Below are positions 1 through 64,000 of a DNA stretch of 64,000 nt, piece after piece (the first letter of the stretch is position 1; the number at the start of each line of letters is the position of its first letter). A program made the translations under genes and the position numbers. Where the stretch lies: assembly GCA_965231215.1 (NCBI GenBank), contig OZ246423.1, forward strand, positions 288,001 through 352,000, read 5' to 3'. Below the pieces are notes generated by a model. It did not search any database. It was not told the DNA's origin and worked only from the letters and a program-made list of their open reading frames with translations. The DNA comes from Candidatus Altimarinota bacterium (GTDB taxonomy: Bacteria > Patescibacteriota > Gracilibacteria > UBA4473).

Positions 1-2
1 TT

Positions 3-281
3 GAAACCTTCGCTCAGCTCGACCCAGACTTTCTGGCCTTTGAACCCCCTGAACTCATCGGAAGCAGTGCTAAATCTGTAGCCACAGAAGAGCCTAAATC
101 TATTGCCGAATCGGTAGAAGTCAGTGGTGGCATTCCCCTCCTTGTAGGCGCTGGAATCAGTACGCCAAAAGACATTGAAGTCAGCCTTAAACTCGGAGCC
201 AAAGGCTTCCTTGTAGCCAGCGCGGTAGTAAAGGCAAGCAACCCACAAAAGAAGCTTAGAGAACTCGTAGCCGCCTTTTAG
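3..281 (+). CDS. tpiA: Triosephosphate isomerase, archaeal-type, 3' part (5' end outside window)
   Basis: Frame 3 reads ...AFEPPELIGS...LLVGAGIS...GAKGFLVASAVVKA...AAF-TAG. EPPELIG and GAGI/LVAS are archaeal-type TIM motifs. Not in the supplied ORF track. Confidence 0.9.
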   Translation, partial: ETFAQLDPDFLAFEPPELIGSSAKSVATEEPKSIAESVEVSGGIPLLVGAGISTPKDIEVSLKLGAKGFLVASAVVKASNPQKKLRELVAAF

Positions 282-323
282 GAAGCTAAAAGAATTTATT
301 AGCACATTAACAAACTAACTCTC

Positions 324-650
324 ATGAAATCCAAAGCTCAAAAATTCACCTCCCAAAACGCCTGGCTCTACTATATCTTTGGTGGCAGTGTGCTGGTGTA
401 TTTTTGGCTGACTAAAGAGTTTATTATCTGGACTCTCAATTACGGAGATACCGACAGCACCATCCAACTCTACATGTACACCATCGGAGTCATCTGGCTA
501 CTATCTGTATTCTTTAACTGGATTGAACTTAAAAAATTCCTCAACACCTGGTGGCCAGGGGTGTTACTAGCAATATTCCCACTCCTCATAATCCCACTAG
601 TTCTCCTGGTTCTCTTTGGGCTTCATTTAGTAGAAATCTGGCTTCAGTAG
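324..650 (+). CDS. Small membrane protein (about 3 TM helices)
   Basis: 108 aa with three hydrophobic stretches. Confidence 0.7.
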   Translation: MKSKAQKFTSQNAWLYYIFGGSVLVYFWLTKEFIIWTLNYGDTDSTIQLYMYTIGVIWLLSVFFNWIELKKFLNTWWPGVLLAIFPLLIIPLVLLVLFGLHLVEIWLQ

Positions 651-2314
651 ACTACGTCTAATTTTATCTGATCAGTCAGATGCGGAAGATTATTCACCCA
701 GAATGGGGTAATCGTCATTTTTACCACTGATTCAATTTCTGGATGATTGACAAGCATACCTCGAGCTTCACTTGCACTTTTCCCTAAGATTTCTTTTTTC
801 AGCAACTGCTGCCAGTCTCGAGCAAACTGGTTTTGAGCTTCAAAGTCCAGGGTCTCTACTCCGCCCATAGTCACCGACAACTTCACCCATCCCTTTTCCA
901 CAAAATCTTCCGTTTCTAACACTCTATATTCAACGGTATTTTGGTCTATTTCAATAATCTTCTTACGGTGGTCTTGGTTTTCTTTTATTTTTTCAGACAG
1001 GATTTTAACAATTGCAGACTGATCAAACACCAACCCCGACATTTTCAAAGCCCCCTTGACTTCAAATGCCTGCAGGGGTTGTCCGGTTTGCGTATCATCA
1101 TATTCATAAGACAGTAACTCTGAAGTGAGCAACTCCCCTTGCTCTAACAATATATAAGCCTTGTCTTCACGATCACTTCGTTTGGCCAGTTCTTCTTTCA
1201 GATTTTCGGTCGCTCGAATTCTAAACGAGTCTTCTAATATCGGTTGGGCTAGTTCTGCATCCGTCTCCCCTACAAAATAATTCGTGAGCGTTGACCCTCC
1301 TACTAGTGGCCCCTGGTTGGCTTTGGCATAATAGAGTTCCCGAGTTTCTTTACGGAGTGCCGGGAAATAGAGTTCTGTTCCCGCATCAATATTTCCACGC
1401 GATCCAATGGGTTTTTCATCGGCGTCATACTCAAATGCTATGACTTCTACTGTCGCTTCACCAGGCTTCCCTTCAACTCGAGGTGGCACCGTCACATCTC
1501 CCTGCATCTGCAAAATCACTCCATCTTCAGACGCTAAGCGTGAAGGCAGTAAGTATTTGGGTTCTTCGGTTTCATTAAAGATCGTCACCTTTCCCCGAGC
1601 ATTCGTTAGTTCATAGGTTCTTCCCGTCGAAGGGAAAGTTTGCGTATCGCTCACTTCAGTCTCTACTCTGATCCCCTGGATCTTTGGCAGGTTTTTATCA
1701 CTCGACGCAAACTGGGCATCTGGTAGTCCTACCACAATGTTTTGGGTTACTTCTGAAGTAGATATCCGAGGTTTGATCACAATTTCTGCCTGAGGCGAAA
1801 TAACAAAAAACACACTCCCCAATCCTCCAATAATAATCAGTAACACAAAGAAATACACTCCCCTCAGAGACTTTTCCTGCGTGAGGTTTTCAATCTTACG
1901 GGTCAAAAATTGAGGTTTGGACGTGTTTTGAACCTTGGGTTTGGCGTCTATTTTTTTGGCTTCAAACACATTCTTTTGCGCCTCTATTTTTCCAAAAAAA
2001 TGACTCAAACTTTGCCCCTCAACCCCCTCATATTCCTCGGGTTCATATCCCTGAACGGTAAATTTATGCTTATTAAGACACTGGTGAAAATATGTTTTTG
2101 GGGTTACGAAGATGATATTCTTTTTAGATTTCAGAACCGCTTGCCGTAACCGTTTCAAAAAAACCAATTCAGTAATGAGTAAAAAATCCCTATCCACTAT
2201 AAAACATATATCGGTACTTTCAGTAGTTTTCAAAAATGTCAAAACATCCGCCGCGGTATTACCCGACTTGAGGTGAATTTTGAGTTTTTGATTTTTTTTC
2301 ATCGCGTCATTCAA
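644..2314 (-). CDS. Membrane-anchored protein of the CPR baseplate J/gp47-like family
   Basis: Single TM followed by PQAEIVIKP, ARGKVTIFN, VTVP, GNIDAG, GGS and PFW motifs typical of this family. Start uncertain (TTG). Confidence 0.65.
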   Translation of the reverse strand: MNDAMKKNQKLKIHLKSGNTAADVLTFLKTTESTDICFIVDRDFLLITELVFLKRLRQAVLKSKKNIIFVTPKTYFHQCLNKHKFTVQGYEPEEYEGVEGQSLSHFFGKIEAQKNVFEAKKIDAKPKVQNTSKPQFLTRKIENLTQEKSLRGVYFFVLLIIIGGLGSVFFVISPQAEIVIKPRISTSEVTQNIVVGLPDAQFASSDKNLPKIQGIRVETEVSDTQTFPSTGRTYELTNARGKVTIFNETEEPKYLLPSRLASEDGVILQMQGDVTVPPRVEGKPGEATVEVIAFEYDADEKPIGSRGNIDAGTELYFPALRKETRELYYAKANQGPLVGGSTLTNYFVGETDAELAQPILEDSFRIRATENLKEELAKRSDREDKAYILLEQGELLTSELLSYEYDDTQTGQPLQAFEVKGALKMSGLVFDQSAIVKILSEKIKENQDHRKKIIEIDQNTVEYRVLETEDFVEKGWVKLSVTMGGVETLDFEAQNQFARDWQQLLKKEILGKSASEARGMLVNHPEIESVVKMTITPFWVNNLPHLTDQIKLDVVY

Positions 2315-2375
2315 GGTAATAAAGTGGTCTGAAATTGCAATGGCTTGAGATGATAATTTTTTTACACATTTTTAC

Positions 2376-2403
2376 TTGACTTAGGTATACCTAAAAATAA
2401 GGT
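2376..2403 (+). promoter_or_regulatory. Putative sigma70 promoter with an embedded perfect palindrome TTAGGTATACCTAA (2381-2394)
   Basis: TTGACT at 2376-2381, TAAGGT at 2398-2403, 14-bp perfect palindrome between them. Confidence 0.4.
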
Positions 2404-2427
2404 GTGCACATAAGTTCAATAAAAATT

Positions 2428-2442
2428 TGCAACTCAGTTGCA
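2428..2442. promoter_or_regulatory. Putative Zur/Fur-family operator TGCAACTCAGTTGCA
   Basis: Perfect 7-1-7 palindrome. A near-identical copy at 7650-7664 precedes the COG0523/Zur genes. Confidence 0.7.
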
Positions 2443-2485
2443 TTTAACTATTTTCTTTCTGAATTTTTTAAATCTTATTCCAGCC

Positions 2486-3034
2486 ATGACTAACATTTCT
2501 GTTCCATGTACAAATAGCTGTGACGCAGCTACAAACTGCCCAGTAAAAGCTTTAAATTCCTTCAAACCTTTAGATCCTGATAAAGAAAGCGTTGTTTTGG
2601 GAATGCTATCTACTACAGAACAAATTCATTCACTGCTTGAAGAAATGGGCCAAGACCCTGAGCATGGTGATGAAATTCAAGTTTTACTATCTAAACCTTG
2701 CTCTGGCACTAATTCTTGCGGTCATAAATGTGATGCACATGAATTAGGTCATCATGGAGATGCCGTTAAAGTTGATGAACGTTCTGAACATATCTGCGAT
2801 CCAGAAAGTCTTCAAGAATTAGCTGATGCTATTGGTAGAATTATAGCTAACTGTACTGACCACGATCATGTACACCAATTAAAAACATCCCTAGACAGTT
2901 TAAGAAGCTTCATTTCTCAACTTAGAGCTATTCGTGAATGCACAAGAAAATTATGTGCATATGCTAAAGATCCAGGAGACCCTTTTCCATCTGCCCCAGA
3001 ATTTAGTGCTAGTCAGCTTCCTAAAGATTTCTAA
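2486..3034 (+). CDS. Cys/His-rich hypothetical protein, possible metal-binding
   Basis: Many Cys and His residues (CTNSC...NC, CSGTNSCGHKCDAHELGHH, HDHVH). ATG 2486 preferred over TTG 2438, which lies inside the operator. Confidence 0.7.
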   Translation: MTNISVPCTNSCDAATNCPVKALNSFKPLDPDKESVVLGMLSTTEQIHSLLEEMGQDPEHGDEIQVLLSKPCSGTNSCGHKCDAHELGHHGDAVKVDERSEHICDPESLQELADAIGRIIANCTDHDHVHQLKTSLDSLRSFISQLRAIRECTRKLCAYAKDPGDPFPSAPEFSASQLPKDF

Positions 3035-3048
3035 TTTTAACTTAAAAA

Positions 3049-6000
3049 GTGGGACTAGATAACCCAGAAGTCAAAAAGGAAAGTCTAACGATCATCCTTG
3101 ACGAAACTTTGAATAAAGGTAAGCATTTTTCATTGAAAAATGTTTATGAAGCCGTTAAAGAAAAAGATGGCAAGACTCCAAACGCAGAAAGATGTTTAGC
3201 TGCTATTCCGTTCTTTATTAATGGACTAAATTTCAAAGGACGTTTAGGTGATGTTTCTGGTAAAGAACTAGCTTCATTTATAGAAGAAAATCCTGATTCA
3301 GTTCTTAGCAAATTTGTCAGTCTAGGCGCTATTGATACAAAGGAAGAAACTCCACAAGAAAAAATCCAAGAATTCTATGCAAAAGAGCTTGAAGCTATCT
3401 ATAAAATTGTAGCCAAACAAAAACAAGGGGGGGAAAGGGTTAAATCTAAAGATATTGCAGAATATTTACGAAGTACAAGAGACCCAGAAAAAATTGCCTT
3501 AGCTGAACTACTAGAAAAAGAAGAAGCTATAAGCAAACCTAAATGGTTAGCTTTTTCGACTCAGAAAGAAGTGCAGTACAACCAAAAAGAAACTCTTTCT
3601 ATCACTGCGTTTTCCGGCTCTATCGACACCAAATATCCAGGACTATGGAACAACATTACAGAGCTAGTAACCCAGTTCCAAAAAGATCATCCAGAATACG
3701 GTCATCCCACCAAAACAGAGTACTTTATCAAAAAATTCACCGAGATTAAAAAATCTCGTGAAGCTGAATACAACGCGGCAGAGACCCGTGCTATTGATAC
3801 CTTCCTTACAAACCTTCCAGATAACCTCTGGGGAGATTTGGATAAAGCCGTAGCCGAATTCCAAAAAAATAATCCCCGCTTCACCGGCCCTAAACAAGCC
3901 GAGTATTTTAAACGCGTCATGCAAGAGCGCATTGATAAATACAATGCCGAAGAAACCAAAGCTATTGATGACTACTTAAATAATCTAGCGGTTGATGATC
4001 CACTCTGGAGTGACCCAGAAAAAGCCGCTCAAGCCTTCCATGCGGCCAACAGCAAGTTCGCTGGCAAACACAAAGTAGACTACTTCAAAGAACGATTAGA
4101 AGCCGCCAAGCTCAAAAACCGCGAAGCCTTCAACACCGCTGAAAACAAAAAACTAGATGCCTTCTTTGACACCCTAAGTGTAGAAGAACAAGACCAGCCA
4201 AACCTAGTCCTACAAAAATTCCAAGCCCTCAATCCAGAATACAGAGATGCAAATAAAGCTCAGTACGTCAAAAATCGTCTAACCGAATACAGAAAATCAA
4301 AAGAAGCACTCTTTAATGCGGAAGAAAACCAAGCTATTGATAGCTTCCTTTCCAACGCAGAAAGAAGCAATCTTTCACTCTTTGATAATCCTGAGCAAGC
4401 CGCAAACCAATACCAGTCTCAGACCAAATTTAAAGGCGCCGCTAAAGCCCAGTACTTTAAAACCAAGCTTGAAGCCAAGCGCAAAGAAGTCTTTAAATCT
4501 CAAAGTGAAAGCTTTGCCAGCATAGCCAATTCTCTAGGTGATCCAGAGATCAGCGCCGCTATGATCGCCTCATTTGAGTTTGTAAATTCATTAGAGGTTC
4601 GAGGTAATTACCTCAACGGGCAAGGCAGCGAAAGTATTAAAGCCAAAGTCGCCCAATACAAACCACTCATCGGCAAAATCAAAGCCCAAGAGCCAGAGCT
4701 ACTGGAGCGCAGTAAAGCCTTCCCAGAGCTGGCCCAAATGCTCACCCAAGAAAGCACCCAATACCAAAACGGTAAAAAGGTTTATAACAGCAGCTTCTAT
4801 TCTCCACGAAAGTATGCGGAATTCTTAGACCAATTCCAGGCTCAACTCACCGCCAAAGAAACCTTAGAAAACCAAGAAAAAACTCAAGCCCTCAGTATTA
4901 TTTCACAAAAGAGTCTCAAAGACGCTCCACAAATCCGCCTTCAAAATCCTACTTACGAAGCTTTTACCGGGCAGCTCAAAAAGGCTGGGTTTTATGGCCT
5001 CAAAAAAGAACTCTACCAAGATCCAGAAATCAGGCAGGCCATCGCCAGTAAAAACCGAGAAATATACCAACACTGGCTTAGTGAGCAAGAAAAACACATT
5101 GATAAAAATAAAGTTCAGGAAACCAACGAAACCAAAGCCGCCGTTAGCATCGTCAACCGTAGAACCCTCAAAGATATCCCAGATATTCCGGCTGGCACTA
5201 AAATGGACTACAACCAGTTTAGAGATCATCTGAAAAAGAATCGGTTCTACAACATCAAACCCGAACTTTACGAAAAAGAAGCCGTCCGCAACGCTATCGC
5301 GGATAAAAATAGAGCCCTCTTTCTCGAATGGCGAAAAGACCACGAGGTCAATACCAAATTTGGGATGGCTCAAATCCAAAAAGCCCAACTCCCAAAGAAC
5401 CTCCCCCAAAATCTGGATAAACAAGCCTTTATCAAAACCCTTGGCATTGATAAAAACTTTTATGGTATCCCAGATCATGTCTATGACCTTCCAGAAGTCA
5501 AAGCCACAGCCTGGGCCAGAACCGATCAACTGTTTGCCCTGTATGAAGCCTCAAGTGACCAACCAACTCCAGAAAATGTCCTAGACCAACAAGCCCTTAA
5601 CGATCATCAAAAATTTGTGAACACCGTTGATCAGTTTGGACGAGCCGCACTCCAAAAGCCTACTGAATTCACTACCTACGAAGACTTTGAAAAAGCCTTC
5701 TTCTTGGCGCATCCAGACCAAAAAGCCCTATTCCTTGACCCTAAAACTTATAAAGAATTACTCCAAAAACAATGGAACATCATTGATAACCTCAATGCCA
5801 AATCTGACCTAGAAAAAGCCCGACAAGAAGAATCAGAAACGGCTCTTGAACTTGAGAATCTAAGTCCTGAAGACACCGAAAATCCGGATAAATACGAACC
5901 TATACCAGATCAATACAACGTTAACTGGAGACGATTTGGCCAAAGACTTTCGCCCCAAGAACAGATGAAAGGGATGGATAGATTTATGCGTATTCATAAC

Positions 6001-7632
6001 AGACCAGAGACCGGCCTGCAAAACCTAATGCAGCACTTTCACCAACCCCTAGCTGGGTTTATTTTGGAAGCTTTGGCCGTCATCCCTCAAGACAAATTCG
6101 ATATCCTAATGCAGAAGATGAAAGAAACTTCTGTCCGTTCAGGCAGTCAAGAAGACGCCCAAAACTGGCTACACGTATTCTGTGAAAATATTGGTATGAG
6201 CTACCTAGCCAAAGAAACACCAGAAGCCTTTACAGAAATGAAGCAAAACTACCAAACACGATTCAGCAGTAGCTTTGAAAACGATGCCAAATCTAGAACC
6301 GAAGAAGCCGAAGCTGAAGACGAAATAGTAGATATAGCGCCTGAAAATGAAGAAGCTGATCTAGAAGCCCTAGAAGATGAAATTGTACCAGAAATACTGG
6401 ACGAAGACGCAGATGATCTAGAGGCTCCAGCAGATGAATTAGATCCAGAGATTGATGAACCTATACTTGATGAAGATAGTGAAGCACTTGAAATCCCAGA
6501 ATCCGAAACCCCTGATCTAAAAACACCAGTCGAAGAAATGGCAGATGAAGAATTAGATAAAGTTGAAGGTGAAATCCTCACCCCAGAAACCGATCACAAC
6601 ATCATTGAGCCAAACCTGACTGAATTTGATCATGAAGCACAAGAACTCCAAACCGACGAGCAAATTGAAGACGTTGATATCATGGAAGACGCTGAAGTGG
6701 AAGCTGACAGCATCCTAGAGGACGATGAAATAGAAACTCTACTCGAAGAAGAACTCGCTGAAGGTGAAGACATCCAAGACCAAGACAGAGAAGCAATGTC
6801 TGAAATCCTCAATGATGAAATGGAAGCCGAAGAAGCCCTCACCGATGACACTGAAAGTGCAGACATCACCGATGAAGCACCAGTAGCCGATCTAGAAACT
6901 ATAGATGAAGATCTAGCCGACCAAGCACTTGAAGCTCAAGATAATGAAACCGAAACTGTAGACCAAGAACCAGAACTCATTGATGAGGTGGAAGAAACAC
7001 TAAAAGCCCAAGAAGAAGCCGCTCAAGCCGTTGAAAAAGCAGAACAAAGACGAAAAGAAATTATTGCTCAGGCCTTTGATAAATTCTTAGAAGAAAACTG
7101 GCAGCAACAAGCCGCAGAGCGAAATAGTACTCTTACTCGAATGCAGGTAGCCGAAAACATGCGATTCCAAGAAGAAATAGAAGCACCACAAGAAACCGCT
7201 ACCCAACTTAAAGAATCTGAAACCAGCGAACGTCCAGTTATGACCGACCCAATCGCTCAGATTAGGCTACAAACGCACATGCGTCAGTTCTATGCCATGA
7301 ATGAAGAACAAATGCACTTCTACACCAATCTGTTTGTTGAAATGCACTTCCAAGGCGACTACCAACAAATCGGCAAACTACTCCAAAAAACTAAAAGCTA
7401 CGCCCAATTCGCTCTAAACTTAGGCATTAAATTAAACATTGATCCATCCATTTTCCATCAAGAGATTACCGGTGACTCAGCCAGAGAAATCTTTAACGCA
7501 ATAGTCTCAGAGCTACATAAAACAAGAGCGAAAAAAGGTATTTTGATTACCGCTAAACCAGGAGTAATAACCTTAAACATCGGAAGTCAAAAGAGCCAGT
7601 ACACATTTAAAGCCGAAACCTTAGAGGCTTAA
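3049..7632 (+). CDS. Giant (1527 aa) repeat-containing protein with an acidic low-complexity region
   Basis: Long ORF with two classes of internal helical repeats and a D/E-rich segment. Confidence 0.85.
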   Translation: MGLDNPEVKKESLTIILDETLNKGKHFSLKNVYEAVKEKDGKTPNAERCLAAIPFFINGLNFKGRLGDVSGKELASFIEENPDSVLSKFVSLGAIDTKEETPQEKIQEFYAKELEAIYKIVAKQKQGGERVKSKDIAEYLRSTRDPEKIALAELLEKEEAISKPKWLAFSTQKEVQYNQKETLSITAFSGSIDTKYPGLWNNITELVTQFQKDHPEYGHPTKTEYFIKKFTEIKKSREAEYNAAETRAIDTFLTNLPDNLWGDLDKAVAEFQKNNPRFTGPKQAEYFKRVMQERIDKYNAEETKAIDDYLNNLAVDDPLWSDPEKAAQAFHAANSKFAGKHKVDYFKERLEAAKLKNREAFNTAENKKLDAFFDTLSVEEQDQPNLVLQKFQALNPEYRDANKAQYVKNRLTEYRKSKEALFNAEENQAIDSFLSNAERSNLSLFDNPEQAANQYQSQTKFKGAAKAQYFKTKLEAKRKEVFKSQSESFASIANSLGDPEISAAMIASFEFVNSLEVRGNYLNGQGSESIKAKVAQYKPLIGKIKAQEPELLERSKAFPELAQMLTQESTQYQNGKKVYNSSFYSPRKYAEFLDQFQAQLTAKETLENQEKTQALSIISQKSLKDAPQIRLQNPTYEAFTGQLKKAGFYGLKKELYQDPEIRQAIASKNREIYQHWLSEQEKHIDKNKVQETNETKAAVSIVNRRTLKDIPDIPAGTKMDYNQFRDHLKKNRFYNIKPELYEKEAVRNAIADKNRALFLEWRKDHEVNTKFGMAQIQKAQLPKNLPQNLDKQAFIKTLGIDKNFYGIPDHVYDLPEVKATAWARTDQLFALYEASSDQPTPENVLDQQALNDHQKFVNTVDQFGRAALQKPTEFTTYEDFEKAFFLAHPDQKALFLDPKTYKELLQKQWNIIDNLNAKSDLEKARQEESETALELENLSPEDTENPDKYEPIPDQYNVNWRRFGQRLSPQEQMKGMDRFMRIHNRPETGLQNLMQHFHQPLAGFILEALAVIPQDKFDILMQKMKETSVRSGSQEDAQNWLHVFCENIGMSYLAKETPEAFTEMKQNYQTRFSSSFENDAKSRTEEAEAEDEIVDIAPENEEADLEALEDEIVPEILDEDADDLEAPADELDPEIDEPILDEDSEALEIPESETPDLKTPVEEMADEELDKVEGEILTPETDHNIIEPNLTEFDHEAQELQTDEQIEDVDIMEDAEVEADSILEDDEIETLLEEELAEGEDIQDQDREAMSEILNDEMEAEEALTDDTESADITDEAPVADLETIDEDLADQALEAQDNETETVDQEPELIDEVEETLKAQEEAAQAVEKAEQRRKEIIAQAFDKFLEENWQQQAAERNSTLTRMQVAENMRFQEEIEAPQETATQLKESETSERPVMTDPIAQIRLQTHMRQFYAMNEEQMHFYTNLFVEMHFQGDYQQIGKLLQKTKSYAQFALNLGIKLNIDPSIFHQEITGDSAREIFNAIVSELHKTRAKKGILITAKPGVITLNIGSQKSQYTFKAETLEA

Positions 7633-7649
7633 TTTCAATAATATCGCCT

Positions 7650-7664
7650 TGCAACTCAGTTGCT
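7650..7664. promoter_or_regulatory. Putative Zur operator TGCAACTCAGTTGCT
   Basis: Near-perfect palindrome 36 bp upstream of the COG0523 GTPase. TTGCAACTCAGTTGC is identical to 2427-2441. Confidence 0.75.
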
Positions 7665-7700
7665 TTTAAATATAAATTTTACAAAAAATATTTATTGTGA

Positions 7701-8894
7701 ATGAATAAAAAACTACCCGTAACCGTACTGTCTGGCTTTTTAGGCGCTGGGAAAACCACACTTCTAAACCATATTTTAAATAACCGAGAAGGCCTAAAAG
7801 TCGCTCTAATCGTTAATGATATGTCAGAAGTAAATATTGATGCTTCCCTCATTAAACAAGGAGAAGCGAACCTCTCTCGAACCGAAGAAAAATTAGTAGA
7901 AATGAGTAATGGATGTATCTGTTGTACCCTCCGCGAAGACCTATTAATTGAAATAAAACGCCTGGCCCAAGAAAACAAATTTGATTATCTCGTAATCGAA
8001 TCTACCGGAATTTCTGAGCCTCTGCCCATAGCTGAAACCTTTACCTTTGATGATCAATCAGGTGAAATTTTGTCTGATTTTGCAGAGCTTGACACCATGG
8101 TGACCGTGGTGGATGCGGCCAACTTTTTGGATAATTTTAGATCTACAGAGTTACTACAAGATCGAGGAGAATCCCTCGGCGAAGAAGACGACCGAGACAT
8201 AGTAAATCTACTGACCGACCAGATTGAGTTCTGTGATGTGCTGATTCTAAATAAAATAGATCAAGTCTCTGAAGACGAAATTACAAAAATCAAAAAAATC
8301 ATTAAATCACTCAACCCTGTCGCTGAAATTATTGAAACCACCCACAGCCAGGTACCACTAAAAAAAGTAATCAATACCGGAAAATTCAGCTTTGAGCGAG
8401 CCGCGCAAGACCCTATGTGGCTCAAAGAAGCCAGAGGCGAACACGTTCCAGAGACTGAAGAATATGGCATCAGCAGTTTCGTCTATAAAGCCAATCGCCC
8501 ATTCCATCCTCAGAGATTTTGGGAATATTCACAAGAAAGCTGGCCCGGAGTGGTACGAGCCAAAGGGTACTTTTGGCTCGCTTCACGTTGGGAATATGTA
8601 GGCGGTTTTTCTCAAGCGGGAAAAATGCGTAAGTTAGACTGTGCCGGTAACTGGTGGGGAGTTTTGGACGTAGAAGACTGGCCAGAACAAATCAAGTTAT
8701 TGGCTGAAAAAAATAACTGGGACAAACGCTACAAAGATAGACGCCAAGAAATAGTCATCATTGGAATCAAACATAATAAAGAAGAAATAACCGAAAGACT
8801 CAACCAGTGTTTAGTTACCGATAGTGAGTTCGAAGCGGGCCTAAACGAGTGGCAAAAATTTGAAGATCCTTTTCCCGCCTGGGAACTAACCTAA
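7701..8894 (+). CDS. COG0523/CobW-family zinc metallochaperone GTPase (ZigA/YciC-like)
   Basis: [29 protein letters not shown], and CobW C-terminal RAKGYFW...RRQEIVIIG. Confidence 0.95.
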
Positions 8895-8926
8895 ACCTAA
8901 GTGTCTTTTTGTTAATCATAAATCCG

Positions 8927-9307
8927 ATGCGAGAAACCCCCCTACTCAAAACCGTTATCAATATCCTTGAGACTCAAGACCGACCGCTTTCTGTGCCAGA
9001 ATTAACCAGACTGCTCAAATCAAAAAAATTAGCGCCCAACAAAACGACCCTTTATAGACTACTGGAAAGACTCAAAGAACAAGCGCTCATTCAGGAAGTT
9101 TTACTCAATAATCGGGTAACCCATTACGAGCTCAAAAAGAAACACCATCATCATTTTGTCTGTAATCAATGCGATTATGTAAAGTGTATTGAAGACAAAG
9201 AACTCGAAAATAAAATCCATCAACTCAAAGACCAACTCAAAGACCAAGGCTTAGACATTAACCAACACCAATTTTCTTTTTCTGGTTGCTGCCCAAACTG
9301 CCAGTAA
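8927..9307 (+). CDS. Fur-family transcriptional regulator, probably Zur
   Basis: TTLYRLL helix, HHHHFVCNQC, terminal CPNC; adjacent to COG0523. Confidence 0.9.
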   Translation: MRETPLLKTVINILETQDRPLSVPELTRLLKSKKLAPNKTTLYRLLERLKEQALIQEVLLNNRVTHYELKKKHHHHFVCNQCDYVKCIEDKELENKIHQLKDQLKDQGLDINQHQFSFSGCCPNCQ

Positions 9308-9422
9308 CCCTCAGAGCGCTGTTGATAAAACTCAGCTTTAAATCCCAGCACAAGGCCGAAAAATAATGGATAATAAAGTTTTTAACTTTGCCCTTTAAAA
9401 TTCCAACTCTACACTTTATCCG

Positions 9423-11213
9423 ATGCTTTTTTGCAAAAACCTCACTAAATCTTTTGGTTCTCAAACCCTCTTTTCCGAAGCTGATTTCCAACTCAATTCA
9501 GGCGAAAGAGTGGGAATTGTAGGACGGAATGGATCTGGAAAATCCACGCTATTTCGGCTTATCCTAGGTGAGGACAGTGTGGACGAAGGGACTATTTCTT
9601 TTCCTGATACCTACACCATTGGAGGTCTAGACCAGCATCTTAAATTTGAAAAACCCACCATTGTTGAGGAAGTTTCCCAGAGCCTAAGCAAAAGCCAGGA
9701 ACATGAAATCTGGAAAGCCGAAAAACTGCTCTCTGGTTTAGGATTCGCTCCTACAGACTTTAATAAACCCGCTTCCGATTTTTCTGGAGGGTTCCAGATA
9801 CGGGTAAAGTTGGCGCAATTACTGCTTTCTGAACCTAATTGTCTCCTACTCGACGAGCCTACCAACTACTTAGATATCGTGACCATCCGATGGTTGGAAC
9901 GATTTTTCAAATCTTGGTCTGGAGAACTGATTTGTATTTCACATGATCAGGCTTTTTTGGAACGCATCTGTACTCACACTATGGCCGTACATCGACAAAA
10001 GTTCAAAAAAGTAAAAGGCACTCCCAAAAAATGTTTTACCCAAATCGCTCAAGAAGAAGCCCTCCATGAACGCACTCGTCTTAACGATGAAAAGTCCAAA
10101 GCTAAACAAGAAAAATTTATCCGTGAATTTCGAGCCGGTGCCAGATCTGCCGGGCTTGTACAATCTCGGATCAAAATGTTAGAGAAAAAAGAAACCCTCA
10201 AAGCCCTGCCCCCTATCCCGCCTATCAAGTTTCACTTCAGTGAAGCCGAATTCACAGGCGCAAAATTGTGTGAAGCCCACAATCTACAATTTGGATATGA
10301 ATCTGGCCAGGACCTTCTTAAACGCCTCAGCCTTGAAATTTTTCCAGGCGATCGTATTGGGATTATTGGGGCAAACGGAAAAGGAAAAACCACACTTTTG
10401 CGTATTCTCAACCAAGAACTCCCTCCAAACGCTGGCACCCTAAAAACGCATCCAAATACCCACACAGGATACATGGGACAGTCTAACATAGACCGGCTTG
10501 AACCGGGGAAAAACATTGTCGAAGAACTCCAATCTCTTCACGGTGTAGAGCCACAAGAAGCCCGAAGCATCGCTGGGAATTTACTGTTTTCCGGAGACCT
10601 CGCCTACAAACCTATAAAAGTCCTTTCTGGAGGCGAAAAAGCTCGCGTAAACTTGGGCAAAGTACTACTGACCCCCGTTAACCTCCTACTCCTAGATGAA
10701 CCCACCAATCACCTCGATTATGAATCCATCCAGGCCTTCATTGACGCAGTGAAAACCTTTGAAGGCGGAACCGTTTTTGTCTCCCACAACGAAGCTTTTT
10801 TAGAAGCTGTAGCCGATAAACTCATTGTGTTTGATGAGAATGAAGTTTTCTTCTACCCCAACGATTACCAAACTTTTTTGGCCGAAAAAGGGTTCCAATC
10901 TGAAGTGGAACAACTTTCTACTCGAGAAAAAAGTATAAAACACCGAAGTGACAAATCCGAAGACTACAACAAAAAAAAAGAACGAGAACGTTTACTGCGC
11001 CCTCTCAATAAAAAGTTAAATGAAATAGAAAACAAAATTTTAAAAATTGAAGAGGCTCAAAAACAGAATGTTGAAAATTTCAAAACCGCCGAACGCCAAG
11101 GCAATCGCCTAAAAATGGAAACCCTCGGCATCCAATACCAAGACCTACAAAAAGAGCTGGAACATCTATGGGAAAAATGGAATGAAGTAGCTAGAGCAAT
11201 TCAGAAAATATAA
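9423..11213 (+). CDS. ABC-F family ATPase
   Basis: Two ABC domains (GRNGSGKST/FSGG/LLDEPTN; GANGKGKTT/LSGGE/LLDEPTNHLD), no TM segments, C-terminal coiled coil. Confidence 0.95.
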   Translation: MLFCKNLTKSFGSQTLFSEADFQLNSGERVGIVGRNGSGKSTLFRLILGEDSVDEGTISFPDTYTIGGLDQHLKFEKPTIVEEVSQSLSKSQEHEIWKAEKLLSGLGFAPTDFNKPASDFSGGFQIRVKLAQLLLSEPNCLLLDEPTNYLDIVTIRWLERFFKSWSGELICISHDQAFLERICTHTMAVHRQKFKKVKGTPKKCFTQIAQEEALHERTRLNDEKSKAKQEKFIREFRAGARSAGLVQSRIKMLEKKETLKALPPIPPIKFHFSEAEFTGAKLCEAHNLQFGYESGQDLLKRLSLEIFPGDRIGIIGANGKGKTTLLRILNQELPPNAGTLKTHPNTHTGYMGQSNIDRLEPGKNIVEELQSLHGVEPQEARSIAGNLLFSGDLAYKPIKVLSGGEKARVNLGKVLLTPVNLLLLDEPTNHLDYESIQAFIDAVKTFEGGTVFVSHNEAFLEAVADKLIVFDENEVFFYPNDYQTFLAEKGFQSEVEQLSTREKSIKHRSDKSEDYNKKKERERLLRPLNKKLNEIENKILKIEEAQKQNVENFKTAERQGNRLKMETLGIQYQDLQKELEHLWEKWNEVARAIQKI

Positions 11214-11220
11214 TTTTTTA

Positions 11221-12003
11221 TTATTGAGTTTCCTGCATTTCTCGAACCTGTTTGAGCATCATTTTTTTCGGCATAAAAGGAATCGCCCACATCATAAACT
11301 TTTGCCCAAAAGTGAGTCCAGAAACTACATCTATTTTGCCTTCGAGCATCCCATTATACCCATCCTCAGCAACACTACGGGCTGAAACTGTTTTTTGAAA
11401 TAGATTGGTTTTATCCATGCCTGATCTGCTCGCAAACCCTGTATTGGTAGCCCCTGGCATGAGATTAGTCACTGTAATATCAGTATCATAAAGTTCTTCG
11501 GCAATGGCATTAGAAAAGAATTGAAAATAAGACTTAGTTCCAAAGTAAACCGCTTGCAAGGGGCCAGGCATATAACTCGCCGTTGATGAAACATTCAAAA
11601 TTTTCCCAGAATTTCGCTTCACAAAATCGGGCAAAAACAATCTACATAAATGCGTAGGCGTAATCATATTCACCTGCATCATAGATCTATCTTTTGCCCA
11701 TTCACGTTCATGAAATTTTCCTTGTCCTCCAAACCCCGCGTTGTTGATAAGGTAATCAATCTGAATTTTTTTATGTTTAAGCGCTTCATAAATTTCTTGC
11801 GGTGCCGCTTCATCGTCCAAGTCTTTAGCCAAAACCGTTACTTTTATACCGTGTGCTGATTCTAGCTCTTTTTTGAGAGCCTTGAGGGCCTCTTCTCGCC
11901 TCGCTACTATCACTAAATCGCCTCCCCCTTCAGCATGTATATGCGCTAATTCCTTTCCAATACCTGAAGACGCTCCCGTAATCAAAGCCGTTTTATTTTT
12001 CAT
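11221..12003 (-). CDS. Short-chain dehydrogenase/reductase
   Basis: TGASSGIG, NNAGFG, YxxxK (YFGTK). Start taken at MKNKT. Confidence 0.93.
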   Translation of the reverse strand: MKNKTALITGASSGIGKELAHIHAEGGGDLVIVARREEALKALKKELESAHGIKVTVLAKDLDDEAAPQEIYEALKHKKIQIDYLINNAGFGGQGKFHEREWAKDRSMMQVNMITPTHLCRLFLPDFVKRNSGKILNVSSTASYMPGPLQAVYFGTKSYFQFFSNAIAEELYDTDITVTNLMPGATNTGFASRSGMDKTNLFQKTVSARSVAEDGYNGMLEGKIDVVSGLTFGQKFMMWAIPFMPKKMMLKQVREMQETQ

Positions 12004-12294
12004 AACTTTATTTTCTACTGTTACTAGGTTTTGGTCAAAATTTTTTTGTAAAAAAATTGAATACTTTTTGTGAGCAAATAAAGGTTTGGTTCTAAAAATC
12101 GAACAAAAAATTTGCACCAAAAAATTTCCTGGGTTTAATATAAGTTTAGCTTACGTTAACGAAATCAAAAGATTCCGGAACAGTCAGCATTCGCCCTCAT
12201 GAAAATTCTTTATTTCTATTCCCTTGCTTAGGCCTCGGTTTGAGTGCCTAAGGGTCTTTGCTTTTTTTAAAAATTAATCCCTAAAACCAAAAAC

Positions 12295-14223
<1,929 letters not shown>

Positions 14224-14369
14224 AACTCAAAAGCCTACTCACCTCAAAATTTATCTATCAAACGTTAGTTTTTTAACCTTAGGGTCATAACAAAAGAAAA
14301 GAATCTATTGGCCCGTGAACTAAGCCCCAAATAATTCGGCCTACCGAATAACATTAAAAACACTTGAAA

Positions 14370-14415
14370 GTACTATATATTGTATATTAGGATATTTTAA
14401 CATACTAAATATGGA
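14370..14415. promoter_or_regulatory. Tandem NrdR-box-like sites
   Basis: ACTATATATTGT (14372) and ACTAAATATGG (14404), 32 bp apart, upstream of nrdD; resemble the NrdR consensus acaCwAtATaTwGtg. Confidence 0.55.
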
Positions 14416-16546
14416 AATCATGACTATTAAGCAAATCCTAAAACGAACCGGCAAAACCGTAATTTTTCAACCTCAAAAAATACAAAAAGCCATCATCGCT
14501 GCCATGAAAGAGGTTCATGAACAAAACCCGAAAAAAGCGATAGAAATTACCGAGACCATCGTACAAAAATTAGAAGCCAATAAGGAAAAATCGCTTCCGT
14601 CTGTTGAAACCATCCAGAACTTAATCGAAAAAGAACTTATCAAGGCTGACCTCGACCAAGTCGCTAAAGCCTTTATTATTTACCGACAACATCGAGCCGA
14701 AAGTCGTGCCGACAAAGAAGTCGTGGTCCATGTAGAAAATACAATTAGTGAATATTTAGAGAAAATTGATTGGCGGGTAAATGCCAATTCCAATCAAGGC
14801 TACAGCCTTGGAGGATTAATCCTCAATACTTCCGGGAAGGTCACCGCCAATTATTGGCTCTCTCATATTTACCCACCAGAAGTCGGTCAAGCGCATCGTG
14901 ACGGAGACTATCACATCCATGACCTCGATATGTTTTCTGGCTACTGTGCCGGGTGGAGCTTGAGGGTCTTGCTTGAGGAAGGGTTTAATGGGGTTCCGAA
15001 CAAAACCGAATCAAATCCCCCCAAACATCTCTCGACCGCTGTGTCTCAAATGGTTAACTTTTTGGGGACGCTTCAAAACGAGTGGGCCGGCGCCCAAGCT
15101 TTTTCCAGTTTTGACACTTACCTGGCCCCTTTTGTAAAAAAATATGCACTCGAGAAAACGGCAGAAATAAAATCAATTCATCCAGATATAGAAGCGGAAA
15201 AACTAGAAAACTACATACAAGAAAAAACCTACCAATACGTACGACAAAACATCCAGGCTTTTGTTTTTAATTTAAATGTGCCTTCTCGCTGGGGGACCCA
15301 AACGCCTTTTACCAATATTACCCTGGATTGGACTTGTCCCAAGGATCTACAAAATAAGAAGTTGAAATTAGGAGGAACGGATTTCCAATATACCTTTGGC
15401 GAACTTCAGCCTGAAATGGATTTAATCAATCGTGCCTACATGGAAGTTATGACTGAAGGGGACGCTAAGGGGCGAGTGTTCACATTCCCCATTCCTACCT
15501 ACAACATCACCAAAGATTTCGAATGGGATAACCCCAAAACGATCCCGCTGTTTGAAATGACCGCCAAATACGGCATGCCTTATTTTCAGAACTTTATTAA
15601 CTCCGACATGGACCCGAATCATATCCGGTCTATGTGTTGCCGGCTACAACTCAATATGGACGAGCTGCTCAAACGCGGCAACGGCCTGTTTGGCTCAGCA
15701 GAAATGACCGGCTCTATCGGAGTTGTGACCATCTCAGCCCCGCGTTTAGGATACCTTCATAAAGGGAAAAAAGAAGATTTTCTAACCCAAATAGAATACC
15801 TGATGGAGTTGGCCAAAGTTTCGCTCGAGATTAAAAGAAAAGAAGTCCAAAAATGGATGGATCAAGGCCTTTTCCCTTATTCCAAAAGATACCTTGGACA
15901 CCTGAACAATCACTTTTCAACTATTGGCATCAATGGACTCAATGAGGCTATCCGAAATTTCACCGATGACGCAGAAAATATCTCTACCTCCTGGGGGCAA
16001 GACTTTGCCGAAGAAGTCCTCCTTTTCATGCAGAAAAAACTAAAAGATTTTCAGGAGGAAACCGGTAATCTCTACAACCTAGAAGCCACTCCCGCTGAAG
16101 GAACGACCTATCGTTTTGCCAAAGAAGACAAGGCTCGTTTCCCCGATATCCTGCAAGCCGGTACCGAAGAAAATCCCTACTACACAAATTCTTCGCAACT
16201 GCCCGTTGAGTACACCGAAGATGCTTTTGAAGCTTTAATGATGCAGGATCGTCTCCAAACAAAATACACGGGCGGGACCGTACTTCATTTATATATGGGC
16301 GAACGAATCTCTGATGCGATCGCTTGCCGCAGCTTAGTCCGAAAAGTGCTCACGCAGTTTCATCTTCCTTACATTACCATTACCCCCACTTTTTCCATCT
16401 GCCCACACCATGGTTATTTAGCGGGAGAACATGATTTTTGTCCGATCTGTGACCAAGAAATTGGGTATGAAGGGGAAGTACAAGACTCCGCATTACGCCG
16501 TCACTATGACTCACGAAAAAAAGGACTTCCCGTCCTGACTGATTAA
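14411..16546 (+). CDS. nrdD: Class III (anaerobic) ribonucleoside-triphosphate reductase, large part with ATP cone
   Basis: N-terminal ATP cone, HIHDL, YCAGW, SMCCRL, EATPAE, YTGGTV, CPHHG...CPIC. The glycyl-radical tail is absent. True start may be ATG 14420. Confidence 0.93.
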   Translation: MEIMTIKQILKRTGKTVIFQPQKIQKAIIAAMKEVHEQNPKKAIEITETIVQKLEANKEKSLPSVETIQNLIEKELIKADLDQVAKAFIIYRQHRAESRADKEVVVHVENTISEYLEKIDWRVNANSNQGYSLGGLILNTSGKVTANYWLSHIYPPEVGQAHRDGDYHIHDLDMFSGYCAGWSLRVLLEEGFNGVPNKTESNPPKHLSTAVSQMVNFLGTLQNEWAGAQAFSSFDTYLAPFVKKYALEKTAEIKSIHPDIEAEKLENYIQEKTYQYVRQNIQAFVFNLNVPSRWGTQTPFTNITLDWTCPKDLQNKKLKLGGTDFQYTFGELQPEMDLINRAYMEVMTEGDAKGRVFTFPIPTYNITKDFEWDNPKTIPLFEMTAKYGMPYFQNFINSDMDPNHIRSMCCRLQLNMDELLKRGNGLFGSAEMTGSIGVVTISAPRLGYLHKGKKEDFLTQIEYLMELAKVSLEIKRKEVQKWMDQGLFPYSKRYLGHLNNHFSTIGINGLNEAIRNFTDDAENISTSWGQDFAEEVLLFMQKKLKDFQEETGNLYNLEATPAEGTTYRFAKEDKARFPDILQAGTEENPYYTNSSQLPVEYTEDAFEALMMQDRLQTKYTGGTVLHLYMGERISDAIACRSLVRKVLTQFHLPYITITPTFSICPHHGYLAGEHDFCPICDQEIGYEGEVQDSALRRHYDSRKKGLPVLTD

Positions 16547-16579
16547 ATTTTAAACTTATTTCTTATCTTTTTACACACT

Positions 16580-16747
16580 ATGAACACTCCTAACCAAGGC
16601 CGAACTCGTTGCGAAATCTGGACACGAGTCATGGGCTATCATCGTCCAGTCTCTCACTACAATCCAGGTAAAAAATCAGAACACTACTCCCGACAGCATT
16701 TTGAAGAAAAAAACAGCTTTAACTCTCAATTCTGCAAAAAATACTAA
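16580..16747 (+). CDS. Separately encoded NrdD glycyl-radical domain (55 aa)
   Basis: MNTPNQGRTRCEIWTRVMGYHRPVSHYNPGKKSEH...; RVMGY is the glycyl-radical motif. Not in the supplied ORF track. Confidence 0.88.
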   Translation: MNTPNQGRTRCEIWTRVMGYHRPVSHYNPGKKSEHYSRQHFEEKNSFNSQFCKKY

Positions 16748-16749
16748 AC

Positions 16750-17007
16750 ATGCACTACATTTTATTTACCACAACGGTTTGCCCCAAATGCCCGGCTTTT
16801 AAAGATTTGATTGAAAATCAAACGACCCTTGAGGGAATGATACTCAACGAACAAAACTCCGAGTTTGCAACTCTGGTAAGTAAGTATGGCCTCAGCCAGG
16901 CTCCGACACTGTTAATTTTTGATGAAAATGACCAAATTCAACTGCAAACCAGTGACTATGCTGAAGCTGACAAATTTTTACAAACCCTCGAGCCGGCAAG
17001 CGTTTAA
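16750..17007 (+). CDS. Glutaredoxin/thioredoxin-like protein
   Basis: CPKC motif and APTLLI cis-Pro loop, inside the nrd operon. Confidence 0.8.
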   Translation: MHYILFTTTVCPKCPAFKDLIENQTTLEGMILNEQNSEFATLVSKYGLSQAPTLLIFDENDQIQLQTSDYAEADKFLQTLEPASV

Positions 17008-17031
17008 ACAAAAATTAACTCCAAAACTAGC

Positions 17032-17730
17032 ATGTTAATCGGTGGGATTCAGACGCTGACCTTAGTGGACTATCCAGAAACAGTCGGGGCGATTATTTTT
17101 ACCGCTGGCTGTAACATGCGCTGTGGCTACTGCCATAATGAAGAATTGGTGCTGCCTGATAAAATCAAGTGTCGCCGAGATTTTATTCCTCCCAAAAAAG
17201 TACTTAATTTCCTCAAGACACGGCAGGGCTTTTTGGAAGGCCTAGTCATTTCTGGTGGTGAGCCAACGGTCCAACCTGATTTGTTAGATTTTATGAGAGC
17301 GGTCAAAGCACTGAAATTTAAGGTAAAGCTTGATACAAACGGCACAAATCCTGTGTTGGTAGAACAAGCTCTCAACGAGAACCTGATTGACTATTTAGCG
17401 CTAGACATAAAAACCACTCCCAATGATTACAATCACCTAACCCAAGCCAATATTGATTTTCCGGCCATTACCAAGACCCGAGCTTTGGTAAGCCAAGCAG
17501 GCATTGACCATGAACTCCGGACGACACTCATCAAAGGCTATCACACGCCAGAAAAATTGTTAAAAATTGCCCAATTGGTGCAAGGAAGCCCGCGCTGGAC
17601 ACTGCAGACTTTTCGTCCCCAAAAAACTCTCGATGCTTGTTTTTCTAACTACAGCAGCTTTTCCCAAGAAGAAATGCAGGATATCAAAAAAGAATTGAAT
17701 CAATACGTAGAAAACATCCACCTCATTTAA
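17032..17730 (+). CDS. nrdG: Anaerobic RNR activating radical SAM enzyme
   Basis: CNMRCGYC, SGGEPT, KLDTNG. Confidence 0.92.
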   Translation: MLIGGIQTLTLVDYPETVGAIIFTAGCNMRCGYCHNEELVLPDKIKCRRDFIPPKKVLNFLKTRQGFLEGLVISGGEPTVQPDLLDFMRAVKALKFKVKLDTNGTNPVLVEQALNENLIDYLALDIKTTPNDYNHLTQANIDFPAITKTRALVSQAGIDHELRTTLIKGYHTPEKLLKIAQLVQGSPRWTLQTFRPQKTLDACFSNYSSFSQEEMQDIKKELNQYVENIHLI

Positions 17731-17785
17731 TCCCTCTGAGTTGGAATTGGCTAAGATTGCGCCGTATCACAGCTTTTTAGAAAAA

Positions 17786-18337
17786 CTAGGCCTGTTTTAA
17801 AACTTTATAATGATTCTGCACAAATCCACAGTTAAGTTTTTTTGAGTCTAATAATTCTAAATCAATATCTTCATTGATTTCACCAAACAGACGTTTCCCG
17901 TCTCCGAGCAATAGGGGAATAATAGTTAGAGTTATTTCTTCCACTAATCCGGCCCTTAGAAAAGACTGCACCACCAAACCACCATCAACATAAACCCGCT
18001 TTAAACCCTTAGCAAAAAGCTCTTCCATAAGTACGTTGGGTTCAGCAGAGGTTACCTGAACAGTGGAACGCAAATTTTCTGGTATATCATCGTTTGTCAT
18101 AGAGTGGCTCATTACCATGACCGGTTTTTTATAAGGCCACGCTTCAAAGCCTAAAACTTTTTTAAATGTACCGCTCCCCATAATCATTACCTCTATTTTT
18201 TCTACAAAACCATCATACCCTTGATCTTCTCCTTTGGTATCATACTTCATCAACCAGCTAAGATCATTGTCTTTCCTGGCCACAAAACCATCCAGGCTCA
18301 TAGCCATAAATACATATCCTTTTGCTCTGTCTTTCAT
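17786..18337 (-). CDS. Dihydrofolate reductase/RibD C-terminal family protein
   Basis: AMSLDGFVAR, IMGSGT, YVDGG, IPLLLGDG. Start taken at MKDRAK. Confidence 0.88.
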   Translation of the reverse strand: MKDRAKGYVFMAMSLDGFVARKDNDLSWLMKYDTKGEDQGYDGFVEKIEVMIMGSGTFKKVLGFEAWPYKKPVMVMSHSMTNDDIPENLRSTVQVTSAEPNVLMEELFAKGLKRVYVDGGLVVQSFLRAGLVEEITLTIIPLLLGDGKRLFGEINEDIDLELLDSKKLNCGFVQNHYKVLKQA

Positions 18338-18366
18338 AGACTTATTGTACAGAACAAAAGTGAGGC

Positions 18367-18450
18367 GTCTACCTACCCACATCAAAAAAGCCAAGCTAGA
18401 ACTAGCTTTTAATCGTTTCTGCGATCAACTGACTGTACTAGACCCTACTT
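18367..18450 (+). repeat. Degenerate copy of the dispersed intergenic repeat
   Basis: CTACCCAC..CAAAAAAGCCAA..TAGCTTT..CTGCGA..TGACTGTACTAGACCCTACTT resembles 25061-25147. Confidence 0.65.
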
Positions 18451-18998
18451 CACTGACCAAGCGCTTCCCAAATGACTTCTAAATCAGAACGCTTAACTTG
18501 TTTTTGCTTTTGTTCATGTAGGTTTCGAATAAAAGCACTTAAAATGCCCCACCAAATATCCATAAGTAGTTGTGTATCCAAAGACTTCAAAGCCCCTTCT
18601 TTCTGCCACGCTTTAATAAGCTCAACTGACTGTGCCGCCTCTTTTTTATAGAGTTTTCGCGCCTGAGCAGAAATTACCGGCCCTTTTTCTAACATCTGAA
18701 AAAACTGAAACTCTTCAAAATGTTTCAAATAATAACCAACCATAAACTCTGAAGATTTAAACACTACCGTTTTAGCTGGCTCAGAGTAGTCGAGGTTTTC
18801 ATGCATGGACGCGAAGGCTTGCTTCTTTTTTTCAAGATAAATAGTGTCAATCAATTCTTGTTTGGTTTTAAAATGCACAAACAGACTTCCAGAAGCTATT
18901 CCCACTTCTTTACAGATTTGGCTCGTGGAGGTTTTATGGATACCTTGAGCAACAAAGAGTTTTAAAGCCGCTTGGATTATTTTATCACGGGTTTTCAT
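18450..18998 (-). CDS. TetR/AcrR family regulator
   Basis: N-terminal HTH: IIQAALKLF...TSTSQICKEVGIASGSLFVHFKTKQEL. Confidence 0.92.
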   Translation of the reverse strand: MKTRDKIIQAALKLFVAQGIHKTSTSQICKEVGIASGSLFVHFKTKQELIDTIYLEKKKQAFASMHENLDYSEPAKTVVFKSSEFMVGYYLKHFEEFQFFQMLEKGPVISAQARKLYKKEAAQSVELIKAWQKEGALKSLDTQLLMDIWWGILSAFIRNLHEQKQKQVKRSDLEVIWEALGQ

Positions 18999-19972
18999 GG
19001 AGTTTTAGCACTTAAACTATTTTTGGATAAAAATTGACTCGCTCGCTCCACGATGTCATCAACAAACTCAGGCTTATAGTACAAATCAAAGTGCGTTGCA
19101 TTTTTGCAAATTAGCAGGTCTTTTTTGTCTGCTGGGATAGCGTCGTAAAACTCTTGAATCTTTTCCGTCGAATATCCCCCATCGGCATAGGCCATAAAAA
19201 AGGGTTTGTTTTTGTATTTTTTGATAAAATTAAAGGGATTGTACTTCCCAGTCATGATGTTACTGGCCCGATAAAAATTACCTTTATTTTTCCAACTGGG
19301 GCTCGCTCCGGGTTTATCACCGTAACCGTAGTACTGAGGCATATCAGCTTGCGTTGGCGTCGCCGGGATGTAAGTCATCCATTTTTTAAGCGGTACAATA
19401 GGAATATAAAAATAAATACCAAACTTGTGAAATAGGTTTATAAATGGATTAGAAATTCCCATCATAATCTGAGTTAAGAGTTTGCCACCAAAGGCTTTAG
19501 GATAATCAATGTGTGAGGTTAGGTATGGACTAATAGCCAGAACCGCTTTAACTTTCTCATTATCTGAACCTGCCGCCATGGCATGACCGGCTCCCATACA
19601 GATACCCGCACTGATGATTTTATCCGCATCAACCTCTGACAACGATGCTAGATACGCAAAAGCGTTTTTATTATCGGAAATAATAGAAAAAGGATCTTCC
19701 ATTTGCGGCACGCCTTCACTCCCACCAAACCCCTTTACATCAAAAGCGAGAGCCATATAGCCTTGTTCTGAAAATTTTTCGGCATAGAGTCCAGCCGTTT
19801 GCTCTTTCACGCCTGAGGCGGGGCGAGTCACCACTATCGCCGCTCGTTTTTCTCCCTTTTTATAATCCTTAGGGATAAATAGGTGTCCTTCTAGTTGGCA
19901 GCCGTCGCTGTCAAAGTAGATCGTATTTTTACCTGGTTTTAGTTTTTTGTTCATGATGTTTTTATGTGCCAT
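18995..19972 (-). CDS. Alpha/beta hydrolase
   Basis: SGVKEQTAGLYA, GFGGSEG, nucleophile elbow GICMG, HFDLY. Confidence 0.88.
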   Translation of the reverse strand: MAHKNIMNKKLKPGKNTIYFDSDGCQLEGHLFIPKDYKKGEKRAAIVVTRPASGVKEQTAGLYAEKFSEQGYMALAFDVKGFGGSEGVPQMEDPFSIISDNKNAFAYLASLSEVDADKIISAGICMGAGHAMAAGSDNEKVKAVLAISPYLTSHIDYPKAFGGKLLTQIMMGISNPFINLFHKFGIYFYIPIVPLKKWMTYIPATPTQADMPQYYGYGDKPGASPSWKNKGNFYRASNIMTGKYNPFNFIKKYKNKPFFMAYADGGYSTEKIQEFYDAIPADKKDLLICKNATHFDLYYKPEFVDDIVERASQFLSKNSLSAKTP

Positions 19973-19988
19973 GATTTAAATTTCAAAA

Positions 19989-20002
19989 AGTGAGTACTCA
20001 CT
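19989..20002. promoter_or_regulatory. Putative TetR operator AGTGAGTACTCACT
   Basis: Perfect 14-bp palindrome just upstream of the hydrolase-tetR operon. Confidence 0.65.
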
Positions 20003-20057
20003 CATTATTTATTAAAAACAAATATAAATCAAGGAAATTCATAAAAAGAGTTTTGCC

Positions 20058-20117
20058 TCCACCCACCTCCCTTATTCCAAAAGGGTTAATCAAAGACTAG
20101 CTTTCAAGCGTGGGGGG
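20058..20117 (+). repeat. Dispersed repeat part A, copy 1
   Basis: 60 bp identical to 28725-28784. Confidence 0.9.
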
Positions 20118-20123
20118 GAGAGA

Positions 20124-20906
20124 TTACTTTATGTTCGGGGAGATCAATTCAGGCTGAAAGTGATCGACATACAAAGCGTGTCCTTCATAAAAGAATCGGA
20201 GAACCTGATCGAGCCGAGCCCTCAAATGACGGGATAATTTTTCACACTCCCTCAAAAATTCATCGGTTTCATAACGCATTCGAGTTCTAGTACTTGCACC
20301 ATTCACACTCGATATATCCATCCATCCTGTTTGATGATAAAGACTTAGATTGGTAACGGCTCCACTTGGTTCTAAAACTCTCATAACAAGACGTTTTTGT
20401 CGGTGATGTAGTTCTTGGTCATCAAGGCTTGGGAGTTCAGTAAGAGCTTCTGATAAGTCATAGGGGTAAGTATGAATTTCTTTATACCCACCTTCAGGAG
20501 TCAAACCTAAGAGCGTAACCTCAAAAGAAGTTACTCCTGTTGGTTTTAGCAGAATTTTACTTGATTGCTCATCCTGAAAAGGATGGGCGGGTACACTAAC
20601 ACTTTCTCGCTTTTCTAGAGCTTTATCAATGTTGATTGGCTCTATGTGCATTAAAAACGGATCAATGTAAAAATTATTTTTTCTGTCTGAACAAACAATA
20701 GCATAGTGCAATATCCCCCCCTCTGTTACCGACCTCAAAAATTTTACCTTATAGCCTTCCGTTTTTAAAAGTTCTGATAACTGTTTACACTGTTGAACAC
20801 AGTTACCACCAAAATTTTCAGGGTAGATCATTCCCGAATTTACAAGAATTTTCCCAAAAGAATTATAGGGAGTAGTTTCTACAATTTGACTCAAGGCTTC
20901 TTTCAT
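20124..20906 (-). CDS. Hypothetical protein with an arylamine N-acetyltransferase/transglutaminase-like Cys-His-Asp triad
   Basis: FGGNCVQQ ... HYAIV ... FYIDPF spacing matches NAT-like catalytic motifs. Confidence 0.55.
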   Translation of the reverse strand: MKEALSQIVETTPYNSFGKILVNSGMIYPENFGGNCVQQCKQLSELLKTEGYKVKFLRSVTEGGILHYAIVCSDRKNNFYIDPFLMHIEPINIDKALEKRESVSVPAHPFQDEQSSKILLKPTGVTSFEVTLLGLTPEGGYKEIHTYPYDLSEALTELPSLDDQELHHRQKRLVMRVLEPSGAVTNLSLYHQTGWMDISSVNGASTRTRMRYETDEFLRECEKLSRHLRARLDQVLRFFYEGHALYVDHFQPELISPNIK

Positions 20907-20968
20907 TTTTTAATGCATATTAGAAATGTAAATAAAAATAGTCAAGGGTTTTCACTCTCATTTCCTCA

Positions 20969-21085
20969 TATCGAACCCTGGGCTTGGGTTCAAAGCCCAA
21001 CTCCAAAATATATTTTAAAAAACAGACTCAAGGTCTGTGTTTTTAAATATGGCTGGCTTGTGTGGATGAAGTTAGGAAGATTATT
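20969..21085 (+). repeat. Dispersed repeat part B, copy 1 (hairpins plus TGGCTG att-like end)
   Basis: Near-identical to 28810-28935; contains the AAAAAACAGAC-nnnnn-GTCTGTGTTTTT hairpin. Confidence 0.9.
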
Positions 21086-21113
21086 TTAGAGTCCAAACAA
21101 CATCTATTATTTC

Positions 21114-24100
21114 TTAGGAGCTTGAAATTACAGTAAAAGGAATTTGATATGTCTCTTGCAAATAAGACTCAGTTACTCCTAGCAATGACAAACAAGTATT
21201 TCCAATATTAGCTTTAGATATACCTGGTTGCACCACATAGATGTACATTTCAACATCTAGGTAATCTTCAGACTGTCTTTGCAATATTTGAGCAAGGTCA
21301 GTATCGCCAACTTCAAAGCCATTAACTCCAGTTGTCTCAGACCTGCGAATCATATGGTGGAAAATTTTTGGAACATTTGTTCTCCACTGAATACTTTTTT
21401 GGGCTTGCCCACAAACATTATAAAGATCGCCAACTCTATCTCCGGGAGAATCTCCAGATGAGAATTTGCAGTGGTAAAATTCAATCCGTAGCACATTATC
21501 GTCTTTTTTAATTGCTATGATATCCGCCATTTCTCCGGCTCTATCATCATCAAATATGATGTCATAGCTTTCTGACTTTAATTTCTCAATAACCTTAAAT
21601 TGAATAGATGTGGGATCTTTCTCATTTCCTTGAGATTCTTTTCTAATATTTACGCCAGTCCAATCCCAAGCAGATATTTTTTCTTGATTGTAAAGAGTGA
21701 CGTCTGCTCTTGGTTTAGCTAAAATACTTCCCTCCAACAATGATCCATCAGAAAATCTTATAACTGGTGGATTGTCATGAAAATAATCAACTAAATTTTG
21801 GCCTTGTGAATTAAAGAATATCTTTAAGGGTGGGCTACTTTCTTCTGTAAAACTTACAGTACTCATGTCTCCTTCTGGCGAAAGTTGTAAGGACATCGAA
21901 TAGGTAGACTCAAAATCTGTAGTAAAAACTTTGAACTTTATTGCTTCTGAACTTTTAGAACTTATTTCAATTCCCACTTCATCAATTGGTATTTTAGAAG
22001 TTCCGTGCTGAATCCATATTGCAGTTTGAGTGTCAGTATAAATGGATTCGTCCCATTCGATCGTTACCGGCTCACTTTCCGGAATAGACAATGCAGTTTC
22101 CGTAATTAGTGAGTTTTTTAGGAAATCATAAGCTTCTATACTTTCATCCAACAACTTTGCCCCTAAATGCTCACACCAAAGCTTAAAGTCTCTAATATTT
22201 GTCACTTGTCTTGACCAAATCCTGCCTTTATAAGAACAGCCTAAACTAGTTTTCTCGCCTGCCTCAAAGCCTAACCCGAATAAATTAGATTTTATCTTTG
22301 TACTAGTTTGGGGATCGCTAAGCCCCTTTTCAACATCAACCCCTGAGTACATTGTATATCGGATTGCTTTACCCCAATTAGATCTCAGGCCGATGTTTTT
22401 AAATATGATTCTTTTCAAATCGTGAAAAGCTCTAAAAATAGTTTCTCCTTCAACTATATGAGCTTCACCCGAAGAAAGTGCCTTAGCTACATTTTCATGG
22501 AGGCTGCCGTTGTTTGAGCTATTTATAAATAATAGATTTTTTTCTCTATCCCAATAAATCAAATATAAGTCCCACTCTAAATTTCTTATGTGTTTAAAGA
22601 ATCCCCATTCCACATATTTTTTGCTACCTTCAACTACAACTAATACATTCTCTCTTTCACTATGAGTGTATTTAATAATTTTCTTTTCTGAGGTTTTACC
22701 AAATATCTCAATAACTGCATCTTCATTAGACAGGTCAACATCACCACTGATTTTAAACACAACTGTACTCATTTTTGGCCTAATGTTTTGAAGGCCAATA
22801 GATTCATTTTCTGTATCGAAGCTTTGAATAAAATCATTTAATGAAATCTGTCGTTCAATTTCATTTTCACTCCAAACTTGGAGTATAAGATTCCAATCTG
22901 GGTTAGCAGAATATAGCTCTCTCAAAATCTTACTCGAATTAGGACTTGTTATATCAGCTATTACTTGTGCTTCTCCTAAATTTAAATCATGAGAATAACG
23001 AGTAAAACGACCAACAAACTGCAATGTAATCGGCAGACTTTTATGAATATCATGTATTGCAGCGATTTTAAGCTCAGGTAGATCAAAGCCCTCACCAAGC
23101 ATGTCTACACAGACTACAATTTTTGACTGATGCGACTTTAGCTGCTCAAATGCATAATTTTTTTCAGCTGGAGACAACTCGGAATGAATAATTACAGGAT
23201 TCAAATCCGAAGCTAGGTCTTGATATATTCGAAATACATCTCTTGAGCGAGGGATTGTTTTTGTACGTACCATCATTAAATGATCTAGATTCCTCTCATC
23301 TAAATCTCTTCTGAGAATCTCAGTAGATTTCTCTGCAATTGCTCTATCTACCTTGCTTTCGTCCCACTCTCGGATTCCGGTGAAATTTATCTTCTTAAAG
23401 TACTCATCTTCAAAAGCATCTTTTAATTTATAATTAAATATTGTTCTGCCATCAACATGCTCACCATCATTGCGGAATGGTGTTGCAGTAAATTGCATCA
23501 CAGGCTTATGTCTTTTGACGAAACCTTTTTTAATTTTATCCCAAGTTTTAGCCGTAACATGATGTGCTTCATCCACGAATAAATGTGTAAAGACGGTAGA
23601 TAGATGTTCAAGAATAGCCTCATCGCACCGACCTAAACTGCTTGGGGTTGCTATTACTATGTTTGAGTGTGAAACAATTTCGTTTATTTCAGAGAGCGAC
23701 TTAGGTATGTGTTCAATGACTCCAACTGAAGGTAGCATCGTTTGTTCATTAAAACCTTCTAGTCTGGATATAAATCCCAAGGATTTAAACTTCCGAAAAG
23801 TTTGTTCTCTAAGGGGAACTGAAGGAACAAGGATCAAAACTTTTTTACATTGATTCAGGAGTATTGATCCAATCATAGTCTCTGTTTTTCCTGTTCCAGT
23901 CGGCATGATTATATTTACAACTTCGGTAGAGCAGGTTAAGTACCCTAATATTGAGAACATTGCACCTCTTTGAGGACGCCTGAGTACTTTGTCATTTTCA
24001 TTTACCTTTTCACGAAATGGGTCAAAACAGTTTTTCCAACTAGAAATTATCTGCTCGAGGGGTGCTTCGGGGTTATCAAATAAGCCATCATAAATAGCAT

Positions 24101-24170
24101 TGCACTCAACTTTTCCAAGCTGAACTTTTTTACTTATTCCACTGAACCCCATGCTCGATTGATCGCTCAT
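21114..24170 (-). CDS. SF2 DEAD/DEAH (type III restriction Res-like) helicase with a probable C-terminal PD-(D/E)xK nuclease domain
   Basis: MPTGTGKT, DEAHH, FTATP, MLGEGFD, QFVGRFTR; C-terminal DDDRAGEMADII...EFYHCK. Confidence 0.85.
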   Translation of the reverse strand: MSDQSSMGFSGISKKVQLGKVECNAIYDGLFDNPEAPLEQIISSWKNCFDPFREKVNENDKVLRRPQRGAMFSILGYLTCSTEVVNIIMPTGTGKTETMIGSILLNQCKKVLILVPSVPLREQTFRKFKSLGFISRLEGFNEQTMLPSVGVIEHIPKSLSEINEIVSHSNIVIATPSSLGRCDEAILEHLSTVFTHLFVDEAHHVTAKTWDKIKKGFVKRHKPVMQFTATPFRNDGEHVDGRTIFNYKLKDAFEDEYFKKINFTGIREWDESKVDRAIAEKSTEILRRDLDERNLDHLMMVRTKTIPRSRDVFRIYQDLASDLNPVIIHSELSPAEKNYAFEQLKSHQSKIVVCVDMLGEGFDLPELKIAAIHDIHKSLPITLQFVGRFTRYSHDLNLGEAQVIADITSPNSSKILRELYSANPDWNLILQVWSENEIERQISLNDFIQSFDTENESIGLQNIRPKMSTVVFKISGDVDLSNEDAVIEIFGKTSEKKIIKYTHSERENVLVVVEGSKKYVEWGFFKHIRNLEWDLYLIYWDREKNLLFINSSNNGSLHENVAKALSSGEAHIVEGETIFRAFHDLKRIIFKNIGLRSNWGKAIRYTMYSGVDVEKGLSDPQTSTKIKSNLFGLGFEAGEKTSLGCSYKGRIWSRQVTNIRDFKLWCEHLGAKLLDESIEAYDFLKNSLITETALSIPESEPVTIEWDESIYTDTQTAIWIQHGTSKIPIDEVGIEISSKSSEAIKFKVFTTDFESTYSMSLQLSPEGDMSTVSFTEESSPPLKIFFNSQGQNLVDYFHDNPPVIRFSDGSLLEGSILAKPRADVTLYNQEKISAWDWTGVNIRKESQGNEKDPTSIQFKVIEKLKSESYDIIFDDDRAGEMADIIAIKKDDNVLRIEFYHCKFSSGDSPGDRVGDLYNVCGQAQKSIQWRTNVPKIFHHMIRRSETTGVNGFEVGDTDLAQILQRQSEDYLDVEMYIYVVQPGISKANIGNTCLSLLGVTESYLQETYQIPFTVISSS

Positions 24171-24176
24171 TTTCTT

Positions 24177-24405
24177 CTACAGAGTAGGCAACCATATTAA
24201 CCCTTGACCCTCTTTTCTCAAAATTGGTTTATCACATATCTTAAACATTTCTTCATCGTGGTCAGAATCACCAATCGCCCAACTCTCATGTTGAGGGTAA
24301 TTCGTTAGTAAATCAGTTACAATGGCTCTTTTCCCTTTCGTTGGACATATGTCTCCAGAAACAGAAATATCTGCCGTCAGGGTATTGGAGCAGAACTTGT
24401 TTCTA
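24177..24405 (-). pseudogene. 3' fragment of a HAD-family phosphatase
   Basis: Reads ...KGKRAIV...WAIGDSDHDEEMF...LPTL-TAG. No start codon and no DxD motif; cut at the TGGCTGGG site at 24406. Confidence 0.65.
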
Positions 24406-24441
24406 TGGCTGGGAACGATTGACTGTATTAGAACTTACTTC
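24406..24441 (+). repeat. att-like repeat TGGCTGGGAACGATTGACTGTATTAGAACTTACTTC
   Basis: Similar to 25112-25147 and 36654-36683; the first 8 nt match the tRNA-Gln 3' end at 61805-61812. Confidence 0.75.
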
Positions 24442-24473
24442 GTAAAAAATGATTTTGATGATACCATCCAAAG

Positions 24474-25046
24474 GTGAAAACAAACAAAGTGACTACCAAA
24501 TATTTTACTAACAGAGATGAATGGAGGGCCTGGCTTCAGGTCAATTTTGAAACCCAAGACGAAATTTGGCTTGAATACCCTCTAAAAAAAACCGGCAAAG
24601 CCAGAATCCTGTATAATGACGCTGTGGAAGAAGCCCTCTGTTTTGGTTGGATAGATAGCACAGTAAAGTCGTTGAATACTAACACTACTATTCAGCGTTT
24701 CTGTAAGAGGCGGAAAAACACTTCGTTTTCTCAACCAAATAAAGAGCGGCTAAAATTACTTTATATAATGAAGCTAATCCATCCATCTTTGATTCAAAAT
24801 ATTAAAGAAGTAATTTCAGAAAAATTTGTTTTTCCTGAAGATATTTTAGAAAAGCTAAAACTAGAAAAAATGGTGTGGGATAATTATCAATCTTTTTCAG
24901 AGCCCTATAAACGGATTAGGATCGCTTATATAAACGATGCAAGGAACAGACCGGAAGAATTTGAGAAGCGTTTAGCCAATTTTGCAAGCAAGACCAAACA
25001 CAATAAACTAATAAAAGGCTTTGGTGGGATCGATAAATACTATTAG
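24474..25046 (+). CDS. YdeI/OmpD-associated family protein
   Basis: WRAWL, AVEEALCFGWIDS, C-terminal YKRIRIAYI...KRL. Confidence 0.88.
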   Translation: MKTNKVTTKYFTNRDEWRAWLQVNFETQDEIWLEYPLKKTGKARILYNDAVEEALCFGWIDSTVKSLNTNTTIQRFCKRRKNTSFSQPNKERLKLLYIMKLIHPSLIQNIKEVISEKFVFPEDILEKLKLEKMVWDNYQSFSEPYKRIRIAYINDARNRPEEFEKRLANFASKTKHNKLIKGFGGIDKYY

Positions 25047-25060
25047 TTAAAAGGTTCTAC

Positions 25061-25147
25061 GTCTACCCACTATTAAAACAAAAAAGCCAATCCTAGATTA
25101 GCTTTCAAGGGTGGCTGCGAACGATTGACCGTATTAGAACCTATTTC
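25061..25147 (+). repeat. Dispersed repeat copy (CTACCCAC...TAGCTTTCAAG-GG-TGGCTGCGAACGATTGACCGTATTAGAAC)
   Basis: Links the part-A type sequence directly to the TGGCTG att-like sequence. Confidence 0.75.
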
Positions 25148-25225
25148 ACAAAAATAGACTAAACAAAGTTTTTGTGTTGAAAAATATTTACTGATTACTA
25201 TTTTGTTTCAGAATAATATTTTTTC

Positions 25226-28200
25226 ATGCCAGCTAATTCAGTAGATAACTTTCGGCCTTTATTTGATGATTTGGATGTAATGTCACTGTCTTCAGCTGAT
25301 TTAGGTGAAGAGGCGTTACAAAGCAGAGTAAGGAAGCTAATCGAATCTGGCCATTTACCACAGCCAGAAAATACTACTCCTTGGGAAGAGTTGTTAGTTA
25401 CTAATCGACTACCAAACCTAGAGGAGAATGAGAAAGCAGCTTTGGTAGATTTAATACTTGATGGTGGTGAAATTAATCGTAATTCTGTTCAAGGGGTTCT
25501 GAGCAACTGGCCAATTGTTCAACTTGAAGCTTTAAGTTTAATTCTCAATAAAGAAAGAGTATTAGCAGATGTTGAATTTGACGCTTTACTACCTGAATTT
25601 CCTTTCCCGATATTGCGGGGAAACCTTTTTGGTCGTTATATTTCTAAAAAAGCACCAGATATAACGAGAGCTACTGCTTCTTTAAAAGCTGCCATTCCTT
25701 TTTTCATAGCCGTTAGGCAGATTCTAGATGTCTTACAAGATGACCGTAATAACTGTATTATCTTAGATTTAGACAAAGACCGCAGTGCTAGTGGGTCTCA
25801 AGGAGTTGAAAAGGCGGCGATTGGAGAAGCTCTAAAAGGGCTTGAAGACATAATTATGAGCCATGCTAGATCTTTTAATAGAAGTGAAAAATTATCTAGC
25901 ACAGAAAGCCAAAGAATGGTTGAATTGGTAATGAAAGCTATTGAGAATAGCCATGATCTTAGTGCAAGTAGTACGAAGGGTATCAGAACCGTGATGTTAC
26001 CACTTTATAAAGAAACTCGAGCTTTCTTTGATTTTCGAAAATTTGCCACAGAAGCAGCATTACAATCTTCCGAACTAGCGCGTGTGAAACATCTATTTGG
26101 GTTAGATGAAGAACTAGAAGTTGATAAAGACTTAGAAACTGTAGAGCCAAAGAAAAAGAAGAAGAAAAAAAAGAAAAAGAAGAAGAGTCCGACTAAAATG
26201 AAATTAAGAGAGATCTTAGATTTCTTTGATGCTGATGACTTAGAACGTTTTAAAGCTGAAATTGCAGAAGCAAAACAAGATAACCAAAGGGTTTTAATTT
26301 TAGACGATCGAATTGATCCAAGACTTAGAGATTCAAAAGCTTCAACTATCTATCCACTAATCGAGGGCGTTTACAGATCTGGTGATGTTTCAGAAGAGGG
26401 ATTGCCAGCAGCTTCTGATGTTGCCTTTCTTACTAAACCAAGGACTGGTTACTACGATATTGCCGTTGAAGGTATGGAAGGAGCGACTTTTGAGCATAGA
26501 TTTAATGAATTTACACTTACTGATGCCGACACGCCTGACGTGTTAGATGACATCTTTGCTACTCTCGAACCAGACAAGCCAGTTGAAGCTTTACAATTTG
26601 CGGATGATCTTGTTCAGGAATTAGGAGTTGATGGAGCTAGTGTTGATTGGCAAGTAATTAGAAGAGCTGAAACACGCTACGGATCAGCCAGTAAGTTAAA
26701 CATTTTAAGGTATGTATTAGAGAGTGTTAAGAGTCTAAGCGAAGTTGACTTACGTTATGTTTTTTCTGTGCTATTAAGCCATGGAGTTTATGAAGTGCCA
26801 GAAGATTTAATTACTACTATGGTCAAGCGCTTTGGTGTCCCCGTCAGGCTTTGGGAGCAATACCACGCGTTTACAAAAAACTACCAACCACAAACTTTTG
26901 GAGAGAGTCCTGATACTTTTGTGCAATTAACGACCCTCAACGCTTACGCTAAATGCCGGCTTGACGCAGAAGGCGTACCAGCTGAAACTGATCAATTAAT
27001 TAAGCATCTTCATGATGGTAGAGTAGTTGTTTTGACTGATGATACTCGGTTTTCTGGTCAAGCTAATGCTGACTTAGAAGGTGTAGGTGAAAGTTCTGAA
27101 GAAAACGGTCAACCAACTATTCGCCCGAGTAGTAGAGTGCTTTACTCACTCATTGAAAGAACGGTGCAGGGTGAAGTCCCAGAAGATATGAAAGGTGCTT
27201 CTGTTGTTTCTATTGCCCCTAATGCCGTTTATATTTGGGGAGAGCGTTACACTTGGCCTAAAGATTTTAGTAAAGTCCGTGCCGAGCTAGCCAAACTAGT
27301 TATGCACAACCCTAATACCGTTGTTATTTTAGAGCCTGGAAACATTGATAGACCAGAGCAATTCAGAGAAGTGATTGATATTATTGGTGAATATGGATTA
27401 CGGCTTGTCATTAGAACCAACCAGTCTGTTTCGGATTTTCCGCAAGTTAATGTTGTACCCATCTTAGATGAAGAAATTGTTGACCGCCTTTACTACAGTC
27501 CAACGCTTCAACAAAAACTCGAACTGAGTGAACCGGTTGATAAAAGAGTTTTGAAGTACTTAAGCGAAGTCATTTCTCGGCGCTCCCCAGACCAAGATCC
27601 TTTAGTTTTAGCTTTGAATATACTAGATATTGCAGCAGCAAATATTAAAGCCGTTGGAGGTGACACCATTAGTCTTGGTGATATAACATTAGCAGCACCT
27701 TGGGCATTGGGAACCCCTGATCCATCAGCGTTGGAGCGTGGTAAAGAAAGAATCTTAAGAGCTGGAGAGAACATTAAAGGCCATCTTTCTGGTCAAGATA
27801 AAGCCATTGATATGGTAGCCGAATTAATGGTGGCTAAACTACAAGGGACAATGGATGACACTAAGCCTTGTGCCATTGTAATGCCCGGGCCCTCTGGAGT
27901 AGGTAAAACCGAGACTAGCTGCAGACTTGCTAGGGCTGCCGGGTTTAAATTTATCCCCCTTAACGGAAATATGTTCTCTGAGCCGAGTGCAGTACGTGAA
28001 CTATTTAAATCTGATGGGGTGTTTGCTAAAACTATTGCTGCAAATAAGAACGGTATTTATTTCTATTTAGATGAAATTGATAAAGCTGATATTTCACTCT
28101 TTCAAGCTATCCTACAGCTTGCAGATAGTGGTGCTTTTTACACAAGTGATGGTAAGGTAATTTATAATCCATCAGTAATTTTAGCACTCCCTACGAATGC

Positions 28201-28714
28201 TGCCGCAGACAAAGTATGGAAAGGAGCTGCCGATGAAGACATTAGAAACGCGCTAGACGAGAGTATGGTTCATAGAAATGGGAATAAAATTATTGGGGCG
28301 AGTAACCGTTTTTATGTTGTTCCGTTTACTGGTGTTGATAAACAATCATTTGAGCAAGCTATTGAAAAAGCCCTAATGGATACTAGTAACTATCCTGGCT
28401 TAAGAATGGCTGGTATTGATGTCACGGAAGTCACTCCGGCGGCTGTCGAATTGGTTTACAATTTCTGTGAAGAATCATGTCTTCGAGGCGGAACGAATCA
28501 AGGTGTAGGGTTTATTCCCCAGAGTCAGCAAAAAGCTAATTCCGAAACAGCAGAATATGAAAATTTACGACGCATTGGCTACGCTATACAAGCTTTAGCC
28601 AAAGACTCTTTTTCTAAAACTGTTAACGAAAAAGGCGGTTTAAAGTCAGTATTAAAAGGACGAAAAATGAAGTTATGTGCACAAGATGAGAAATTAGTCC
28701 TAATTGATATTTAA
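25226..28714 (+). CDS. Large protein with a C-terminal ClpB-like AAA+ domain and a poly-Lys tract
   Basis: GQDKAI, GPSGVGKT, YLDEIDKA; 12 consecutive Lys at 26150-26185. Confidence 0.8.
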   Translation: MPANSVDNFRPLFDDLDVMSLSSADLGEEALQSRVRKLIESGHLPQPENTTPWEELLVTNRLPNLEENEKAALVDLILDGGEINRNSVQGVLSNWPIVQLEALSLILNKERVLADVEFDALLPEFPFPILRGNLFGRYISKKAPDITRATASLKAAIPFFIAVRQILDVLQDDRNNCIILDLDKDRSASGSQGVEKAAIGEALKGLEDIIMSHARSFNRSEKLSSTESQRMVELVMKAIENSHDLSASSTKGIRTVMLPLYKETRAFFDFRKFATEAALQSSELARVKHLFGLDEELEVDKDLETVEPKKKKKKKKKKKKSPTKMKLREILDFFDADDLERFKAEIAEAKQDNQRVLILDDRIDPRLRDSKASTIYPLIEGVYRSGDVSEEGLPAASDVAFLTKPRTGYYDIAVEGMEGATFEHRFNEFTLTDADTPDVLDDIFATLEPDKPVEALQFADDLVQELGVDGASVDWQVIRRAETRYGSASKLNILRYVLESVKSLSEVDLRYVFSVLLSHGVYEVPEDLITTMVKRFGVPVRLWEQYHAFTKNYQPQTFGESPDTFVQLTTLNAYAKCRLDAEGVPAETDQLIKHLHDGRVVVLTDDTRFSGQANADLEGVGESSEENGQPTIRPSSRVLYSLIERTVQGEVPEDMKGASVVSIAPNAVYIWGERYTWPKDFSKVRAELAKLVMHNPNTVVILEPGNIDRPEQFREVIDIIGEYGLRLVIRTNQSVSDFPQVNVVPILDEEIVDRLYYSPTLQQKLELSEPVDKRVLKYLSEVISRRSPDQDPLVLALNILDIAAANIKAVGGDTISLGDITLAAPWALGTPDPSALERGKERILRAGENIKGHLSGQDKAIDMVAELMVAKLQGTMDDTKPCAIVMPGPSGVGKTETSCRLARAAGFKFIPLNGNMFSEPSAVRELFKSDGVFAKTIAANKNGIYFYLDEIDKADISLFQAILQLADSGAFYTSDGKVIYNPSVILALPTNAAADKVWKGAADEDIRNALDESMVHRNGNKIIGASNRFYVVPFTGVDKQSFEQAIEKALMDTSNYPGLRMAGIDVTEVTPAAVELVYNFCEESCLRGGTNQGVGFIPQSQQKANSETAEYENLRRIGYAIQALAKDSFSKTVNEKGGLKSVLKGRKMKLCAQDEKLVLIDI

Positions 28715-28724
28715 AAGTTCTGAG

Positions 28725-28935
28725 TCCACCCACCTCCCTTATTCCAAAAGGGTTAATCAAAGACTAGCTTTCAAGCGTGGGGGGATTACTCGCTTCGCTC
28801 ATGACTTCGTATCGAACCCCGCCCTTCGGGCTTACGGGTTCGAAGCCCAACTCCAAAATATATTTAAAAAAACAGACCCAAGGTCTGTGTTTTTAAATAT
28901 GGCTGGCTTGTGTGGATGAAGTTAGGAAGATTATT
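28725..28935 (+). repeat. Contiguous copy of the dispersed repeat (part A + hairpin core + part B)
   Basis: Matches 20058-20117 and 20969-21085; TCGAACCC..GCCCTTCGGGC..GGGTTCGA hairpin. Confidence 0.9.
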
Positions 28936-29036
28936 ACTAACTTCAAGGCAGAATTAGCCTATAGTCCTTTGAATACACCTACTACAATCTCAATAGTGAG
29001 CTAGACAGCAAGGTCATGAGGATTGAATGAACGTAC

Positions 29037-29067
29037 AAAAAAGCCAGACCTTACAGCCTGGCTTTTA
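29037..29067. terminator. Putative intrinsic terminator AAAAGCCAG...CTGGCTTTT
   Basis: Inverted repeat flanked by A/T tracts downstream of 29098-30492(-). Confidence 0.55.
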
Positions 29068-29097
29068 ACTTTTTTACTAAAATAAAGAAACTAGCCA

Positions 29098-30492
29098 TCA
29101 AGACGTGCGTGCCATTACGGCTTGTGGTAGTTTATCTGCAATACATTTCATAGCCTCCTCAATTTCATCATTTGAAAATTCTGGATAACTTTGTACTAAG
29201 CTTAGAATCCGAACAATCTCATCTTCCATAGTAAAGACACCATCTTGCAGACGAGTAAAGCTTGTGCCAGATTCATCATTTAGAGCTTCCGAAGCTACTG
29301 AACCGGCATCTCTTAGGGCCTGAGCGAAGGCTCTCATTTTTACGTCTTCAAACATATTCCCAGATGGACCAGCTCCAAGCGCCGTCATTTGATTTTCTGC
29401 TAATTTTTGAGCGTAAACTGCTAAATCTACCCCATGTTTACTTTCTAAGTTGGTGAGATATTCTTCAATAAACGCTTCTGCTCTCTCTTCGACACTTTTT
29501 TCACTTTCTGCTTCGTCAACAGATGCAGCCGGTGCCGGCTTTTCGTGACGATTCAGGCTAATGCTTCCATCCTTACCTATAATGGCTGCCTTTCGCATAG
29601 CCGTAGTAATGGCCGTTGCTATTTCTTGTACGGTCCCTACTAAGGCTTGATTGGCCGCTCCACGAAGAACAAACACTTCTTCCCCCTCACCACGGGCAAG
29701 ATAAAAAGTTTCAGCACCGACAGTAACCGTAGAAAAAGTCTTAGGCCCTAGGTGTAATGATTTGTTAAAATCAGTATCTCCAGCATCAAAAGCTACCGCC
29801 AAAGCAGCACTACTTTTTCCCACTCCATATGTACCACGCTTTTTTAGGGTTACTTGAGCTGACGGTTTGGTTTTGTTAGTAATTACATTATCAATAGCTA
29901 GACGAACTCCAGGAGCGGTTAAGGCTACAGGCCTGCTTAGTTGCAATTCGTTGTCACCGCTGGCTTCTAATAGTCCAGAAGCTTCTTGCAATTTTATGGC
30001 TGGCACTGGTTTATCAGTTTCAATAATGGCATAAGTTGAACCTTCTCCTATAAGATACCAGTTAGGAGCGCTCACCCCCGAAGCTTCATGCGCATAAGGG
30101 TGAACCATTTGCGGTTGATCAGCTGTCTGAAGCATGACTTGAGCCCGATCGTAAGCATCTGCCACCATAGCGCCATTGGCGTATAAATCAGAGGTTTGAA
30201 TGCCGTCTTTACTAGAATCCATAACATGCCCGCCATCACGAACTACAAAAGCACGATAGGCCTTTAAGAATTTACCACCATCAGTTAACAATGGAAGCAA
30301 AGCTGTAGCACTACCGCCATACAGAGGCACAACTCTCTTAACTGAAATATTTTCAGCACCATCTTCACCATTAAACAACTGCTCAATGGACGTTGCTAGA
30401 GTTTGATCTTCTAGAAGCCCCAAATCGACTTCAGCAGCAACTTCCGCGGAATTTTCTTCAGGCACTTTAGTTGAGTTTTCATCTTCTGACAT
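29098..30492 (-). CDS. Hypothetical protein (464 aa)
   Basis: Long ORF, no recognised motif. Confidence 0.75.
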   Translation of the reverse strand: MSEDENSTKVPEENSAEVAAEVDLGLLEDQTLATSIEQLFNGEDGAENISVKRVVPLYGGSATALLPLLTDGGKFLKAYRAFVVRDGGHVMDSSKDGIQTSDLYANGAMVADAYDRAQVMLQTADQPQMVHPYAHEASGVSAPNWYLIGEGSTYAIIETDKPVPAIKLQEASGLLEASGDNELQLSRPVALTAPGVRLAIDNVITNKTKPSAQVTLKKRGTYGVGKSSAALAVAFDAGDTDFNKSLHLGPKTFSTVTVGAETFYLARGEGEEVFVLRGAANQALVGTVQEIATAITTAMRKAAIIGKDGSISLNRHEKPAPAASVDEAESEKSVEERAEAFIEEYLTNLESKHGVDLAVYAQKLAENQMTALGAGPSGNMFEDVKMRAFAQALRDAGSVASEALNDESGTSFTRLQDGVFTMEDEIVRILSLVQSYPEFSNDEIEEAMKCIADKLPQAVMARTS

Positions 30493-30639
30493 ATTAGTGA
30501 GTGGGTTAATAAATCATCTACAAGTTATACAAAAAAACATTACTGATTCAAAAAAAATATTAAATATAACAAAAAAACAATTGCGATTATTTGTTTTTGT
30601 TTTAAAAGTGTAAATGATTATAGAGTAACCTAATAAATA

Positions 30640-33600
30640 GTGTCGCCACGAGAACGTCCCATAAAAATCGATGAACTTAACCCACGTTCTTTTGAAGAGA
30701 GCAGAACTGAGTTAGCTTCAGTAGGAGCTGCCCTTAGATCAATTGAAGATGGGTTGCCTAAAAGTGGTTCTCGGCAAGATGTGTACAACTTGACACGCAG
30801 AGGGGTAGCTGCTGCCATTTGTGATCCCTTGTTTCTAAGTTACTTGCGCTGTTCTCCGATGCGAGAAATAGATTTAAATATGGCGACAAAGGGTTTAGTT
30901 AATGATGCCAAAGTTGGCAAAATGTCTAAAAGACATAAACATCATGCCCCAGATAAACAGGCGGTAGCTCGTATGGCTCAGTTCTGGGAAGATGTAGCCG
31001 CTATGCCACAGCAAACGATTGAAGAACTTACCCAATCAAATTCTGATAGAGTTGCCGTAGCCATAGGTATTGAAAAAGGTATTGGAGTAAAAACGAGCCG
31101 TTATTTTGGCCGTTTGCCTGATGAAATCAGTACCTTTACCCGTTTGGCAAATGCAGGCCATCAACAAGAAACTATCTTAGACGTTGAACAGTGGGTTGAT
31201 CAGTTTGATCTTTCTCGTTTTAAATTTAAAAATGGGGCTATTAATCGAGCTGAGATGAGCTCTCGCTTGAGAACTTTAGAATTGCATGAAATCGATTGTT
31301 TAAAAGCGGTACACGACCTAACGGTCCAGTTGGGACCTCAATATCACATAGATAGCCGCCGAATCATCGCGATTGCGAAGCTGAACGACCGCGCTTTTAT
31401 AGACGCGTTGAGCGCCTTTTTACAACGGGGATTTAAAATTACTTTTCCGGAAGTAAAATTATCTGATAAACGCACTGCTAATTTAGGTCGAGGCGTTAGT
31501 ACAAATGATTTAGAAGCCTTTGCTCGAGTGTTCAGTGATGGCCTACCTTACCCAGTTAGGCTACAGTGTGTACGTGGTTTTTCAGTGATCCCAACACAGG
31601 ATCGAGAAGCTGAGTTAGGGACACTTAGAAAGGTGGCGGCTCGTTATTGTGACGATAATTGGCTTATTCCTGAAAACAGGGCTAAACACGAAGCCGATAG
31701 TTCACTACTGGCTTATATGCAGACCGTTTACCAGGAGGTTATTGATTTATCCGTAGAGAAAGGAGCTGCCGTACCCACTAAAAGGCAAGCCGCTCGTATC
31801 GGTGAAATCCCCCCAACCAATTTAGAGCGAGTAAAAGCTCGAATTAGTACTGGTGAATCACTGGAGATAGTGCTGCTTGATCCAGTCACTCATACGTTGA
31901 TGACAGAAGAAGAATATGATCGCTTTTTTGCTCAAGCCCCTCTTACACAAGCCAGGTTTAGCTCGGGTAAGGATATTCAGGAAAAAGCCAAAAAATTAGG
32001 CTGGCCAAAACTGAAAAAACGAGCTTTAGAGCGTCATAAAAAAGCTATGCTTGGGAATCCTGAAATCTGTTTCACTTTATGCAGGCTCAGCGAGCTTGGT
32101 TTTGATATGGGGATGCTTCCTCAATCAAATAAAACAGCCGTACGTTTAAGAAATAATACTAAGTATTTACGGTCAGCCATGGATATGCAAACTATGCTGG
32201 GAGAAAGAGAGGCCCCCATGTCGATTACTGATCTTATCGCTTTAGAAGGTAAAGATCCGGTAGTGGTAGAACGGTTTTTACGCCTAAAAGAGGTTGGCAT
32301 CGCAACGCTTGACCCCTTTGTCTTAAGGCAAGCCGTAAAAATTGCCAGCGAAGAAGAGGGTACTGAAGATAAACTATGGGCTACCATAGAAGAAATTCGT
32401 CGCATCGCCCCTCAAGTAAAAATTAATACTGTTTCTGGAGTCAGAAAGTTTGAGCGTACACCAGACGCTTTAACAGCATTAGAAAGACTGGCACAAATAG
32501 ATGTTTCACTAGACTCAACTCTCATTGAAGAAGTTTGTAACTTAGTGTTAAATGTTGAAGAAGCACTCATTGGCTTAGGGCGTTTAGCAACAGTAGCTCC
32601 TGGCATTAGGCCAGATCGTTTGGCCGCCGTTACGATTTTAGGAAAATCAGACAATGCTGATTACTTACCAGGTTTAAAAGCGGTTGGATATCCAATAGAC
32701 GAAGATCACTTGCAGATCATTATTGATTGTGCTGACGCGCCAGAAAAAGTCTTGAAAGGAATAAAGTATATCAAAGGCCTCATTCCAAACCATGAATTTA
32801 GAACACTTTCGTTCTATAAGAGCGAGTTTGACAGGCCTAGTATTGAAGCCGTATTAAAAGCCTCTGGTATGGCTTTGACGGAATTAAATGATGATAATTT
32901 AGTAACCGTAATTACGGCTGCCCATAAAAGTGAAACTATTGCTAAACAAAGAAAAACTATTCTAACTATAGCTCCTGATTTTAGATTTGAGTTGAAAATG
33001 GGGGTTCATAACCAAGTAGAATTACCGTTTGATCAATATCTTAAAAGCCAGAACCTTAATATTGGTATTATAGACCATTTATATGGGGAAGATGTCGCGA
33101 CCCGTTTGGCAGCAGTCGAAATTTTGTCTTACGCCAGTTTTGACGATAAAGCAGAAGATGTAGTGAAAATGATTGAGGCACAGGGAGGTCAATTAAGGGG
33201 GTTGATAAGTGATAGTGATTCAGCAGAAAGAGAACAGATTGATTTGATTGATCAAGCTTTCAGCCGTTGTAATCCAAGGCTTAAACAACAATTGCAATTA
33301 TCATTACTCCTGAGTGTTAATCCCGAGCTCAGAGAGGCCATGGCTACCATTACCAGCAGTCCTGAAGCCATAATGGAAGCTCTGACTTTTATTGATAGGC
33401 GTAATGGAAGCGTTGAGTCTATTAAAACCGTTACCAAGGTATATCGAGGAACCGATCATAACGCTGATATTGCTCAGGTATTGTTTGATAGTTCAATTGC
33501 GGCTAATTCTGGTGTTTCGAATTCTTTAACGGTTGCTTCTATAGAGAGTGGGCAACACCATAACACAACGATTGTCGAAATTGATGGCACCCCCATTACA

Positions 33601-35025
33601 GAAATTGATCCTGATAGCTTGCAGCCTTTATTAAAAGATAACTTAGTGGCTCGTAATTTTGTAAATGGAACCAGAAAATTAAACATAAAAAGCTTGTCAA
33701 ATAAAGGTTTGCAAATGGTTGTTACTAGTCGCCTAAGAACTTGTATAAACCGCTCACAGGATCCTACTCACTGGCACATGGCTGATATGAGAAACCGAGC
33801 TCAAGCCGTTAGTAAAAACCTTGATCTTTCTGATGGACGGTATCTAGTGCATGCCACACAGACAGTAAACCTACCTCCAATTATGGAGTTGGGCAATCTG
33901 TGCGGTGAGGTGCTTGGTTTAAAGGCAAAAACCGACTCTTATCCTTTTTATGTCGACGGCTACACTACTAAAAGTGGCACTTTTAATAGCACCTACAATG
34001 GTGGTGAAATTAATTTAGTCTTTGGTAATAGTGAAGACTTATCTATTGAGGCAGGTATGCCAGGTATTTCCAAAGGTGGCATGGGCGATAACCACCTTTT
34101 GGTACTGATTGGAATTCCAATCACGAGTCTAAGGGCTATCAAGATAAAAGATGTTAAAAAAGATTTTGAGTTAGTTAAAGCACTAGTAATAGAACGAGGC
34201 TTCTACATTCCTATTTATGACGCTGCCGGTAACTTGTTATTTTCAGCTCAAGACTATGATCAAGCTTTGGCAGACCGAAACGTAAAACCAAATAATCACC
34301 CAACCTATTGGCAGCACATGCTAACTACCGGCTCACAAATGGGGCTTAACCCAGCAGACCAAATTATGCTGCCCTCACCTAATGGACCCGAAAAATACTA
34401 TGCTAAGTGGACAGAAATTACGGATGAAACCCTTTACACCAAGTTAGAAAATGAACGATTTTCTGAAGAGCTATACAGACTAGCTGGTGCCAGAGTACTT
34501 AGTAGTGAACTGGTCAGAGTTGGTACCCGAGTCGCCAAGTCTTCTCGCTGGATTAACGGTTTCACTCCGATTAAGGACGCTAAACAAAAAGCCGAATTTA
34601 ACGCTTTTGCGGTTATGGATATGTGGACAGCCAATTGGGACTTAATTGGCACCGCTGGAAATGTTATGCAATTATTTGATGATCCCGAAGCCATATACCG
34701 GATTGATCACGGTGGGAGCCTCGGTTTTAGGGCTAAAAACCATTCTGGATATAAAGGTCATGGTAGTCCTAATTTTGGACCTGCAGTTCATGAACTTAAA
34801 CCTGGTTCTGCTGCACAGCAATTTGGTAAAGATGGTATGCGACATCGCTATGATGTTTCGGATGAAGCACTAGCGGCTCAAGCCCAGAAATTATTGACAG
34901 ATTTTCCAGATAAAGTTATCAGAGATTTGGCAAACGAGTTCAGAATGCACCGCGAATACAGAGAGCTGGTTACTAAACGCCTGATAGAACGTCGCGATTA
35001 CATAGCCGAACAACTACTTAAATAA
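30640..35025 (+). CDS. Giant multidomain protein: helical repeats, putative ADP-ribosyltransferase-like domain, and C-terminal PI3/4K/HipA-like kinase domain
   Basis: YLVHATQTVNLPPIMELG (ART-like H-x-T strand); YYAK...NE...LYRLAG...DMWTANWD...GN...RIDHGGSL (atypical kinase). Confidence 0.65.
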   Translation: MSPRERPIKIDELNPRSFEESRTELASVGAALRSIEDGLPKSGSRQDVYNLTRRGVAAAICDPLFLSYLRCSPMREIDLNMATKGLVNDAKVGKMSKRHKHHAPDKQAVARMAQFWEDVAAMPQQTIEELTQSNSDRVAVAIGIEKGIGVKTSRYFGRLPDEISTFTRLANAGHQQETILDVEQWVDQFDLSRFKFKNGAINRAEMSSRLRTLELHEIDCLKAVHDLTVQLGPQYHIDSRRIIAIAKLNDRAFIDALSAFLQRGFKITFPEVKLSDKRTANLGRGVSTNDLEAFARVFSDGLPYPVRLQCVRGFSVIPTQDREAELGTLRKVAARYCDDNWLIPENRAKHEADSSLLAYMQTVYQEVIDLSVEKGAAVPTKRQAARIGEIPPTNLERVKARISTGESLEIVLLDPVTHTLMTEEEYDRFFAQAPLTQARFSSGKDIQEKAKKLGWPKLKKRALERHKKAMLGNPEICFTLCRLSELGFDMGMLPQSNKTAVRLRNNTKYLRSAMDMQTMLGEREAPMSITDLIALEGKDPVVVERFLRLKEVGIATLDPFVLRQAVKIASEEEGTEDKLWATIEEIRRIAPQVKINTVSGVRKFERTPDALTALERLAQIDVSLDSTLIEEVCNLVLNVEEALIGLGRLATVAPGIRPDRLAAVTILGKSDNADYLPGLKAVGYPIDEDHLQIIIDCADAPEKVLKGIKYIKGLIPNHEFRTLSFYKSEFDRPSIEAVLKASGMALTELNDDNLVTVITAAHKSETIAKQRKTILTIAPDFRFELKMGVHNQVELPFDQYLKSQNLNIGIIDHLYGEDVATRLAAVEILSYASFDDKAEDVVKMIEAQGGQLRGLISDSDSAEREQIDLIDQAFSRCNPRLKQQLQLSLLLSVNPELREAMATITSSPEAIMEALTFIDRRNGSVESIKTVTKVYRGTDHNADIAQVLFDSSIAANSGVSNSLTVASIESGQHHNTTIVEIDGTPITEIDPDSLQPLLKDNLVARNFVNGTRKLNIKSLSNKGLQMVVTSRLRTCINRSQDPTHWHMADMRNRAQAVSKNLDLSDGRYLVHATQTVNLPPIMELGNLCGEVLGLKAKTDSYPFYVDGYTTKSGTFNSTYNGGEINLVFGNSEDLSIEAGMPGISKGGMGDNHLLVLIGIPITSLRAIKIKDVKKDFELVKALVIERGFYIPIYDAAGNLLFSAQDYDQALADRNVKPNNHPTYWQHMLTTGSQMGLNPADQIMLPSPNGPEKYYAKWTEITDETLYTKLENERFSEELYRLAGARVLSSELVRVGTRVAKSSRWINGFTPIKDAKQKAEFNAFAVMDMWTANWDLIGTAGNVMQLFDDPEAIYRIDHGGSLGFRAKNHSGYKGHGSPNFGPAVHELKPGSAAQQFGKDGMRHRYDVSDEALAAQAQKLLTDFPDKVIRDLANEFRMHREYRELVTKRLIERRDYIAEQLLK

Positions 35026-35041
35026 TTTAAACTTTCATTAC

Positions 35042-36265
35042 ATGAAAACCCCAACTATTATCGATCACTACGGTGACATTACGAATCCTGAATCTATGGA
35101 TATTGCCCCAGAAGCAATAGTAAACGCCGCTAACACTGGCTTGAGAGGTGGTGGTGGAGTTGATGGAGCTATTCACCGTGCGGCAGGGTACGAAGCATTA
35201 CAGGCTGAATGTGCTACCGTTCGTGAAGGCTTACCAAACCAACAGCTAGCTGTGGGAGAAGCGGTTGTTACCGGAGCTTGTGCACTTACCCAATTTGGCA
35301 TTAGTTATATTATTCATACGGTTGGTCCAGACTGCAGACTGAATGAACAAGCTGCACGAAAAGCCGAATTGCTGACTAATGCTTATACCAATAGCTTAAA
35401 ACAAGCCGTTAACCGCGGAGCAAAAACTATAGCCATCCCCGGCATTAGTACTGGTGTATATGGATATGATGCCGATGAAGCGGAAGATGTGTCACGTGCC
35501 GCTATAGAACAATTTTTTGCTAACGGGCATGATAAAGGCATTTTGCAAGAAGTTCACCGTGTGTTTTTTCCTGGATTTAAAAAAGAAGTTTTAGCCGTAG
35601 ATGACAGATCGATTGAAGTCGCCTTACACCCGCAGCTAGGTGCCGACACCATTACCATTATGATGGGAGGCCTAAACGGTCATGTTGATGGCTGGATGCA
35701 CAAAAATACAAAAGTTGCAGAGTTGTTACGTCGACAGGCTAATACCGCTGTTGTAAGAGCAGGTGGACCACAGGCAGAGGGCGGTGTTGAAGATCCACAC
35801 ATCATGCAGCAAGCTCGAGCACTGATTAAAAAAAGTATCGCTCAGGCAGAAGCTTTAACGGGTAAACCCGCCAGTGAACTTACCTTTCAGGTTTCCGGTT
35901 ATTCGGCTGGTGGTTCTGGCATGGCGGCGGTAGCGCATGAATTTCCACAAATTAAAAAAATGTTGTTGGTTGCCCCCTCGGTAAATGCCGGAGATAAAAA
36001 TGTTAAGCAAGGGCTTATGAAATTTAGAGGAAATGTGGCCATTACGGTTGGAAAAGAAGATGAGCTGGCAAAGTATGCTGAAAAGTTAATCGCTCATACT
36101 GAAGGAAGAACTCTCCCAATTCACTTTCAAGAACTTTCTAACGTGGACCACAGATTTACTGGGGTTCGTGGAGGTGAACTATTCTCCGCCTCATTTTTAT
36201 GGGGACTCGATAACCAAGGAGAGCATTTAGAAAGCAGCCAGCGTGGCATTAAGCTCTACAATTAG
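35042..36265 (+). CDS. Macrodomain (ADP-ribose hydrolase) fused to an alpha/beta hydrolase
   Basis: GDIT, AIVNAANTGLRGGGGVDGAIHRAAG, IIHTVGP, PGISTGVYG; C-terminal GYSAGG, D and H residues. Confidence 0.88.
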   Translation: MKTPTIIDHYGDITNPESMDIAPEAIVNAANTGLRGGGGVDGAIHRAAGYEALQAECATVREGLPNQQLAVGEAVVTGACALTQFGISYIIHTVGPDCRLNEQAARKAELLTNAYTNSLKQAVNRGAKTIAIPGISTGVYGYDADEAEDVSRAAIEQFFANGHDKGILQEVHRVFFPGFKKEVLAVDDRSIEVALHPQLGADTITIMMGGLNGHVDGWMHKNTKVAELLRRQANTAVVRAGGPQAEGGVEDPHIMQQARALIKKSIAQAEALTGKPASELTFQVSGYSAGGSGMAAVAHEFPQIKKMLLVAPSVNAGDKNVKQGLMKFRGNVAITVGKEDELAKYAEKLIAHTEGRTLPIHFQELSNVDHRFTGVRGGELFSASFLWGLDNQGEHLESSQRGIKLYN

Positions 36266-36653
36266 ATGGAGATAGGTGAGCCATTATTGCATCCAAAAAA
36301 TCCACGAATGGAATTTCGTGTCGAAGATAATACTCGATTCGATACAGCAGGTGGCTAATGCCGTTATTAATGGTATAAAAACAAGAATTTGCTTTCACAT
36401 TACAGTTGGATTTGAAGAAGCTTTTGTTCCAGCAGATGAAAATACTCTTTTTCAAGCACCAAAATTTAATACCCCGTTTAAGTTAAATACGGTGCATTAA
36501 AGAAAAGCTGCTCTTAGCTCACCTCCACCCCAAGTGCGTGGGAATACGACCCTAAAAGTACTTTTACAGATATCTAAAGGCCCAAGCACGCCAAAAATCC
36601 GACATTACCTTCTACATAGGTATGTGGGAATTGGCTGTACTTAAAGTATCAAT

Positions 36654-36683
36654 TGGCTGCGAACGATTGACCATATTAGAACC
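36654..36683 (+). repeat. att-like repeat TGGCTGCGAACGATTGACCATATTAGAACC
   Basis: One mismatch to 25112-25141. Confidence 0.8.
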
Positions 36684-36717
36684 TTTTACCAAAACTTGGA
36701 GTAATCATTAAGAACTC

Positions 36718-37776
36718 CTAAAAACCCAATCTTTCTAGCTCTGCTAAGTGTGGTTTTAGATCTTGATGATCAGGTATATAATTTCTGTCGATTAGAGGGT
36801 TTTGTCGACATCTTGGATCAGCTTCTCTTCGGTTATATTCTGTCCAATAATCTTCAACTATCTCTGGGTACTTGGTTTTTAGTATTTGAAGGAAGCGAAC
36901 CATCGTTGGTAGTGCTATCTTATTTCGCTCAATATTTTGCTTGTCAGCTTGTTCTTGATAGTCATCAGCATTGTAATCGAGCCTTGGCCAGTCTCGTTCA
37001 GTAAGAGCTAATCTTAACCCCATTACGATATCTCCAATTGATGAAGCTCCATTTGATAAATGAAAGTCTAAAATATTAAATCCTTGTTCTGGATCGTACA
37101 TAAAATTGGAAGGTTTTGGGTCAATAGTTATTCCATTTTCGTGTAACTCCAGCACCGTATCAATAAGCTGAGTAATATGTTCATCAGAGTACTCGATTGG
37201 CTCTTCTGGAGGAATTTGTGTTACATCTCTTCCAGACAGAAGTTCCATTATTACACAACTATCATCAAAAGAATAAGCTACAAGCTGTGCTGTATGCTCA
37301 ATCCCCTTTGCCTGTCTAAGTGGTTTCGTTTCAAAATTTGCTTGTGTCAAATTTCGAGAAAATTTAGCGGCGTATTTCTTTCCATTGACCTCAATTATGT
37401 ATGCACTTCCGTTGCTCCCAGACCCTAGGTATTCTGGAAGAGCTTTGGGGTCATCTGTACTGGCTAAATTTTGCTTTAATCGTTCAATTACAGGCCTAAA
37501 GGAGGTATTATAAAGCTCCGCGTTAGCATGTCGAAATTCCAACTCATCTTTGGGGGCATTTCGAATAGCCTCAGTATATTTTTTGCGGTTTTCTGTGATG
37601 ACTGTAGCTAGTTCTTCTGGAACATCTGATAACTCATCTAGATTTGTAATTTTGGAAAGCCTCGCACTATTGCCGAGCAATAATTTTTGTTCATCAGAAA
37701 ATTCTTTAACACCAGTATCAGCAAAAAATTCAGCTTGAGCCTGGAGTTCTTCGGGAGACTTTTGTCTTATTTTCAT
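36718..37776 (-). CDS. Protein kinase-like protein
   Basis: LGSGSNGSAY, AAKF, IMELL, DPKPSNF, LDF. Start taken at MKIRQ, after TGCTATAAT. Confidence 0.8.
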   Translation of the reverse strand: MKIRQKSPEELQAQAEFFADTGVKEFSDEQKLLLGNSARLSKITNLDELSDVPEELATVITENRKKYTEAIRNAPKDELEFRHANAELYNTSFRPVIERLKQNLASTDDPKALPEYLGSGSNGSAYIIEVNGKKYAAKFSRNLTQANFETKPLRQAKGIEHTAQLVAYSFDDSCVIMELLSGRDVTQIPPEEPIEYSDEHITQLIDTVLELHENGITIDPKPSNFMYDPEQGFNILDFHLSNGASSIGDIVMGLRLALTERDWPRLDYNADDYQEQADKQNIERNKIALPTMVRFLQILKTKYPEIVEDYWTEYNRREADPRCRQNPLIDRNYIPDHQDLKPHLAELERLGF

Positions 37777-37869
37777 TAGTATATTATAGCATTTTTTTAA
37801 AACAAAAACAATATGCACTAAGTAGCTGCAATCTACTTAGTGTATTAGAGCCTAATAAAGCAAAAAATG

Positions 37870-38166
37870 TTAGTTTACTAAGTTATACTCTTCCATCTCA
37901 CCATACACTTCCGAAATTTCAGTATTGAGTTGTTTTATATACTCTTTGGCTACCTGTGAAAAAAGATCTGCTTCAACATTTTCAAGTTCAATTTTAAACA
38001 CACCATCTTTTAATAGAGTTATTAGTTGATTGAATGCATTCTTTACCATAATTGGTTTGTCTTCACAGATTGGAATTCTAACTTGAGTGTCATCATCGTA
38101 TACTATTACGATTACTCTTTTATCATCAATATTTTCGACAGTTGCTTTAAGCGTTTTCATTACCAT
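37870..38166 (-). CDS. Small hypothetical protein coupled to the upstream ATPase remnant
   Basis: Overlaps the stop of the 38147-38455 fragment. Confidence 0.6.
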   Translation of the reverse strand: MVMKTLKATVENIDDKRVIVIVYDDDTQVRIPICEDKPIMVKNAFNQLITLLKDGVFKIELENVEADLFSQVAKEYIKQLNTEISEVYGEMEEYNLVN

Positions 38167-38455
38167 AGATTTTACTTCTTTCTCCAAATGCTTCAACACC
38201 ACCTTCAAGTGTTTTCATGCTGATCTTTTTCCAGTCAATTTTTAACGATTCATCTTCTGTATTAACAAGACTGTTTGAAAAAGGATTTCCAATAAAAGTC
38301 TTATAACCTTCTGGACCATGACTTCTATATACCGAGTTATATGGTAAGGTTCTTACAGCAATATTTGCATCATGAGTTGAGATAAAAATTTTTTTACCTG
38401 CTTTGGCTAGCTCTTTGATTATTGGAGCGATAATTTTATAGAATACCTCATTCCC
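38147..38455 (-). pseudogene. C-terminal fragment of an ABC/SMC-type (TrlF-like) ATPase
   Basis: IFISTHDANI H-loop and LEGG..AF..R...Y ending; Walker A and B missing. Confidence 0.65.
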
Positions 38456-38690
38456 GAAGACAAAAGGTATATATCCTTCAACTTTTCTCGAACAGAAAAC
38501 GGATAAAAGGTCGGACAAGTGTCCAATCACTTTATTTACTTGATAAAGACCCCCTGCACGTATGGAGGCTTTCGGTATTGGTTCATATGTCCAAAATGCA
38601 CAAACAGGTGCTGTATCGTTTATAAATTGCATGGAGGTTTCGCGTGTAGGAAATGCCAAAATCTGTGTTATCAACTTCAAAAAGAGTGGG
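38456..38690 (+). pseudogene. Fragment of a zinc-finger hypothetical gene common on mobile elements
   Basis: YGGFRYWFICPKC...FACRKCQNLCY; in-frame TAA upstream. Confidence 0.5.
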
Positions 38691-38704
38691 GCTACTTCAA
38701 GCTG

Positions 38705-38915
38705 TTTGGGAAGCTGTTCTACAAAAGGAAATATTGCACTCAACACAAAACTTATTAGAACGCCAAAAGACTGTATTCAGTATGTAATTGTGCACGAATT
38801 ATGCCATCTTTTGGAACATAACCACAGCAAGGAGTTTTACAGACTCCAACAAAAGCATTTCCCACTTTGGGAAAAAGCAAAAAAGAAACTGGAGATGTTC
38901 AGTTTCGAGATTTGA
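38705..38915 (+). pseudogene. C-terminal fragment of an M48/YgjP (DUF45) metalloprotease
   Basis: GSCSTKGNIALN...YVIVHELCHLLEHNHSKEFY; N-terminus absent. Confidence 0.75.
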
Positions 38916-38961
38916 TATTTAGTCCTCTGTAAAAATAACATTTTTTGACTATACTCTAAAT

Positions 38962-40290
38962 ATGTTAAATCAATCTTTTTCTGCAGAAAATTTTCGTAAA
39001 ATATTCGATATCGAAAATAGAAAAGGAGTTAATCTTGATGTTTTTTTCCCAAAAACAAGAAAGTTCACCGAAAAAATAAAATCATGTAATGAAGAAATAA
39101 GAAAAGCTAAAAGGCTAAAAAAGACAAAGGATGAAATAAAAAAATTGTATGAACAAAAGGCAGGATTTAGAAAAAAGAGAGAAACAGAATTAGATAAAGA
39201 ATTAGAAAAAGTATCAAAAAAATGTTTAGAAAAAAACTTCAGAATAAAACTCAATCAAGTTTTAATACCCAGCAAAAAGACTCTTTATACAGTACAAGAT
39301 CTCCCAAAATATTATTTTGCAGTTAAGCAAATTCAGCATAATCTTTCCCGATTATATAAAGTGAAGCAATCTGATAGAAGTGCCATTATGAGTAACTTTT
39401 TAACATTACTTAATGATGGTTTTCCTAAAGTTGTTATAAGGACTGATATTAGCGAATGCTACGAAAGTATTCCTCATGAGAAACTGCTAAAGAAAATAGA
39501 TGAGGATGGCTTGCTTGCATTTTTTTCCAAGAAAATAATTAAACAACTTCTATTTGATTACAAAAAAGCAGCAAAATCAAAAAAAGGTGTGCCACGAGGC
39601 ATCGGAGTCAGTGCCTCATTATCGGAGATTTATTTAAGAAAAATAGACATGGAAATTAAGAATATTCCTGGGCTCATTTACTACGCAAGATATGTTGATG
39701 ATATTGTAGCAATATTTTGCCCATCTAATGGGGAAACCGAAGACGAATATGGACAAAGCAAATTAAAATTAGTTAAAGAAAGCATTAAAAGTGCAGGATT
39801 AAAAGTGAATACAAAAAAAACAAAGTGTTTTCATTTGCTTGAAAACGACTATGAGACTGTAGATATAGATTATTTAGGATACGCTATAGAACTTAAATCA
39901 GGAGATCTCACGATTTCTTTAACAAAAAATAAAATTGATAAATATAAAAAGAAAATCGATTTAATATTTGATGCATATAAATTCAATAAGATAAATGACG
40001 AAAAATCCGCTAGAAAAATATTCGTTAAAAGAGTTCGTTTTATAACAGGGAACACTCGATTAAAAAATAACAAGAAAAATATATTAGTTGGAATTTATTA
40101 CTCTAATAAGCATTTATCTTCTTTGAAATCTCTAAAAATATTGGATGAATACTTAGAAAGAAAAGTCAGTACGTTACCAGATACTCTAAAAGATAGAATC
40201 AAAGACTATAAATTTTCAACAGGGTTTGAAACAAGACGTTTCTCTCCATTTACCAGTACCCAATTAAAGAATATAGTTTCTATTTTTTAA
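38962..40290 (+). CDS. drt3a: Antiphage reverse transcriptase, DRT3 subunit a (UG3-like)
   Basis: MLNQSFSAENFRKIF N-terminus, RTDISECYESI, GVPRGIGVSA, RYVDD, DYLGY. Confidence 0.88.
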   Translation: MLNQSFSAENFRKIFDIENRKGVNLDVFFPKTRKFTEKIKSCNEEIRKAKRLKKTKDEIKKLYEQKAGFRKKRETELDKELEKVSKKCLEKNFRIKLNQVLIPSKKTLYTVQDLPKYYFAVKQIQHNLSRLYKVKQSDRSAIMSNFLTLLNDGFPKVVIRTDISECYESIPHEKLLKKIDEDGLLAFFSKKIIKQLLFDYKKAAKSKKGVPRGIGVSASLSEIYLRKIDMEIKNIPGLIYYARYVDDIVAIFCPSNGETEDEYGQSKLKLVKESIKSAGLKVNTKKTKCFHLLENDYETVDIDYLGYAIELKSGDLTISLTKNKIDKYKKKIDLIFDAYKFNKINDEKSARKIFVKRVRFITGNTRLKNNKKNILVGIYYSNKHLSSLKSLKILDEYLERKVSTLPDTLKDRIKDYKFSTGFETRRFSPFTSTQLKNIVSIF

Positions 40291-40300
40291 GGCATTTAGA

Positions 40301-42301
40301 ATGAAGAAAAAAAGAAAAATTTCCATAAAATACACCAAGGCAAGAACGATTTTATCTGATGTTTTGCCTTATGAAATTCCTGTAATTTTTTCCAACAGAC
40401 ATTTCTATCGTTTTCTAAATAATTTTGAGCCGAACATTTCAAAAAAGTTGGTATCAATAGAAAAAAACAAAGAAAACAAAGTAGCTGCTGAATTAGCAAA
40501 TCTTATTTTTGGTGAAGATCATACAACTATTCCTTTTCTCTATAATATTACGCATAAAGGGGATGATTTCCGACAATTAACGCTGATTCACCCAAGAAAC
40601 CAAGTCGCTGTGATTGATTTTTACGAAGAATATAAAGACCTTCTTCTCTACTATTGCTCAATAAGCCCTTTTTCTATTAGATATCCAGAAAGAGTTGCTA
40701 AACTAACTTATTTTAGAGATAAGGTTCATCAAGAAAACCTTTCTACTGAACATGAACACGAACTTCTTGAAGAAAGGAATCGAGAATATGAAAATCTAAA
40801 AACTTTTTTTGTATACAAGAACTACAGCAATATTCACAGATTTTACGAATCATTTAAATATCATAGGTGTGAAAAAAAATATAATCGTCTTGTTAAATTT
40901 GATATACAAAAGTGTTTTGAAAGTATTTATACACATTCAATCTGTTGGGCAACTTTAAATAAAAAAATAGTAAAAGATAACCTAGGAAATAATAAAACGG
41001 AAAATACATTTGGAGGTAAATTTGATAGGTTAATGCAAAATTTAAATTACTCTGAAACAAATGGTATCGTTATTGGACCAGAGTTTTCCAGGATATTTTC
41101 AGAAATAATTCTTCAAAAAATAGATAAAGATGTATTAGCCGCACTTGAAGAGTCTACCAATCTAAAACATAAAGTTGATTTTGAAATATTTCGTTACGTT
41201 GATGATTACTTTCTTTTTTACAATAAAGAAGAAGATAGAGAGATAATTATGACAATATTTAAGCTGAATCTGAAAGAATATAAACTTCAGATTAGCAGAG
41301 AGAAGACTGAGATCTACGATAAACCAATTATTACATTGATCACTATAGCAAAACAGCAAATTAGGGATTTATTAAATGAATATCTTTCTTTTTCCTTAGA
41401 TGAAAAAGATGATCCAAATAAAAAAATATCCATATATGTAAGTTCAAATGCTCTTATTACTAAATTCAAAACAATACTAAAGCAAACAGAAGTTGAATAT
41501 AAAGACATTTTGAATTACACGCTGGCTATTATAGACCGTAAAATCGTTAAGATTTTGAAAGATTTTAAAGAAAATAAATTTGAAGAAAAAAAGTTAATAA
41601 ATGCTTTGTTTGAGATTCTTGAATTTACATTTTTTGTTTACTCTGTTTTCCCTAAAGTAAATACCACAGTTAAGTTATGCCACATTTTAAGCAAAATAAC
41701 AAACTTCATAAGTAAGAATCCTAAGAAAATTAATATTGATCATGCGCACCTCTTGAAAAAAAAGATATTTGATGAAGCTTATTTGGTCTTAAAAAAGAAT
41801 AAAACTAAATCACATATTCAAATCGAAACGCTTTATTTATTGATTGTTTTACAAGAGCTCGGAAAAGAATATCTCTTAGATCAAGAAGTTTTACGAGATT
41901 ACTTCAATCCAGATCAAAAAAAGAATTGGGAAGAGGTTGATTTAGAATATTTTTCAATAGTCGTTTTACTTTTCTACATTAAAAACAAAAAGAGGTATGA
42001 AGACCTAAAGAATCAATTAAGAGTTATCATTTTAGAAAAATTTAAGAAATCTAATGTGACAGATAGACACAAAAAATCAGAACTAGTATTACTGCTTTTA
42101 GATCTCCTTAGTTGTCCATACTTAGAGGAATCGTTTAAAAAAGAATTATTAGAACTTAGAAAAATAACGAATAATCAAACAAAAGAGCAAATAATCGCTT
42201 GGGGAAAGAAAGAAAAAGAGAATAGATATTGGTTTGTGAAATGGGAAGGATTTAACTTAGAAAAAGAATTAGATGCAAAGAAAGGTCAGGAAGTTTACTA
42301 A
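40301..42301 (+). CDS. drt3b: Antiphage reverse transcriptase, DRT3 subunit b (UG8-like)
   Basis: LSDVLPYEIPVIFSN, FDIQKCFESIYTHS, GIVIGPEFSRIFSE, RYVDDY; 10 bp downstream of drt3a. Confidence 0.88.
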   Translation: MKKKRKISIKYTKARTILSDVLPYEIPVIFSNRHFYRFLNNFEPNISKKLVSIEKNKENKVAAELANLIFGEDHTTIPFLYNITHKGDDFRQLTLIHPRNQVAVIDFYEEYKDLLLYYCSISPFSIRYPERVAKLTYFRDKVHQENLSTEHEHELLEERNREYENLKTFFVYKNYSNIHRFYESFKYHRCEKKYNRLVKFDIQKCFESIYTHSICWATLNKKIVKDNLGNNKTENTFGGKFDRLMQNLNYSETNGIVIGPEFSRIFSEIILQKIDKDVLAALEESTNLKHKVDFEIFRYVDDYFLFYNKEEDREIIMTIFKLNLKEYKLQISREKTEIYDKPIITLITIAKQQIRDLLNEYLSFSLDEKDDPNKKISIYVSSNALITKFKTILKQTEVEYKDILNYTLAIIDRKIVKILKDFKENKFEEKKLINALFEILEFTFFVYSVFPKVNTTVKLCHILSKITNFISKNPKKINIDHAHLLKKKIFDEAYLVLKKNKTKSHIQIETLYLLIVLQELGKEYLLDQEVLRDYFNPDQKKNWEEVDLEYFSIVVLLFYIKNKKRYEDLKNQLRVIILEKFKKSNVTDRHKKSELVLLLLDLLSCPYLEESFKKELLELRKITNNQTKEQIIAWGKKEKENRYWFVKWEGFNLEKELDAKKGQEVY

Positions 42302-42304
42302 ATA

Positions 42305-42436
42305 AGATATTGGAATATAATAGGTTTGTTCGACTCCGTCTAAACTCCAATTCACACACAAGTCGACGTTTCCTTCTTTTGTTTAAAACAATGAAAGATT
42401 GAACAATAAAGTAGCAGGGACGGGCTACTTTTTTTT
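42305..42436 (+). ncRNA. Putative DRT3-associated structured ncRNA with an ACACAC tract
   Basis: Directly follows drt3b; several complementary segments, CACACACA at 42353-42360, ends in a terminator. Boundaries approximate. Confidence 0.7.
42408..42436 (+). terminator. Intrinsic terminator of the DRT3 locus
   Basis: AAAGTAGC-agggacgg-GCTACTTT followed by a T run. Confidence 0.8.
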
Positions 42437-42691
42437 GTAAAATTTTTTTTTGGGAATAAGAAAAATATCACAATGTAATTTCCACTTAGTGCCCCTTCGT
42501 CCTAGGTACACGGGTCTGTCTGCCTTCTTTTCCGCCGATCCAATCCCACAAAGCATACAGAAAAAACGGGTCTAGAACCCTTAGAATATTTCTGTACGTG
42601 GATCACTATGATGCATAGTGTACGTAATGGCTGACTACTCGGGTCTAGAAACAAAAATGAGACAAATAAGACAGTATAAAAAAGGAGTGTC

Positions 42692-42910
42692 TCAAACGTG
42701 GAATCGTTTATCAGTCTTAGATTTTTCCAGTCTGCGTTTCTGAAATTCTCTTACCGCTTCTTCGGGAAAGATCCAACCCGCTGAAGTTCTTTGGGCTGGA
42801 ATAAGTTTATCGCTTATAATACGTTGGATAAAACTACGCGAGACGTTCAGGATTCGCTGAACATCTTTTGAACCAACCAGTTTTACGCCATTAAAATAAT
42901 CTTTCTCCAT
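42692..42910 (-). CDS. Small excisionase/MerR-like helix-turn-helix protein
   Basis: SKDVQRILNVSRSFIQRII...IPAQRTSAGWIF. Confidence 0.75.
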   Translation of the reverse strand: MEKDYFNGVKLVGSKDVQRILNVSRSFIQRIISDKLIPAQRTSAGWIFPEEAVREFQKRRLEKSKTDKRFHV

Positions 42911-42999
42911 ACGATGGTTTTTGTCTTGCCATTGTATGTTGAATCTGGCTTAATATCAGTGTGCAATTGCATACTAATTTTATAACCTGATATTTTCTC

Positions 43000-44064
43000 A
43001 TGAATAACAAAGAAAAACCGAAATCAAAAACGAGAATATGGCGCTGGATTGGCCTCTATATCATCATTTCATTTCTGGCAGGACTAACCATCGCCTTACC
43101 ACCAGTCGGAGGTCTTTTGAGTATTTGGTTTATCTGGAGTTGGAATAAGCAAGATAAAAAGACTAAAGAATTGATAGGTAATATTAAATCACACCCTTGG
43201 CGTATAGCCTTTACGGTTTTAGTGGCTTTAGCCATGTTTGCAAAATCCAGCTCAATGTTACTTGGGACTTTAGTGATACTTTTACTAATTTGGCTGTTTC
43301 CAAATACAGAAAAAGAAACTTTGGTAGAAAGATTAAAAGGCTTCAAATCACATAAAGTAAAAACAGGAGTGTCCACCTTCTTGCTACTAGTAGGAGGAGT
43401 AATGACCATCGGTCTTCATAGCTCAGAAAAACTGATCCAAGAGCAGAAAGAATTTATTGAGTCATATCCAACCCCTGTAATCCAAGTAGAGAGCATTCCC
43501 CATCAAGGAGCGAATACTGAGTATGATCTGACTTTTACGGTAAAAGATACAGAAAGCGTTAGGATCAATGGAAAACCGATAGAAGTTCTTGAAGGAAATA
43601 TTGACTATAAAGTGTCTCTAAACCAACCGACAACGAACTTAAAGATCGAAGCTAAAAATCAGCATAAGCAGGCAACAAAAGATATTATTATCCAAAGAGA
43701 TAAAACCGAAGCTGAATTAATAGCTGAGGAAGAAGAAAGAAAAAGACAAGCTGAACTGGCTAAACAAAAAGCGGAAGCCGAAAGGCTCGTAGAACTAAAC
43801 AGCGTCAGTGATTCTGAAGCTTACGTCATGGCCCAAGGTTTTGTGAAGGCTATGCTGAAGTCTCCTAAAACAGCTGATTTCCCCTTTCTAGATTACAGTC
43901 ATAGAAACTTAGGCGATGGGAAATGGATTATTCAATCTTATGTGGATTCACAAAACGGTTTCGGAGCGATGATACGAACTCAATATCAAGTAGAGATGCA
44001 ATTTAACGGCGGTGATTGGGCAGAACAAAGAAATTGGACTCTACTAGATATATCCACTCAGTAG
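43000..44064 (+). CDS. Membrane protein with an Ig-like domain and a conserved C-terminal domain
   Basis: N-terminal TM helices; LKSPKTADFP...YVDSQNGFGAMIRTQY. Confidence 0.75.
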   Translation: MNNKEKPKSKTRIWRWIGLYIIISFLAGLTIALPPVGGLLSIWFIWSWNKQDKKTKELIGNIKSHPWRIAFTVLVALAMFAKSSSMLLGTLVILLLIWLFPNTEKETLVERLKGFKSHKVKTGVSTFLLLVGGVMTIGLHSSEKLIQEQKEFIESYPTPVIQVESIPHQGANTEYDLTFTVKDTESVRINGKPIEVLEGNIDYKVSLNQPTTNLKIEAKNQHKQATKDIIIQRDKTEAELIAEEEERKRQAELAKQKAEAERLVELNSVSDSEAYVMAQGFVKAMLKSPKTADFPFLDYSHRNLGDGKWIIQSYVDSQNGFGAMIRTQYQVEMQFNGGDWAEQRNWTLLDISTQ

Positions 44065-44073
44065 AAAATTTAA

Positions 44074-44114
44074 TTGACACAAATCTCCAATACCTATACC
44101 CTAGGTATAGGTAT
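44074..44114 (+). promoter_or_regulatory. Promoter -35 (TTGACA) and CsoR-type operator ATACCTATACC-CTA-GGTATAGGTAT
   Basis: Perfect 11-3-11 inverted repeat at 44090-44114 directly upstream of the repressor gene. Confidence 0.8.
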
Positions 44115-44125
44115 AAAAAATTGTC

Positions 44126-44407
44126 ATGATTATTCCAGAATATAAGAAGCAACTACAAACAGCCCTTAAAAAGGTGCAAGGAACTTTGACAAAAGTGGAT
44201 AAAATGGTTGAATCTGAAGAATACTGCCCAAAAACAGTCCAAATGATTAGTGCCGCCGAAGGTTTACTTCGAGGAGCAAAGCTTAAGATACTTGAAAACC
44301 ACCTGCAAACCTGTGGACATAAGAAAATGGCTTCAGCAAATGAAGAAGATCGGGCTGATTTTGCTAAAGAGCTCATTAAAATTTTAGATGTCTCATCTCG
44401 TAAATAA
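44126..44407 (+). CDS. CsoR/RcnR family metal-sensing repressor
   Basis: LKKVQG...MVE..EYC..Q...ILENHLQTC (C-H-C ligands). Confidence 0.88.
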   Translation: MIIPEYKKQLQTALKKVQGTLTKVDKMVESEEYCPKTVQMISAAEGLLRGAKLKILENHLQTCGHKKMASANEEDRADFAKELIKILDVSSRK

Positions 44408-44408
44408 A

Positions 44409-44954
44409 ATGGAACATAATCACCACCATCACGATCTCCCTGAAAAAAGCCTAAAAACTTACTGGCCACTCATTTTGGTCTTGCTTTTTGTAATTGGTGG
44501 AACGCTTCACTTTGGCTGGCTTCGAGGTGATTACAATCTGTGGATGACGGATTTTAGTGATTCATTTGATCCCCGAAATTGGATGACTGATTTTATGGGA
44601 CTGTTTTTCTTGTTTTTTGCTTTTTTCAAACTGCTAGATGTAAAAGCATTTGCAGATGCCTATCGAAGTTACGATATCCCGACTAAACTTTGGCCAACTT
44701 GGGGTTACATTTACCCCTTTGTTGAACTTGCTTTTGCTATGCTCCTGCTTCACAGAATTGAATTATTTTGGACAAACATCGCCATTGTCATCGTACTCAG
44801 TGTGAGCATTATTGGCGTGATTCAAAGTGTTATGAAGAAACGTAAAATTCAATGTGCCTGTCTTGGAACAGGGTTCAATCTGCCAATGAGTCAGGTAACT
44901 ATTATTGAAGATGGAGCTATGATTCTCATGGCCGTACTTATGCTCGTCCTATAG
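44409..44954 (+). CDS. MauE/DoxX-like heavy-metal-associated membrane protein
   Basis: His-rich N-terminus, FFKLLDVKAFA, YPFVE, IQCACLG, IIED. Confidence 0.8.
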   Translation: MEHNHHHHDLPEKSLKTYWPLILVLLFVIGGTLHFGWLRGDYNLWMTDFSDSFDPRNWMTDFMGLFFLFFAFFKLLDVKAFADAYRSYDIPTKLWPTWGYIYPFVELAFAMLLLHRIELFWTNIAIVIVLSVSIIGVIQSVMKKRKIQCACLGTGFNLPMSQVTIIEDGAMILMAVLMLVL

Positions 44955-44992
44955 ACATAAACCTAAGAAACCTTTATTCTTCTAATCGAAAG

Positions 44993-45382
44993 ATGAAAAC
45001 AATTTTAGCCCTAACCGCTCTCTCCTCGAAGCTCACCATGCTTCTGTGTGTGAGTTGTATGGGGTTATTTAGTGTTGTTCAAGATTCTTTCGCGGCCGAT
45101 ATGCCACCTTGTCATCAAGAAGTAGTACAAGAAGATGAAGCCAAAGAACCTTGTGAAGTGTGTGAAACGGCTCTTGAAGCGTGGGAAGAAAATGCAGTGG
45201 CTACTTCTGATATTCAGACGGTCAAAGTTACAGAACTCACTTTTGTAACCGATAATGTTCTTGAAAATTTTGTACTAGAACTAAAACCTTTAGAAGGTGT
45301 TTACCAAGCTTATTATCCTCCGCCACAAGTTTTATTGAAGGCGGTTACTCCAAATACCAAGACCATAGTGTTGTTGTCTTAG
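44993..45382 (+). CDS. Small secreted or membrane Cys-containing protein
   Basis: Hydrophobic N-terminus, MPPCH, CEVC, PPP near the end. Confidence 0.6.
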   Translation: MKTILALTALSSKLTMLLCVSCMGLFSVVQDSFAADMPPCHQEVVQEDEAKEPCEVCETALEAWEENAVATSDIQTVKVTELTFVTDNVLENFVLELKPLEGVYQAYYPPPQVLLKAVTPNTKTIVLLS

Positions 45383-45494
45383 TTTTTTTCCCTCTTACGA
45401 TCTTTTTTGATTCGTAAGAGTATTTTTGTGTCTGAAAGTATGTTTCTTTCAGTCTTTCTTTTATTTGTTTATTTATTTTTAATTATAAAATTTC

Positions 45495-45884
45495 ATGAAA
45501 AAATCACTTATCGCTTTCGTTCTCCTTACTTCTTTAACACTTGTTGGTTGTGGACAAAAACCAATGACTGATGCAGATATGGCCGCTAAGTATGGACTCT
45601 CCCTTGAAGAGTACCAAGAACAAAAAGAAGCCGCTGCTCGAATGAATATGAGCATTGAAGATCATCTAAACATGGGACACGGAGGTGATCATGGAAGCAC
45701 AGACCAAGAAGATGTGCCAGAGGGATATCACATGATGCCTGATGGAACCATGATGAAAAACGAAGATATGAATCATGATATGGATGAAAAGTCAGATTCA
45801 GACATGGATTCACATGAAAAAGCCGCTGCTGATATGGGAATGACTCTCGAAGAACATGAAGCCGCTGGACACCCTGGTCACTAA
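45495..45884 (+). CDS. His/Met-rich lipoprotein, putative Cu chaperone
   Basis: Lipobox LVGC; HMMPDGTMM and repeated M/L-S/T-xE-E/D-H units. Confidence 0.75.
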   Translation: MKKSLIAFVLLTSLTLVGCGQKPMTDADMAAKYGLSLEEYQEQKEAAARMNMSIEDHLNMGHGGDHGSTDQEDVPEGYHMMPDGTMMKNEDMNHDMDEKSDSDMDSHEKAAADMGMTLEEHEAAGHPGH

Positions 45885-45895
45885 ACTGCTTAATT

Positions 45896-47608
45896 ATGAA
45901 AAAATTAATATACCAAAAACGATATTTAATCCTTGGGGTTCTGGGGATAATAGTTTTAGTAGGACTTGGTAGTTGGTATTTCAACTCAAATGATTCTTCC
46001 AAAAATACTTTCTCTAAAAAAGAGAATGTTTGGGAAACGGTTGAAGTAAAAAACGCCAAAGATTTTTCTTCAATTAAAATCCCTGCCAAAGCTAAATCGA
46101 ATCAATTTGCCGTTATTTCTCCAAGGAGAACTGGAATTATTCAAGATTTATTGGTGGATATAGGCGATGAAGTCTATAAAGGGCAAACTATCGGATCAAT
46201 GCTCCCAGAGGGAGTAGAAGGGCAAAGTTCTGCTGCTATTAATGAAGCAAGTGCTAGACTTCAAAAAGCACGAGCCGAACTTGCCAACTCTAAGGGAGTG
46301 GCTGTTGATGCTGTTTCTGTCGCCACTAAACAATGGAGGGAAAGCAACCTACAATCAACAACTCAATCAAACTTAGGAGCAGAAACTCAAAAACAACTAG
46401 CCGAAAAGAAATCCGAAGCCATTTTAGTAGCGACTCAGGCCTGGGAAAACACAAAGCTGGTACTCTTTGGTAATGGAGCGAATAGAGGGTCTCGTGACGT
46501 TCGTGGTAACTTCTCGGACTCAATACAAGAGACGAAAGTAGAAAACCTAGCGAATGAAATACAGCGCATGGAAGAATCTGGTCAGTGGAATAATCCTGAT
46601 CGGATTGTGGAACACCTATCGCATCTTGAGAGCTTTCTGGTTCAGGCAGAAACTTTGTATAAAAATGCTCGAGAAGGCAGTGGGGTTACCGCTTCTCAAA
46701 TCAGTAGTAATCTAAGTACTATTCAGGCTCAACAGCTCCGAGTTACACAAGTGAAGCAATCAATTTTAGCTCTAGAAGAAAAAAGTCAGCGTTTTTCCTC
46801 AGTTCAAGCCGAGCGTGAAGCTGGAGCAGAACGATCTCGTGAAGTGTTGGACTTAGTACAGTCACAGCAAGACTTGAGCATTACCCAAGCGGAAAAGAAT
46901 GTAGAAGTCGCTTTAGCGAATTACAATGCAGCTCTAGTGAAAGCTGGACATCAATCTATCACTTCGCCTTTTAGTGGAGTTATTACGGCTCGAATGACTG
47001 AAGTAGGGCAAGCCGTTACGATTAATATGCCACTCTTTTATCTTGAAGGAGCTCAAACTGCTAGAAGTCAGGAAGCTTTATCTGAAATTCATTTCAGCTT
47101 ACCTGAGTCATGGCGAAAAAAAGTTTCTGTTGGAGACATGGTCACACTCAAAACCGTTGAAGGAGAGTCTTTCGAAGGAACTATTTTTCGTCTTAGTGAA
47201 CATATCAACTTAGAAAGCAATAGCATTATGGCTACCGCTACGGCTTTTGAAAAAACCTATGAAGAAGTTGTTATCGAAGACGAAACTGAAGAAGAAACAT
47301 CTACGGAGGAATCGCAAGAAAAAGAAATGAAGGAGATTGTAACTCCAGTGGATTTTGAACACGGACAAAGTTTGTTTGTCTATGTGACGGCTTCTGACAG
47401 TAATATCTTTACGGTTCCAACTTTGGCTTTGAAAAAACGAAGTAACAATTACTTCCTTTGGAAAATGGAGGAAGAAAATCCTATTCAACTTGAGGTTGAA
47501 ATAATGGCTGAAGACGGAGAATTCTCTCAAGTCTTCACCAAACAATTAAAAACAGGTGATTCTATTATTAGCAATCCATCGGTTTCTTTATTTAAACAAT
47601 CATCATGA
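45896..47608 (+). CDS. RND membrane fusion protein (CusB/HlyD-like)
   Basis: N-terminal TM, VDIGDEVYKGQ, long coiled coil, ITSPFSGVI. Confidence 0.85.
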   Translation: MKKLIYQKRYLILGVLGIIVLVGLGSWYFNSNDSSKNTFSKKENVWETVEVKNAKDFSSIKIPAKAKSNQFAVISPRRTGIIQDLLVDIGDEVYKGQTIGSMLPEGVEGQSSAAINEASARLQKARAELANSKGVAVDAVSVATKQWRESNLQSTTQSNLGAETQKQLAEKKSEAILVATQAWENTKLVLFGNGANRGSRDVRGNFSDSIQETKVENLANEIQRMEESGQWNNPDRIVEHLSHLESFLVQAETLYKNAREGSGVTASQISSNLSTIQAQQLRVTQVKQSILALEEKSQRFSSVQAEREAGAERSREVLDLVQSQQDLSITQAEKNVEVALANYNAALVKAGHQSITSPFSGVITARMTEVGQAVTINMPLFYLEGAQTARSQEALSEIHFSLPESWRKKVSVGDMVTLKTVEGESFEGTIFRLSEHINLESNSIMATATAFEKTYEEVVIEDETEEETSTEESQEKEMKEIVTPVDFEHGQSLFVYVTASDSNIFTVPTLALKKRSNNYFLWKMEEENPIQLEVEIMAEDGEFSQVFTKQLKTGDSIISNPSVSLFKQSS

Positions 47609-48111
47609 AAAAATTACTATTATTACTTATTCTTACCGCTGTATTCATCACTGGATGTAGCCAGCAAAAAACCACGTCCACCCAAGAACTTGGGGGACAA
47701 ATTCAAGCTCAAGATGGTTTACTCTACGACTTTGGCAGTATCGACATCAATGGAGGGATTGTTTCTAAAACTTTCCAATTCAAAAATACAGACACCAAAC
47801 CTTTAGCCATTTATGAAGCTACAACTTCTTGTGGGTGTACTATGGGAGAAATCAAAGTTGGAGCAAAAACTTATGGGCCGTTTGGAATGCACAACCAAAC
47901 CAAGCAGACCATTGAAGTGCCCGCTCAAAGTGACTTCAGTGTCACTATTTCTTACGATCCCTTATTTCATGGGCCAACTGATTTAGGGGAAAGACAAAGA
48001 ACATTGTTCCTCTTTTCTAGTGCTGAAGTCGATGGAAAAGTTGTCAGAAATTACCAAGGAAAACCAAATTTCACCGAAATCAGTGTTCGGGGGAATGTGA
48101 TTAAAAACTAA
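47605..48111 (+). CDS. DUF1573-like lipoprotein
   Basis: ITGC lipobox, YDFG, FKN, TSCGCT. Confidence 0.75.
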   Translation: MKKLLLLLILTAVFITGCSQQKTTSTQELGGQIQAQDGLLYDFGSIDINGGIVSKTFQFKNTDTKPLAIYEATTSCGCTMGEIKVGAKTYGPFGMHNQTKQTIEVPAQSDFSVTISYDPLFHGPTDLGERQRTLFLFSSAEVDGKVVRNYQGKPNFTEISVRGNVIKN

Positions 48112-48138
48112 ATATTCTACATTTCTAATTTTAAACCT

Positions 48139-49017
48139 ATGTCATCTTGTTCACACCATCATCATAGTCACGAAACTAAAAACTTAGGCCTGGTATTTCT
48201 GCTCAATTTTGGTTTTGCGATTCTTGAATTTATTGGTGGAATACTAAGCCAAAGCACAGCGCTGCTTTCTGACGCTATCCACGATATGGGTGACGCTTTA
48301 GCCATTGCCCTTGCTTGGATATTTGCCAAGGTTGGACAGCGAGGACGAAGCCAAAAGTTTTCTTATGGTTATAAGCGATTTTCTCTATTAAGTGCGTTAA
48401 TTGCCAGCCTGATTTTAGTTTTTGGGGCAATAGCCATGATTGTTTTAGCTGTTAGTAGGTTGCAAGCCCCGGTCGAGGTTCATAGCGACTTAATGATTCT
48501 GTTCGCTATTCTGGGAGTAGCGGTTAATGGCTTTGCTGTTCTAAAAATGAGGTCTGGTAAAACCCTTAACGAACAGGTTATTTCATTTCATCTACTTGAA
48601 GATTTACTGAGTTGGGTAGCTGTATTGATTGGCGCGGTCGTTATTTATTTCACAGACTGGTATTGGCTTGATCCAGTGATGGCAATTGGAATTTCTCTGT
48701 GGATTTTTGTACATGGACTGCAAAAAGGAAGCCAAGCAGCTCAATTGTTTTTACAATCCGTCCCTAACGGTGTTGATCAAGCCGTATTATTAAAGGCTCT
48801 GAAAAAGATTCCTCAAGTACAAGAAATTCACGATTTACATCTGTGGTCGCTAGATGGAGAATCAAATATAGGTTCGTGTCACATAGTGATCAACAAAAAT
48901 ACAGATGCTGAGCTTTTAAAGCAGAAAATCAGAATGTGTTTTGCTCATAACAATGTTCAACACGTGACTATCGAACTAGAAACTCCAGAGGAAGAATGTC
49001 CTCACCAAAAATGCTAA
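48139..49017 (+). CDS. Cation diffusion facilitator (CzcD/ZitB-like)
   Basis: His-rich N-terminus, LLSDAIHD, FSYGYKR, HLLED, IHDLHLWSL. Confidence 0.93.
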   Translation: MSSCSHHHHSHETKNLGLVFLLNFGFAILEFIGGILSQSTALLSDAIHDMGDALAIALAWIFAKVGQRGRSQKFSYGYKRFSLLSALIASLILVFGAIAMIVLAVSRLQAPVEVHSDLMILFAILGVAVNGFAVLKMRSGKTLNEQVISFHLLEDLLSWVAVLIGAVVIYFTDWYWLDPVMAIGISLWIFVHGLQKGSQAAQLFLQSVPNGVDQAVLLKALKKIPQVQEIHDLHLWSLDGESNIGSCHIVINKNTDAELLKQKIRMCFAHNNVQHVTIELETPEEECPHQKC

Positions 49018-49027
49018 AGAATAAATT

Positions 49028-52000
49028 ATGAACTACCTACTTAAATACCTTCTTGAAAATAGATTTTTAACCGCCTTACTGTTTTTGATTTTATCAGGAA
49101 TGGGAATCTGGGCGATTAAGAATACTCCTGTTGATGCTTTGCCTGATCTATCAGAGAATCAAGTAATTGTGGTTACGCAATGGGCTGGTCAATCACCCCA
49201 AAACATCGAGGATCAGATCACCTATCCACTTACTACAGCTATGCAGTCCTTACCAAAAGTAAGGACAGTACGAAGTAGCTCTATGCTTGGGGTCTCAATG
49301 GTGACGGTTATTTTTGAAGATGACACAGGTATTTATTTTGCTCGTGATCGGGTAAATGAAAAGCTCTCTCAGCTTCAATCAACCTTTCCAGAAGGAGCAA
49401 TGGTGCGACTTGGGCCAGATGCTACAGGACTAGGGCACATCTTGATGTATAAGTTAGAGAATCCTGACATGTCGCTTACGGATTTACGAACACTTCAAGA
49501 CTTTACTGTAAAATTAGAATTAGAGAGCCTAGGAGGGATTTCGGAAGTCGCTTCTATAGGAGGGTATAAAAAACAGTATCAAGTCATTATCGATCCTATC
49601 AAGCTTGAAGATTTTAATCTAAACTTGATGACCGTGGTGAACACTATCAAAGCCAGTAATAATAATGTTTCTGGGAGAGTGCTTGAATATGGAGAACGAG
49701 AAATATCAGTTCAAGGGATTGGTTTTTTTGATTCAGAAGAAGCTCTAAAGGATCTCATAATTGGGAAAAAAACGAGCGGTGAAAGTTTGCTTTTGTCTGA
49801 AGTTGGAACCGTTCGAGTCAGTGGGGCTTCTCGACGAGGAGTCTTAGCCGACAAGGAAACTGAAAAGGTCGGAGGAATTGTGGTCATGCGATATGGAGAA
49901 AATCCGCTAGAGGTTATCAAGCGAGTAAAAACAAAAATAGACCAATTAGAATCAAGTCTCCCTGAAGGGACGTCTATCATACCTTTCTATGATCGAACCG
50001 AGCTCATTAATAGAGCTATCAAGACAATGAGAGATGTTCTGTTGCAGATGCTTCTTATCACGGCAGTTGTTATGTGGCTATTTCTTCGTCATAAAGGAGC
50101 AACTTTCATAACCTCAATGGCACTTGTATTTGGAGTGATGATGACTTTTTTAGTCATGAAGTTGTTTGGAATTCCCTCAAATATTATGTCTCTGGGAGGG
50201 ATCGCTATTGCCATAGGAACGATGGTCGATTCTATCATTGTGGTAACTGAAAATGCGTATCAAAAACTCATCAAAGCAGGAGAAAGTAAAACACAGAATT
50301 TTTCGGAGCGTTTGAAAATTGTTTATGAGGCAACCTCTGAAGTAGCTGTCCCTCTCCTTTTTGCGATCTTGATTATTATGCTCTCTTTTATTCCAATATT
50401 TGCCTTAGAGGGCATGGAAGGAAAGTTATTTAAACCTCTGGCTTTTACGAATATATTTGCCATGCTTGGAGCTCTTGTAGCCTCCTTGATATTTGTGCCG
50501 CTTGGGTGTGCTTACTTCCTGAAAGGCAAACTCTATGAAGATCATAATATTCCAACGGTTTTTTGGTTTCAGAAGTTTTATGAACCTCTTTTAAGTAAAG
50601 CTTTAAAACACCCCAAAAAGACTATTGGGAGTGCCATCATAGCCCTGCTTATTGCTTTAGGGCTTGGGACTCAAATTGGTTCTGAATTTATGCCCCCCCT
50701 AGATGAAGGAGCCATTATGTACATGCCGATGACCGTTCCTGATGTATCAGAACGAAAAGCTACGGAACTGCTGATTGAGACCAATAAAATCTTATCTGAA
50801 TTTCCAGAAGTTGAATCCGTCGTTGGGAAAGCTGGTCGAGCCGATAGTGCAACCGACCCTGCTCCTTTAGCGATGTTAGAAACTTTTATCATGCTCAAAC
50901 CAAAAAGTGAATGGAGATCAGGTATGACCAAGGAAAAACTCATTACTGAGATGAATCGAAAGGTAAATTTTCCTAACCTTTGGAATGGATTTACTCAGCC
51001 GATTATTGGGCGTATCGACATGATATCTACTGGAATTCGAGCTCAAGTAGGAATCAAAGTATTTGGCGATGATGCGAAGAAACTAGAAGACCTTGCGATA
51101 GAAATTGAAGGGATGATGGCTTATGTGCCTGGAGCGGTGGGAACAGTCGCTATTCGAACCTCGGGACTTAAATATCTCAATGTGGATTTAGATGAAGGAA
51201 AACTCGCTTCTTATGGTATACCTAAAAGCCAAGCTCTCAATGCTATCGCTATTGGAACGGGTGGAAAAACAATTACTCAGACCATTCAAGGAAGAGAAAA
51301 GTATGGCATTGAGCTTCGTTTTACTCGTAATCAACGAGCAAAAATCCCAGATATTAAAGGACTTCAACTAAGAGGTATGAACGGTCAAAAAGTAGCCCTC
51401 TCTGAAGTGGCAGATATTCGTGTTGAAGATGGGCCTGCTGTACTTCAGTCAGAAGACGGAAAGCTCCGTTCTGCGGTTCAAATGAATGTGAGTGGACGTG
51501 ATCTCGTTTCTTTTGTTAAAGAGACTGATGAATACTTAAAAGAGAATCTAGAACTTCCTGCTGGCTATACTATAGAGTTTGATGGTCAATATAAAAATCA
51601 GGTTCGAGCCAAAGAGAAATTATCGGTAGTAGTACCGTTAGTAATTCTTATTATATTTGTTCTGCTCTACCTCACCTATGCAGATTTGAAACTCGTTTCA
51701 GTGGTAATGCTCGCTATTCCGCTAAGTCTTATTGGAGGATTATTGGCGTTGTTCTTAGCTCAGTACAATTTCTCAGTGGCAGTTTGGGTTGGTTTCATTG
51801 CTTTATTTGGAAACGCGGTAGAGACAGGCGTGGTAATCGTTCTCTATCTAGATCAGGCCGTGAAGAAAGCTCAGGAAAAATTTCAGACACTTACGCAGTC
51901 TCAAATTGAATCTGCCATCCTTGAAGGAGCGACCAAAAGACTTCGTCCAGTACTTATGACCGCTTTCACATCCATTATCGGGCTTATTCCGATGCTTATT

Positions 52001-52144
52001 TCTACTGGGACAGGTTCAGAAGTTCAAAAGCCATTGGCAATTGTGGTAGTTGGAGGACTTATAACGTCTGTATTTATGACGATGGTGGTAATACCTGTGT
52101 TATTTGGGGTTGTCAGAAGTCGTGATAGAATAATAGTTGATTAG
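49028..52144 (+). CDS. cusA: Heavy-metal efflux RND permease, CusA/SilA type
   Basis: DALPDLS, GPDATGLG, AIGTMVD, RLRPVLMT; the Met triad appears conserved (MYMP, PLAML, RIDMI). Confidence 0.9.
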   Translation: MNYLLKYLLENRFLTALLFLILSGMGIWAIKNTPVDALPDLSENQVIVVTQWAGQSPQNIEDQITYPLTTAMQSLPKVRTVRSSSMLGVSMVTVIFEDDTGIYFARDRVNEKLSQLQSTFPEGAMVRLGPDATGLGHILMYKLENPDMSLTDLRTLQDFTVKLELESLGGISEVASIGGYKKQYQVIIDPIKLEDFNLNLMTVVNTIKASNNNVSGRVLEYGEREISVQGIGFFDSEEALKDLIIGKKTSGESLLLSEVGTVRVSGASRRGVLADKETEKVGGIVVMRYGENPLEVIKRVKTKIDQLESSLPEGTSIIPFYDRTELINRAIKTMRDVLLQMLLITAVVMWLFLRHKGATFITSMALVFGVMMTFLVMKLFGIPSNIMSLGGIAIAIGTMVDSIIVVTENAYQKLIKAGESKTQNFSERLKIVYEATSEVAVPLLFAILIIMLSFIPIFALEGMEGKLFKPLAFTNIFAMLGALVASLIFVPLGCAYFLKGKLYEDHNIPTVFWFQKFYEPLLSKALKHPKKTIGSAIIALLIALGLGTQIGSEFMPPLDEGAIMYMPMTVPDVSERKATELLIETNKILSEFPEVESVVGKAGRADSATDPAPLAMLETFIMLKPKSEWRSGMTKEKLITEMNRKVNFPNLWNGFTQPIIGRIDMISTGIRAQVGIKVFGDDAKKLEDLAIEIEGMMAYVPGAVGTVAIRTSGLKYLNVDLDEGKLASYGIPKSQALNAIAIGTGGKTITQTIQGREKYGIELRFTRNQRAKIPDIKGLQLRGMNGQKVALSEVADIRVEDGPAVLQSEDGKLRSAVQMNVSGRDLVSFVKETDEYLKENLELPAGYTIEFDGQYKNQVRAKEKLSVVVPLVILIIFVLLYLTYADLKLVSVVMLAIPLSLIGGLLALFLAQYNFSVAVWVGFIALFGNAVETGVVIVLYLDQAVKKAQEKFQTLTQSQIESAILEGATKRLRPVLMTAFTSIIGLIPMLISTGTGSEVQKPLAIVVVGGLITSVFMTMVVIPVLFGVVRSRDRIIVD

Positions 52145-52162
52145 TACATAATCCAGTTTCAA

Positions 52163-52912
52163 ATGGCCTATGACCATACTAAAACTTTTGAAAATATTAG
52201 TAGAACTGTGGCGAAAGTGAATAAGGACACTATGAAGATGCTTGTATCTCTTCCAGAATTTCAAGATCAAGTAGAAAAGATTCGCAAAAAATACAACATT
52301 CCACCAGACGGCTTAAAAAATAATGAGGAAAGTAAGTCTTGGCATCACGACTACCTCTACGAGTCAGATGAAAGAATCCAAAACTGGCTAAAAGAGGTAA
52401 AAAACATCTGGACCTACTGTAAAAAACTTCAACACGATCCTCGTTATATTCAACATATAGAACGGTACATTCTATTTAACCAAATCACCGCTCCTTTCTG
52501 TAATGGTAATGCTTCTATGGGTTTTCCTGCCTGGCCTAACATGGAAAGACGAGATTTTTCAATTAAGGTCTATCACAAACTTACCAAAGACGAATTAGAT
52601 TTAATTATGCATGATCTAGAAAGGATGATGAATCGCTATGTACCAAGTTCTCAGAAAAAACTAAGACCGAAACCAGAACTTGATAGAGATTTAGCGGTCA
52701 TCGAAAAAACACAAAGAATAGGTGATCTGGTAGTAACTCATGATGGAGCTTACGAATACAACTACAACGATATTGTATCTGAAGTATACGATACTGAGGA
52801 GGGAGACTTAAGCTGTTCAAGTGATAAAAAAAGAAAAGAAAGCCTTCGAAAAAACAAACAAAGGACTGAGAAAGATATAAAAGAGCGGTTGGGTTGGGAC
52901 AGCTCATCGTGA
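52163..52912 (+). CDS. Hypothetical protein
   Basis: 249-aa ORF upstream of the methylase/terminase module. Confidence 0.7.
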   Translation: MAYDHTKTFENISRTVAKVNKDTMKMLVSLPEFQDQVEKIRKKYNIPPDGLKNNEESKSWHHDYLYESDERIQNWLKEVKNIWTYCKKLQHDPRYIQHIERYILFNQITAPFCNGNASMGFPAWPNMERRDFSIKVYHKLTKDELDLIMHDLERMMNRYVPSSQKKLRPKPELDRDLAVIEKTQRIGDLVVTHDGAYEYNYNDIVSEVYDTEEGDLSCSSDKKRKESLRKNKQRTEKDIKERLGWDSSS

Positions 52913-52978
52913 TTATTATGTCCCAGAGGAAGAAGAAGTGAGGCCTATCATGAGTCCATATTTTGTAATTCTCACAAT

Positions 52979-54274
52979 ATGGCTCAAGCAAAATCTACCT
53001 CAAACCAACTTAAAGTTTGCTACATTTTACCAAACTTACTCAATCCAGCTCCCTATAATCCGAGGAAATGGGATACTGGGGCTACCAAGCAACTGACAGA
53101 AAGTATACAACGTTTTGGCCTGATTGATCCCATTATTGTAAACGGAGCTAAAGACCGAAAGAATATTGTAATTGGTGGTCACTTCCGACTCAAAATTGCC
53201 AAAGATCTAGGCTATAAAGAAGTGCCAGTGGTGTATCTCAACATTCCTGATATCAAAAAAGAGCAGGAATTAAATCTACGTTTGAACCGAAATACAGGTG
53301 ACTGGGATTTTGAAATTCTCAAAGATTTCGATCTCGACTTACTGCTTGATGTAGGGTTTGATGATTCGGATCTATCAGCTATTTGGGACGAAGCTTTGGG
53401 AGTCGAAGATGATGCATTTAAAACTCGCGAAGAGCTAAAAAGCATAGAGGATCCAGAGTCTAAAGAAGGTGATGTATTTCAGCTCGGAAGCCATCGCCTG
53501 GTTTGTGGAGATTCTACCGACCCTAAAGTAGTGCAAAAACTTTTGGGCAATACCAAGATCAACATGATCTACTCTGATCCACCCTATAATATTGGATTTG
53601 ACTATGCTAAAGGCATTGGAACAGAAGGGAAATACCAGGGGAAAAAGACGAATGACAGTAAAAGCCAAGCTGAGTATCGTGCCTTTTTAGAAAACACTCT
53701 ACGAAATGGACTAAAGCATTGCACCCCTGATACTCATATTTTTTATTGGTGTGATCAAAATTATATCGGACTGTTGCAAGATCTTTATCAACATAACGGC
53801 ATCGATAACAAGAGGGTTTGTTTGTGGATCAAGAATAACCAAAACGCCACACCTCAAATTGCTTTCAATAAATGCTATGAGCCGTGCGTGTATGGGATCC
53901 GAGGCAAGCCCTTCTTGTCTCCTAAATCCTCTAACCTCACAGAGATTGCAAATCCAGAAATTGAAAACGGCAACCGCACCATTGATGACATTCTTGACCT
54001 ACTCGACATCTGGCTTGTTAAAAGACTCCCAACCAACGAATACCAACACGCCACCGAAAAACCAGTCGTTTTGCATGACCGCCCTTTAAGGCGATGCACC
54101 AAACCAGGCGACACGGTGCTTGATCTATTTGGAGGTTCAGGATCGACTCTAATCGCCTGCGAACAACTGGGCAGAAAAGCCTTTTTAGTCGAACACGAAC
54201 CTGCCTTTTGTGATCTCATCATCAAACGCTACCTAGCTCTTAACCCACAAAACCATGCCAAAAAAATCAATTAA
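52979..54274 (+). CDS. ParB-like N-domain plus N4/N6 DNA methyltransferase
   Basis: PAPYNPR...GGHFR; DPPY; HATEKP; DLFGGSGST. Confidence 0.9.
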   Translation: MAQAKSTSNQLKVCYILPNLLNPAPYNPRKWDTGATKQLTESIQRFGLIDPIIVNGAKDRKNIVIGGHFRLKIAKDLGYKEVPVVYLNIPDIKKEQELNLRLNRNTGDWDFEILKDFDLDLLLDVGFDDSDLSAIWDEALGVEDDAFKTREELKSIEDPESKEGDVFQLGSHRLVCGDSTDPKVVQKLLGNTKINMIYSDPPYNIGFDYAKGIGTEGKYQGKKTNDSKSQAEYRAFLENTLRNGLKHCTPDTHIFYWCDQNYIGLLQDLYQHNGIDNKRVCLWIKNNQNATPQIAFNKCYEPCVYGIRGKPFLSPKSSNLTEIANPEIENGNRTIDDILDLLDIWLVKRLPTNEYQHATEKPVVLHDRPLRRCTKPGDTVLDLFGGSGSTLIACEQLGRKAFLVEHEPAFCDLIIKRYLALNPQNHAKKIN

Positions 54275-55025
54275 TCTTGGAGATGTATTTCAACTTGGTG
54301 AACATCGACTTATTTGTGGAGATGCCACGAATCCAGAGCACGTCCAGGAACTCTTAGAAAATGACCGAGTGAAACTCATTCTGACTGATGTGCCGTATGG
54401 AGTAGCTTTAGTCGAGGGAAAGAAAGAATTTTCTAAGTCTAAGGTCAAGCATGAGCCTATTGCGAATGATCATTTGCAGTCCGATAATGATTTTAAGCAA
54501 TTCACTACAAACTGGCTTGATCCCGTTAAAGATAAACTCACCGACAAAAACACATTCTACATTTTCAACTCGGACAAGATGATGTTTCCGATGCGAGAAG
54601 CCTTGCTTGAAGCAGGGTTTAAGTTTTCGCAGTTACTAGTATGGGCAAAAACAGGAGCCGTTATTGGCAGGCTGGATTATTTACCTCAACACGAATTGAT
54701 TGCCTACGGCTGGCGTGGTCGTCACGAGTTTTTAAAATCCAAGGATAAATCCATTTTGGTGAGTCCAAAAACAAAGAAAAATACGCTTCATCCGACCATG
54801 AAGCCTGTATCAATTCTGAGAAAACTGATTCTCAATAGCTCTCGTAGAGAAGATATCGTTTACGACCCATTTGGGGGTAGTGGCTCAACCCTGATGGCTT
54901 GCGAGCAAACTCGCAGGAAGTGTTTGATGATCGAAATCGAACCAATGTATTGCCAAGTGATTATTGATCGCTGGGAAAAACTTACAGGCAAAAAAGCCGT
55001 ACTTCTTAACTCTAAAAAATCATGA
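54255..55025 (+). CDS. Second DNA methyltransferase
   Basis: TDVPYG, HPTMKP, DPFGGSGST. Confidence 0.9.
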   Translation: MPKKSINLGDVFQLGEHRLICGDATNPEHVQELLENDRVKLILTDVPYGVALVEGKKEFSKSKVKHEPIANDHLQSDNDFKQFTTNWLDPVKDKLTDKNTFYIFNSDKMMFPMREALLEAGFKFSQLLVWAKTGAVIGRLDYLPQHELIAYGWRGRHEFLKSKDKSILVSPKTKKNTLHPTMKPVSILRKLILNSSRREDIVYDPFGGSGSTLMACEQTRRKCLMIEIEPMYCQVIIDRWEKLTGKKAVLLNSKKS

Positions 55026-55435
55026 CTATTAACGAGCGACAACAGCAACAAAAAGAGGTTCTCTGTGAGCAACTGAGAAAAACACCGATTGTACAGGTCA
55101 CCTGTGAGAAAATCGGTATTGGGCGAGCCACGTACTACCGCTGGAGAAAAGACGACAAGGTTTTTGCAAAGAAGGCCGATGAGGCTTTAAGTGAAGGGGT
55201 TCATCTGATGAACGACATGGCTGAATCGCAACTGTTGTCAGCTATAAAATCTCAGAATTTAACCGCCATTATTTTCTGGCTAAAACATCGCCACAAGTCT
55301 TATACACAGAAGTTTGAAGTTACGACTCGCCTGGAAAACCCTGAACTAACCGAAGAACAGCAGGCTATGGTACAAAAAGCCCTAACTTTAGGGTCTTTAG
55401 CCCCCTCTAAAAATTCCCCTAAAAAGAAAAAATGA
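55022..55435 (+). CDS. HTH protein, probable terminase small subunit
   Basis: CEKIGIGRATYYRW, AIIFWLK; overlaps the terL start. Confidence 0.7.
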   Translation: MTINERQQQQKEVLCEQLRKTPIVQVTCEKIGIGRATYYRWRKDDKVFAKKADEALSEGVHLMNDMAESQLLSAIKSQNLTAIIFWLKHRHKSYTQKFEVTTRLENPELTEEQQAMVQKALTLGSLAPSKNSPKKKK

Positions 55436-56928
55436 CTGAAATCATCCCAGCTATCGAAGAAAACATGGTACATCAAGTCCTTACCGACCAGCAAGTTAGA
55501 CAGGAGGTCACCAGTCAAAGCCATTATTGGTTTTTTCACACTTACTTTCACCACTATATCACTCACAAAACCGCTGATTTTCAGCGAGATATTTTTAGGC
55601 TAACCGAAGATGAAAAAGTAAAAAACATAGTCATCATTGCTTTTCGAGGATCGGGTAAATCTACGATTGTAAATCTTTCGTATCCTCTGTGGGCTATTCT
55701 GGGTGCACAGAAGAAAAAATTTGTATTACTGGTTGGGCAAACCCAGCACCAAGCGCGACAACACCTCAAAAATATTAAGCGGGAAATGGAATCTAACGAT
55801 TTGCTCCGCAAAGATCTCGGGCCATTCAAAGAAGACGATGAGTGGAGTACGTCTTCACTACTCATTCCAAAACACGATGCTCGAATTATGGCCGTTTCTA
55901 TGGAGCAAAGTGTGCGAGGGATTCGTCATAACCAGTACCGACCAGACCTGATTATTTGTGACGACATTGAAGATCTATCCTCGGTCAAAACACTTGAAGG
56001 CAGAAACAAAACCTTCGATTGGCTTACCAGCGAAGTAATCCCCGCTGGCGATCAAAGTACTCGACTGGTAATGATTGGGAATCTTCTTCATGAAGACTCA
56101 GTCATTATGCGGATGAAAGAAAAAATCAGAAAACGAGAGATGAGTGGCAAATACAAAGCTTACCCAGTAGTTCGTAATAAAAAGTCTCTGTGGCCTGGAA
56201 AGTATAAGAATATGCAGGCCATAAAAACTGAAGAAAAAAGAGTTGGAAACGATATCGCTTGGCAAAGAGAATTTATGCTGCGTATTGTTCCTGATGATGG
56301 ACAAGTAGTACATAAAGACTGGATTCAGTACTATGACGAATTACCCAAGCCTAATGGTGCTGATCCTGATCAAGGGGGCATCTCTTTCCGCTACTGTGCC
56401 ATTGGGGTCGATCTAGCTATTTCTGCCAAACAAACAGCGGATTATACGGCTTTTGTGCCTGCCATGGTTTACTTAATTGGTTTTGATGCCTACGTTTATA
56501 TTTTACCTGAAATAGTAAATCGCCGGATGGATTTTAGTACTTCTCAGGAAACCCTCAAAGCCTTAGCTCAAACGATTCATGACAGTCCTAAAAGCGTGAA
56601 AATGTACATCGAGGGAGTTGGGTATCAACAAGCCTTTATACAGGAAGTAAAAAATCAGGGCTATAAGACGGTAGATGTACAACCCCGAGGTGATAAACGG
56701 TCTCGATTGTCAGCTTCAAGTCACTATATAAAAACAGGGAAGGTACTGTTTCCAAAACAAGGTTGTGAGCGACTGATTGAGCAGATGACGGGGTTTGGAG
56801 TAGAAAAGCACGATGATATTGTCGATGCTTTTACCACCATTTTAAATGAAGTTATGAAAGATCCCCCTCGTCGGCATTTCATGGCTTTCTTTGGTGGTGA
56901 TGGAGACGATTCAATTCACTGGTTTTAG
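55432..56928 (+). CDS. Phage terminase large subunit
   Basis: AFRGSGKST, IICDDIED, GVDLA, HDDIVDA. Confidence 0.88.
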   Translation: MTEIIPAIEENMVHQVLTDQQVRQEVTSQSHYWFFHTYFHHYITHKTADFQRDIFRLTEDEKVKNIVIIAFRGSGKSTIVNLSYPLWAILGAQKKKFVLLVGQTQHQARQHLKNIKREMESNDLLRKDLGPFKEDDEWSTSSLLIPKHDARIMAVSMEQSVRGIRHNQYRPDLIICDDIEDLSSVKTLEGRNKTFDWLTSEVIPAGDQSTRLVMIGNLLHEDSVIMRMKEKIRKREMSGKYKAYPVVRNKKSLWPGKYKNMQAIKTEEKRVGNDIAWQREFMLRIVPDDGQVVHKDWIQYYDELPKPNGADPDQGGISFRYCAIGVDLAISAKQTADYTAFVPAMVYLIGFDAYVYILPEIVNRRMDFSTSQETLKALAQTIHDSPKSVKMYIEGVGYQQAFIQEVKNQGYKTVDVQPRGDKRSRLSASSHYIKTGKVLFPKQGCERLIEQMTGFGVEKHDDIVDAFTTILNEVMKDPPRRHFMAFFGGDGDDSIHWF

Positions 56929-56976
56929 ATAAAAAAGACCTAGACTATAAGTTTTATCCCGGCATCAATTAGGTTG

Positions 56977-58260
56977 ATGAAAGAAAACGAGGCGCTACAA
57001 GAACCACTCAAATACTGTTTATACGCTCGAAAGTCGAGTGAAGCAGACGAAAGGCAAGCCCTGTCTATTGATTCTCAGGTCAGTGAGATGCTCAAGCTGG
57101 CAAAAAACGAAGGCATAGAAATTGTTGAAACCCTTCGAGAGAGTAAATCAGCTAAAAGTTCGGGGCAAAGGGTGGTTTATAACCAATTATTGAGTGGTAT
57201 TCGAGAACAACGCTTCAACGCTATTCTTACCTGGGCACCAGACCGACTTAGCCGTAATGCAGGAGATCTTGGATCAATTGTGGATCTAATGGATCAAAAA
57301 ATGCTGGTGCAAATTCGTACCCACGGACAAACCTTCACTGATAATCCCAATGAGAAGTTCTTGCTCATGATCCTCTGTTCTCAAGCCAAACTGGAGAACG
57401 ATAACCGAGCTAAAAACGTCAAACGAGGCCTCCGTAGAAAATGCGAAATGGGAGTCAGACCTGGGTGTGTACCGCTCGGGTATGAACTCATTCGAGGAAA
57501 GACGTTCCGAGATGCCAGTACCATCGAAGTTGACCCTATTCGTGGACCGCTCATACAAAAAATGTTCCGCTGGGTCGCAGAGGACGGTTTAAGCGGTCGT
57601 CAAGTATGGGAGTACATGAAGGAAGAGGGATTTAAGACTAAAAACGGTAAAACCGTAACGCTCAGCATGATTTTTCGAATTTTGGCCGATCCGTTTTACT
57701 ACGGATCTTTTGAATACCCCAAGGGTAGTGGTAATTGGTACGAAGGCACACACAAAAAACTGATCGATAAAGAAACCTACGACATCGTGCGAAGCAAAAT
57801 GAAAGTTTCCCCAAAAGGAAAATGGGGGCGAAAAGATTTTTTCTTCAACAAAGTTTTCAAATGTGGGTCTTGTGGTTCAGGGATATCGGGCGAACAAAAA
57901 CTAAACCGACATGGAAAACACTATGTGTACTACCGTTGTAACCGTTTTAGTGGAAAGAACAGCTGTAAAGAGAAGTATGTTCGGGAAGAAACAATCATTG
58001 AGTCTCTAGCAGACATTTGCGTGACGGTTCAGGAGCAAAATCAAAGATTAGAGAAGAAATTGAGAGGAGAGGTGGAACGGTTCAATGATATGCAGAGAAT
58101 GATGAGTGGAGACAATGCCAAGCTGATGACTACGAAAGACTATGTGCAGTATGTACTAAAAAATGGAAACGGTAGTGAGAAAGGTAAGATCATAAAAGAA
58201 CTTTCTGAAAATCTATTACTCCAAAATGGAACCGTAGTTATGGGTAAATTTAGGGCATAG
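56977..58260 (+). CDS. Large serine recombinase (integrase)
   Basis: YARKSS, DRLSRN, recombinase domain, Zn ribbon CGSCG...YYRC...C. Confidence 0.93.
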   Translation: MKENEALQEPLKYCLYARKSSEADERQALSIDSQVSEMLKLAKNEGIEIVETLRESKSAKSSGQRVVYNQLLSGIREQRFNAILTWAPDRLSRNAGDLGSIVDLMDQKMLVQIRTHGQTFTDNPNEKFLLMILCSQAKLENDNRAKNVKRGLRRKCEMGVRPGCVPLGYELIRGKTFRDASTIEVDPIRGPLIQKMFRWVAEDGLSGRQVWEYMKEEGFKTKNGKTVTLSMIFRILADPFYYGSFEYPKGSGNWYEGTHKKLIDKETYDIVRSKMKVSPKGKWGRKDFFFNKVFKCGSCGSGISGEQKLNRHGKHYVYYRCNRFSGKNSCKEKYVREETIIESLADICVTVQEQNQRLEKKLRGEVERFNDMQRMMSGDNAKLMTTKDYVQYVLKNGNGSEKGKIIKELSENLLLQNGTVVMGKFRA

Positions 58261-58305
58261 TAAAAAATGGTTTTTCTGCTATAAATAGATAAAGATCCAT
58301 ATTGA

Positions 58306-59331
58306 ATGTCCAGTAATAAAATTTCACCTGAATTTTCAAAATTTCTCTTAGATTTAAGAGAAATTTTGAACCGCGTAGATGCAGAATCAGAAGAAAGTGC
58401 ATTGCCAGTGTCAGAAAAAGAGGCGTTCAAAGAAAATCTGCTAGATGAATATTTAGGACAATTTATAGAAAGTATCTATTTTAGAGGGGAAATATGGCTT
58501 TTTAAAGGAAAAGAAGGATTACTCAGGGATCTTAAGTCAAAAGTCGCTGAATTTTTTAAAACAGACGTTGAAAATATTTATATTGTAGGGTCTGCTAAAA
58601 CTGGCTTCAGCATAACAAAAACCAAAGATTTCAGAGAAGGCATAGAAGGCGTGAAAAATTCGGATATTGATATTGCAATTGTAGACACTAAATGCTTCGA
58701 AAGTTACCATCAGCAGATTGGGAGCTTTCATTCTGATTATATGGAACGTCCTATGCTGTCAGGTAGAGACAATGAGAAACTACAAAAAAGCAAAAACTAC
58801 TTAACAGAGGGCTGGATAAGACCAGATCTTCTTTTTCCAAAAGAACTCCAACAAGAGTGGATGAATTTCTTTGATTCTATATCGGATGGAAGGCTTAATT
58901 CTGATCTTAACTATAGAATCAATGGAGGTTTGTACCTTAACCAATCATGTTTTGCACGATTTTGTAGAAAGAGTCTGAAGCAAAAACTAGAAGATCTAAT
59001 AAAACTTGCTAAACAAGTAGAAAATGACCCACTAAGTAATGACTTAACACCTCTAGAACCAGCATTTAAAGCATTTTTGTATTTAATGTGTCCTTTTGAT
59101 CGGGGAGATGAAAAATTAGTACATAATCTTGTCGAAATGATGGATATAACTCTTGATGAGTTTGAACTCTTGAAAGAGAAATTCATCGCTGATGGACTGC
59201 TAAAAGCTATTGGAAATCAGATTTACTTTGAGGATGAACGTATTGGTAAAGAAGCTGTTAATTATCTCATAAATCAAGAAAAAACTGATCCTGCTCAAAT
59301 AATTGAACTTTCTAATATTTACGAACAATGA
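58306..59331 (+). CDS. Pol-beta superfamily nucleotidyltransferase-like protein with a C-terminal winged-helix-like region
   Basis: IVGSAKTGFS...SDIDIAIVD (GS, DxD). Confidence 0.7.
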   Translation: MSSNKISPEFSKFLLDLREILNRVDAESEESALPVSEKEAFKENLLDEYLGQFIESIYFRGEIWLFKGKEGLLRDLKSKVAEFFKTDVENIYIVGSAKTGFSITKTKDFREGIEGVKNSDIDIAIVDTKCFESYHQQIGSFHSDYMERPMLSGRDNEKLQKSKNYLTEGWIRPDLLFPKELQQEWMNFFDSISDGRLNSDLNYRINGGLYLNQSCFARFCRKSLKQKLEDLIKLAKQVENDPLSNDLTPLEPAFKAFLYLMCPFDRGDEKLVHNLVEMMDITLDEFELLKEKFIADGLLKAIGNQIYFEDERIGKEAVNYLINQEKTDPAQIIELSNIYEQ

Positions 59332-61667
59332 GTACTAAAAAGAAACTGCTGAAAAAAATGGCTGAAACTTATTTCTTAGAAAGAAATAGTAAAATTCGTG
59401 AATTCTTTGAAAAGGAACTTCAAGCAAATATTGAGGCCTTAAAAAATGAAAAATTTAGAACAAATGAAGAACTTATAGAAAAATTAGAGGAGCTTGCTGA
59501 GTTTGCTTACCCAATACCAGAGAAGGTTGTAGAAATAGTAGAGAAAATTTCCTCAGCTAAACCAATTGCTTTGAAAGACAAGCCTACAGAGTTTGGCTTA
59601 CTACCCGGAAAAACATGGGACGATGTCTTAGAGCAATGTGTGAGTTTACTAAGGCAGGTTAGATATCTCGAAACGGAAGCAGTTATTGAGCTACTTGCTA
59701 AATTTTCGGAAAACGAAAACAAAGAACTTAGTAATAAAGCATTAGAGGCCATCGAGGAACTATGTAAGTATGACTTGCACGTGTTAAACAACGTAGGTGT
59801 CCAACCGCAAAAGAGGTTTATTGAAGCGATCAATAAATGGGCTATTAAGAAAAAAATTAGACACATTGATGTAATTGTTAAGGGTTTAACCGCTTTGCTA
59901 AGCCCAGATTTTGGAGGAGTTGAATGGCAAGATTTTAAAACTGTGACCTTCAGACATGGTGGCTTAAACGCCACCAAATCAGTTGTAAGCAATCGAGAAA
60001 CAGCTTTAGAAATAGCTAAGAATGTTTTTTTAGAGGCAGATGACCCAAAAGTTCAAATATCATTACTCAGTGTATTCAATTCTGCCTGTCGTGACTCGTT
60101 CTATACCGAGGAATTAAGGCCTGTGGTTGTGGCAAATGTCAAAGATGTTCTAAGCTTTTTTAACGAAACCGTTTTGCCGTCAAACCCAGCACTAGAAGTA
60201 TTATCAGAGCTAGAAGATCGTATTGCTTGGCTAGAAAATGGCTTTAAAACTGAAAAACTAAAAGAGTTGGCTAGATTTTGGTGTCTTCTAGAGCAAAATG
60301 AAGAGTACAAAATATATCGAATTTTAGTCGGCTATGAACGAAGATTTAGGCGATTAGAAATGGGATGGGAGGAGTGTCAAAAATACAGAAATGACCACAT
60401 TGCACAATATGTTGAGAGTATAAATCAAAAAAACGAAGAAGAGTGGATTAATCGAATTATCAATATTGCCAAAACAGAAGAAAACTTAAACGACAGTGGT
60501 AAATTCCAGTACTTTCAACAACTTCTAATTCAAATTGGCGAGAAAAAATCAGGTCTAGGATTCCTATTACTTGAGATAAATGAGCCGTTCCTAGAAAGAT
60601 TCAAAGCCTATATTATTTTGGGTTTAGATAAGTCCGAAAAAGAAAAAATTAGGCTACTAATTCAGGAGTGGATAAACAAAGGAGAAAATCTACAGATAAT
60701 TGCATTTGCCATACGGTTTATGGAGAAAATAGATACTAATATGCTTGAAGCCTTGTTTGAGAAGATTAAATCAAAGCGAGGGAAAGATAAAAAAAGAAAG
60801 TTATTTGCAGAATTTCTATACTCTCTTGGATTTACGAATATTGAGAACAAAGACCTGTTCATAAAAACTCTACGAGAACTTACAAAATATGATCTAACTC
60901 ATTGGACTAATTGGTTTTTTGGAGGTAAGGAGGGCGAAAACATATTTGAACATTTTGACGAAAATGATTGGGAAGTTGTTATTGAAAACTTACTTGGTAC
61001 AAGCGATATTCAATATCATGATGAATATGTTTTAAAATATTTACTTAGATTTGACCCAGTTAAATTTGTTAGTTTCTTTGAAAGAAGAATCAAAAAAGAA
61101 GAAAAATTTGATGGGCTTTATTATCGCTATTCATCTCTACCTTTTAGTTTGCATAATTTGCTATCAGAGTTGCATGACTACGAAGATGAGATTACCGAAG
61201 AGGTTTGGAAATGGTTTGATAAAAAGTATGGATGGAAAGCGGCAATATTCTTAAAAGCATTGTTCCCCGGTTTTTCTTCAAAAATGGATCAAAAAATAAA
61301 TGAAATTATTGATTCTAAAGATAAAAAAGCATGGAAAAAATATATTCAGCCTATTTTTCAGTGGTATCGTGGAAACTCTCTAGAGCGAATAATCAAAAGA
61401 ACGATTAACTCTTTCGACAAAGATCAAGAAATGTGGGACACCTGCATGATATATCTTTCAAACCCTGGAATGGTTTCAGGTACAACAGGCGAACCAATAA
61501 TGGCCAATGCCTATAGAGCAAAGAAGACCAGAGTTGAAAAATGGGAGTTAGACAATGACAAAATCAAGGAATTTGTTGAGGGATACAAAAAAATGCTTGA
61601 TAGAGATATTAAAAGAGAAGAACAACGACACTTAGAAGAAATGGAAAAGCTTAAAAGACGACCTTAG
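59328..61667 (+). CDS. Large alpha-helical (HEAT/ARM-like) hypothetical protein
   Basis: 779 aa, predominantly helical pattern; ATGA overlap with the NTase gene. Confidence 0.75.
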   Translation: MSTKKKLLKKMAETYFLERNSKIREFFEKELQANIEALKNEKFRTNEELIEKLEELAEFAYPIPEKVVEIVEKISSAKPIALKDKPTEFGLLPGKTWDDVLEQCVSLLRQVRYLETEAVIELLAKFSENENKELSNKALEAIEELCKYDLHVLNNVGVQPQKRFIEAINKWAIKKKIRHIDVIVKGLTALLSPDFGGVEWQDFKTVTFRHGGLNATKSVVSNRETALEIAKNVFLEADDPKVQISLLSVFNSACRDSFYTEELRPVVVANVKDVLSFFNETVLPSNPALEVLSELEDRIAWLENGFKTEKLKELARFWCLLEQNEEYKIYRILVGYERRFRRLEMGWEECQKYRNDHIAQYVESINQKNEEEWINRIINIAKTEENLNDSGKFQYFQQLLIQIGEKKSGLGFLLLEINEPFLERFKAYIILGLDKSEKEKIRLLIQEWINKGENLQIIAFAIRFMEKIDTNMLEALFEKIKSKRGKDKKRKLFAEFLYSLGFTNIENKDLFIKTLRELTKYDLTHWTNWFFGGKEGENIFEHFDENDWEVVIENLLGTSDIQYHDEYVLKYLLRFDPVKFVSFFERRIKKEEKFDGLYYRYSSLPFSLHNLLSELHDYEDEITEEVWKWFDKKYGWKAAIFLKALFPGFSSKMDQKINEIIDSKDKKAWKKYIQPIFQWYRGNSLERIIKRTINSFDKDQEMWDTCMIYLSNPGMVSGTTGEPIMANAYRAKKTRVEKWELDNDKIKEFVEGYKKMLDRDIKREEQRHLEEMEKLKRRP

Positions 61668-61804
61668 TGCTATATCTCCATAGGCGCATCGGTCACAATA
61701 GATCAACCTAATAGAATCAATCCACAAAAGGTACATTAAGATTCCCTAAAACCCCAAAAGTTCCCAACCTACGTGGGACACTATTGGGTATTACTGTACT
61801 AAGT

Positions 61805-61879
61805 TGGCTGGGGTGGAGGGATTCGAACCCCCGAATGGCGGAACCAAAATCCGCTGCCTTACCACTTGGCGACACCCCA
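61805..61879 (-). tRNA. tRNA-Gln (TTG)
   Basis: TGGGGTG...GCGGA-TT-TTG-GT-TCCGC...GGTTCGAATCC...CACCCCAGCCA, 75 nt with encoded CCA. Confidence 0.97.
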
Positions 61880-62063
61880 TCTTCGATGAGGACTGTGCTT
61901 ACTTTATCCCCTGTTGCAAAGAAGATTCCGTAATCTCGTCTCATCGCCTTTCCACTTTTATTCCAGGAAGAAAGGCAGAGCCAATCCTAAAAATGTGGGG
62001 ATTAAAATCAAGTTATTTTCTCCAATTCCTTGTCCTCGAACTACATAACTATAAAATTAGACC

Positions 62064-62609
62064 ATGTCAGAATACGTCCTTATTCTTTATGCTGGACTCC
62101 CCGCTTTCCTAGCCAACATGGCCCCCGTATTGGCGACTAAATATGGGTGGCTGTCCTTTTTTGATCAACCCGTTGATCAACATAAAACCTTTCGTGGGAA
62201 GCCTATTTTTGGCCCTCATAAAACCATTCGAGGATTTATTGTAGGAGGTATAGCCGGTCTCATCATAGGCATAATCCAATACCTTTTACACATACAGAGT
62301 CTTTTGGATTTTCCATTAGCCATAAGAGGCACTAATTCCATTATCATATTTGGCATTTTGGGAGCTATAGGCGCCTTGATTGGAGATATGATTGAGAGTT
62401 TTTTCAAACGCCAGATAGGGATCAAAAGTGGACGTCCACTCATCCCCTTTGACCAAACCGATTATATTATTGGATTTGTATTACTTACCTGGCCGTTAGT
62501 GGTTTGGGAATTACAACAGGTACTCGTATTACTGGTTGCAGCTTTAATTATGAATCCACTCACAAACCTTATAGGATACACCCTGGGTATTAAGAAAACT
62601 TTTTGGTAA
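62064..62609 (+). CDS. CDP-archaeol synthase (CarS/DUF46)-like cytidylyltransferase
   Basis: PAFLANMAPV, PVD, FGPHKTIRG, GDMIESFFKR, DQTD. Confidence 0.85.
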   Translation: MSEYVLILYAGLPAFLANMAPVLATKYGWLSFFDQPVDQHKTFRGKPIFGPHKTIRGFIVGGIAGLIIGIIQYLLHIQSLLDFPLAIRGTNSIIIFGILGAIGALIGDMIESFFKRQIGIKSGRPLIPFDQTDYIIGFVLLTWPLVVWELQQVLVLLVAALIMNPLTNLIGYTLGIKKTFW

Positions 62610-62612
62610 CAC

Positions 62613-63491
62613 ATGCCACAAAAACAAAGATATTTGGTCATTTTCAACGGCATCTCCGGCCGAATAAAAGTGCGTAACCGGCAACAAATGATTCATGATT
62701 TTTTTCAGAAAAAAAAATACTTTTATCACTTTGTTATTATTGGATCCTACGGCCATGATTTGGCTGAAAAAAATATTAAAGAACTCATCAAAAGTCTCGG
62801 AATTACTCGTATTGTGGTTTCTGGCGGTGATGGGACTCTCCAATCGGTAATACAACACTTGTACGAAGAAGATTTATTGGATATTCCCCTCGTTTATCTA
62901 CCAGGGGGTTCAGCTAATTTTTATGCTTACATTTTGGGCCAATCCAATGATTTTGGAACCGTACTCAACCATATCCCAAAAGCCAAACCACAAAAAATGT
63001 CTTTTGGCGTGATAAATGAAAAAGTCTTTATGATTGCTGCTTGTTTTGGAAAAGTATCGCAACTTACCACTAGTACCAACCGAGCCGTAAAAAAAACGCT
63101 CGGCTTTATCTCTTACCTTCTTGCTGGAGTGCATTTATTTACTCCCTTTAAGATAAAAACTGGCATCATTAACAAAAAAGCTTACTTAGCCAGCAGTCTA
63201 CTGATTGTAACACCTCAAGCCGCTCATAAGTATATTCCCCTTAAAAATATTTCTAAAACGGAACTCAATATTTTGTGCTTTCAGCATCGAAATGTTATTG
63301 ACCATATGTATGACATTTTCTTTGTGTATATCCTCAGGCAACCTCCAGAAAAAGTCGCCATAATGAATGCCAAAAAATTAGAATTTAGTGAACCTTTCCC
63401 CCAAAAACCGCATATTGATGGCGATATCCTAGAAAAAGAAGATATGTACAAGGTCAAATTAATTCCTAAAAAGCTCACTTTCTATGCTTAG
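62613..63491 (+). CDS. Diacylglycerol kinase family lipid kinase
   Basis: NGISG, GGDGT, PGGSAN, HIDGD. Confidence 0.85.
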   Translation: MPQKQRYLVIFNGISGRIKVRNRQQMIHDFFQKKKYFYHFVIIGSYGHDLAEKNIKELIKSLGITRIVVSGGDGTLQSVIQHLYEEDLLDIPLVYLPGGSANFYAYILGQSNDFGTVLNHIPKAKPQKMSFGVINEKVFMIAACFGKVSQLTTSTNRAVKKTLGFISYLLAGVHLFTPFKIKTGIINKKAYLASSLLIVTPQAAHKYIPLKNISKTELNILCFQHRNVIDHMYDIFFVYILRQPPEKVAIMNAKKLEFSEPFPQKPHIDGDILEKEDMYKVKLIPKKLTFYA

Positions 63492-64000
63492 CCATGCGCA
63501 AATTCCCAACCTACTGACCATTGGCCGAGCTATCCTCACGCTGATTATTATCGGGTTATTCGCCATAGAGTTTGATCATAAATTTGGATGGATTTTAGGA
63601 CTCTTTTTAGTGGCTAGTTTTACAGATTTCTTAGATGGCTATTTAGCCAGAAAATACAAAAACACTAGCACTTTTGGAGCCATTTTTGACCCACTAATAG
63701 ACAAAGTCCTGACTCTGGCCGTTTTTTGTTTGCTGATTCCCTATGGACTCATTCCAGCCATAATAATAGCCCTGATTATCGTTAGAGAATTAGTAGTAGA
63801 TGGATTAAGAAGTTTTTTACTCACACTTAATAAAACTCTCAGTGCTAAGTTTTGGGGCAAAATAAAAACCACACTCCAAATGGTTTTGATCATTATTAGT
63901 TTATATTTTTTAGAAACCGAACATCCGTTCCTCCCCCATATTATTATATCTCTAAGCTGGATCACCCTTCTCTGCACTTATCTCAGTGCTATCCCCTATA
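63484..64000 (+). CDS. pgsA: CDP-alcohol phosphatidyltransferase (PgsA-like), runs off the window
   Basis: IPNLLTIGR, TDFLDGYLAR...FGAIFDPLIDK, RE, GKIKT. Not in the supplied ORF track. Confidence 0.88.
   Translation, partial: MLSHAQIPNLLTIGRAILTLIIIGLFAIEFDHKFGWILGLFLVASFTDFLDGYLARKYKNTSTFGAIFDPLIDKVLTLAVFCLLIPYGLIPAIIIALIIVRELVVDGLRSFLLTLNKTLSAKFWGKIKTTLQMVLIIISLYFLETEHPFLPHIIISLSWITLLCTYLSAIPY

Follow-up and report, generated by a model that had tools for sequence, protein, structure and literature searches.

The window (the whole 64-kb stretch of DNA that was analysed, 288-352 kb of the genome under study, G000) contains a row of gene blocks between nrdG and a tRNA-Gln(UUG) gene. The coordinates of the blocks, their junctions and the main genes are shown in Table 1. 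The tRNA-Gln(UUG) gene is the only tRNA-Gln gene of the genome, and it is intact at one border of the island. Its 3' end reads TGGCTGGGG on the plus strand, and TGGCTG is the reverse complement of the CAGCCA at this end. TGGCTG is found on the plus strand at 21050, 24406, 25112, 28900, 36654 and 61805. The first five positions and their common orientation had been claimed in an earlier reading made from the sequence alone (the sequence-only reading), and both were confirmed. The two strands of the window together hold 36 copies of TGGCTG against 22.7 +/- 4.9 expected, and none of 100 shuffles reaches 36. Ten junctions were counted (17746, 18416, 20111, 21050, 24406, 25112, 28778, 28900, 36654 and 42628) in addition to the tRNA at 61805. 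All of the repeat sites share a single orientation, which is that of the antisense tRNA-Gln end.

Table 1. Features of the island next to tRNA-Gln(UUG), in window coordinates.
Feature	Position	Strand	Basis
Region with S0, RibD_C, S1, TetR and alpha/beta hydrolase	17746..20128	+	
Pseudo-tRNA unit B1, same frame as B2	20046..21049	+	
Junction S3 (TGGCTGG + arm) and block E3	21050..24405	+	
Junction S4 (core + Ra arm) and block E4 (OmdA/YdeI-like gene 24474-25046)	24406..25048	+	
Junction S5, most complete A-type site	25049..25165	+	
Block E5: 1162-aa AAA+ protein (25226-28714), weak DolB-like match	25112..28712	+	
Pseudo-tRNA unit B2	28713..28899	+	
Block E6: 464-aa gene (minus), 1461-aa gene, Macro-domain gene (35042-36265)	28900..36589	+	
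Junction S8: arm fragment ATTACCTTCTACATAGGTATGTGGG, cores 36632 and 36654, A-type arm	36590..36707	+	
Element E7, without recombinase	36654..42627	+	bounded by cores 36654 and 42628
Junction S9, attP-like	42485..42680	+	both arms aligned
Element E8, 19.2 kb	42628..61804	+	Pfam; DNA homology to G024
Excisionase-type HTH gene, 72 aa, distal end of E8	42692..42910	-	PF12728 HTH_17
Large serine recombinase, 428 aa	56974..58260	+	Resolvase, Recombinase, Zn_ribbon_recom domains
E8 tRNA-proximal arm, Lc family	61640..61804	+	alignment with arms at tRNA-Gln of relatives
tRNA-Gln(UUG), predicted integration core at 3' end	61805..61879	-	ARAGORN; Rfam tRNA 61.6 bits

The intergenic motifs had been listed as one related set. 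They are real and co-oriented, but they split into two repeat families (A-type and B-type), and the sites at 17746, 20111, 28778 and 42628 were missing from that list. The A-type copies (TGGCTGCGAACGATTGACCGTATTAGAACC) at 24406, 25112 and 36654 exhibit 74-81% identity over 54 nt, and the copy at 18416 exhibits 61% identity. The B-type copies of 100 nt (20986-21085 and 28836-28935) are 97% identical and include TGGCTGGCTTGTG. Each of them is preceded by a 72-nt repeat (20046-20117 and 28713-28784, 94%). The further sites are a degenerate A copy (17746-17783), two degenerate cores (20111 and 28778, both TGGGGGG) and the attP-like junction at 42628. The core at 18416 is also degenerate (TTTCTG). 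Several families of flanking arms have TGGCTG as their common core. A search of all 1,326,059 bp of the genome, which allowed up to 7 substitutions in 31 nt for the A motif and up to 8 in 36 nt for the B motif, located the A motif at just three places and the B motif at just two, all on the plus strand. A genome-wide scatter of the repeats, which the sequence-only reading had raised against its own proposal, was checked, and neither motif occurs in the remaining 1.26 Mb of the genome.

The same reading had given the match to the tRNA as 6-8 bp and had allowed for chance. The exact identity of the motifs to tRNA-Gln is 6-7 nt, and the caveat holds beyond this core. None of the listed plus-strand motif sites exceeds the range of the shuffled controls in a local-alignment scan with the 3'-terminal 45 nt of tRNA-Gln. 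The sole score above that range belongs to a minus-strand match near 28885 (33 against shuffle maxima of 23-28), which sits inside the second pseudo-tRNA unit (B2).

Element E8 carries the HTH_17 gene, a gene for a 354-aa protein, MauE, an HlyD/CDF/AcrB efflux set, a ParB-methylase, a second methylase, a terS-like HTH gene, terL, the large serine recombinase and two unknown genes. The recombinase domains (PF00239, 2.2e-21; PF07508, 9.8e-15; PF13408, 1.4e-7) are all in one protein, and its N-terminal domain matches the TP901-1 integrase (3bvp, E 5e-6). The recombinase gene lies 3.5 kb from tRNA-Gln and reads towards it. The HTH_17 match of the small gene at the other end has an E of 1.1e-8 (35.6 bits against a cut-off of 27). 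No tyrosine recombinase was found in the window; PF00589 is found only at 818 kb and 883 kb of the genome. Orthologues of the large serine recombinase (55-88% identity) are found in seven related genomes. Among the nine orthologue loci that were fetched, two (from two other genera) have tRNA-Gln downstream in the same geometry and one has tRNA-Ser. The remaining six have no tRNA, and four of these six reach a contig end.

E8 was compared with G024, which belongs to another genus. The homology extends from exactly the TGGCTG core at 42628 up to the tRNA, in three blocks (42628-44067, 53039-58597 and 59134-61880). G024 reads TGGCTGGCTACTCGGGTCT at the position matching the 42628 core. The Lc-family arm of E8 aligns with arms that abut tRNA-Gln in six relatives (G019, G024, G005, G044, G022 and G010), and by this alignment it would supply tRNA-Gln with a new trailer and terminator. 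Junction S9 consists of the Lc-type arm of E7, TGGCTG at 42628 and the E8 distal arm, which begins ACTACTCGGGTCT. Over 125 nt, the left arm of S9 matches the tRNA-proximal arm in the G019 element at 78% identity. It aligns with the tRNA-Gln arms of seven genomes (G000 and the six relatives above) and also with one arm at tRNA-Ser(GGA) of G000. Junction S9 joins arms that are found separately at opposite element ends elsewhere.

The blocks that are taken as older than E8 have no recombinase, and block GC ranges from 0.31 to 0.42. E7 (GC 0.314 against 0.399 for the genome) carries a kinase-like gene (36718-37818, minus), two small ORFs, DRT3a (38962-40290) and DRT3b (40301-42301); the PADLOC matches are Drt3a 1.4e-107 and Drt3b 1.2e-210. 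The arm fragment of S8 also precedes a TGGCTGGGG site in G023 (L067). E6 starts with junction S7, which consists of TGGCTGG and a 29-nt arm identical to the arm at 21050. Junction S5 consists of a 60-70-nt left arm (La) with a terminator hairpin, TGGCTG and a right arm (Ra), and the arrays of G004 and G003 have the same La arm at their left border. E3 carries a 1018-aa ResIII/DEAD helicase gene (21114-24170, minus) and a truncated HAD-like remnant (24177-24434, minus). The earlier claim that one motif truncates a gene was borne out by this remnant, which is cut at 24406; its HAD assignment is weak, with matches to just the C-terminal end of HAD profiles (E 0.035-0.05, below the cut-off). Across 300 other genomes of the class, no DNA match was obtained for the cargo at 21086-41085.

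At two of the junctions there is a pseudo-tRNA 3' end that is split at the T-loop, and this module is present at other tRNAs too. In unit B2, a trailer-like arm is followed by the degenerate core TGGGGGGATT, by 21 nt inserted between AC and AT, and by CGAACCCC, two hairpins and a terminator. A unit located 3' of tRNA-Arg(TCG), at genome 153440-153513, is 82% identical to B2 over 73 nt. In B1, an 850-nt cassette occupies the T-loop position, and its 260-aa ORF (20124-20906, minus) has one homologue (75% identity) and no family match; the G004 counterpart of B1 has a 62-nt insert in place of the cassette. The T-loop-like ATT(A/C) position of the pseudo-tRNA copies is the place of a second breakpoint class. 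Both units with their following cores are 94-97% duplicates, 7.85-8.67 kb apart, so part of the array may stem from duplication.

The region next to nrdG consists of the degenerate A site S0 (17746-17783), a RibD_C gene (17786-18394, minus), junction S1 (18383-18469), a TetR gene (18450-18998, minus) and an alpha/beta hydrolase gene (18995-19972, minus). The block 17777-20128, which is without recombinase, is shared with the co-occurring species G004 at 99.25% identity over 2276 nt, followed by 44 nt at 95%; nrdD of the same two species is 72% identical (core genes about 72%). This block has recently been shared with the neighbouring species. In G004 it has an A-type site on one side and, on the other, a pseudo-tRNA unit adjoining tRNA-Gln. 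The contig depth is 532 in the shared block and 290-305 in its flanks, and the junctions of both species are found in one sample (likely the source sample). The expectation that gene-content differences would break at the repeats holds in part: the homology of E8 to G024 is bounded by the 42628 core and the tRNA as described above, but the block shared with G004 has its borders at a T-loop-like ATTA, which lies rightward of the cores by 17-31 nt, and not at TGGCTG. In at least that event, the crossover was therefore not in TGGCTG.

Of 31 tRNA-Gln-type ends surveyed across 30 loci of the family, six have an Lc-type arm, 11 a pseudo-tRNA unit and two a recombinase ORF running into the tRNA. The habit extends beyond tRNA-Gln throughout the genome under study: for 6 of its 35 tRNA genes, the last 20 nt are found once more outside tRNA genes. 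One of the six, tRNA-Ser(GGA), has a 5.5-kb recombinase-less island with perfect 26-nt repeats. Elements of the same arm family have 26-nt tRNA fragments on their flanks (G022, G045 and tRNA-Ser of G000), which points to a putative crossover in the T-arm. Longer copies of tRNA ends (19-26 nt) are also found at other tRNAs and in relatives. An empty site, which the sequence-only reading had proposed to look for, would have nrdG adjoining tRNA-Gln. None was found among the relatives compared, where the genus mates are without the locus in their assemblies or rearranged: G004 is rearranged at the locus, G003 runs out of contig within nrdG, and no flank is common to G019 and either G058 or G057.

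We consider it probable that the 44 kb between the end of nrdG (17730) and 61805 arose by serial accretion of mobile elements behind tRNA-Gln. The stack of integration scars that had been proposed earlier is supported by the E8-G024 borders, the arm family at 42628, the geometry of the recombinase orthologues and the 99.3% block beside tRNA-Gln of G004. Elements would enter one by one at the 3' end of tRNA-Gln and form a tandem array. The incoming circle (P arm, TGGCTG, P' arm) would recombine with the trailer, TGGCTG and tRNA body of the target, presumably by serine recombinase chemistry with the crossover inside TGGCTG. A core of 6-7 nt is compatible with the 2-nt crossover of attP x attB, and 26-nt repeats around related elements are also seen. 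The tRNA would stay whole, the P arm of the element would become its new trailer and terminator, and older elements would be displaced away from the tRNA at each insertion. As earlier elements would be pushed outward, the junctions between neighbours would read P arm, TGGCTG, P' arm (42628, 25112 and 18416). E8, taken as the youngest element, still carries the large serine recombinase and the excisionase-type gene. The older elements would have retained their cargo, mostly of defence type (DRT3, helicase, AAA+ protein and Macro domain), and lost the recombinase and, in part, their arms and cores. The order of arrival, like any present-day mobility, is predicted from this layout. The block shared with G004 is the farthest from tRNA-Gln in G000 yet looks recent, which does not fit a strict oldest-is-farthest order. 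Use of attR as a target, which serial insertion would require, is not known for canonical serine integrases and speaks against this reading.

A less likely reading is that of a working cassette system (SCC-composite- or integron-like), where the recombinase at 56974 or a second one at 813 kb would excise, capture and reshuffle the recombinase-less blocks in trans and the TGGCTG sites would be live. Complete arm-core-arm junctions persist at 25112 and 42628, but several cores are degenerate and the A-type blocks have arms unrelated to those of E8. Recombinase-less elements with intact arms and perfect repeats are found elsewhere in the genome, at tRNA-Ser(GGA), and one recombinase-less block has recently moved between co-occurring species; however, the exchanged block does not end at TGGCTG, and the blocks in 21086-41085 lack DNA matches in the class genomes compared. 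In run X3, a single contig connects 28724 back to 20058, which is the signature of an 8.67-kb circle or a tandem duplication. This joint crosses a 60-nt repeat and may be an assembly-graph artefact, and no other back-joint is found among the contigs, which drop rare forms.

The X3 back-joint falls in the repeated pseudo-tRNA unit, and this unit occurs twice together with its following core and 29-nt arm. Both observations would also suit segmental duplication and ordinary recombination in an island gained as one or a few large pieces. We regard this as an improbable origin of most repeats. The A-type copies (61-81% identical) are not recent duplicates, GC differs from block to block, the same arm families accompany different cargo at tRNA-Gln of other genera, and the 42628 junction combines arms known separately from two element ends.

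A role of the motifs as coding tails, or as terminator-type intergenic repeats without any link to mobility, is hardly credible: terminator hairpins are present in the left arms in minus-strand reading and the frames after TGG-CTG are open for 16-23 codons, but no motif ends an ORF, in-frame stops lie upstream, 2 of 7 substitutions in the first 12 codons are synonymous, the motifs are confined as described above and no Rfam family matches them. The W-L of the recombinase tails suggested by the sequence-only reading is TGG-CTG, an antisense reading of the tRNA end. Recombinase ORFs that run through the core into the antisense tRNA belong to a second clade and are found in other genomes only.

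Serial accretion at tRNA-Gln was compared with known systems, of which tycheposon-type tRNA islands are the closest on the features given in the cited account. The tycheposons of Prochlorococcus integrate at tRNA genes and are flanked by partial tRNAs; some of the elements are PICI-like with terS and xis, and large serine recombinases serve a minority of them (27 of 937; bioRxiv 10.1101/2020.12.28.424599). This array also consists of elements at a tRNA gene. It differs from the tycheposons of that account in its host (Gracilibacteria-class CPR), its only integrase (a large serine recombinase), its common core (just the last 6-7 nt of the tRNA) and its T-loop-split pseudo-tRNA copies. Most of its blocks are also small, with no integrase fragment recognisable by tblastn except one weak fragment. 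Islander/TIGER-type tandem islands, as outlined in the source cited, split and restore a tRNA or tmRNA target, have ends marked by the regenerated gene and the displaced fragment, and are catalysed by tyrosine integrases (PMC4383910). Their displaced fragments are usually detectable by similarity, whereas this array has fragments of 6-7 nt or of degenerate form.

SCC composite islands of staphylococci are moved by the large serine recombinases CcrAB and CcrC, use one fixed chromosomal target at a gene 3' end, stack in tandem and include recombinase-less pseudo-elements between short direct repeats. This array also has a large serine recombinase, a fixed target at a gene 3' end, tandem stacking and recombinase-less blocks; the likeness is one of mode of working, and the target is a tRNA whereas that of SCC is rlmH. 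Integron arrays likewise have a row of small cargo units with recombination sites between them beside one recombinase. The array differs from an integron in the absence of PF00589 (and of an IntI-type tyrosine recombinase) from the window, in having genes on both strands and in its sites, which are direct arm-core-arm junctions and not attC-type imperfect palindromes. The recombinase has the same domain set as TP901-1 (PDB 3bvp) and a similar N-terminal catalytic domain, and the small HTH gene at the far end of E8 resembles the layout of phage large serine integrase elements; the predicted target differs from theirs in being a tRNA 3' end. Island building at tRNA ends is known, and what is unusual in this array is the type of enzyme and the odd broken tRNA copies.

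Serial integration at the end of the tRNA-Gln gene is the best-supported explanation of the array. Such island accretion had been proposed by the sequence-only reading, and it is supported by the families into which the arms fall, by the mapped ends and the enzyme of the youngest element, by the differing occupancy of this tRNA end among genera, and by a recently shared block. The tRNA-Gln(UUG) gene was identified on the minus strand using ARAGORN and Rfam, so TGGCTGGGG at 61805 on the plus strand is the reverse complement of the tRNA 3' end ...CCCCAGCCA. The window contains 36 copies of the core TGGCTG, where 22.7 +/- 4.9 are expected. The motifs described earlier exist and all six named places are on the plus strand. 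They had been taken as a single set; the repeats are present but belong to two families. The A-type repeat is TGGCTGCGAACGATTGACCGTATTAGAACC. The B-type comprises two repeats, of 72 nt and 100 nt, each in two copies (94% and 97% identity). Scatter of the repeats over the genome would speak against accretion; in a scan of the 1.33-Mb single-contig genome, both families are confined to the island and to the plus strand. Site 25079-25165 has nine BLAST matches in its own genome (six in the island and three with E > 1).

The motif sites did not score above shuffled controls when searched with the 3' 45 nt of tRNA-Gln, therefore similarity alone cannot make these sites tRNA fragments. The only score above the shuffles is a minus-strand match within B2, one of the two pseudo-tRNA units (B1 and B2) of the window. 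The Rfam gathering search of the window yielded nothing beyond the tRNA. The permissive Rfam search of the pseudo-tRNA units of the related genome G003 and of window 28600-29100 yielded chance miRNA/sRNA matches only. The exact scan of a metagenome collection with the A-type arm yielded two matches, both in unrelated coding DNA without the TGGCTG core.

The aligned sites exhibit a common junction grammar that consists of a left arm, the core, and a right arm. The left arm is about 60-70 nt long and its terminal hairpin is, on the minus strand, a terminator. This arm precedes cores 18416 and 25112, precedes cores 20111 and 28778 in a variant form, and also marks the left border of the arrays in G003 and in G004, which is a complete congeneric genome; in total, it is present at six of the nine aligned junctions. 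The A-type right arm follows cores 24406, 25112, 36654, and 18416 as well as the G004 border, and is decayed at 17746. The GC content of the blocks is 0.31-0.42 and that of the genome is 0.40. The order of the blocks is shown in the table.

Order of blocks, cores, and repeats from nrdG to tRNA-Gln (window coordinates)
Feature	Position	Content
Core	17746	Between nrdG and RibD_C
Core, degenerate A-type	18416	Followed by TetR and hydrolase genes
B-type repeats, copy 1	20046-20117 with 20986-21085	72-nt and 100-nt repeats
Pseudo-tRNA unit B1	20046-21049	260-aa ORF
Core	21050	Followed by helicase gene and HAD remnant
Core, A-type	24406	Followed by OmdA
Core, A-type	25112	Followed by AAA+ protein gene
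B-type repeats, copy 2	28713-28784 with 28836-28935	72-nt and 100-nt repeats
Pseudo-tRNA unit B2	28713-28899	
Core	28900	Followed by three genes including Macro
Core, A-type	36654	Followed by kinase-like gene and DRT3a/b
Core	42628	Followed by the 19.2-kb recombinase element
tRNA-Gln(UUG)	61805-61879, minus strand	

The junction at 42628 was absent from the earlier list. Window 42485-42627 has 78% identity to the tRNA-proximal arm of the element in G019, and aligns with the arms that border tRNA-Gln in seven genomes as well as with one arm at the own tRNA-Ser(GGA). Next come TGGCTG and ACTACTCGGGTCT..., the latter matching distal element arms in G024, G019, G044, and G023. This arm-core-arm order is attP-like, as the boundary of two tandem elements would be expected to look. 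The plus-strand hairpin GGGTTCNNNNCCC was also considered as a T-arm. T-arm loops follow a purine-57 and A58 pattern, and this candidate was rejected because its loops lack that pattern; on the minus strand, the loops fit the anticodon-loop pattern.

The ends of the youngest element (E8) are fixed by the homology with G024, a genome of another genus, which begins precisely at 42628 (G024 sequence: TGGCTGGCTACTCGGGTCT) and extends to the tRNA. The middle cargo differs between the two elements. The recombinase of E8 is of the large serine type with all three domains present, and its catalytic domain is similar to the TP901-1 integrase. The far end of E8 carries an excisionase-type HTH_17 gene (72 aa), and further genes are ParB-methylase, terS-like HTH, and terL; no other recognisable phage structural genes were found in E8. 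Orthologues of the recombinase were identified in seven related genomes with 55-88% identity. Among nine orthologue loci, two have tRNA-Gln downstream in the same geometry, one has tRNA-Ser(GGA), and six have no tRNA, four of which run to the contig end.

The occupancy of the tRNA end was surveyed for 31 tRNA-Gln-type ends from 30 loci of the family, where many tRNA-Gln genes are located at a contig end. A pseudo-tRNA unit abuts 11 ends from 10 genera, the arm of a recombinase element abuts six, the recombinase ORF itself abuts two, and other sequence abuts the remaining 12. Two more cases of an abutting arm, in G019 and G005, are outside the survey. The empty-site comparison in the genus of G019 using blastn and tblastn identified no common flank. 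At locus L070 of G021, 50 nt of distal arm (CATCATGAGTCTCCTCAC...) lie directly 3' of tRNA-Gln between a TGGCTGG copy and the true tRNA end, which looks like the solo scar of an element that was nearly fully lost.

One block of the array is shared with G004, whose nrdD has 72% identity to that of the own genome (G000). In G004, window 17777-20052 recurs with 99.25% identity and 20085-20128 with 95%, flanked by an A-type site on one side and, on the other, by a pseudo-tRNA unit immediately next to tRNA-Gln. Outside G004, the matches to 17740-21120 are limited to the terminator-core part. Logan contigs of three public runs from one study (X1-X3), the likely source sample, were compared with the window. 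The depth of the shared block is 532 and that of its flanks is 290-305, and both G000-type and G004-type junctions are found in the contigs; thus, two species co-occur and each has the block. For window 17001-21000, the runs exhibit, at similar depth, a second species of the same genus that matches G004 and shares the 2.3-kb RibD_C/TetR/hydrolase block. This block moved recently between two species of one sample. The 99.3% stretch does not break at TGGCTG: its left border follows ...GTATTAGAA and its right border follows ...GAGATTAC, both T-loop-like (ATTA) positions of pseudo-tRNA sequence. No joint between TGGCTG sites was found in the contigs of the three runs, which cannot reveal rare excision. 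A single X3 contig joins 28724 back to 20058 (8667 back) via a 60-nt repeat, and may reflect a circle, a tandem duplication, or an artefact of the assembly graph.

Under serial integration, an incoming circle would recombine via the short core. The tRNA body would keep its place and receive the element arm as its new trailer, and earlier elements would be shifted outward and then decay. That the crossover falls within TGGCTG, in what order the events occurred, and whether there is any current activity are matters of inference. Related elements in G022, G045, and at tRNA-Ser have 26-nt tRNA fragments on their flanks, which extend into the T-arm. These fragments and the end of the exchanged block at ATTA are outside any single simple scheme, and together they indicate at least two breakpoint classes, namely the CCA end and the T-loop. 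No tyrosine recombinase is encoded in the window. G000 encodes two tyrosine recombinases, located at 818 kb and 883 kb, together with two serine recombinases. The other large serine recombinase besides that of E8 (about 812156-813900, open frame of at least 541 aa) runs antisense through the tRNA-Lys 3' end and ends with ...YGGWGEDRTR, in the same geometry as the G016 and G012 enzymes at tRNA-Gln.

The pseudo-tRNA unit begins with the last 19 nt of the adjacent tRNA and co-varies with that tRNA in G011, G050, and G048. It consists of a break at ATT^CGAA, an insert from AC to AT, CGAACCC, one or two hairpins, and a terminator. The insert spans about 20-110 nt. The insert of B1 is an 850-nt cassette where G004 has 62 nt, and that of G003 is about 1 kb. 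We read one insert stem as having changed in a compensatory way, from G-C to C-G, between copies. Of the 35 tRNA genes of G000, six are matched outside tRNA genes by an additional copy of their 3'-terminal 20 nt (at most two mismatches). Units with a shared insert family are located at tRNA-Arg(TCG), tRNA-Trp, tRNA-Ser(TGA), and 3' of the tRNA-Ser(GGA) island in G000, and the tRNA-Ala(GGC) unit has the same layout with another insert. At G000 153435-154052, a small ORF lies after tRNA-Arg(TCG), and then come an 8-nt copy of the tRNA 3' end and a pseudo-tRNA unit whose insert is nearly identical to that of window unit 28782-28830. The tRNA-Ser(GGA) island (L087, G000 265354-271100) is 5.5 kb long with perfect 26-nt tRNA-end copies at its borders and an arm of the E8-type family. 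It carries an ABC transporter, two HSP20, and PsiE-like genes and no recombinase, and a pseudo-tRNA-Ser unit is located just beyond it.

These units might be conserved landing-pad modules and not dead scars, where the T-loop position would exchange cassettes by a hypothetical second, T-loop-directed recombination route. We consider this rather unlikely. It draws on the presence of the unit at 11 of 31 ends, the 19-nt co-variation, the insert family at several tRNAs, the compensatory stem change, the T-loop position that holds either about 20-110 nt or a gene cassette of 0.85-1 kb, and the ATTA positions of both borders of the shared block.

The motifs had also been likened to W-L tails of recombinases, which does not hold in the window, where none of them terminates an ORF. 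Recombinases of a second clade in G016 and G012 cross the core into antisense tRNA-Gln and end with ...YPLWLGRRDSNPRM... or ...PNGWG, and are probably the tails that were meant. The variant left arm (20053-20124 and 28720-28776) matches the G016 recombinase C-terminus at 12 of 19 residues with E 0.5, where the two matches are both copies of one repeat. This is only a hint that the arm may be a relic of a recombinase gene end.

The ORF at 20124-20906 (260 aa) was set aside as a recombinase candidate and treated as cargo. No Pfam, PADLOC, or NCBIfam family was found for it. It has one homologue (75% identity) and an Atlas lead to arylamine N-acetyltransferase on 12% of the members of one cluster. 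When 21086-41085 was compared with 300 other genomes of the class, matches were found at the junction repeats (A-site, trailer arm, and pseudo-tRNA units), and the sole match beyond them is 178 nt at 69%. The cargo of E8 at 45896-52144 is a full HlyD, cation-diffusion-facilitator, and AcrB efflux set, and G024 has other genes there. A complete DRT3 defence pair was identified by PADLOC at 38962-42301 (Drt3a 1.4e-107 and Drt3b 1.2e-210). The element that carries it has a GC content of 0.31 and no recombinase, and a 180-nt non-coding stretch and a terminator separate DRT3 from the element arm. The 1162-aa AAA+ gene contains 12 consecutive lysine codons (KKKKKKKKKKKK) at 26141-26194, which were skipped as a repeat in read placement. 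Genetic code 25 was rejected for G000 because long genes lack in-frame TGA and 58 of 552 long frames end in TGA.

CPR bacteria have tiny genomes. To our knowledge, few mobile elements are recognised in them, and the gain and exchange of their accessory and anti-phage genes are poorly known. The locus is a concrete route of gene gain where one tRNA end docks serine-recombinase elements and small enzyme-less cargo blocks, and it supplies att sequences on which a tRNA-directed large serine recombinase can be tested. The more interesting part is the widely recurring T-loop-split tRNA module, which is now placed in a setting where its role is testable. A full-text literature search yielded no treatment of such tRNA-end stacking in CPR bacteria among the matches listed, which does not prove its absence. 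The papers found on serine recombinases and tRNA integration in CPR concern inoviruses.

Composite SCC islands are likewise stacked, with serine recombinases. The tycheposons of Prochlorococcus are described as elements that stack at a tRNA gene, where older ones are pushed inward and decay (bioRxiv 10.1101/2020.12.28.424599). The Islander resource, as it is described, rests on the stacking of elements at tRNA genes (PMC4383910). The tRNA-Gln array is similar to both in its stacking at a tRNA gene. The stacking of elements at a tRNA is an already known principle, and the tRNA-Gln locus is a variant of it.

Follow-up and report, generated by a model that had tools for sequence, protein, structure and literature searches.

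Two reverse transcriptase genes

Two adjacent reverse transcriptase (RT) genes lie on the + strand of the window, the 64-kb stretch of DNA analysed here as a whole: drt3a (38962-40290), encoding a UG3 class 2 RT of 442 aa, and, after a gap of 10 nt, drt3b (40301-42301), encoding a UG8 class 1 RT of 666 aa. Both frames are intact, and their adjacent, co-oriented order is that of DRT type 3 (DRT3) systems. An earlier note on this DNA had described two co-oriented, AT-rich RT frames of these lengths, each with a YVDD motif, and had assigned them as a UG3 and UG8 pair with a downstream non-coding RNA (ncRNA), that is, as DRT3. This description held up throughout. GC content is 0.27-0.29 at 39-42 kb versus ~0.40 in the surroundings; the catalytic YVDD, present in both RTs as in DRT3, reads ARYVDDIV in Drt3a (residues 244-247) and FRYVDDYF in Drt3b (residues 299-302); both proteins pass their curated cut-offs, and an ACACAC-bearing ncRNA follows downstream. 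The PADLOC search suggested in the same note returned Drt3a and Drt3b as the best matches of the 442-aa and 666-aa proteins, respectively.

Drt3a scored 364.6 bits against the NCBIfam equivalog NF041747 (cut-off 200), with residues 1-441 on profile positions 1-411 of 412, and matched the PADLOC Drt3a model at 1.4e-107, its second-best PADLOC family being UG17 (1.4e-29). It also matched the solved chain named 'Drt3a' (PDB 9z6y_A; 3.3e-20, 75.7 bits), and it keeps 27/27 invariant and 39/42 near-invariant columns of 74 Drt3a sequences.

Drt3b consists of an RT domain, a helical-repeat domain and a C-terminal tail whose final residue is Tyr666. Its score against the NCBIfam equivalog NF041748 was 769.4 bits (cut-off 350), covering profile positions 1-647 of 647, and the PADLOC Drt3b model gave 1.2e-210. 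Among solved structures, PDB chains 26cz_A (2.1e-84) and 9z6y_H, named 'Drt3b' (3.7e-81), were matched, with a best score of 287.5 bits. Among 30 homologues, R91, D201, F206, R264, YVDD and E664-V665-Y666 never vary, and E25 is kept in at least 90%. In the alignment to 26cz_A (offset 108), Glu25, Arg91 and Arg264 fall on E22, R71 and R241 of the E. coli protein; this alignment ends at residue 624, short of the C-terminal tail, so Y666 is assigned from the C-terminal EVY, which is invariant in the homologues. The gating residues and the C-terminal priming tyrosine expected of DRT3 are thus both found. Judged from these alignments, Drt3b retains every residue important in E. coli, the C-terminal priming tyrosine included.

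The non-coding RNA and its template loop

Downstream of drt3b, on the + strand, lies the DRT3 ncRNA (approximate limits 42322-42440), placed by folding, RNAalifold, a covariance model and covariation. A 6-bp stem, P1 (42330-42335 with 42361-42366; fold and covariation), closes a 25-nt template loop (42336-42360). The 3' end of this loop, CACACACA (42353-42360), carries the 5'-ACACAC-3' template (42354-42359), as in DRT3 ncRNAs. A hairpin, P2 (42370-42403), and a terminal hairpin, P3 (42408-42415 with 42424-42431; covariation), follow, and a U-run (42432-42439) comes after P3. The structured segment and terminator that had been noted 3' of the RT genes are real features: the terminator-like hairpin with its T-run spans 42408-42431, and the sequence preceding it shows both structure and conservation.

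The structure was derived from a fold of the window sequence, an RNAalifold consensus of 15 loci and a covariance model, which we built ourselves because Rfam apparently has no DRT3 ncRNA model. In the 64-kb window, itself the source of one of the 15 training sequences, the model had a sole match, at 42321-42453 (96.9 bits); over 796 kb it gave 47 matches at E<=0.01, all on the + strand directly after Drt3b. In the covariance alignment, which is fitted to the model, 92.1% of structure cells were paired versus 74.3% in shuffles, and compensatory change was seen in 14/14 pairs; the observed values were reached by 0/500 shuffles. The covariation is located in P1 and P3, and P2 is a single hairpin in 47/47 loci (mean z -3.65). 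Folded as a single sequence, the window ncRNA showed no excess stability over shuffles (z -0.53), and support for the structure thus comes entirely from comparison with other loci.

Related loci have the same organisation. Of 80 such loci, 79 have a Drt3a gene immediately 5' of Drt3b, and the 80th is cut by its contig end. ACACAC occurs on the + strand within 260 nt past the Drt3b stop in 74/74 loci, and GTGTGT in 2/74. This 74-locus comparison, which spans at least 10 phyla, checks the ncRNA architecture independently. The template loop found here is of a short form, without an internal hairpin, that some of the Bacteroidota-type loci also have.

Promoter-like sites were scored by match to the consensus only. 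The top-scoring site in 38400-43100, TTTACT-16-TATAAT (42294-42321, + strand, 10/12), overlaps the drt3b stop codon and ends 8 nt before P1, and is possibly a promoter of the ncRNA's own. A weak site, TTGATA-18-TAACAT (38912-38941, + strand, 9/12), lies upstream of drt3a. The scanned region held 14 such sites, fewer than shuffles did (mean 20.3), so the drt3a match alone is no evidence of function.

Host genome and probable horizontal acquisition of the cassette

The host genome is a single contig of 1.33 Mb and 99.29% complete, within a sampled phylum whose genomes span 0.4-2.0 Mb. The earlier note's guess of a CPR host fits both this size and the nearest organism-named S3 proteins, all from 'Candidatus Gracilibacteria'. 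Some Gracilibacteria read TGA as glycine. Here, the reading frames of RpoB (1218 aa) and RpoC (1276 aa) are free of internal stops and TAA closes both DRT3 genes, so the standard genetic code was used for translation.

The cassette has a GC content of 0.2805, lower than any of the 2646 sliding windows of 3.5 kb taken across the genome (mean 0.3987, sd 0.023), and the two genes have a GC3 of 0.21-0.23. As the lowest-GC stretch of its length in the genome, the cassette was probably horizontally acquired. CPR genomes carry few known defences, and Drt3b was above cut-off in 1/401 phylum genomes, this one alone; none of the other 400 has it above cut-off. The host is an unusual one. Drt3a was above cut-off in 1/43 family genomes and in 0/4 other genomes of the same genus. 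In a tree, the window protein clusters with two metagenomic proteins (99% support) in a mostly Bacteroidota half. Composition, rarity in phylum and family, and tree placement together point to probable horizontal acquisition. Carriage of the window copy by phage left no sign in the sequences searched: matches to Drt3b in three phage records were partial and distant (~27%), and IMG/VR gave 12 contigs at 28-45% identity. A full-length Drt3b, 90% identical, is present on another contig (P0002), which suggests that the lineage is maintained.

The cassette is surrounded by gene remnants, such as a C-terminal fragment of YgjP (38562-38915), and sits beside a lost tRNA-Gln(CTG) site. No flanking repeats were found around the low-GC segment, only short, low-identity chance pairs, and the left flank (35042-38900) had no counterpart in 20 family genomes. 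PADLOC found no complete known system among 10 neighbours, only weak matches, and no match to a SLATT partner among the neighbours scanned. It also placed an MkoA-like helicase 25 kb from DRT3. Given such weak matches and a distant helicase, a 'defence island' is not supported.

Mechanism, alternatives and known systems

We conclude that the locus is very probably a complete canonical DRT3 cassette (drt3a, drt3b and ncRNA), horizontally acquired by a Gracilibacteria-type CPR bacterium and working by a mechanism homologous to that of E. coli. At the locus itself we observed the identity and intactness of the genes, all of the catalytic, gating and priming residues tested, and an ncRNA that carries the template and has covarying stems. 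In E. coli, the DRT3 product is a poly(dTdG)/poly(dCdA) double-stranded DNA (Wang et al. 2026 preprint, PMC13174585), and ACACAC of the ncRNA is the template for poly(dTdG) synthesis (PMC13174585; structures PDB 26cz, 9z6y and 9z6z; see also Deng et al. 2026, as cited in a review, PMC13314766). Since this product is now known, the locus is less mysterious than the earlier note implied.

By analogy, Drt3a would be an RNA-templated poly(dTdG) synthase, binding the ncRNA and copying ACACAC of the P1 loop repeatedly. Drt3b would be a protein-primed, protein-templated poly(dCdA) synthase, priming from its own C-terminal Tyr666 and adding dA and dC in alternation with no nucleic-acid template, under the guidance of Glu25 and Arg264. 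The two strands would pair as poly(GT/AC) duplex DNA, and the build-up of this duplex during infection would abort phage growth. We infer these DNA products, the defence and the restraint of DRT3 in this host from the known system.

Other explanations must be weighed against this reading. One is that the RTs are of a different class (retron, group II intron, DGR, AbiK/AbiA/AbiP2 or another UG group), to which there are weaker secondary matches: the group II intron RT/maturase model TIGR04416 gave 83.4 and 48.5 bits (cut-off 300), Drt4 gave 105.7 bits (cut-off 450), and PADLOC matched AbiK at 2e-19 and UG17 at 1.4e-29. However, these matches fall far short both of their own cut-offs and of the scores for Drt3a and Drt3b, and ncRNA, template and gene order are those of DRT3. 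The Rfam scan of 37500-44000 on both strands returned no family at E<=1, and hence neither a group II intron nor a retron RNA. A group II intron was accordingly rejected on the TIGR04416 scores and this null; a retron was rejected for want of a retron RNA in Rfam and of an effector among the neighbours, and retron models are absent among the PADLOC matches listed (the best 25 per protein). The neighbours also showed no DGR partner. This agrees with the earlier note, which had seen no intron, retron effector or DGR partner and had named grouping with retron, group II intron or Abi RTs as the outcome that would speak against DRT3; the matches to those families are weaker and below cut-off. With the Drt3a and Drt3b scores, the Rfam null and ACACAC in 74/74 loci, another RT class is ruled out for practical purposes. 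A cassette that is intact and idle, recently transferred and either unexpressed or non-protective in its host, would account for a composition unadapted to that host (GC 0.28 versus 0.40, GC3 0.21-0.23), for the lack of an above-cut-off copy in the other 42 family genomes, and for a position among gene remnants beside the lost tRNA-Gln(CTG) site. Yet both frames run their full length with neither frameshift nor stop, all invariant residues and the ncRNA stems are retained, and P0002 carries a full-length Drt3b of 90% identity; we consider an idle passenger improbable.

A canonical DRT3 may nonetheless be controlled differently here. According to the E. coli study, DRT3 is toxic there without RecBCD (PMC13174585). 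RecC (PF04257) had no match in the 99.29%-complete, single-contig host genome, so that control may not be the same here, or carrying the cassette may come at a cost. The sole PDDEXK_1 protein of the host (1046 aa; genome positions 747854-750994) has a UvrD-helicase plus PD-(D/E)XK nuclease architecture, and this single AddA/RecB-like enzyme scores far below the recB (165.9 bits, cut-off 696) and addA (146.7 bits, cut-off 708) cut-offs. The product of the gene upstream of it (1076 aa; genome positions 743694-746924) matched no Pfam, NCBIfam, PDB or atlas cluster, and an AddB identity for it was dropped. These observations would fit a reading in which the biochemistry is that of DRT3 and the poly(GT/AC) duplex is restrained and released outside the RecBCD/Gam axis described in E. 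coli, through the AddA/RecB-like or another nuclease. AddAB-type enzymes are, however, the usual functional counterpart of RecBCD, and a divergent one may exist in this host; RecBCD dependence was shown for a single E. coli system, and of the 80 related loci many presumably come from phyla with AddAB instead of RecBCD. We regard such separate control as possible, though not the likelier case. More tentative still is the wider proposal that DRT3 operates in a RecBCD-less, probably host-attached CPR bacterium with another nuclease or sensor as its check, as a first CPR DRT3 obtained from Bacteroidota-like neighbours. If true, the locus would be a natural test of the real DRT3 trigger, and even 1.3-Mb symbionts would acquire two-polymerase DNA-writing immunity. 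Given the RecBCD dependence of DRT3 in E. coli and the lack of a RecC match here, the host lends itself to a simple comparative test of DRT3 restraint and triggering.

Under the canonical DRT3 reading that we favour, the locus is a member of a known and mechanistically solved system, with no new mechanism. It shares with E. coli DRT3 the a-b-ncRNA order, YVDD in both RTs, an ACACAC template within the loop of an RNA 3' of drt3b, and in Drt3b the equivalents of E22, R71, D182, F187 and R241 together with a C-terminal priming Tyr. It differs in sequence, its matches to the solved chains being distant (Drt3b, 287.5 bits; Drt3a, 75.7 bits), in the position of the priming Tyr, which is penultimate there and the last residue (Tyr666) here, and in its host, a 1.33-Mb CPR bacterium in which no RecC was found. 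Among the papers listed in literature searches, judged mostly by title or abstract, none was found on DRT3 in Patescibacteria, CPR or Gracilibacteria, and one paper on DRT systems mentions CPR in the context of UG38 only. The description of the canonical UG3+UG8 group gives an exposed 'CACACA'-like motif after UG8 (Mestre et al. 2022, PMC9226505); the UG3-UG8-ncRNA architecture with a CACACA motif is the same here, with no difference from that text found, and CPR members may already be among that group.

DRT10/UG17 and DRT9/UG28 are class 2 RTs with a cis ncRNA, in which a short RNA-loop template is copied repeatedly, as in Drt3a (PMC13174585), into tandem-repeat or homopolymer DNA; unlike the present locus, they have a single RT and no protein-templated second strand, and DRT10 has a SLATT partner. 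AbiK, DRT4/UG15 and DRT6 are class 1, protein-primed, untemplated RTs, and Drt3b, which has weaker PADLOC matches to Drt6, Drt4 and AbiK, resembles them in its RT plus helical-repeat build and tyrosine priming. Those enzymes act alone and make random or other products, whereas the locus described here has a partner RT, an ncRNA and the E/R gating residues. The full three-part DRT3, priming tyrosine and ACACAC template included, is thus conserved in a cassette that reaches a CPR genome: the system is ordinary, and the host is unusual.

The reverse transcriptase pair

The two reverse transcriptase (RT) genes lie 10 nt apart on the forward strand: drt3a (38962..40290) encodes a 442-aa protein containing ARYVDDIV, and drt3b (40301..42301) a 666-aa protein containing FRYVDDYF. 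Coordinates, lengths and YVDD motifs are exactly those that an earlier note, made from the sequence alone, had claimed for two adjacent, co-oriented ORFs. Their AT-richness is likewise borne out, with a GC of 0.27-0.29 over 39-42 kb vs ~0.40 on either side. Over the whole genome, a 1,326,059-bp single contig with a GC of 0.3987, the cassette segment has a lower GC (0.2805) than any of 2646 sliding 3.5-kb windows, whose mean is 0.3987 (sd 0.023). The sole other 3.5-kb-window stretch in the genome with GC at or below 0.31 is found at ~1,246,500-1,251,500 (locus L135), where 500-nt windows range from 0.25 to 0.32 and several short ORFs (146-322 aa) are present.

Both proteins pass the NCBIfam equivalog cut-offs for DRT3, in agreement with the earlier reading of a UG3+UG8 pair. 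Drt3a scores 364.6 bits (cut-off 200), with residues 1-441 on profile positions 1-411 of 412, and Drt3b 769.4 bits (cut-off 350), spanning positions 1-647 of 647. A PADLOC search, which the note had proposed, concurs (Drt3a, 1.4e-107; Drt3b, 1.2e-210). The top solved-structure matches are chains deposited as DRT3 components: Drt3b matches 26cz_A, a SUMO fusion, at 2.1e-84 and 9z6y_H ('Drt3b') at 3.7e-81, while Drt3a matches 9z6y_A ('Drt3a') at 3.3e-20. Pfam recovers only RVT_1 in both RTs. Other RT classes were also considered: a group II intron RT model gave 83.4 and 48.5 bits, far under its cut-off of 300, and the Drt2 (55.4 bits, cut-off 390) and Drt4 (105.7 bits, cut-off 450) models also fell far short.

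In passages of the Wang et al. 2026 preprint (PMC13174585), E. coli Drt3b is described as adding dA and dC alternately under gating by E22 and R241, with an active site lined by R71, D182, F187 and YVDD, and with Y666 as the DNA priming residue. A HMMER alignment to 26cz_A (tag offset 108) places E22, R71 and R241 at E25, R91 and R264 of the window Drt3b. In an alignment of 30 Drt3b homologues (52-90% identity), R91, D201, F206, R264, Y299-V300-D301-D302 and the C-terminal E664-V665-Y666 are invariant, and E25 is kept in at least 90%. For Drt3a, we drew on the best 80 of 273 relatives from a scan of one genome per species; the Drt3a gene is directly upstream of Drt3b in 79 of them, and the other (L022) ends at a contig edge. 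With 7 of the 80 excluded as cut, partial or interrupted, the window protein has 27/27 invariant and 39/42 near-invariant columns of 74 Drt3a sequences, including D162, V245-D246-D247 and K286.

The downstream RNA and its conservation

Both Mestre et al. 2022 (PMC9226505) and Wang et al. 2026 (PMC13174585) describe the DRT3 ncRNA as sited 3' of UG8/drt3b, with a conserved CACACA/ACACAC motif borne in a loop as the template for poly(dTdG). On the forward strand of the window, TCGACT (42330-42335) pairs in the fold with AGTCGA (42361-42366) as the template-loop stem P1, closing a 25-nt loop, CCGUCUAAACUCCAAUUCACACACA, that holds ACACAC at 42354-42359. A second hairpin (P2, 42370-42403) and a terminal hairpin (P3, 42408-42431, loop AGGGACGG) follow, the latter running into a U-run (T-run in DNA). 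These elements account for the structured non-coding segment and terminator noticed earlier after the RT genes and, with both RTs full length and the ACACAC template downstream, the proposed complete DRT3 copy holds. The top-scoring promoter-like site of the region, TTTACT-16-TATAAT (42294-42321, forward strand; a consensus match only), ends just 5' of P1 and is a possible candidate for the ncRNA's own promoter. Folded alone, the window ncRNA is unremarkable (z -0.53).

The structure is supported by comparison across loci. At 73 of the 80 loci, Drt3b is complete at its end and is followed by 150 nt or more of sequence, giving 74 regions with the window. All 74 carry ACACAC on the coding strand, no more than 260 nt past the Drt3b stop; the reverse motif, GTGTGT, occurs downstream in 2. 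RNAalifold on 15 loci yielded 6 pairs in P1 and 8 in the terminal hairpin, with compensatory changes at each pair. When a covariance model made from this alignment was searched against 796,145 bases on both strands, 47 matches were obtained at E<=0.01, all on the plus strand immediately 3' of Drt3b, and 32 of these are loci outside the training set. The window, itself a training sequence, has a single match (42321-42453, 96.9 bits). In the alignment fitted to the model, window included, pairing cells reach 92.1%, vs 74.3% after shuffling and 27-55% when partners are slid; double changes occur at 14/14 pairs, compensatory cells number 125 vs 33.6 expected, and none of 500 shuffles matched any observed covariation value. 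The middle segment (P2) is a single hairpin in 47/47 loci (mean z -3.65; 37 below -2), with stem sequences unrelated between loci.

Two ncRNA forms were seen among the related loci. In one, to which the window belongs, the template loop is short, at 24-26 nt. In the other, found in most proteobacterial and acidobacterial loci, loops measure ~33-43 nt and an additional internal hairpin stands immediately 5' of CACACA.

Host, origin and neighbourhood

The probable CPR host suggested earlier is upheld. The genome is one 1.33-Mb contig, 99.29% complete, and 401 sampled same-phylum genomes span 0.4-2.0 Mb. The best organism-named relatives of ribosomal protein S3 (66-74% identity; 7 of the best 120 rows) are 'Candidatus Gracilibacteria bacterium', with one further row named just 'bacterium'. 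RpoB and RpoC are open frames without internal stop, and the standard genetic code thus applies.

Of the 401 phylum genomes, only that of the window holds a Drt3b above cut-off; 63 further model matches are weaker RTs (at most 121 bits). Drt3a is above cut-off in 1 of 43 family genomes and in none of 4 other same-genus genomes. Drt3b homologues at E<=1e-20 number at least 3008 among 7999 scored candidates, the nearest being P0002 (90%, on a 3.5-kb contig) and P0003 (59%), with others at or below 55%. A quick maximum-likelihood tree built from 76 proteins joins these two and the window protein in a clade (99% SH-aLRT) within a 52-row half, 40 rows of it Bacteroidota; because rooting was at the midpoint, the tree does not name a donor. 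Rarity in phylum and family, tree placement and outlying composition together point to horizontal acquisition of the cassette.

To the left lie genes for a macro-domain protein and a kinase-like protein, followed by the C-terminal fragment of a YgjP-like gene (38562-38915); no counterpart of this flank was found in 20 family genomes. Gene remnants occupy 38519-38915, just 5' of drt3a. The YgjP-like metallopeptidase fragment matches only profile positions 143-205 of 207. Two other ORFs overlap it, one zinc-ribbon-like and the other on the minus strand (38147-38746), for which PADLOC gives a weak match to PDC-M49A.

To the right of the ncRNA, ~170 nt of non-coding DNA (42477-42650), without an Rfam match, is 72-85% identical to DNA in several same-family genomes. 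In two of these (G416 and G214) its counterpart directly adjoins a tRNA-Gln(CTG) gene, which is absent from the window genome, where the only tRNA-Gln is TTG (61805-61879); the cassette thus sits next to what is left of a tRNA locus. Such loci are typical hotspots for incoming DNA, and the segment may have been the original trailer of a tRNA gene since lost, in which case it would mark a hotspot of integration. Its minus strand bears a small hairpin and T-run at 42580-42568. Beyond it, a 42-47-nt element (42653-42699) has an A-rich core flanked by the inverted pair GAGACA/TGTCTC. With several copies in G416 and G405 and one in G415 (91-95% identity), it may be a small repeat dispersed among genomes of this family.

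Further right, an HTH_17 gene is followed by a metal-efflux (metal-resistance) cluster at 44126-52144, which comprises a CsoR-like repressor, a MauE-like membrane protein, an HlyD-type adaptor, a cation-diffusion facilitator and, at 786.9 bits, an AcrB/RND pump, which seems unexpected in a small CPR genome. Next, the stretch 52979-61879 holds a ParB-N and DNA methylase fusion, a terminase large-subunit-like protein (Terminase_6C), a large serine recombinase and, at its end, tRNA-Gln(TTG); it has the look of a remnant of a prophage or integrative element. A PADLOC search of 10 neighbouring genes gave no complete known defence system flanking DRT3. Elsewhere in the window, a 642-aa superfamily-1 helicase (12295-14223; AAA_11/AAA_12) has a PADLOC match to MkoA (Mokosh) across its helicase part (1e-78); it may stand alone or belong to a further defence system.

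Comparison with the studied system

The literature searched yielded no paper on DRT3 in CPR bacteria, although CPR members may already be included in the taxonomy table of Mestre et al. 2022. Passages of a review (PMC13314766) cite Deng et al. 2026. According to the abstract of PMC13174585, loss of RecBCD makes E. coli DRT3 toxic, and the RecBCD inhibitor Gam acts as its trigger. RecC was looked for in the window genome (99.29% complete) and not found. The genome's single PD-(D/E)XK match is a 1046-aa UvrD-type helicase-nuclease, far under the recB and addA cut-offs. This AddA/RecB-like protein (UvrD-helicase plus PD-(D/E)XK nuclease) and its upstream ORF lie at genome positions 743694-750994 (L103); the 1076-aa upstream neighbour matched nothing in Pfam, NCBIfam, PDB sequences or the protein atlas. 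The two may be a very divergent AddAB-type pair, and as such a candidate substitute for RecBCD. We conclude that the window locus is a canonical, intact DRT3 cassette. DRT3 is now mechanistically explained, and this copy adds a new member to the known system, in an unusual host.

Follow-up and report, generated by a model that had tools for sequence, protein, structure and literature searches.

The segment 38962-42436 of the window (by which we mean all 64,000 nucleotides that were analysed) very probably holds a complete DRT3 anti-phage system, consisting of drt3a, drt3b, and a cis-encoded ncRNA, with the function being assigned by homology. The first gene, drt3a (38962..40290, + strand), encodes a class 2 (UG3) reverse transcriptase of 442 aa with YVDD at residues 244-247. 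Its product was identified by PADLOC PDLC03768 (E 1.4e-107), and Pfam RVT_1 was also matched. The PDB chain 9z6y_A, named "Drt3a reverse transcriptase protein," gave a weak match with an E-value of 3.3e-20, aligned to chain residue 357. The second gene, drt3b (40301..42301, + strand), encodes a class 1 (UG8) reverse transcriptase of 666 aa, which was identified by PADLOC PDLC03784 (E 1.2e-210) and which matches the solved structures 26cz_A (E 2.1e-84) and 9z6y_H (9z6y/9z6z, E 3.7e-81). Both open reading frames are intact, with their catalytic motifs present. The two genes are adjacent and co-oriented, and such a pair of UG3 and UG8 enzymes is what defines DRT3 at the gene level.

The residues of Drt3b were mapped via the printed alignment to PDB 26cz_A and from there to the residue list given for EcoDRT3b in PMC13174585. 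E25 is equivalent to E22 of EcoDRT3b, which gates dATP. R264 is equivalent to R241, which acts as dCTP gate and switch. R91 takes the place of R71, D201 that of D182, and F206 that of F187. The catalytic motif Y299-V-D-D302 aligns with the YVDD of EcoDRT3b, and the C-terminal Y666 aligns with the priming tyrosine, which is likewise Y666. Among 34 Drt3b homologues, E25 is at least 90% conserved, and R91, R264, Y299VDD302, and Y666 are invariant. By alignment, the protein retains all residues reported for gating, catalysis, and priming in protein-primed, protein-templated poly(dCdA) synthesis. The identity of the two genes and the conservation of these residues are direct observations at the locus.

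The nearest relative of this Drt3b is 90% identical and comes from one metagenome contig (L088); the next is 59% identical, and the remaining relatives, many of them from Bacteroidota, are about 50-55% identical. In the 60 related genomes that were searched, a true Drt3b is absent, and the best hits (E 1e-35 to 1e-39) are partial matches to other reverse transcriptases. As DRT3 is missing from these related genomes, the system was probably acquired horizontally.

Downstream of drt3b and on the same strand lies the DRT3-associated ncRNA (42326..42436, + strand, about 107-111 nt). It is delimited by a full-length covariance-model match that starts 24 nt past the drt3b stop codon, while the region outlined in the earlier note, which was made from the letters of the window, starts 4 nt past it. 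Two models were used. R1 is a covariance model without the pseudoknot and with the window included in its seed, so that its score of 72.9 bits for the window RNA is that of a seed member. When R1 was run against 100 loci (678 kb, both strands), it gave 95 matches, all on the drt3b strand, one per locus, and just past the stop codon. It gave no match at L072 and L086, though both have ACACAC. R2 was built from the alignment A4 only, that is, from 95 homologous loci with the window and L088 left out. The earlier note had proposed a covariance model from the regions downstream of drt3b homologues, and R2 as such a model does match 42326-42436 (+) with 71.4 bits and an E-value of 4.7e-10, the sole match in the window at E ≤ 0.01. 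Over the whole 1.33 Mb single-contig genome, the RNA is the one significant match of R2, the next best having an E-value of 0.26.

The same placement downstream and on the same strand was found by R2 in 45 of 60 other sources. R2 gave no match in 15 of 61 sources, of which 5 have little or no downstream DNA and 10 are either divergent or of the long-insert class. At the E. coli plasmid locus (L168), R2 detected a 120-nt element 2 nt past the drt3b stop codon (34.3 bits, E 3.6e-5). In the window RNA, the template and all helices fit the R2 consensus. Compared with the window, the RNA of the drt3b relative L088 has 7 substitutions and one 2-nt insertion; none of these differences lies in P1, the pseudoknot strands, the template, or the P4 core. 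A search of Rfam with positions 38000-44000 gave no match at E-values up to 1, and Rfam has no family for the DRT3 RNA. Membership of the RNA in the family thus rests on the models built here and not on a published model. We are confident that the RNA gene is a further example of the published DRT3 ncRNA family and that it represents a minimal subclass without the 5' stem-loop.

The template tract CACACACA is located at 42353..42360 (+), with ACACAC at 42354-59. It sits between the 5' strand of the pseudoknot and the 3' arm of P1, directly 5' of the latter, and is unpaired in the supported fold; the single-stranded state of 42353-60 that the earlier note had read from the window is thereby retained. 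The homologue set comprised 80 genome loci and 80 metagenome loci encoding Drt3b. In the genome set, ACACAC occurs within 260 nt past the drt3b stop codon in 78 of the 80 loci. In the two loci without it, the protein match is truncated or DNA past the gene is lacking; R1 later located the RNA element in one of these (L045). All 73 metagenome loci having at least 120 nt of downstream DNA carry ACACAC within 300 nt, and the other 7 of the 80 are too short; the calculated chance expectation is about 0.07 per 300 nt. In the MAFFT alignment A3 (136 sequences, with 12 of the 148 distinct sequences set aside for length), the sole invariant columns are the six of ACACAC. The most frequent form of the tract is CACACACA itself (68 of 109 distinct homologues).

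Taken on its own, the window gives no such signal. There are 3 copies of CACACACA in it, and at least 3 were found in 7 of 100 shuffles; hence, the tract alone is not beyond chance. About 2 complements of 6 bp are expected by calculation per 130 nt or so, and the minimum-free-energy fold of 42302-42445 is no better than that of shuffled sequences (z = -0.62). As these single-sequence features are within chance, the significance comes from the homologues.

Three helices and a pseudoknot make up the supported structure. The pair counts were taken from three alignments, namely A3, A4 (the R1 matches, with the window and L088 excluded), and A5 (46 sequences including the window). Every string that the earlier note had listed is at its positions. 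An inverted-repeat scan recovered the arms of all stems and a palindromic hairpin within 42371-98; it also showed that 42405-15 is complementary to 42424-34.

P1, the closing helix, is formed by a 5' arm at 42330..42335 (+; TCGAC plus U42335) and a 3' arm at 42361..42366 (+; A, then GUCGA). The stem TCGACT/AGTCGA, which had been one of the two crossing stems of the note, is thus borne out as P1. Its core TCGAC/GTCGA is paired in 81.8% of cells in A3, 90.6% in A4, and 92.6% in A5, and all 5 core pairs are changed on both sides among the homologues.

P3 is a hairpin at 42375..42398 (+), in which 42375-83 pairs with 42390-98 around the loop 42384-89. It is formed in the minimum-free-energy fold and corresponds to the hairpin that had been called possible at this place. 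In L088, T42375C and A42398G make a compensatory pair. All 8 pairs of the main P3 helix are changed on both sides, and 5 are paired in most rows with letters at both positions. Overall, the helix is paired in 64.8% of cells in A4 and 68.7% in A5. MAFFT aligned P3 poorly, its two parts being paired in 37% and 58% of cells, and the outer helix is weak (43-59%) even in the model-based alignments.

P4 is the terminal hairpin (42408..42431, +), with the stem 42408-15/42424-31 followed by a U tract to 42436, and resembles an intrinsic terminator, as which it had been described in the note. A terminator scan detected it together with its T run. Its pairing amounts to 90.0% of cells in A3, 93.3% in A4, and 94.5% in A5, with covariation at each of the 8 pairs. 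In many proteobacterial homologues, P4 occurs without the T run.

For the whole named structure in A3, 74.3% of cells are paired compared to 40-48% in slid controls. The covariation score is 0.437 in A3, 0.490 in A4, and 0.627 in A5. The slid controls reach at most 0.162, 0.162, and 0.187, respectively, and in each case none of 500 shuffles scored as high. RNAalifold on the 136-sequence MAFFT alignment recovered P4 as the only helix; the support for P1, P3, and the pseudoknot comes from counting pairs in structures that were named from the window. With this scope, the covarying helices, like the family membership of the RNA, are observed features of the locus and its homologues.

The homologues further support a predicted H-type pseudoknot, in which the strand adjoining the 5' arm of P1 on its 3' side (CCGUCU, 42336..42341, +) pairs with the loop of P4 (GGACGG, 42418..42423, +). 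Its pairing amounts to 80.1% in A3, 78.8% in A4 compared to 37-62% in slid controls, and about 83% in A5. In A4, 72 cells are changed on both sides, as against 28 ± 6 in shuffles, and none of 500 shuffles reached 72. The pseudoknot had been left out of R1, so that the A4 alignment was not fitted to it. A register-free test compared the P4 loop with the first 14 nt past the 5' arm of P1. At least 6 contiguous pairs were found in 79 of 114 distinct sequences, compared to 18% with swapped loops and 11% with shuffled loops; several of the short cases are model misalignments. A cruder alignment-free test agrees with this on a higher background, with 7 bp or more in 74 of 147 distinct loci compared to 26.8% with swapped partners. 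More than 25 different sequence pairs form this helix, for example CCGUCU/GGACGG, CAGUCC/GGACUG, CCGCUCU/GGAGCGG, and CUGCC/GGCAG. We found no mention of a pseudoknot of the DRT3 RNA in the accounts of DRT3 that were accessible to us; the primary structure paper, its figures, or its supplements may hold one, and we claim no priority.

Between the pseudoknot 5' strand and the template lies a single-stranded linker (AAACUCCAAUU, 42342..42352, +) of 10-11 nt without a hairpin. Hence, the window RNA has no stem-loop 5' of the template, which is the feature reported to be contacted by Drt3a in the solved E. coli complex. Among 109 distinct homologues, 42 have a short linker and 64 have a hairpin in its place. 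The linker length is narrow in both classes, and 33 of the 42 hairpin-less cases are within 8-10 nt. Relative to L088, the linker shows two substitutions, which are not compensatory.

Upstream of P1, a consensus scan revealed a promoter-like TTTACT-16 nt-TATAAT (42294..42321, +, 10 of 12 matches), which is retained in L088. In addition, TAGGTTTG at 42321-28 fits the -7 box TAnnTTTG, which we take to be the consensus of Bacteroidota; in L088, it reads TAGGATTG. The promoter-like site is possibly the RNA's own promoter, and either candidate box would start transcription close to P1. The 28-nt spacer before P1 that holds these boxes is present in the window and in L088 and is missing from most homologues, and over 140 loci, P1 starts at a median of 5 nt past the stop codon.

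A different fold had been drawn in the earlier note, in which ATTGGA (42309-14) pairs with TCCAAT (42346-51) and crosses TCGACT/AGTCGA, while TTGTTC (42326-31) pairs with GAACAA (42401-06) to close the domain. The window contains every arm of this fold, and the arms match each other perfectly; with 82% complementarity, the ATTGGA arm can be lengthened to 11 nt, and TTGTTC/GAACAA can be lengthened to 8 bp (42326-33/42399-406). Nevertheless, we regard it as highly improbable that the RNA folds in this way. ATTGGA/TCCAAT becomes ATTTCA/TCTAAC in L088, where both arms change without compensation and 3 of 6 pairs remain. Its 5' arm lies in the 28-nt spacer that most homologues lack, with P1 starting close to the stop codon over the 140 loci, and it would be outside the RNA if the promoter-like site 42294-42321 is used. 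The two arms of TTGTTC/GAACAA are both unchanged in L088, which is uninformative either way. Over 134 distinct homologues, this stem is paired in 33.0% of cells compared to 31.0 ± 1.5% in shuffles and 30-44% in slid controls. It shares positions with the 5' arm of P1, and about 8% of swapped pairs give an 8-bp match like it when tested without an alignment. As ATTGGA/TCCAAT is not conserved, the pseudoknot as drawn is not supported; a crossing helix does exist and covaries, with its strands at 42336-41 and 42418-23. The expected conservation in homologues was seen for the AC tract, P1, P3, and P4, and was not seen for the other two stems.

Two further readings concern the function of the stretch. 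It could be the 3' untranslated region of drt3b with an intrinsic terminator and a fortuitous AC tract, without any functional RNA. The hairpin with its T run is indeed a canonical terminator-like one, CACACACA alone is not significant in the window, and the z-score of the fold is unremarkable. Against this stand the invariance of ACACAC and the covariation of P1, the pseudoknot, and P4 over about 140 loci from many phyla, as well as the retention of P4 where the T run is lacking in many proteobacterial homologues. Moreover, one E. coli strain has a 120-nt element that is 100% identical next to drt3ab genes that are 92.2% identical, and according to the accessible text of PMC13174585, motif mutants of E. 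coli DRT3 lose product and defence. With these data, an untranslated region devoid of a functional RNA is barely credible. Alternatively, the system could be an inactive or diverged DRT3, where the RNA without its 5' stem-loop anchor is maybe only a scaffold or the product is unlike that of E. coli. In line with this, the stretch from the pseudoknot strand to the template forms no hairpin, Drt3a is only distantly similar to the solved Drt3a (E 3.3e-20), and none of the 60 related genomes searched has DRT3. We consider this very unlikely, given that both open reading frames are intact with catalytic motifs and that the template and all helices fit the consensus. In addition, the hairpin-less layout is common to 42 of the 109 distinct homologues with a linker of 8-10 nt in 33 of them, and a layout that is both common and constrained in linker length points to a functional subclass rather than to decay. 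The preferred reading of the locus is a complete DRT3 system with an RNA of the minimal subclass.

The mechanism has been worked out for E. coli DRT3. According to the accessible text of PMC13174585, the ncRNA is encoded downstream of drt3b and presents a highly conserved ACACAC in a loop, mutation of which abolishes poly(dTdG) synthesis and defence. Drt3a requires the RNA and produces poly(dTdG), and Drt3b produces poly(dCdA) without RNA, with Y666 as primer and E22 and R241 as gates. Both strands combine into double-stranded DNA, a product that RecBCD keeps in check; the system is triggered by Gam, a phage protein (PMC13174585). As described in reviews of Deng et al. (Science 2026), Drt3a, Drt3b, and the ncRNA form a 6:6:6 complex, in which the active site of Drt3a holds the motif. 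The accessible part of the DRT10 preprint states that the DRT3 template has a stem-loop on either side and that the one on the 5' side is contacted by Y419 of Drt3a in the E. coli complex; the source of this feature is a single E. coli structure, and it may not be diagnostic of the family as a whole.

By homology with the E. coli system, the Drt3a encoded here would bind the RNA and would copy ACACAC repeatedly, with a dinucleotide slip-back in each round, to give poly(dTdG). Drt3b would prime from its own C-terminal tyrosine Y666. Transcription of the RNA, its use as a template, the DNA products, and the defence function at this locus are taken over from the literature in this proposal. The features of DRT3 that were found at the sequence level support this assignment, namely the gene order, the reverse transcriptase families, the invariant ACACAC, the match to the covariance models built here, and the gate and priming residues of Drt3b. 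The earlier note had envisaged a short template that one reverse transcriptase copies iteratively into poly(GT), with the complementary strand coming from copying of the product or from the second enzyme working without a nucleic-acid template. This agrees with what is reported for E. coli DRT3 in the accessible text of PMC13174585. Thus, the mechanism of the note is the published one.

A role for the pseudoknot can be suggested tentatively. It may act as a family-wide tertiary clamp, and in the minimal subclass, its helix and the length-constrained linker of about 10 nt may jointly replace the 5' anchor and template boundary for Drt3a; we consider this doubtful. If it is true, P4 would double as transcription terminator and structural partner.

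The synthesis of GT/AC repeat DNA from an RNA-templated and a protein-templated strand is already in print. What this locus adds is a compact natural variant from a small-genome organism, in which the RNA measures about 107 nt, lacks the 5' stem-loop, and ends in a canonical terminator. The comparison of about 140 loci adds ACACAC as the sole invariant sequence of the RNA and a long-range pseudoknot that covaries via more than 25 sequence pairs. Together, they provide a minimal scaffold and mutational targets for the template boundary and the slippage register in DRT3. The RNA is unannotated both in Rfam and in RefSeq genomes of E. coli; hence, defence islands would be better annotated if a model were made public.

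Compared with E. coli DRT3 (PMC13174585; Deng et al. 2026, PDB 9Z6Y/9Z6Z), as far as the accessible texts describe it, the present system is alike in having the RNA directly past drt3b on the same strand, a single-stranded 5'-ACACAC-3', UG3 and UG8 partners, and the key residues of Drt3b. The two Drt3b proteins, here and on the E. coli plasmid, share about 41% identity. In the RNA of L168, P1 is AGCGC/GCGCU and the pseudoknot is CAGGC/GCCUG, so that the sequence is wholly changed relative to the window and the pairing is kept. L168 carries the stem-loop GGCUGUUGGCAGCC 5' of the template, whereas the window RNA is without one. In turn, the 28-nt promoter-like spacer before P1 and a P4 in the form of a canonical U-tract terminator set the window RNA apart from that of E. 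coli. Of 5,426 complete E. coli genomes, 9 carry RefSeq annotations of drt3a and drt3b of the L168 type; in the strain with the identical 120-nt element, RefSeq annotates nothing at the position of the RNA. The E. coli locus examined here encodes a Drt3a of 449 aa and a Drt3b of 680 aa, compared to published sizes of 398/667 aa and 426/650 aa.

For the studied E. coli system, a review of Deng et al. (Science 2026), in its accessible part, gives an ncRNA of 130 nt with the motif at 108-113. In the layout found here, the motif is about 25-45 nt from the start of P1, which is at odds with these positions. Possibly, the E. coli systems under study there are of the long-insert class, in which an insert lies between P1 and the template. 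In L070, L073, L078, and L083, which are of this class, ACACAC is 124-131 nt past the stop codon.

Telomerase RNA offers a functional parallel, which is also drawn in the DRT3 literature. It has an internal template reused by slippage, a 5' boundary element, and a pseudoknot near the template. Telomerase RNA and DRT3 RNA are not homologous, and the DRT3 repeat is a dinucleotide. Synthesis is protein-primed in DRT3 and primed by the chromosome end in telomerase, and the product serves immunity in the former and end maintenance in the latter.

A further comparison is with the ncRNAs of DRT10 and DRT9 (PMC12632851, 10.64898/2026.06.29.735271), which belong to class 2 UG reverse transcriptases. 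As far as the accessible parts of these sources go, they are like the DRT3 RNA in combining a short template with a structured, cis-encoded RNA and anchored framing helices and in being copied repeatedly into tandem-repeat DNA. They differ in their reverse transcriptase families (UG17 and UG28), in their templates and products (longer repeats and poly-dA), and in their oligomeric states. Unlike DRT3, both are without a second, protein-templated reverse transcriptase.

The DRT3 operon is preceded in the window by large genes, most of them without an assigned function (25226-38746), and this region may be a defence island. The product of one gene, 1162 aa long, contains an AAA domain and weakly matches DolB of PADLOC (E 1.5e-12), and another gene encodes a 407-aa Macro-domain protein (E 2.1e-33 for the Macro match). 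A 1461-aa protein from the same region gave no match in the Pfam search, and a further protein, encoded on the opposite strand, has a weak, sub-threshold kinase match.

At the other end of the operon, the stop codon of drt3b is separated from helix P1 of the DRT3 RNA (5' arm from 42330) by a 28-nt spacer (42302-42329). The spacer has the same length in L088, a relative with 90% identity, and the median over 140 loci is 5 nt. It contains TATAAT (42316-21) and TAGGTTTG (42321-28). In L088, TATAAT is retained and TAGGATTG is found where the window has TAGGTTTG. The two boxes may constitute a dedicated promoter of the DRT3 RNA.

An 8-bp helix with one G-U pair, TTGTTCGA/TTGAACAA, is predicted between 42326-42333 and 42399-42406. 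If formed, it would compete for nucleotides both with P1 and with the foot of hairpin P3 (42375-98), and it could represent an alternative conformer of the RNA. The helix is identical in L088; it lacks conservation in the other homologues, and the match is within chance expectation.

The window holds two further CACACACA tracts, at 45045-45052 and 57747-54. The region around the latter (57705-57844) matched R1, the covariance model of the DRT3 RNA, with just 10.1 bits (E 4.6), which is not significant.

Among the homologues, four Flavobacterium loci (L070, L073, L078, and L083) make up a subclass with about 100 nt inserted between the 5' arm of P1 and the template, so that ACACAC lies 124-131 nt past the stop codon. 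The covariance models put P1 at the wrong place in these loci. A pseudoknot-type pairing, CCAGUCA/UGACUGG, is retained in L073, L078, and L083.

In E. coli, the DRT3 RNA element has no RefSeq annotation, either on the plasmid locus L168 (4507-4626) or on the chromosomes H23-H31, which carry drt3a and drt3b. On the IncY plasmid (CP083496.1; L168 2462-4505), the annotation splits drt3b into two CDS. Near-identical chromosomal copies have a single drt3b of 680 aa, and the same span is 1 nt shorter in them, which suggests a frameshift or sequencing error in the plasmid record. In strain no107, the RNA element is 100% identical over 120 nt, whereas the drt3ab genes are only 92.2% identical. Conservation is thus higher for the E. 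coli RNA than for the two genes.
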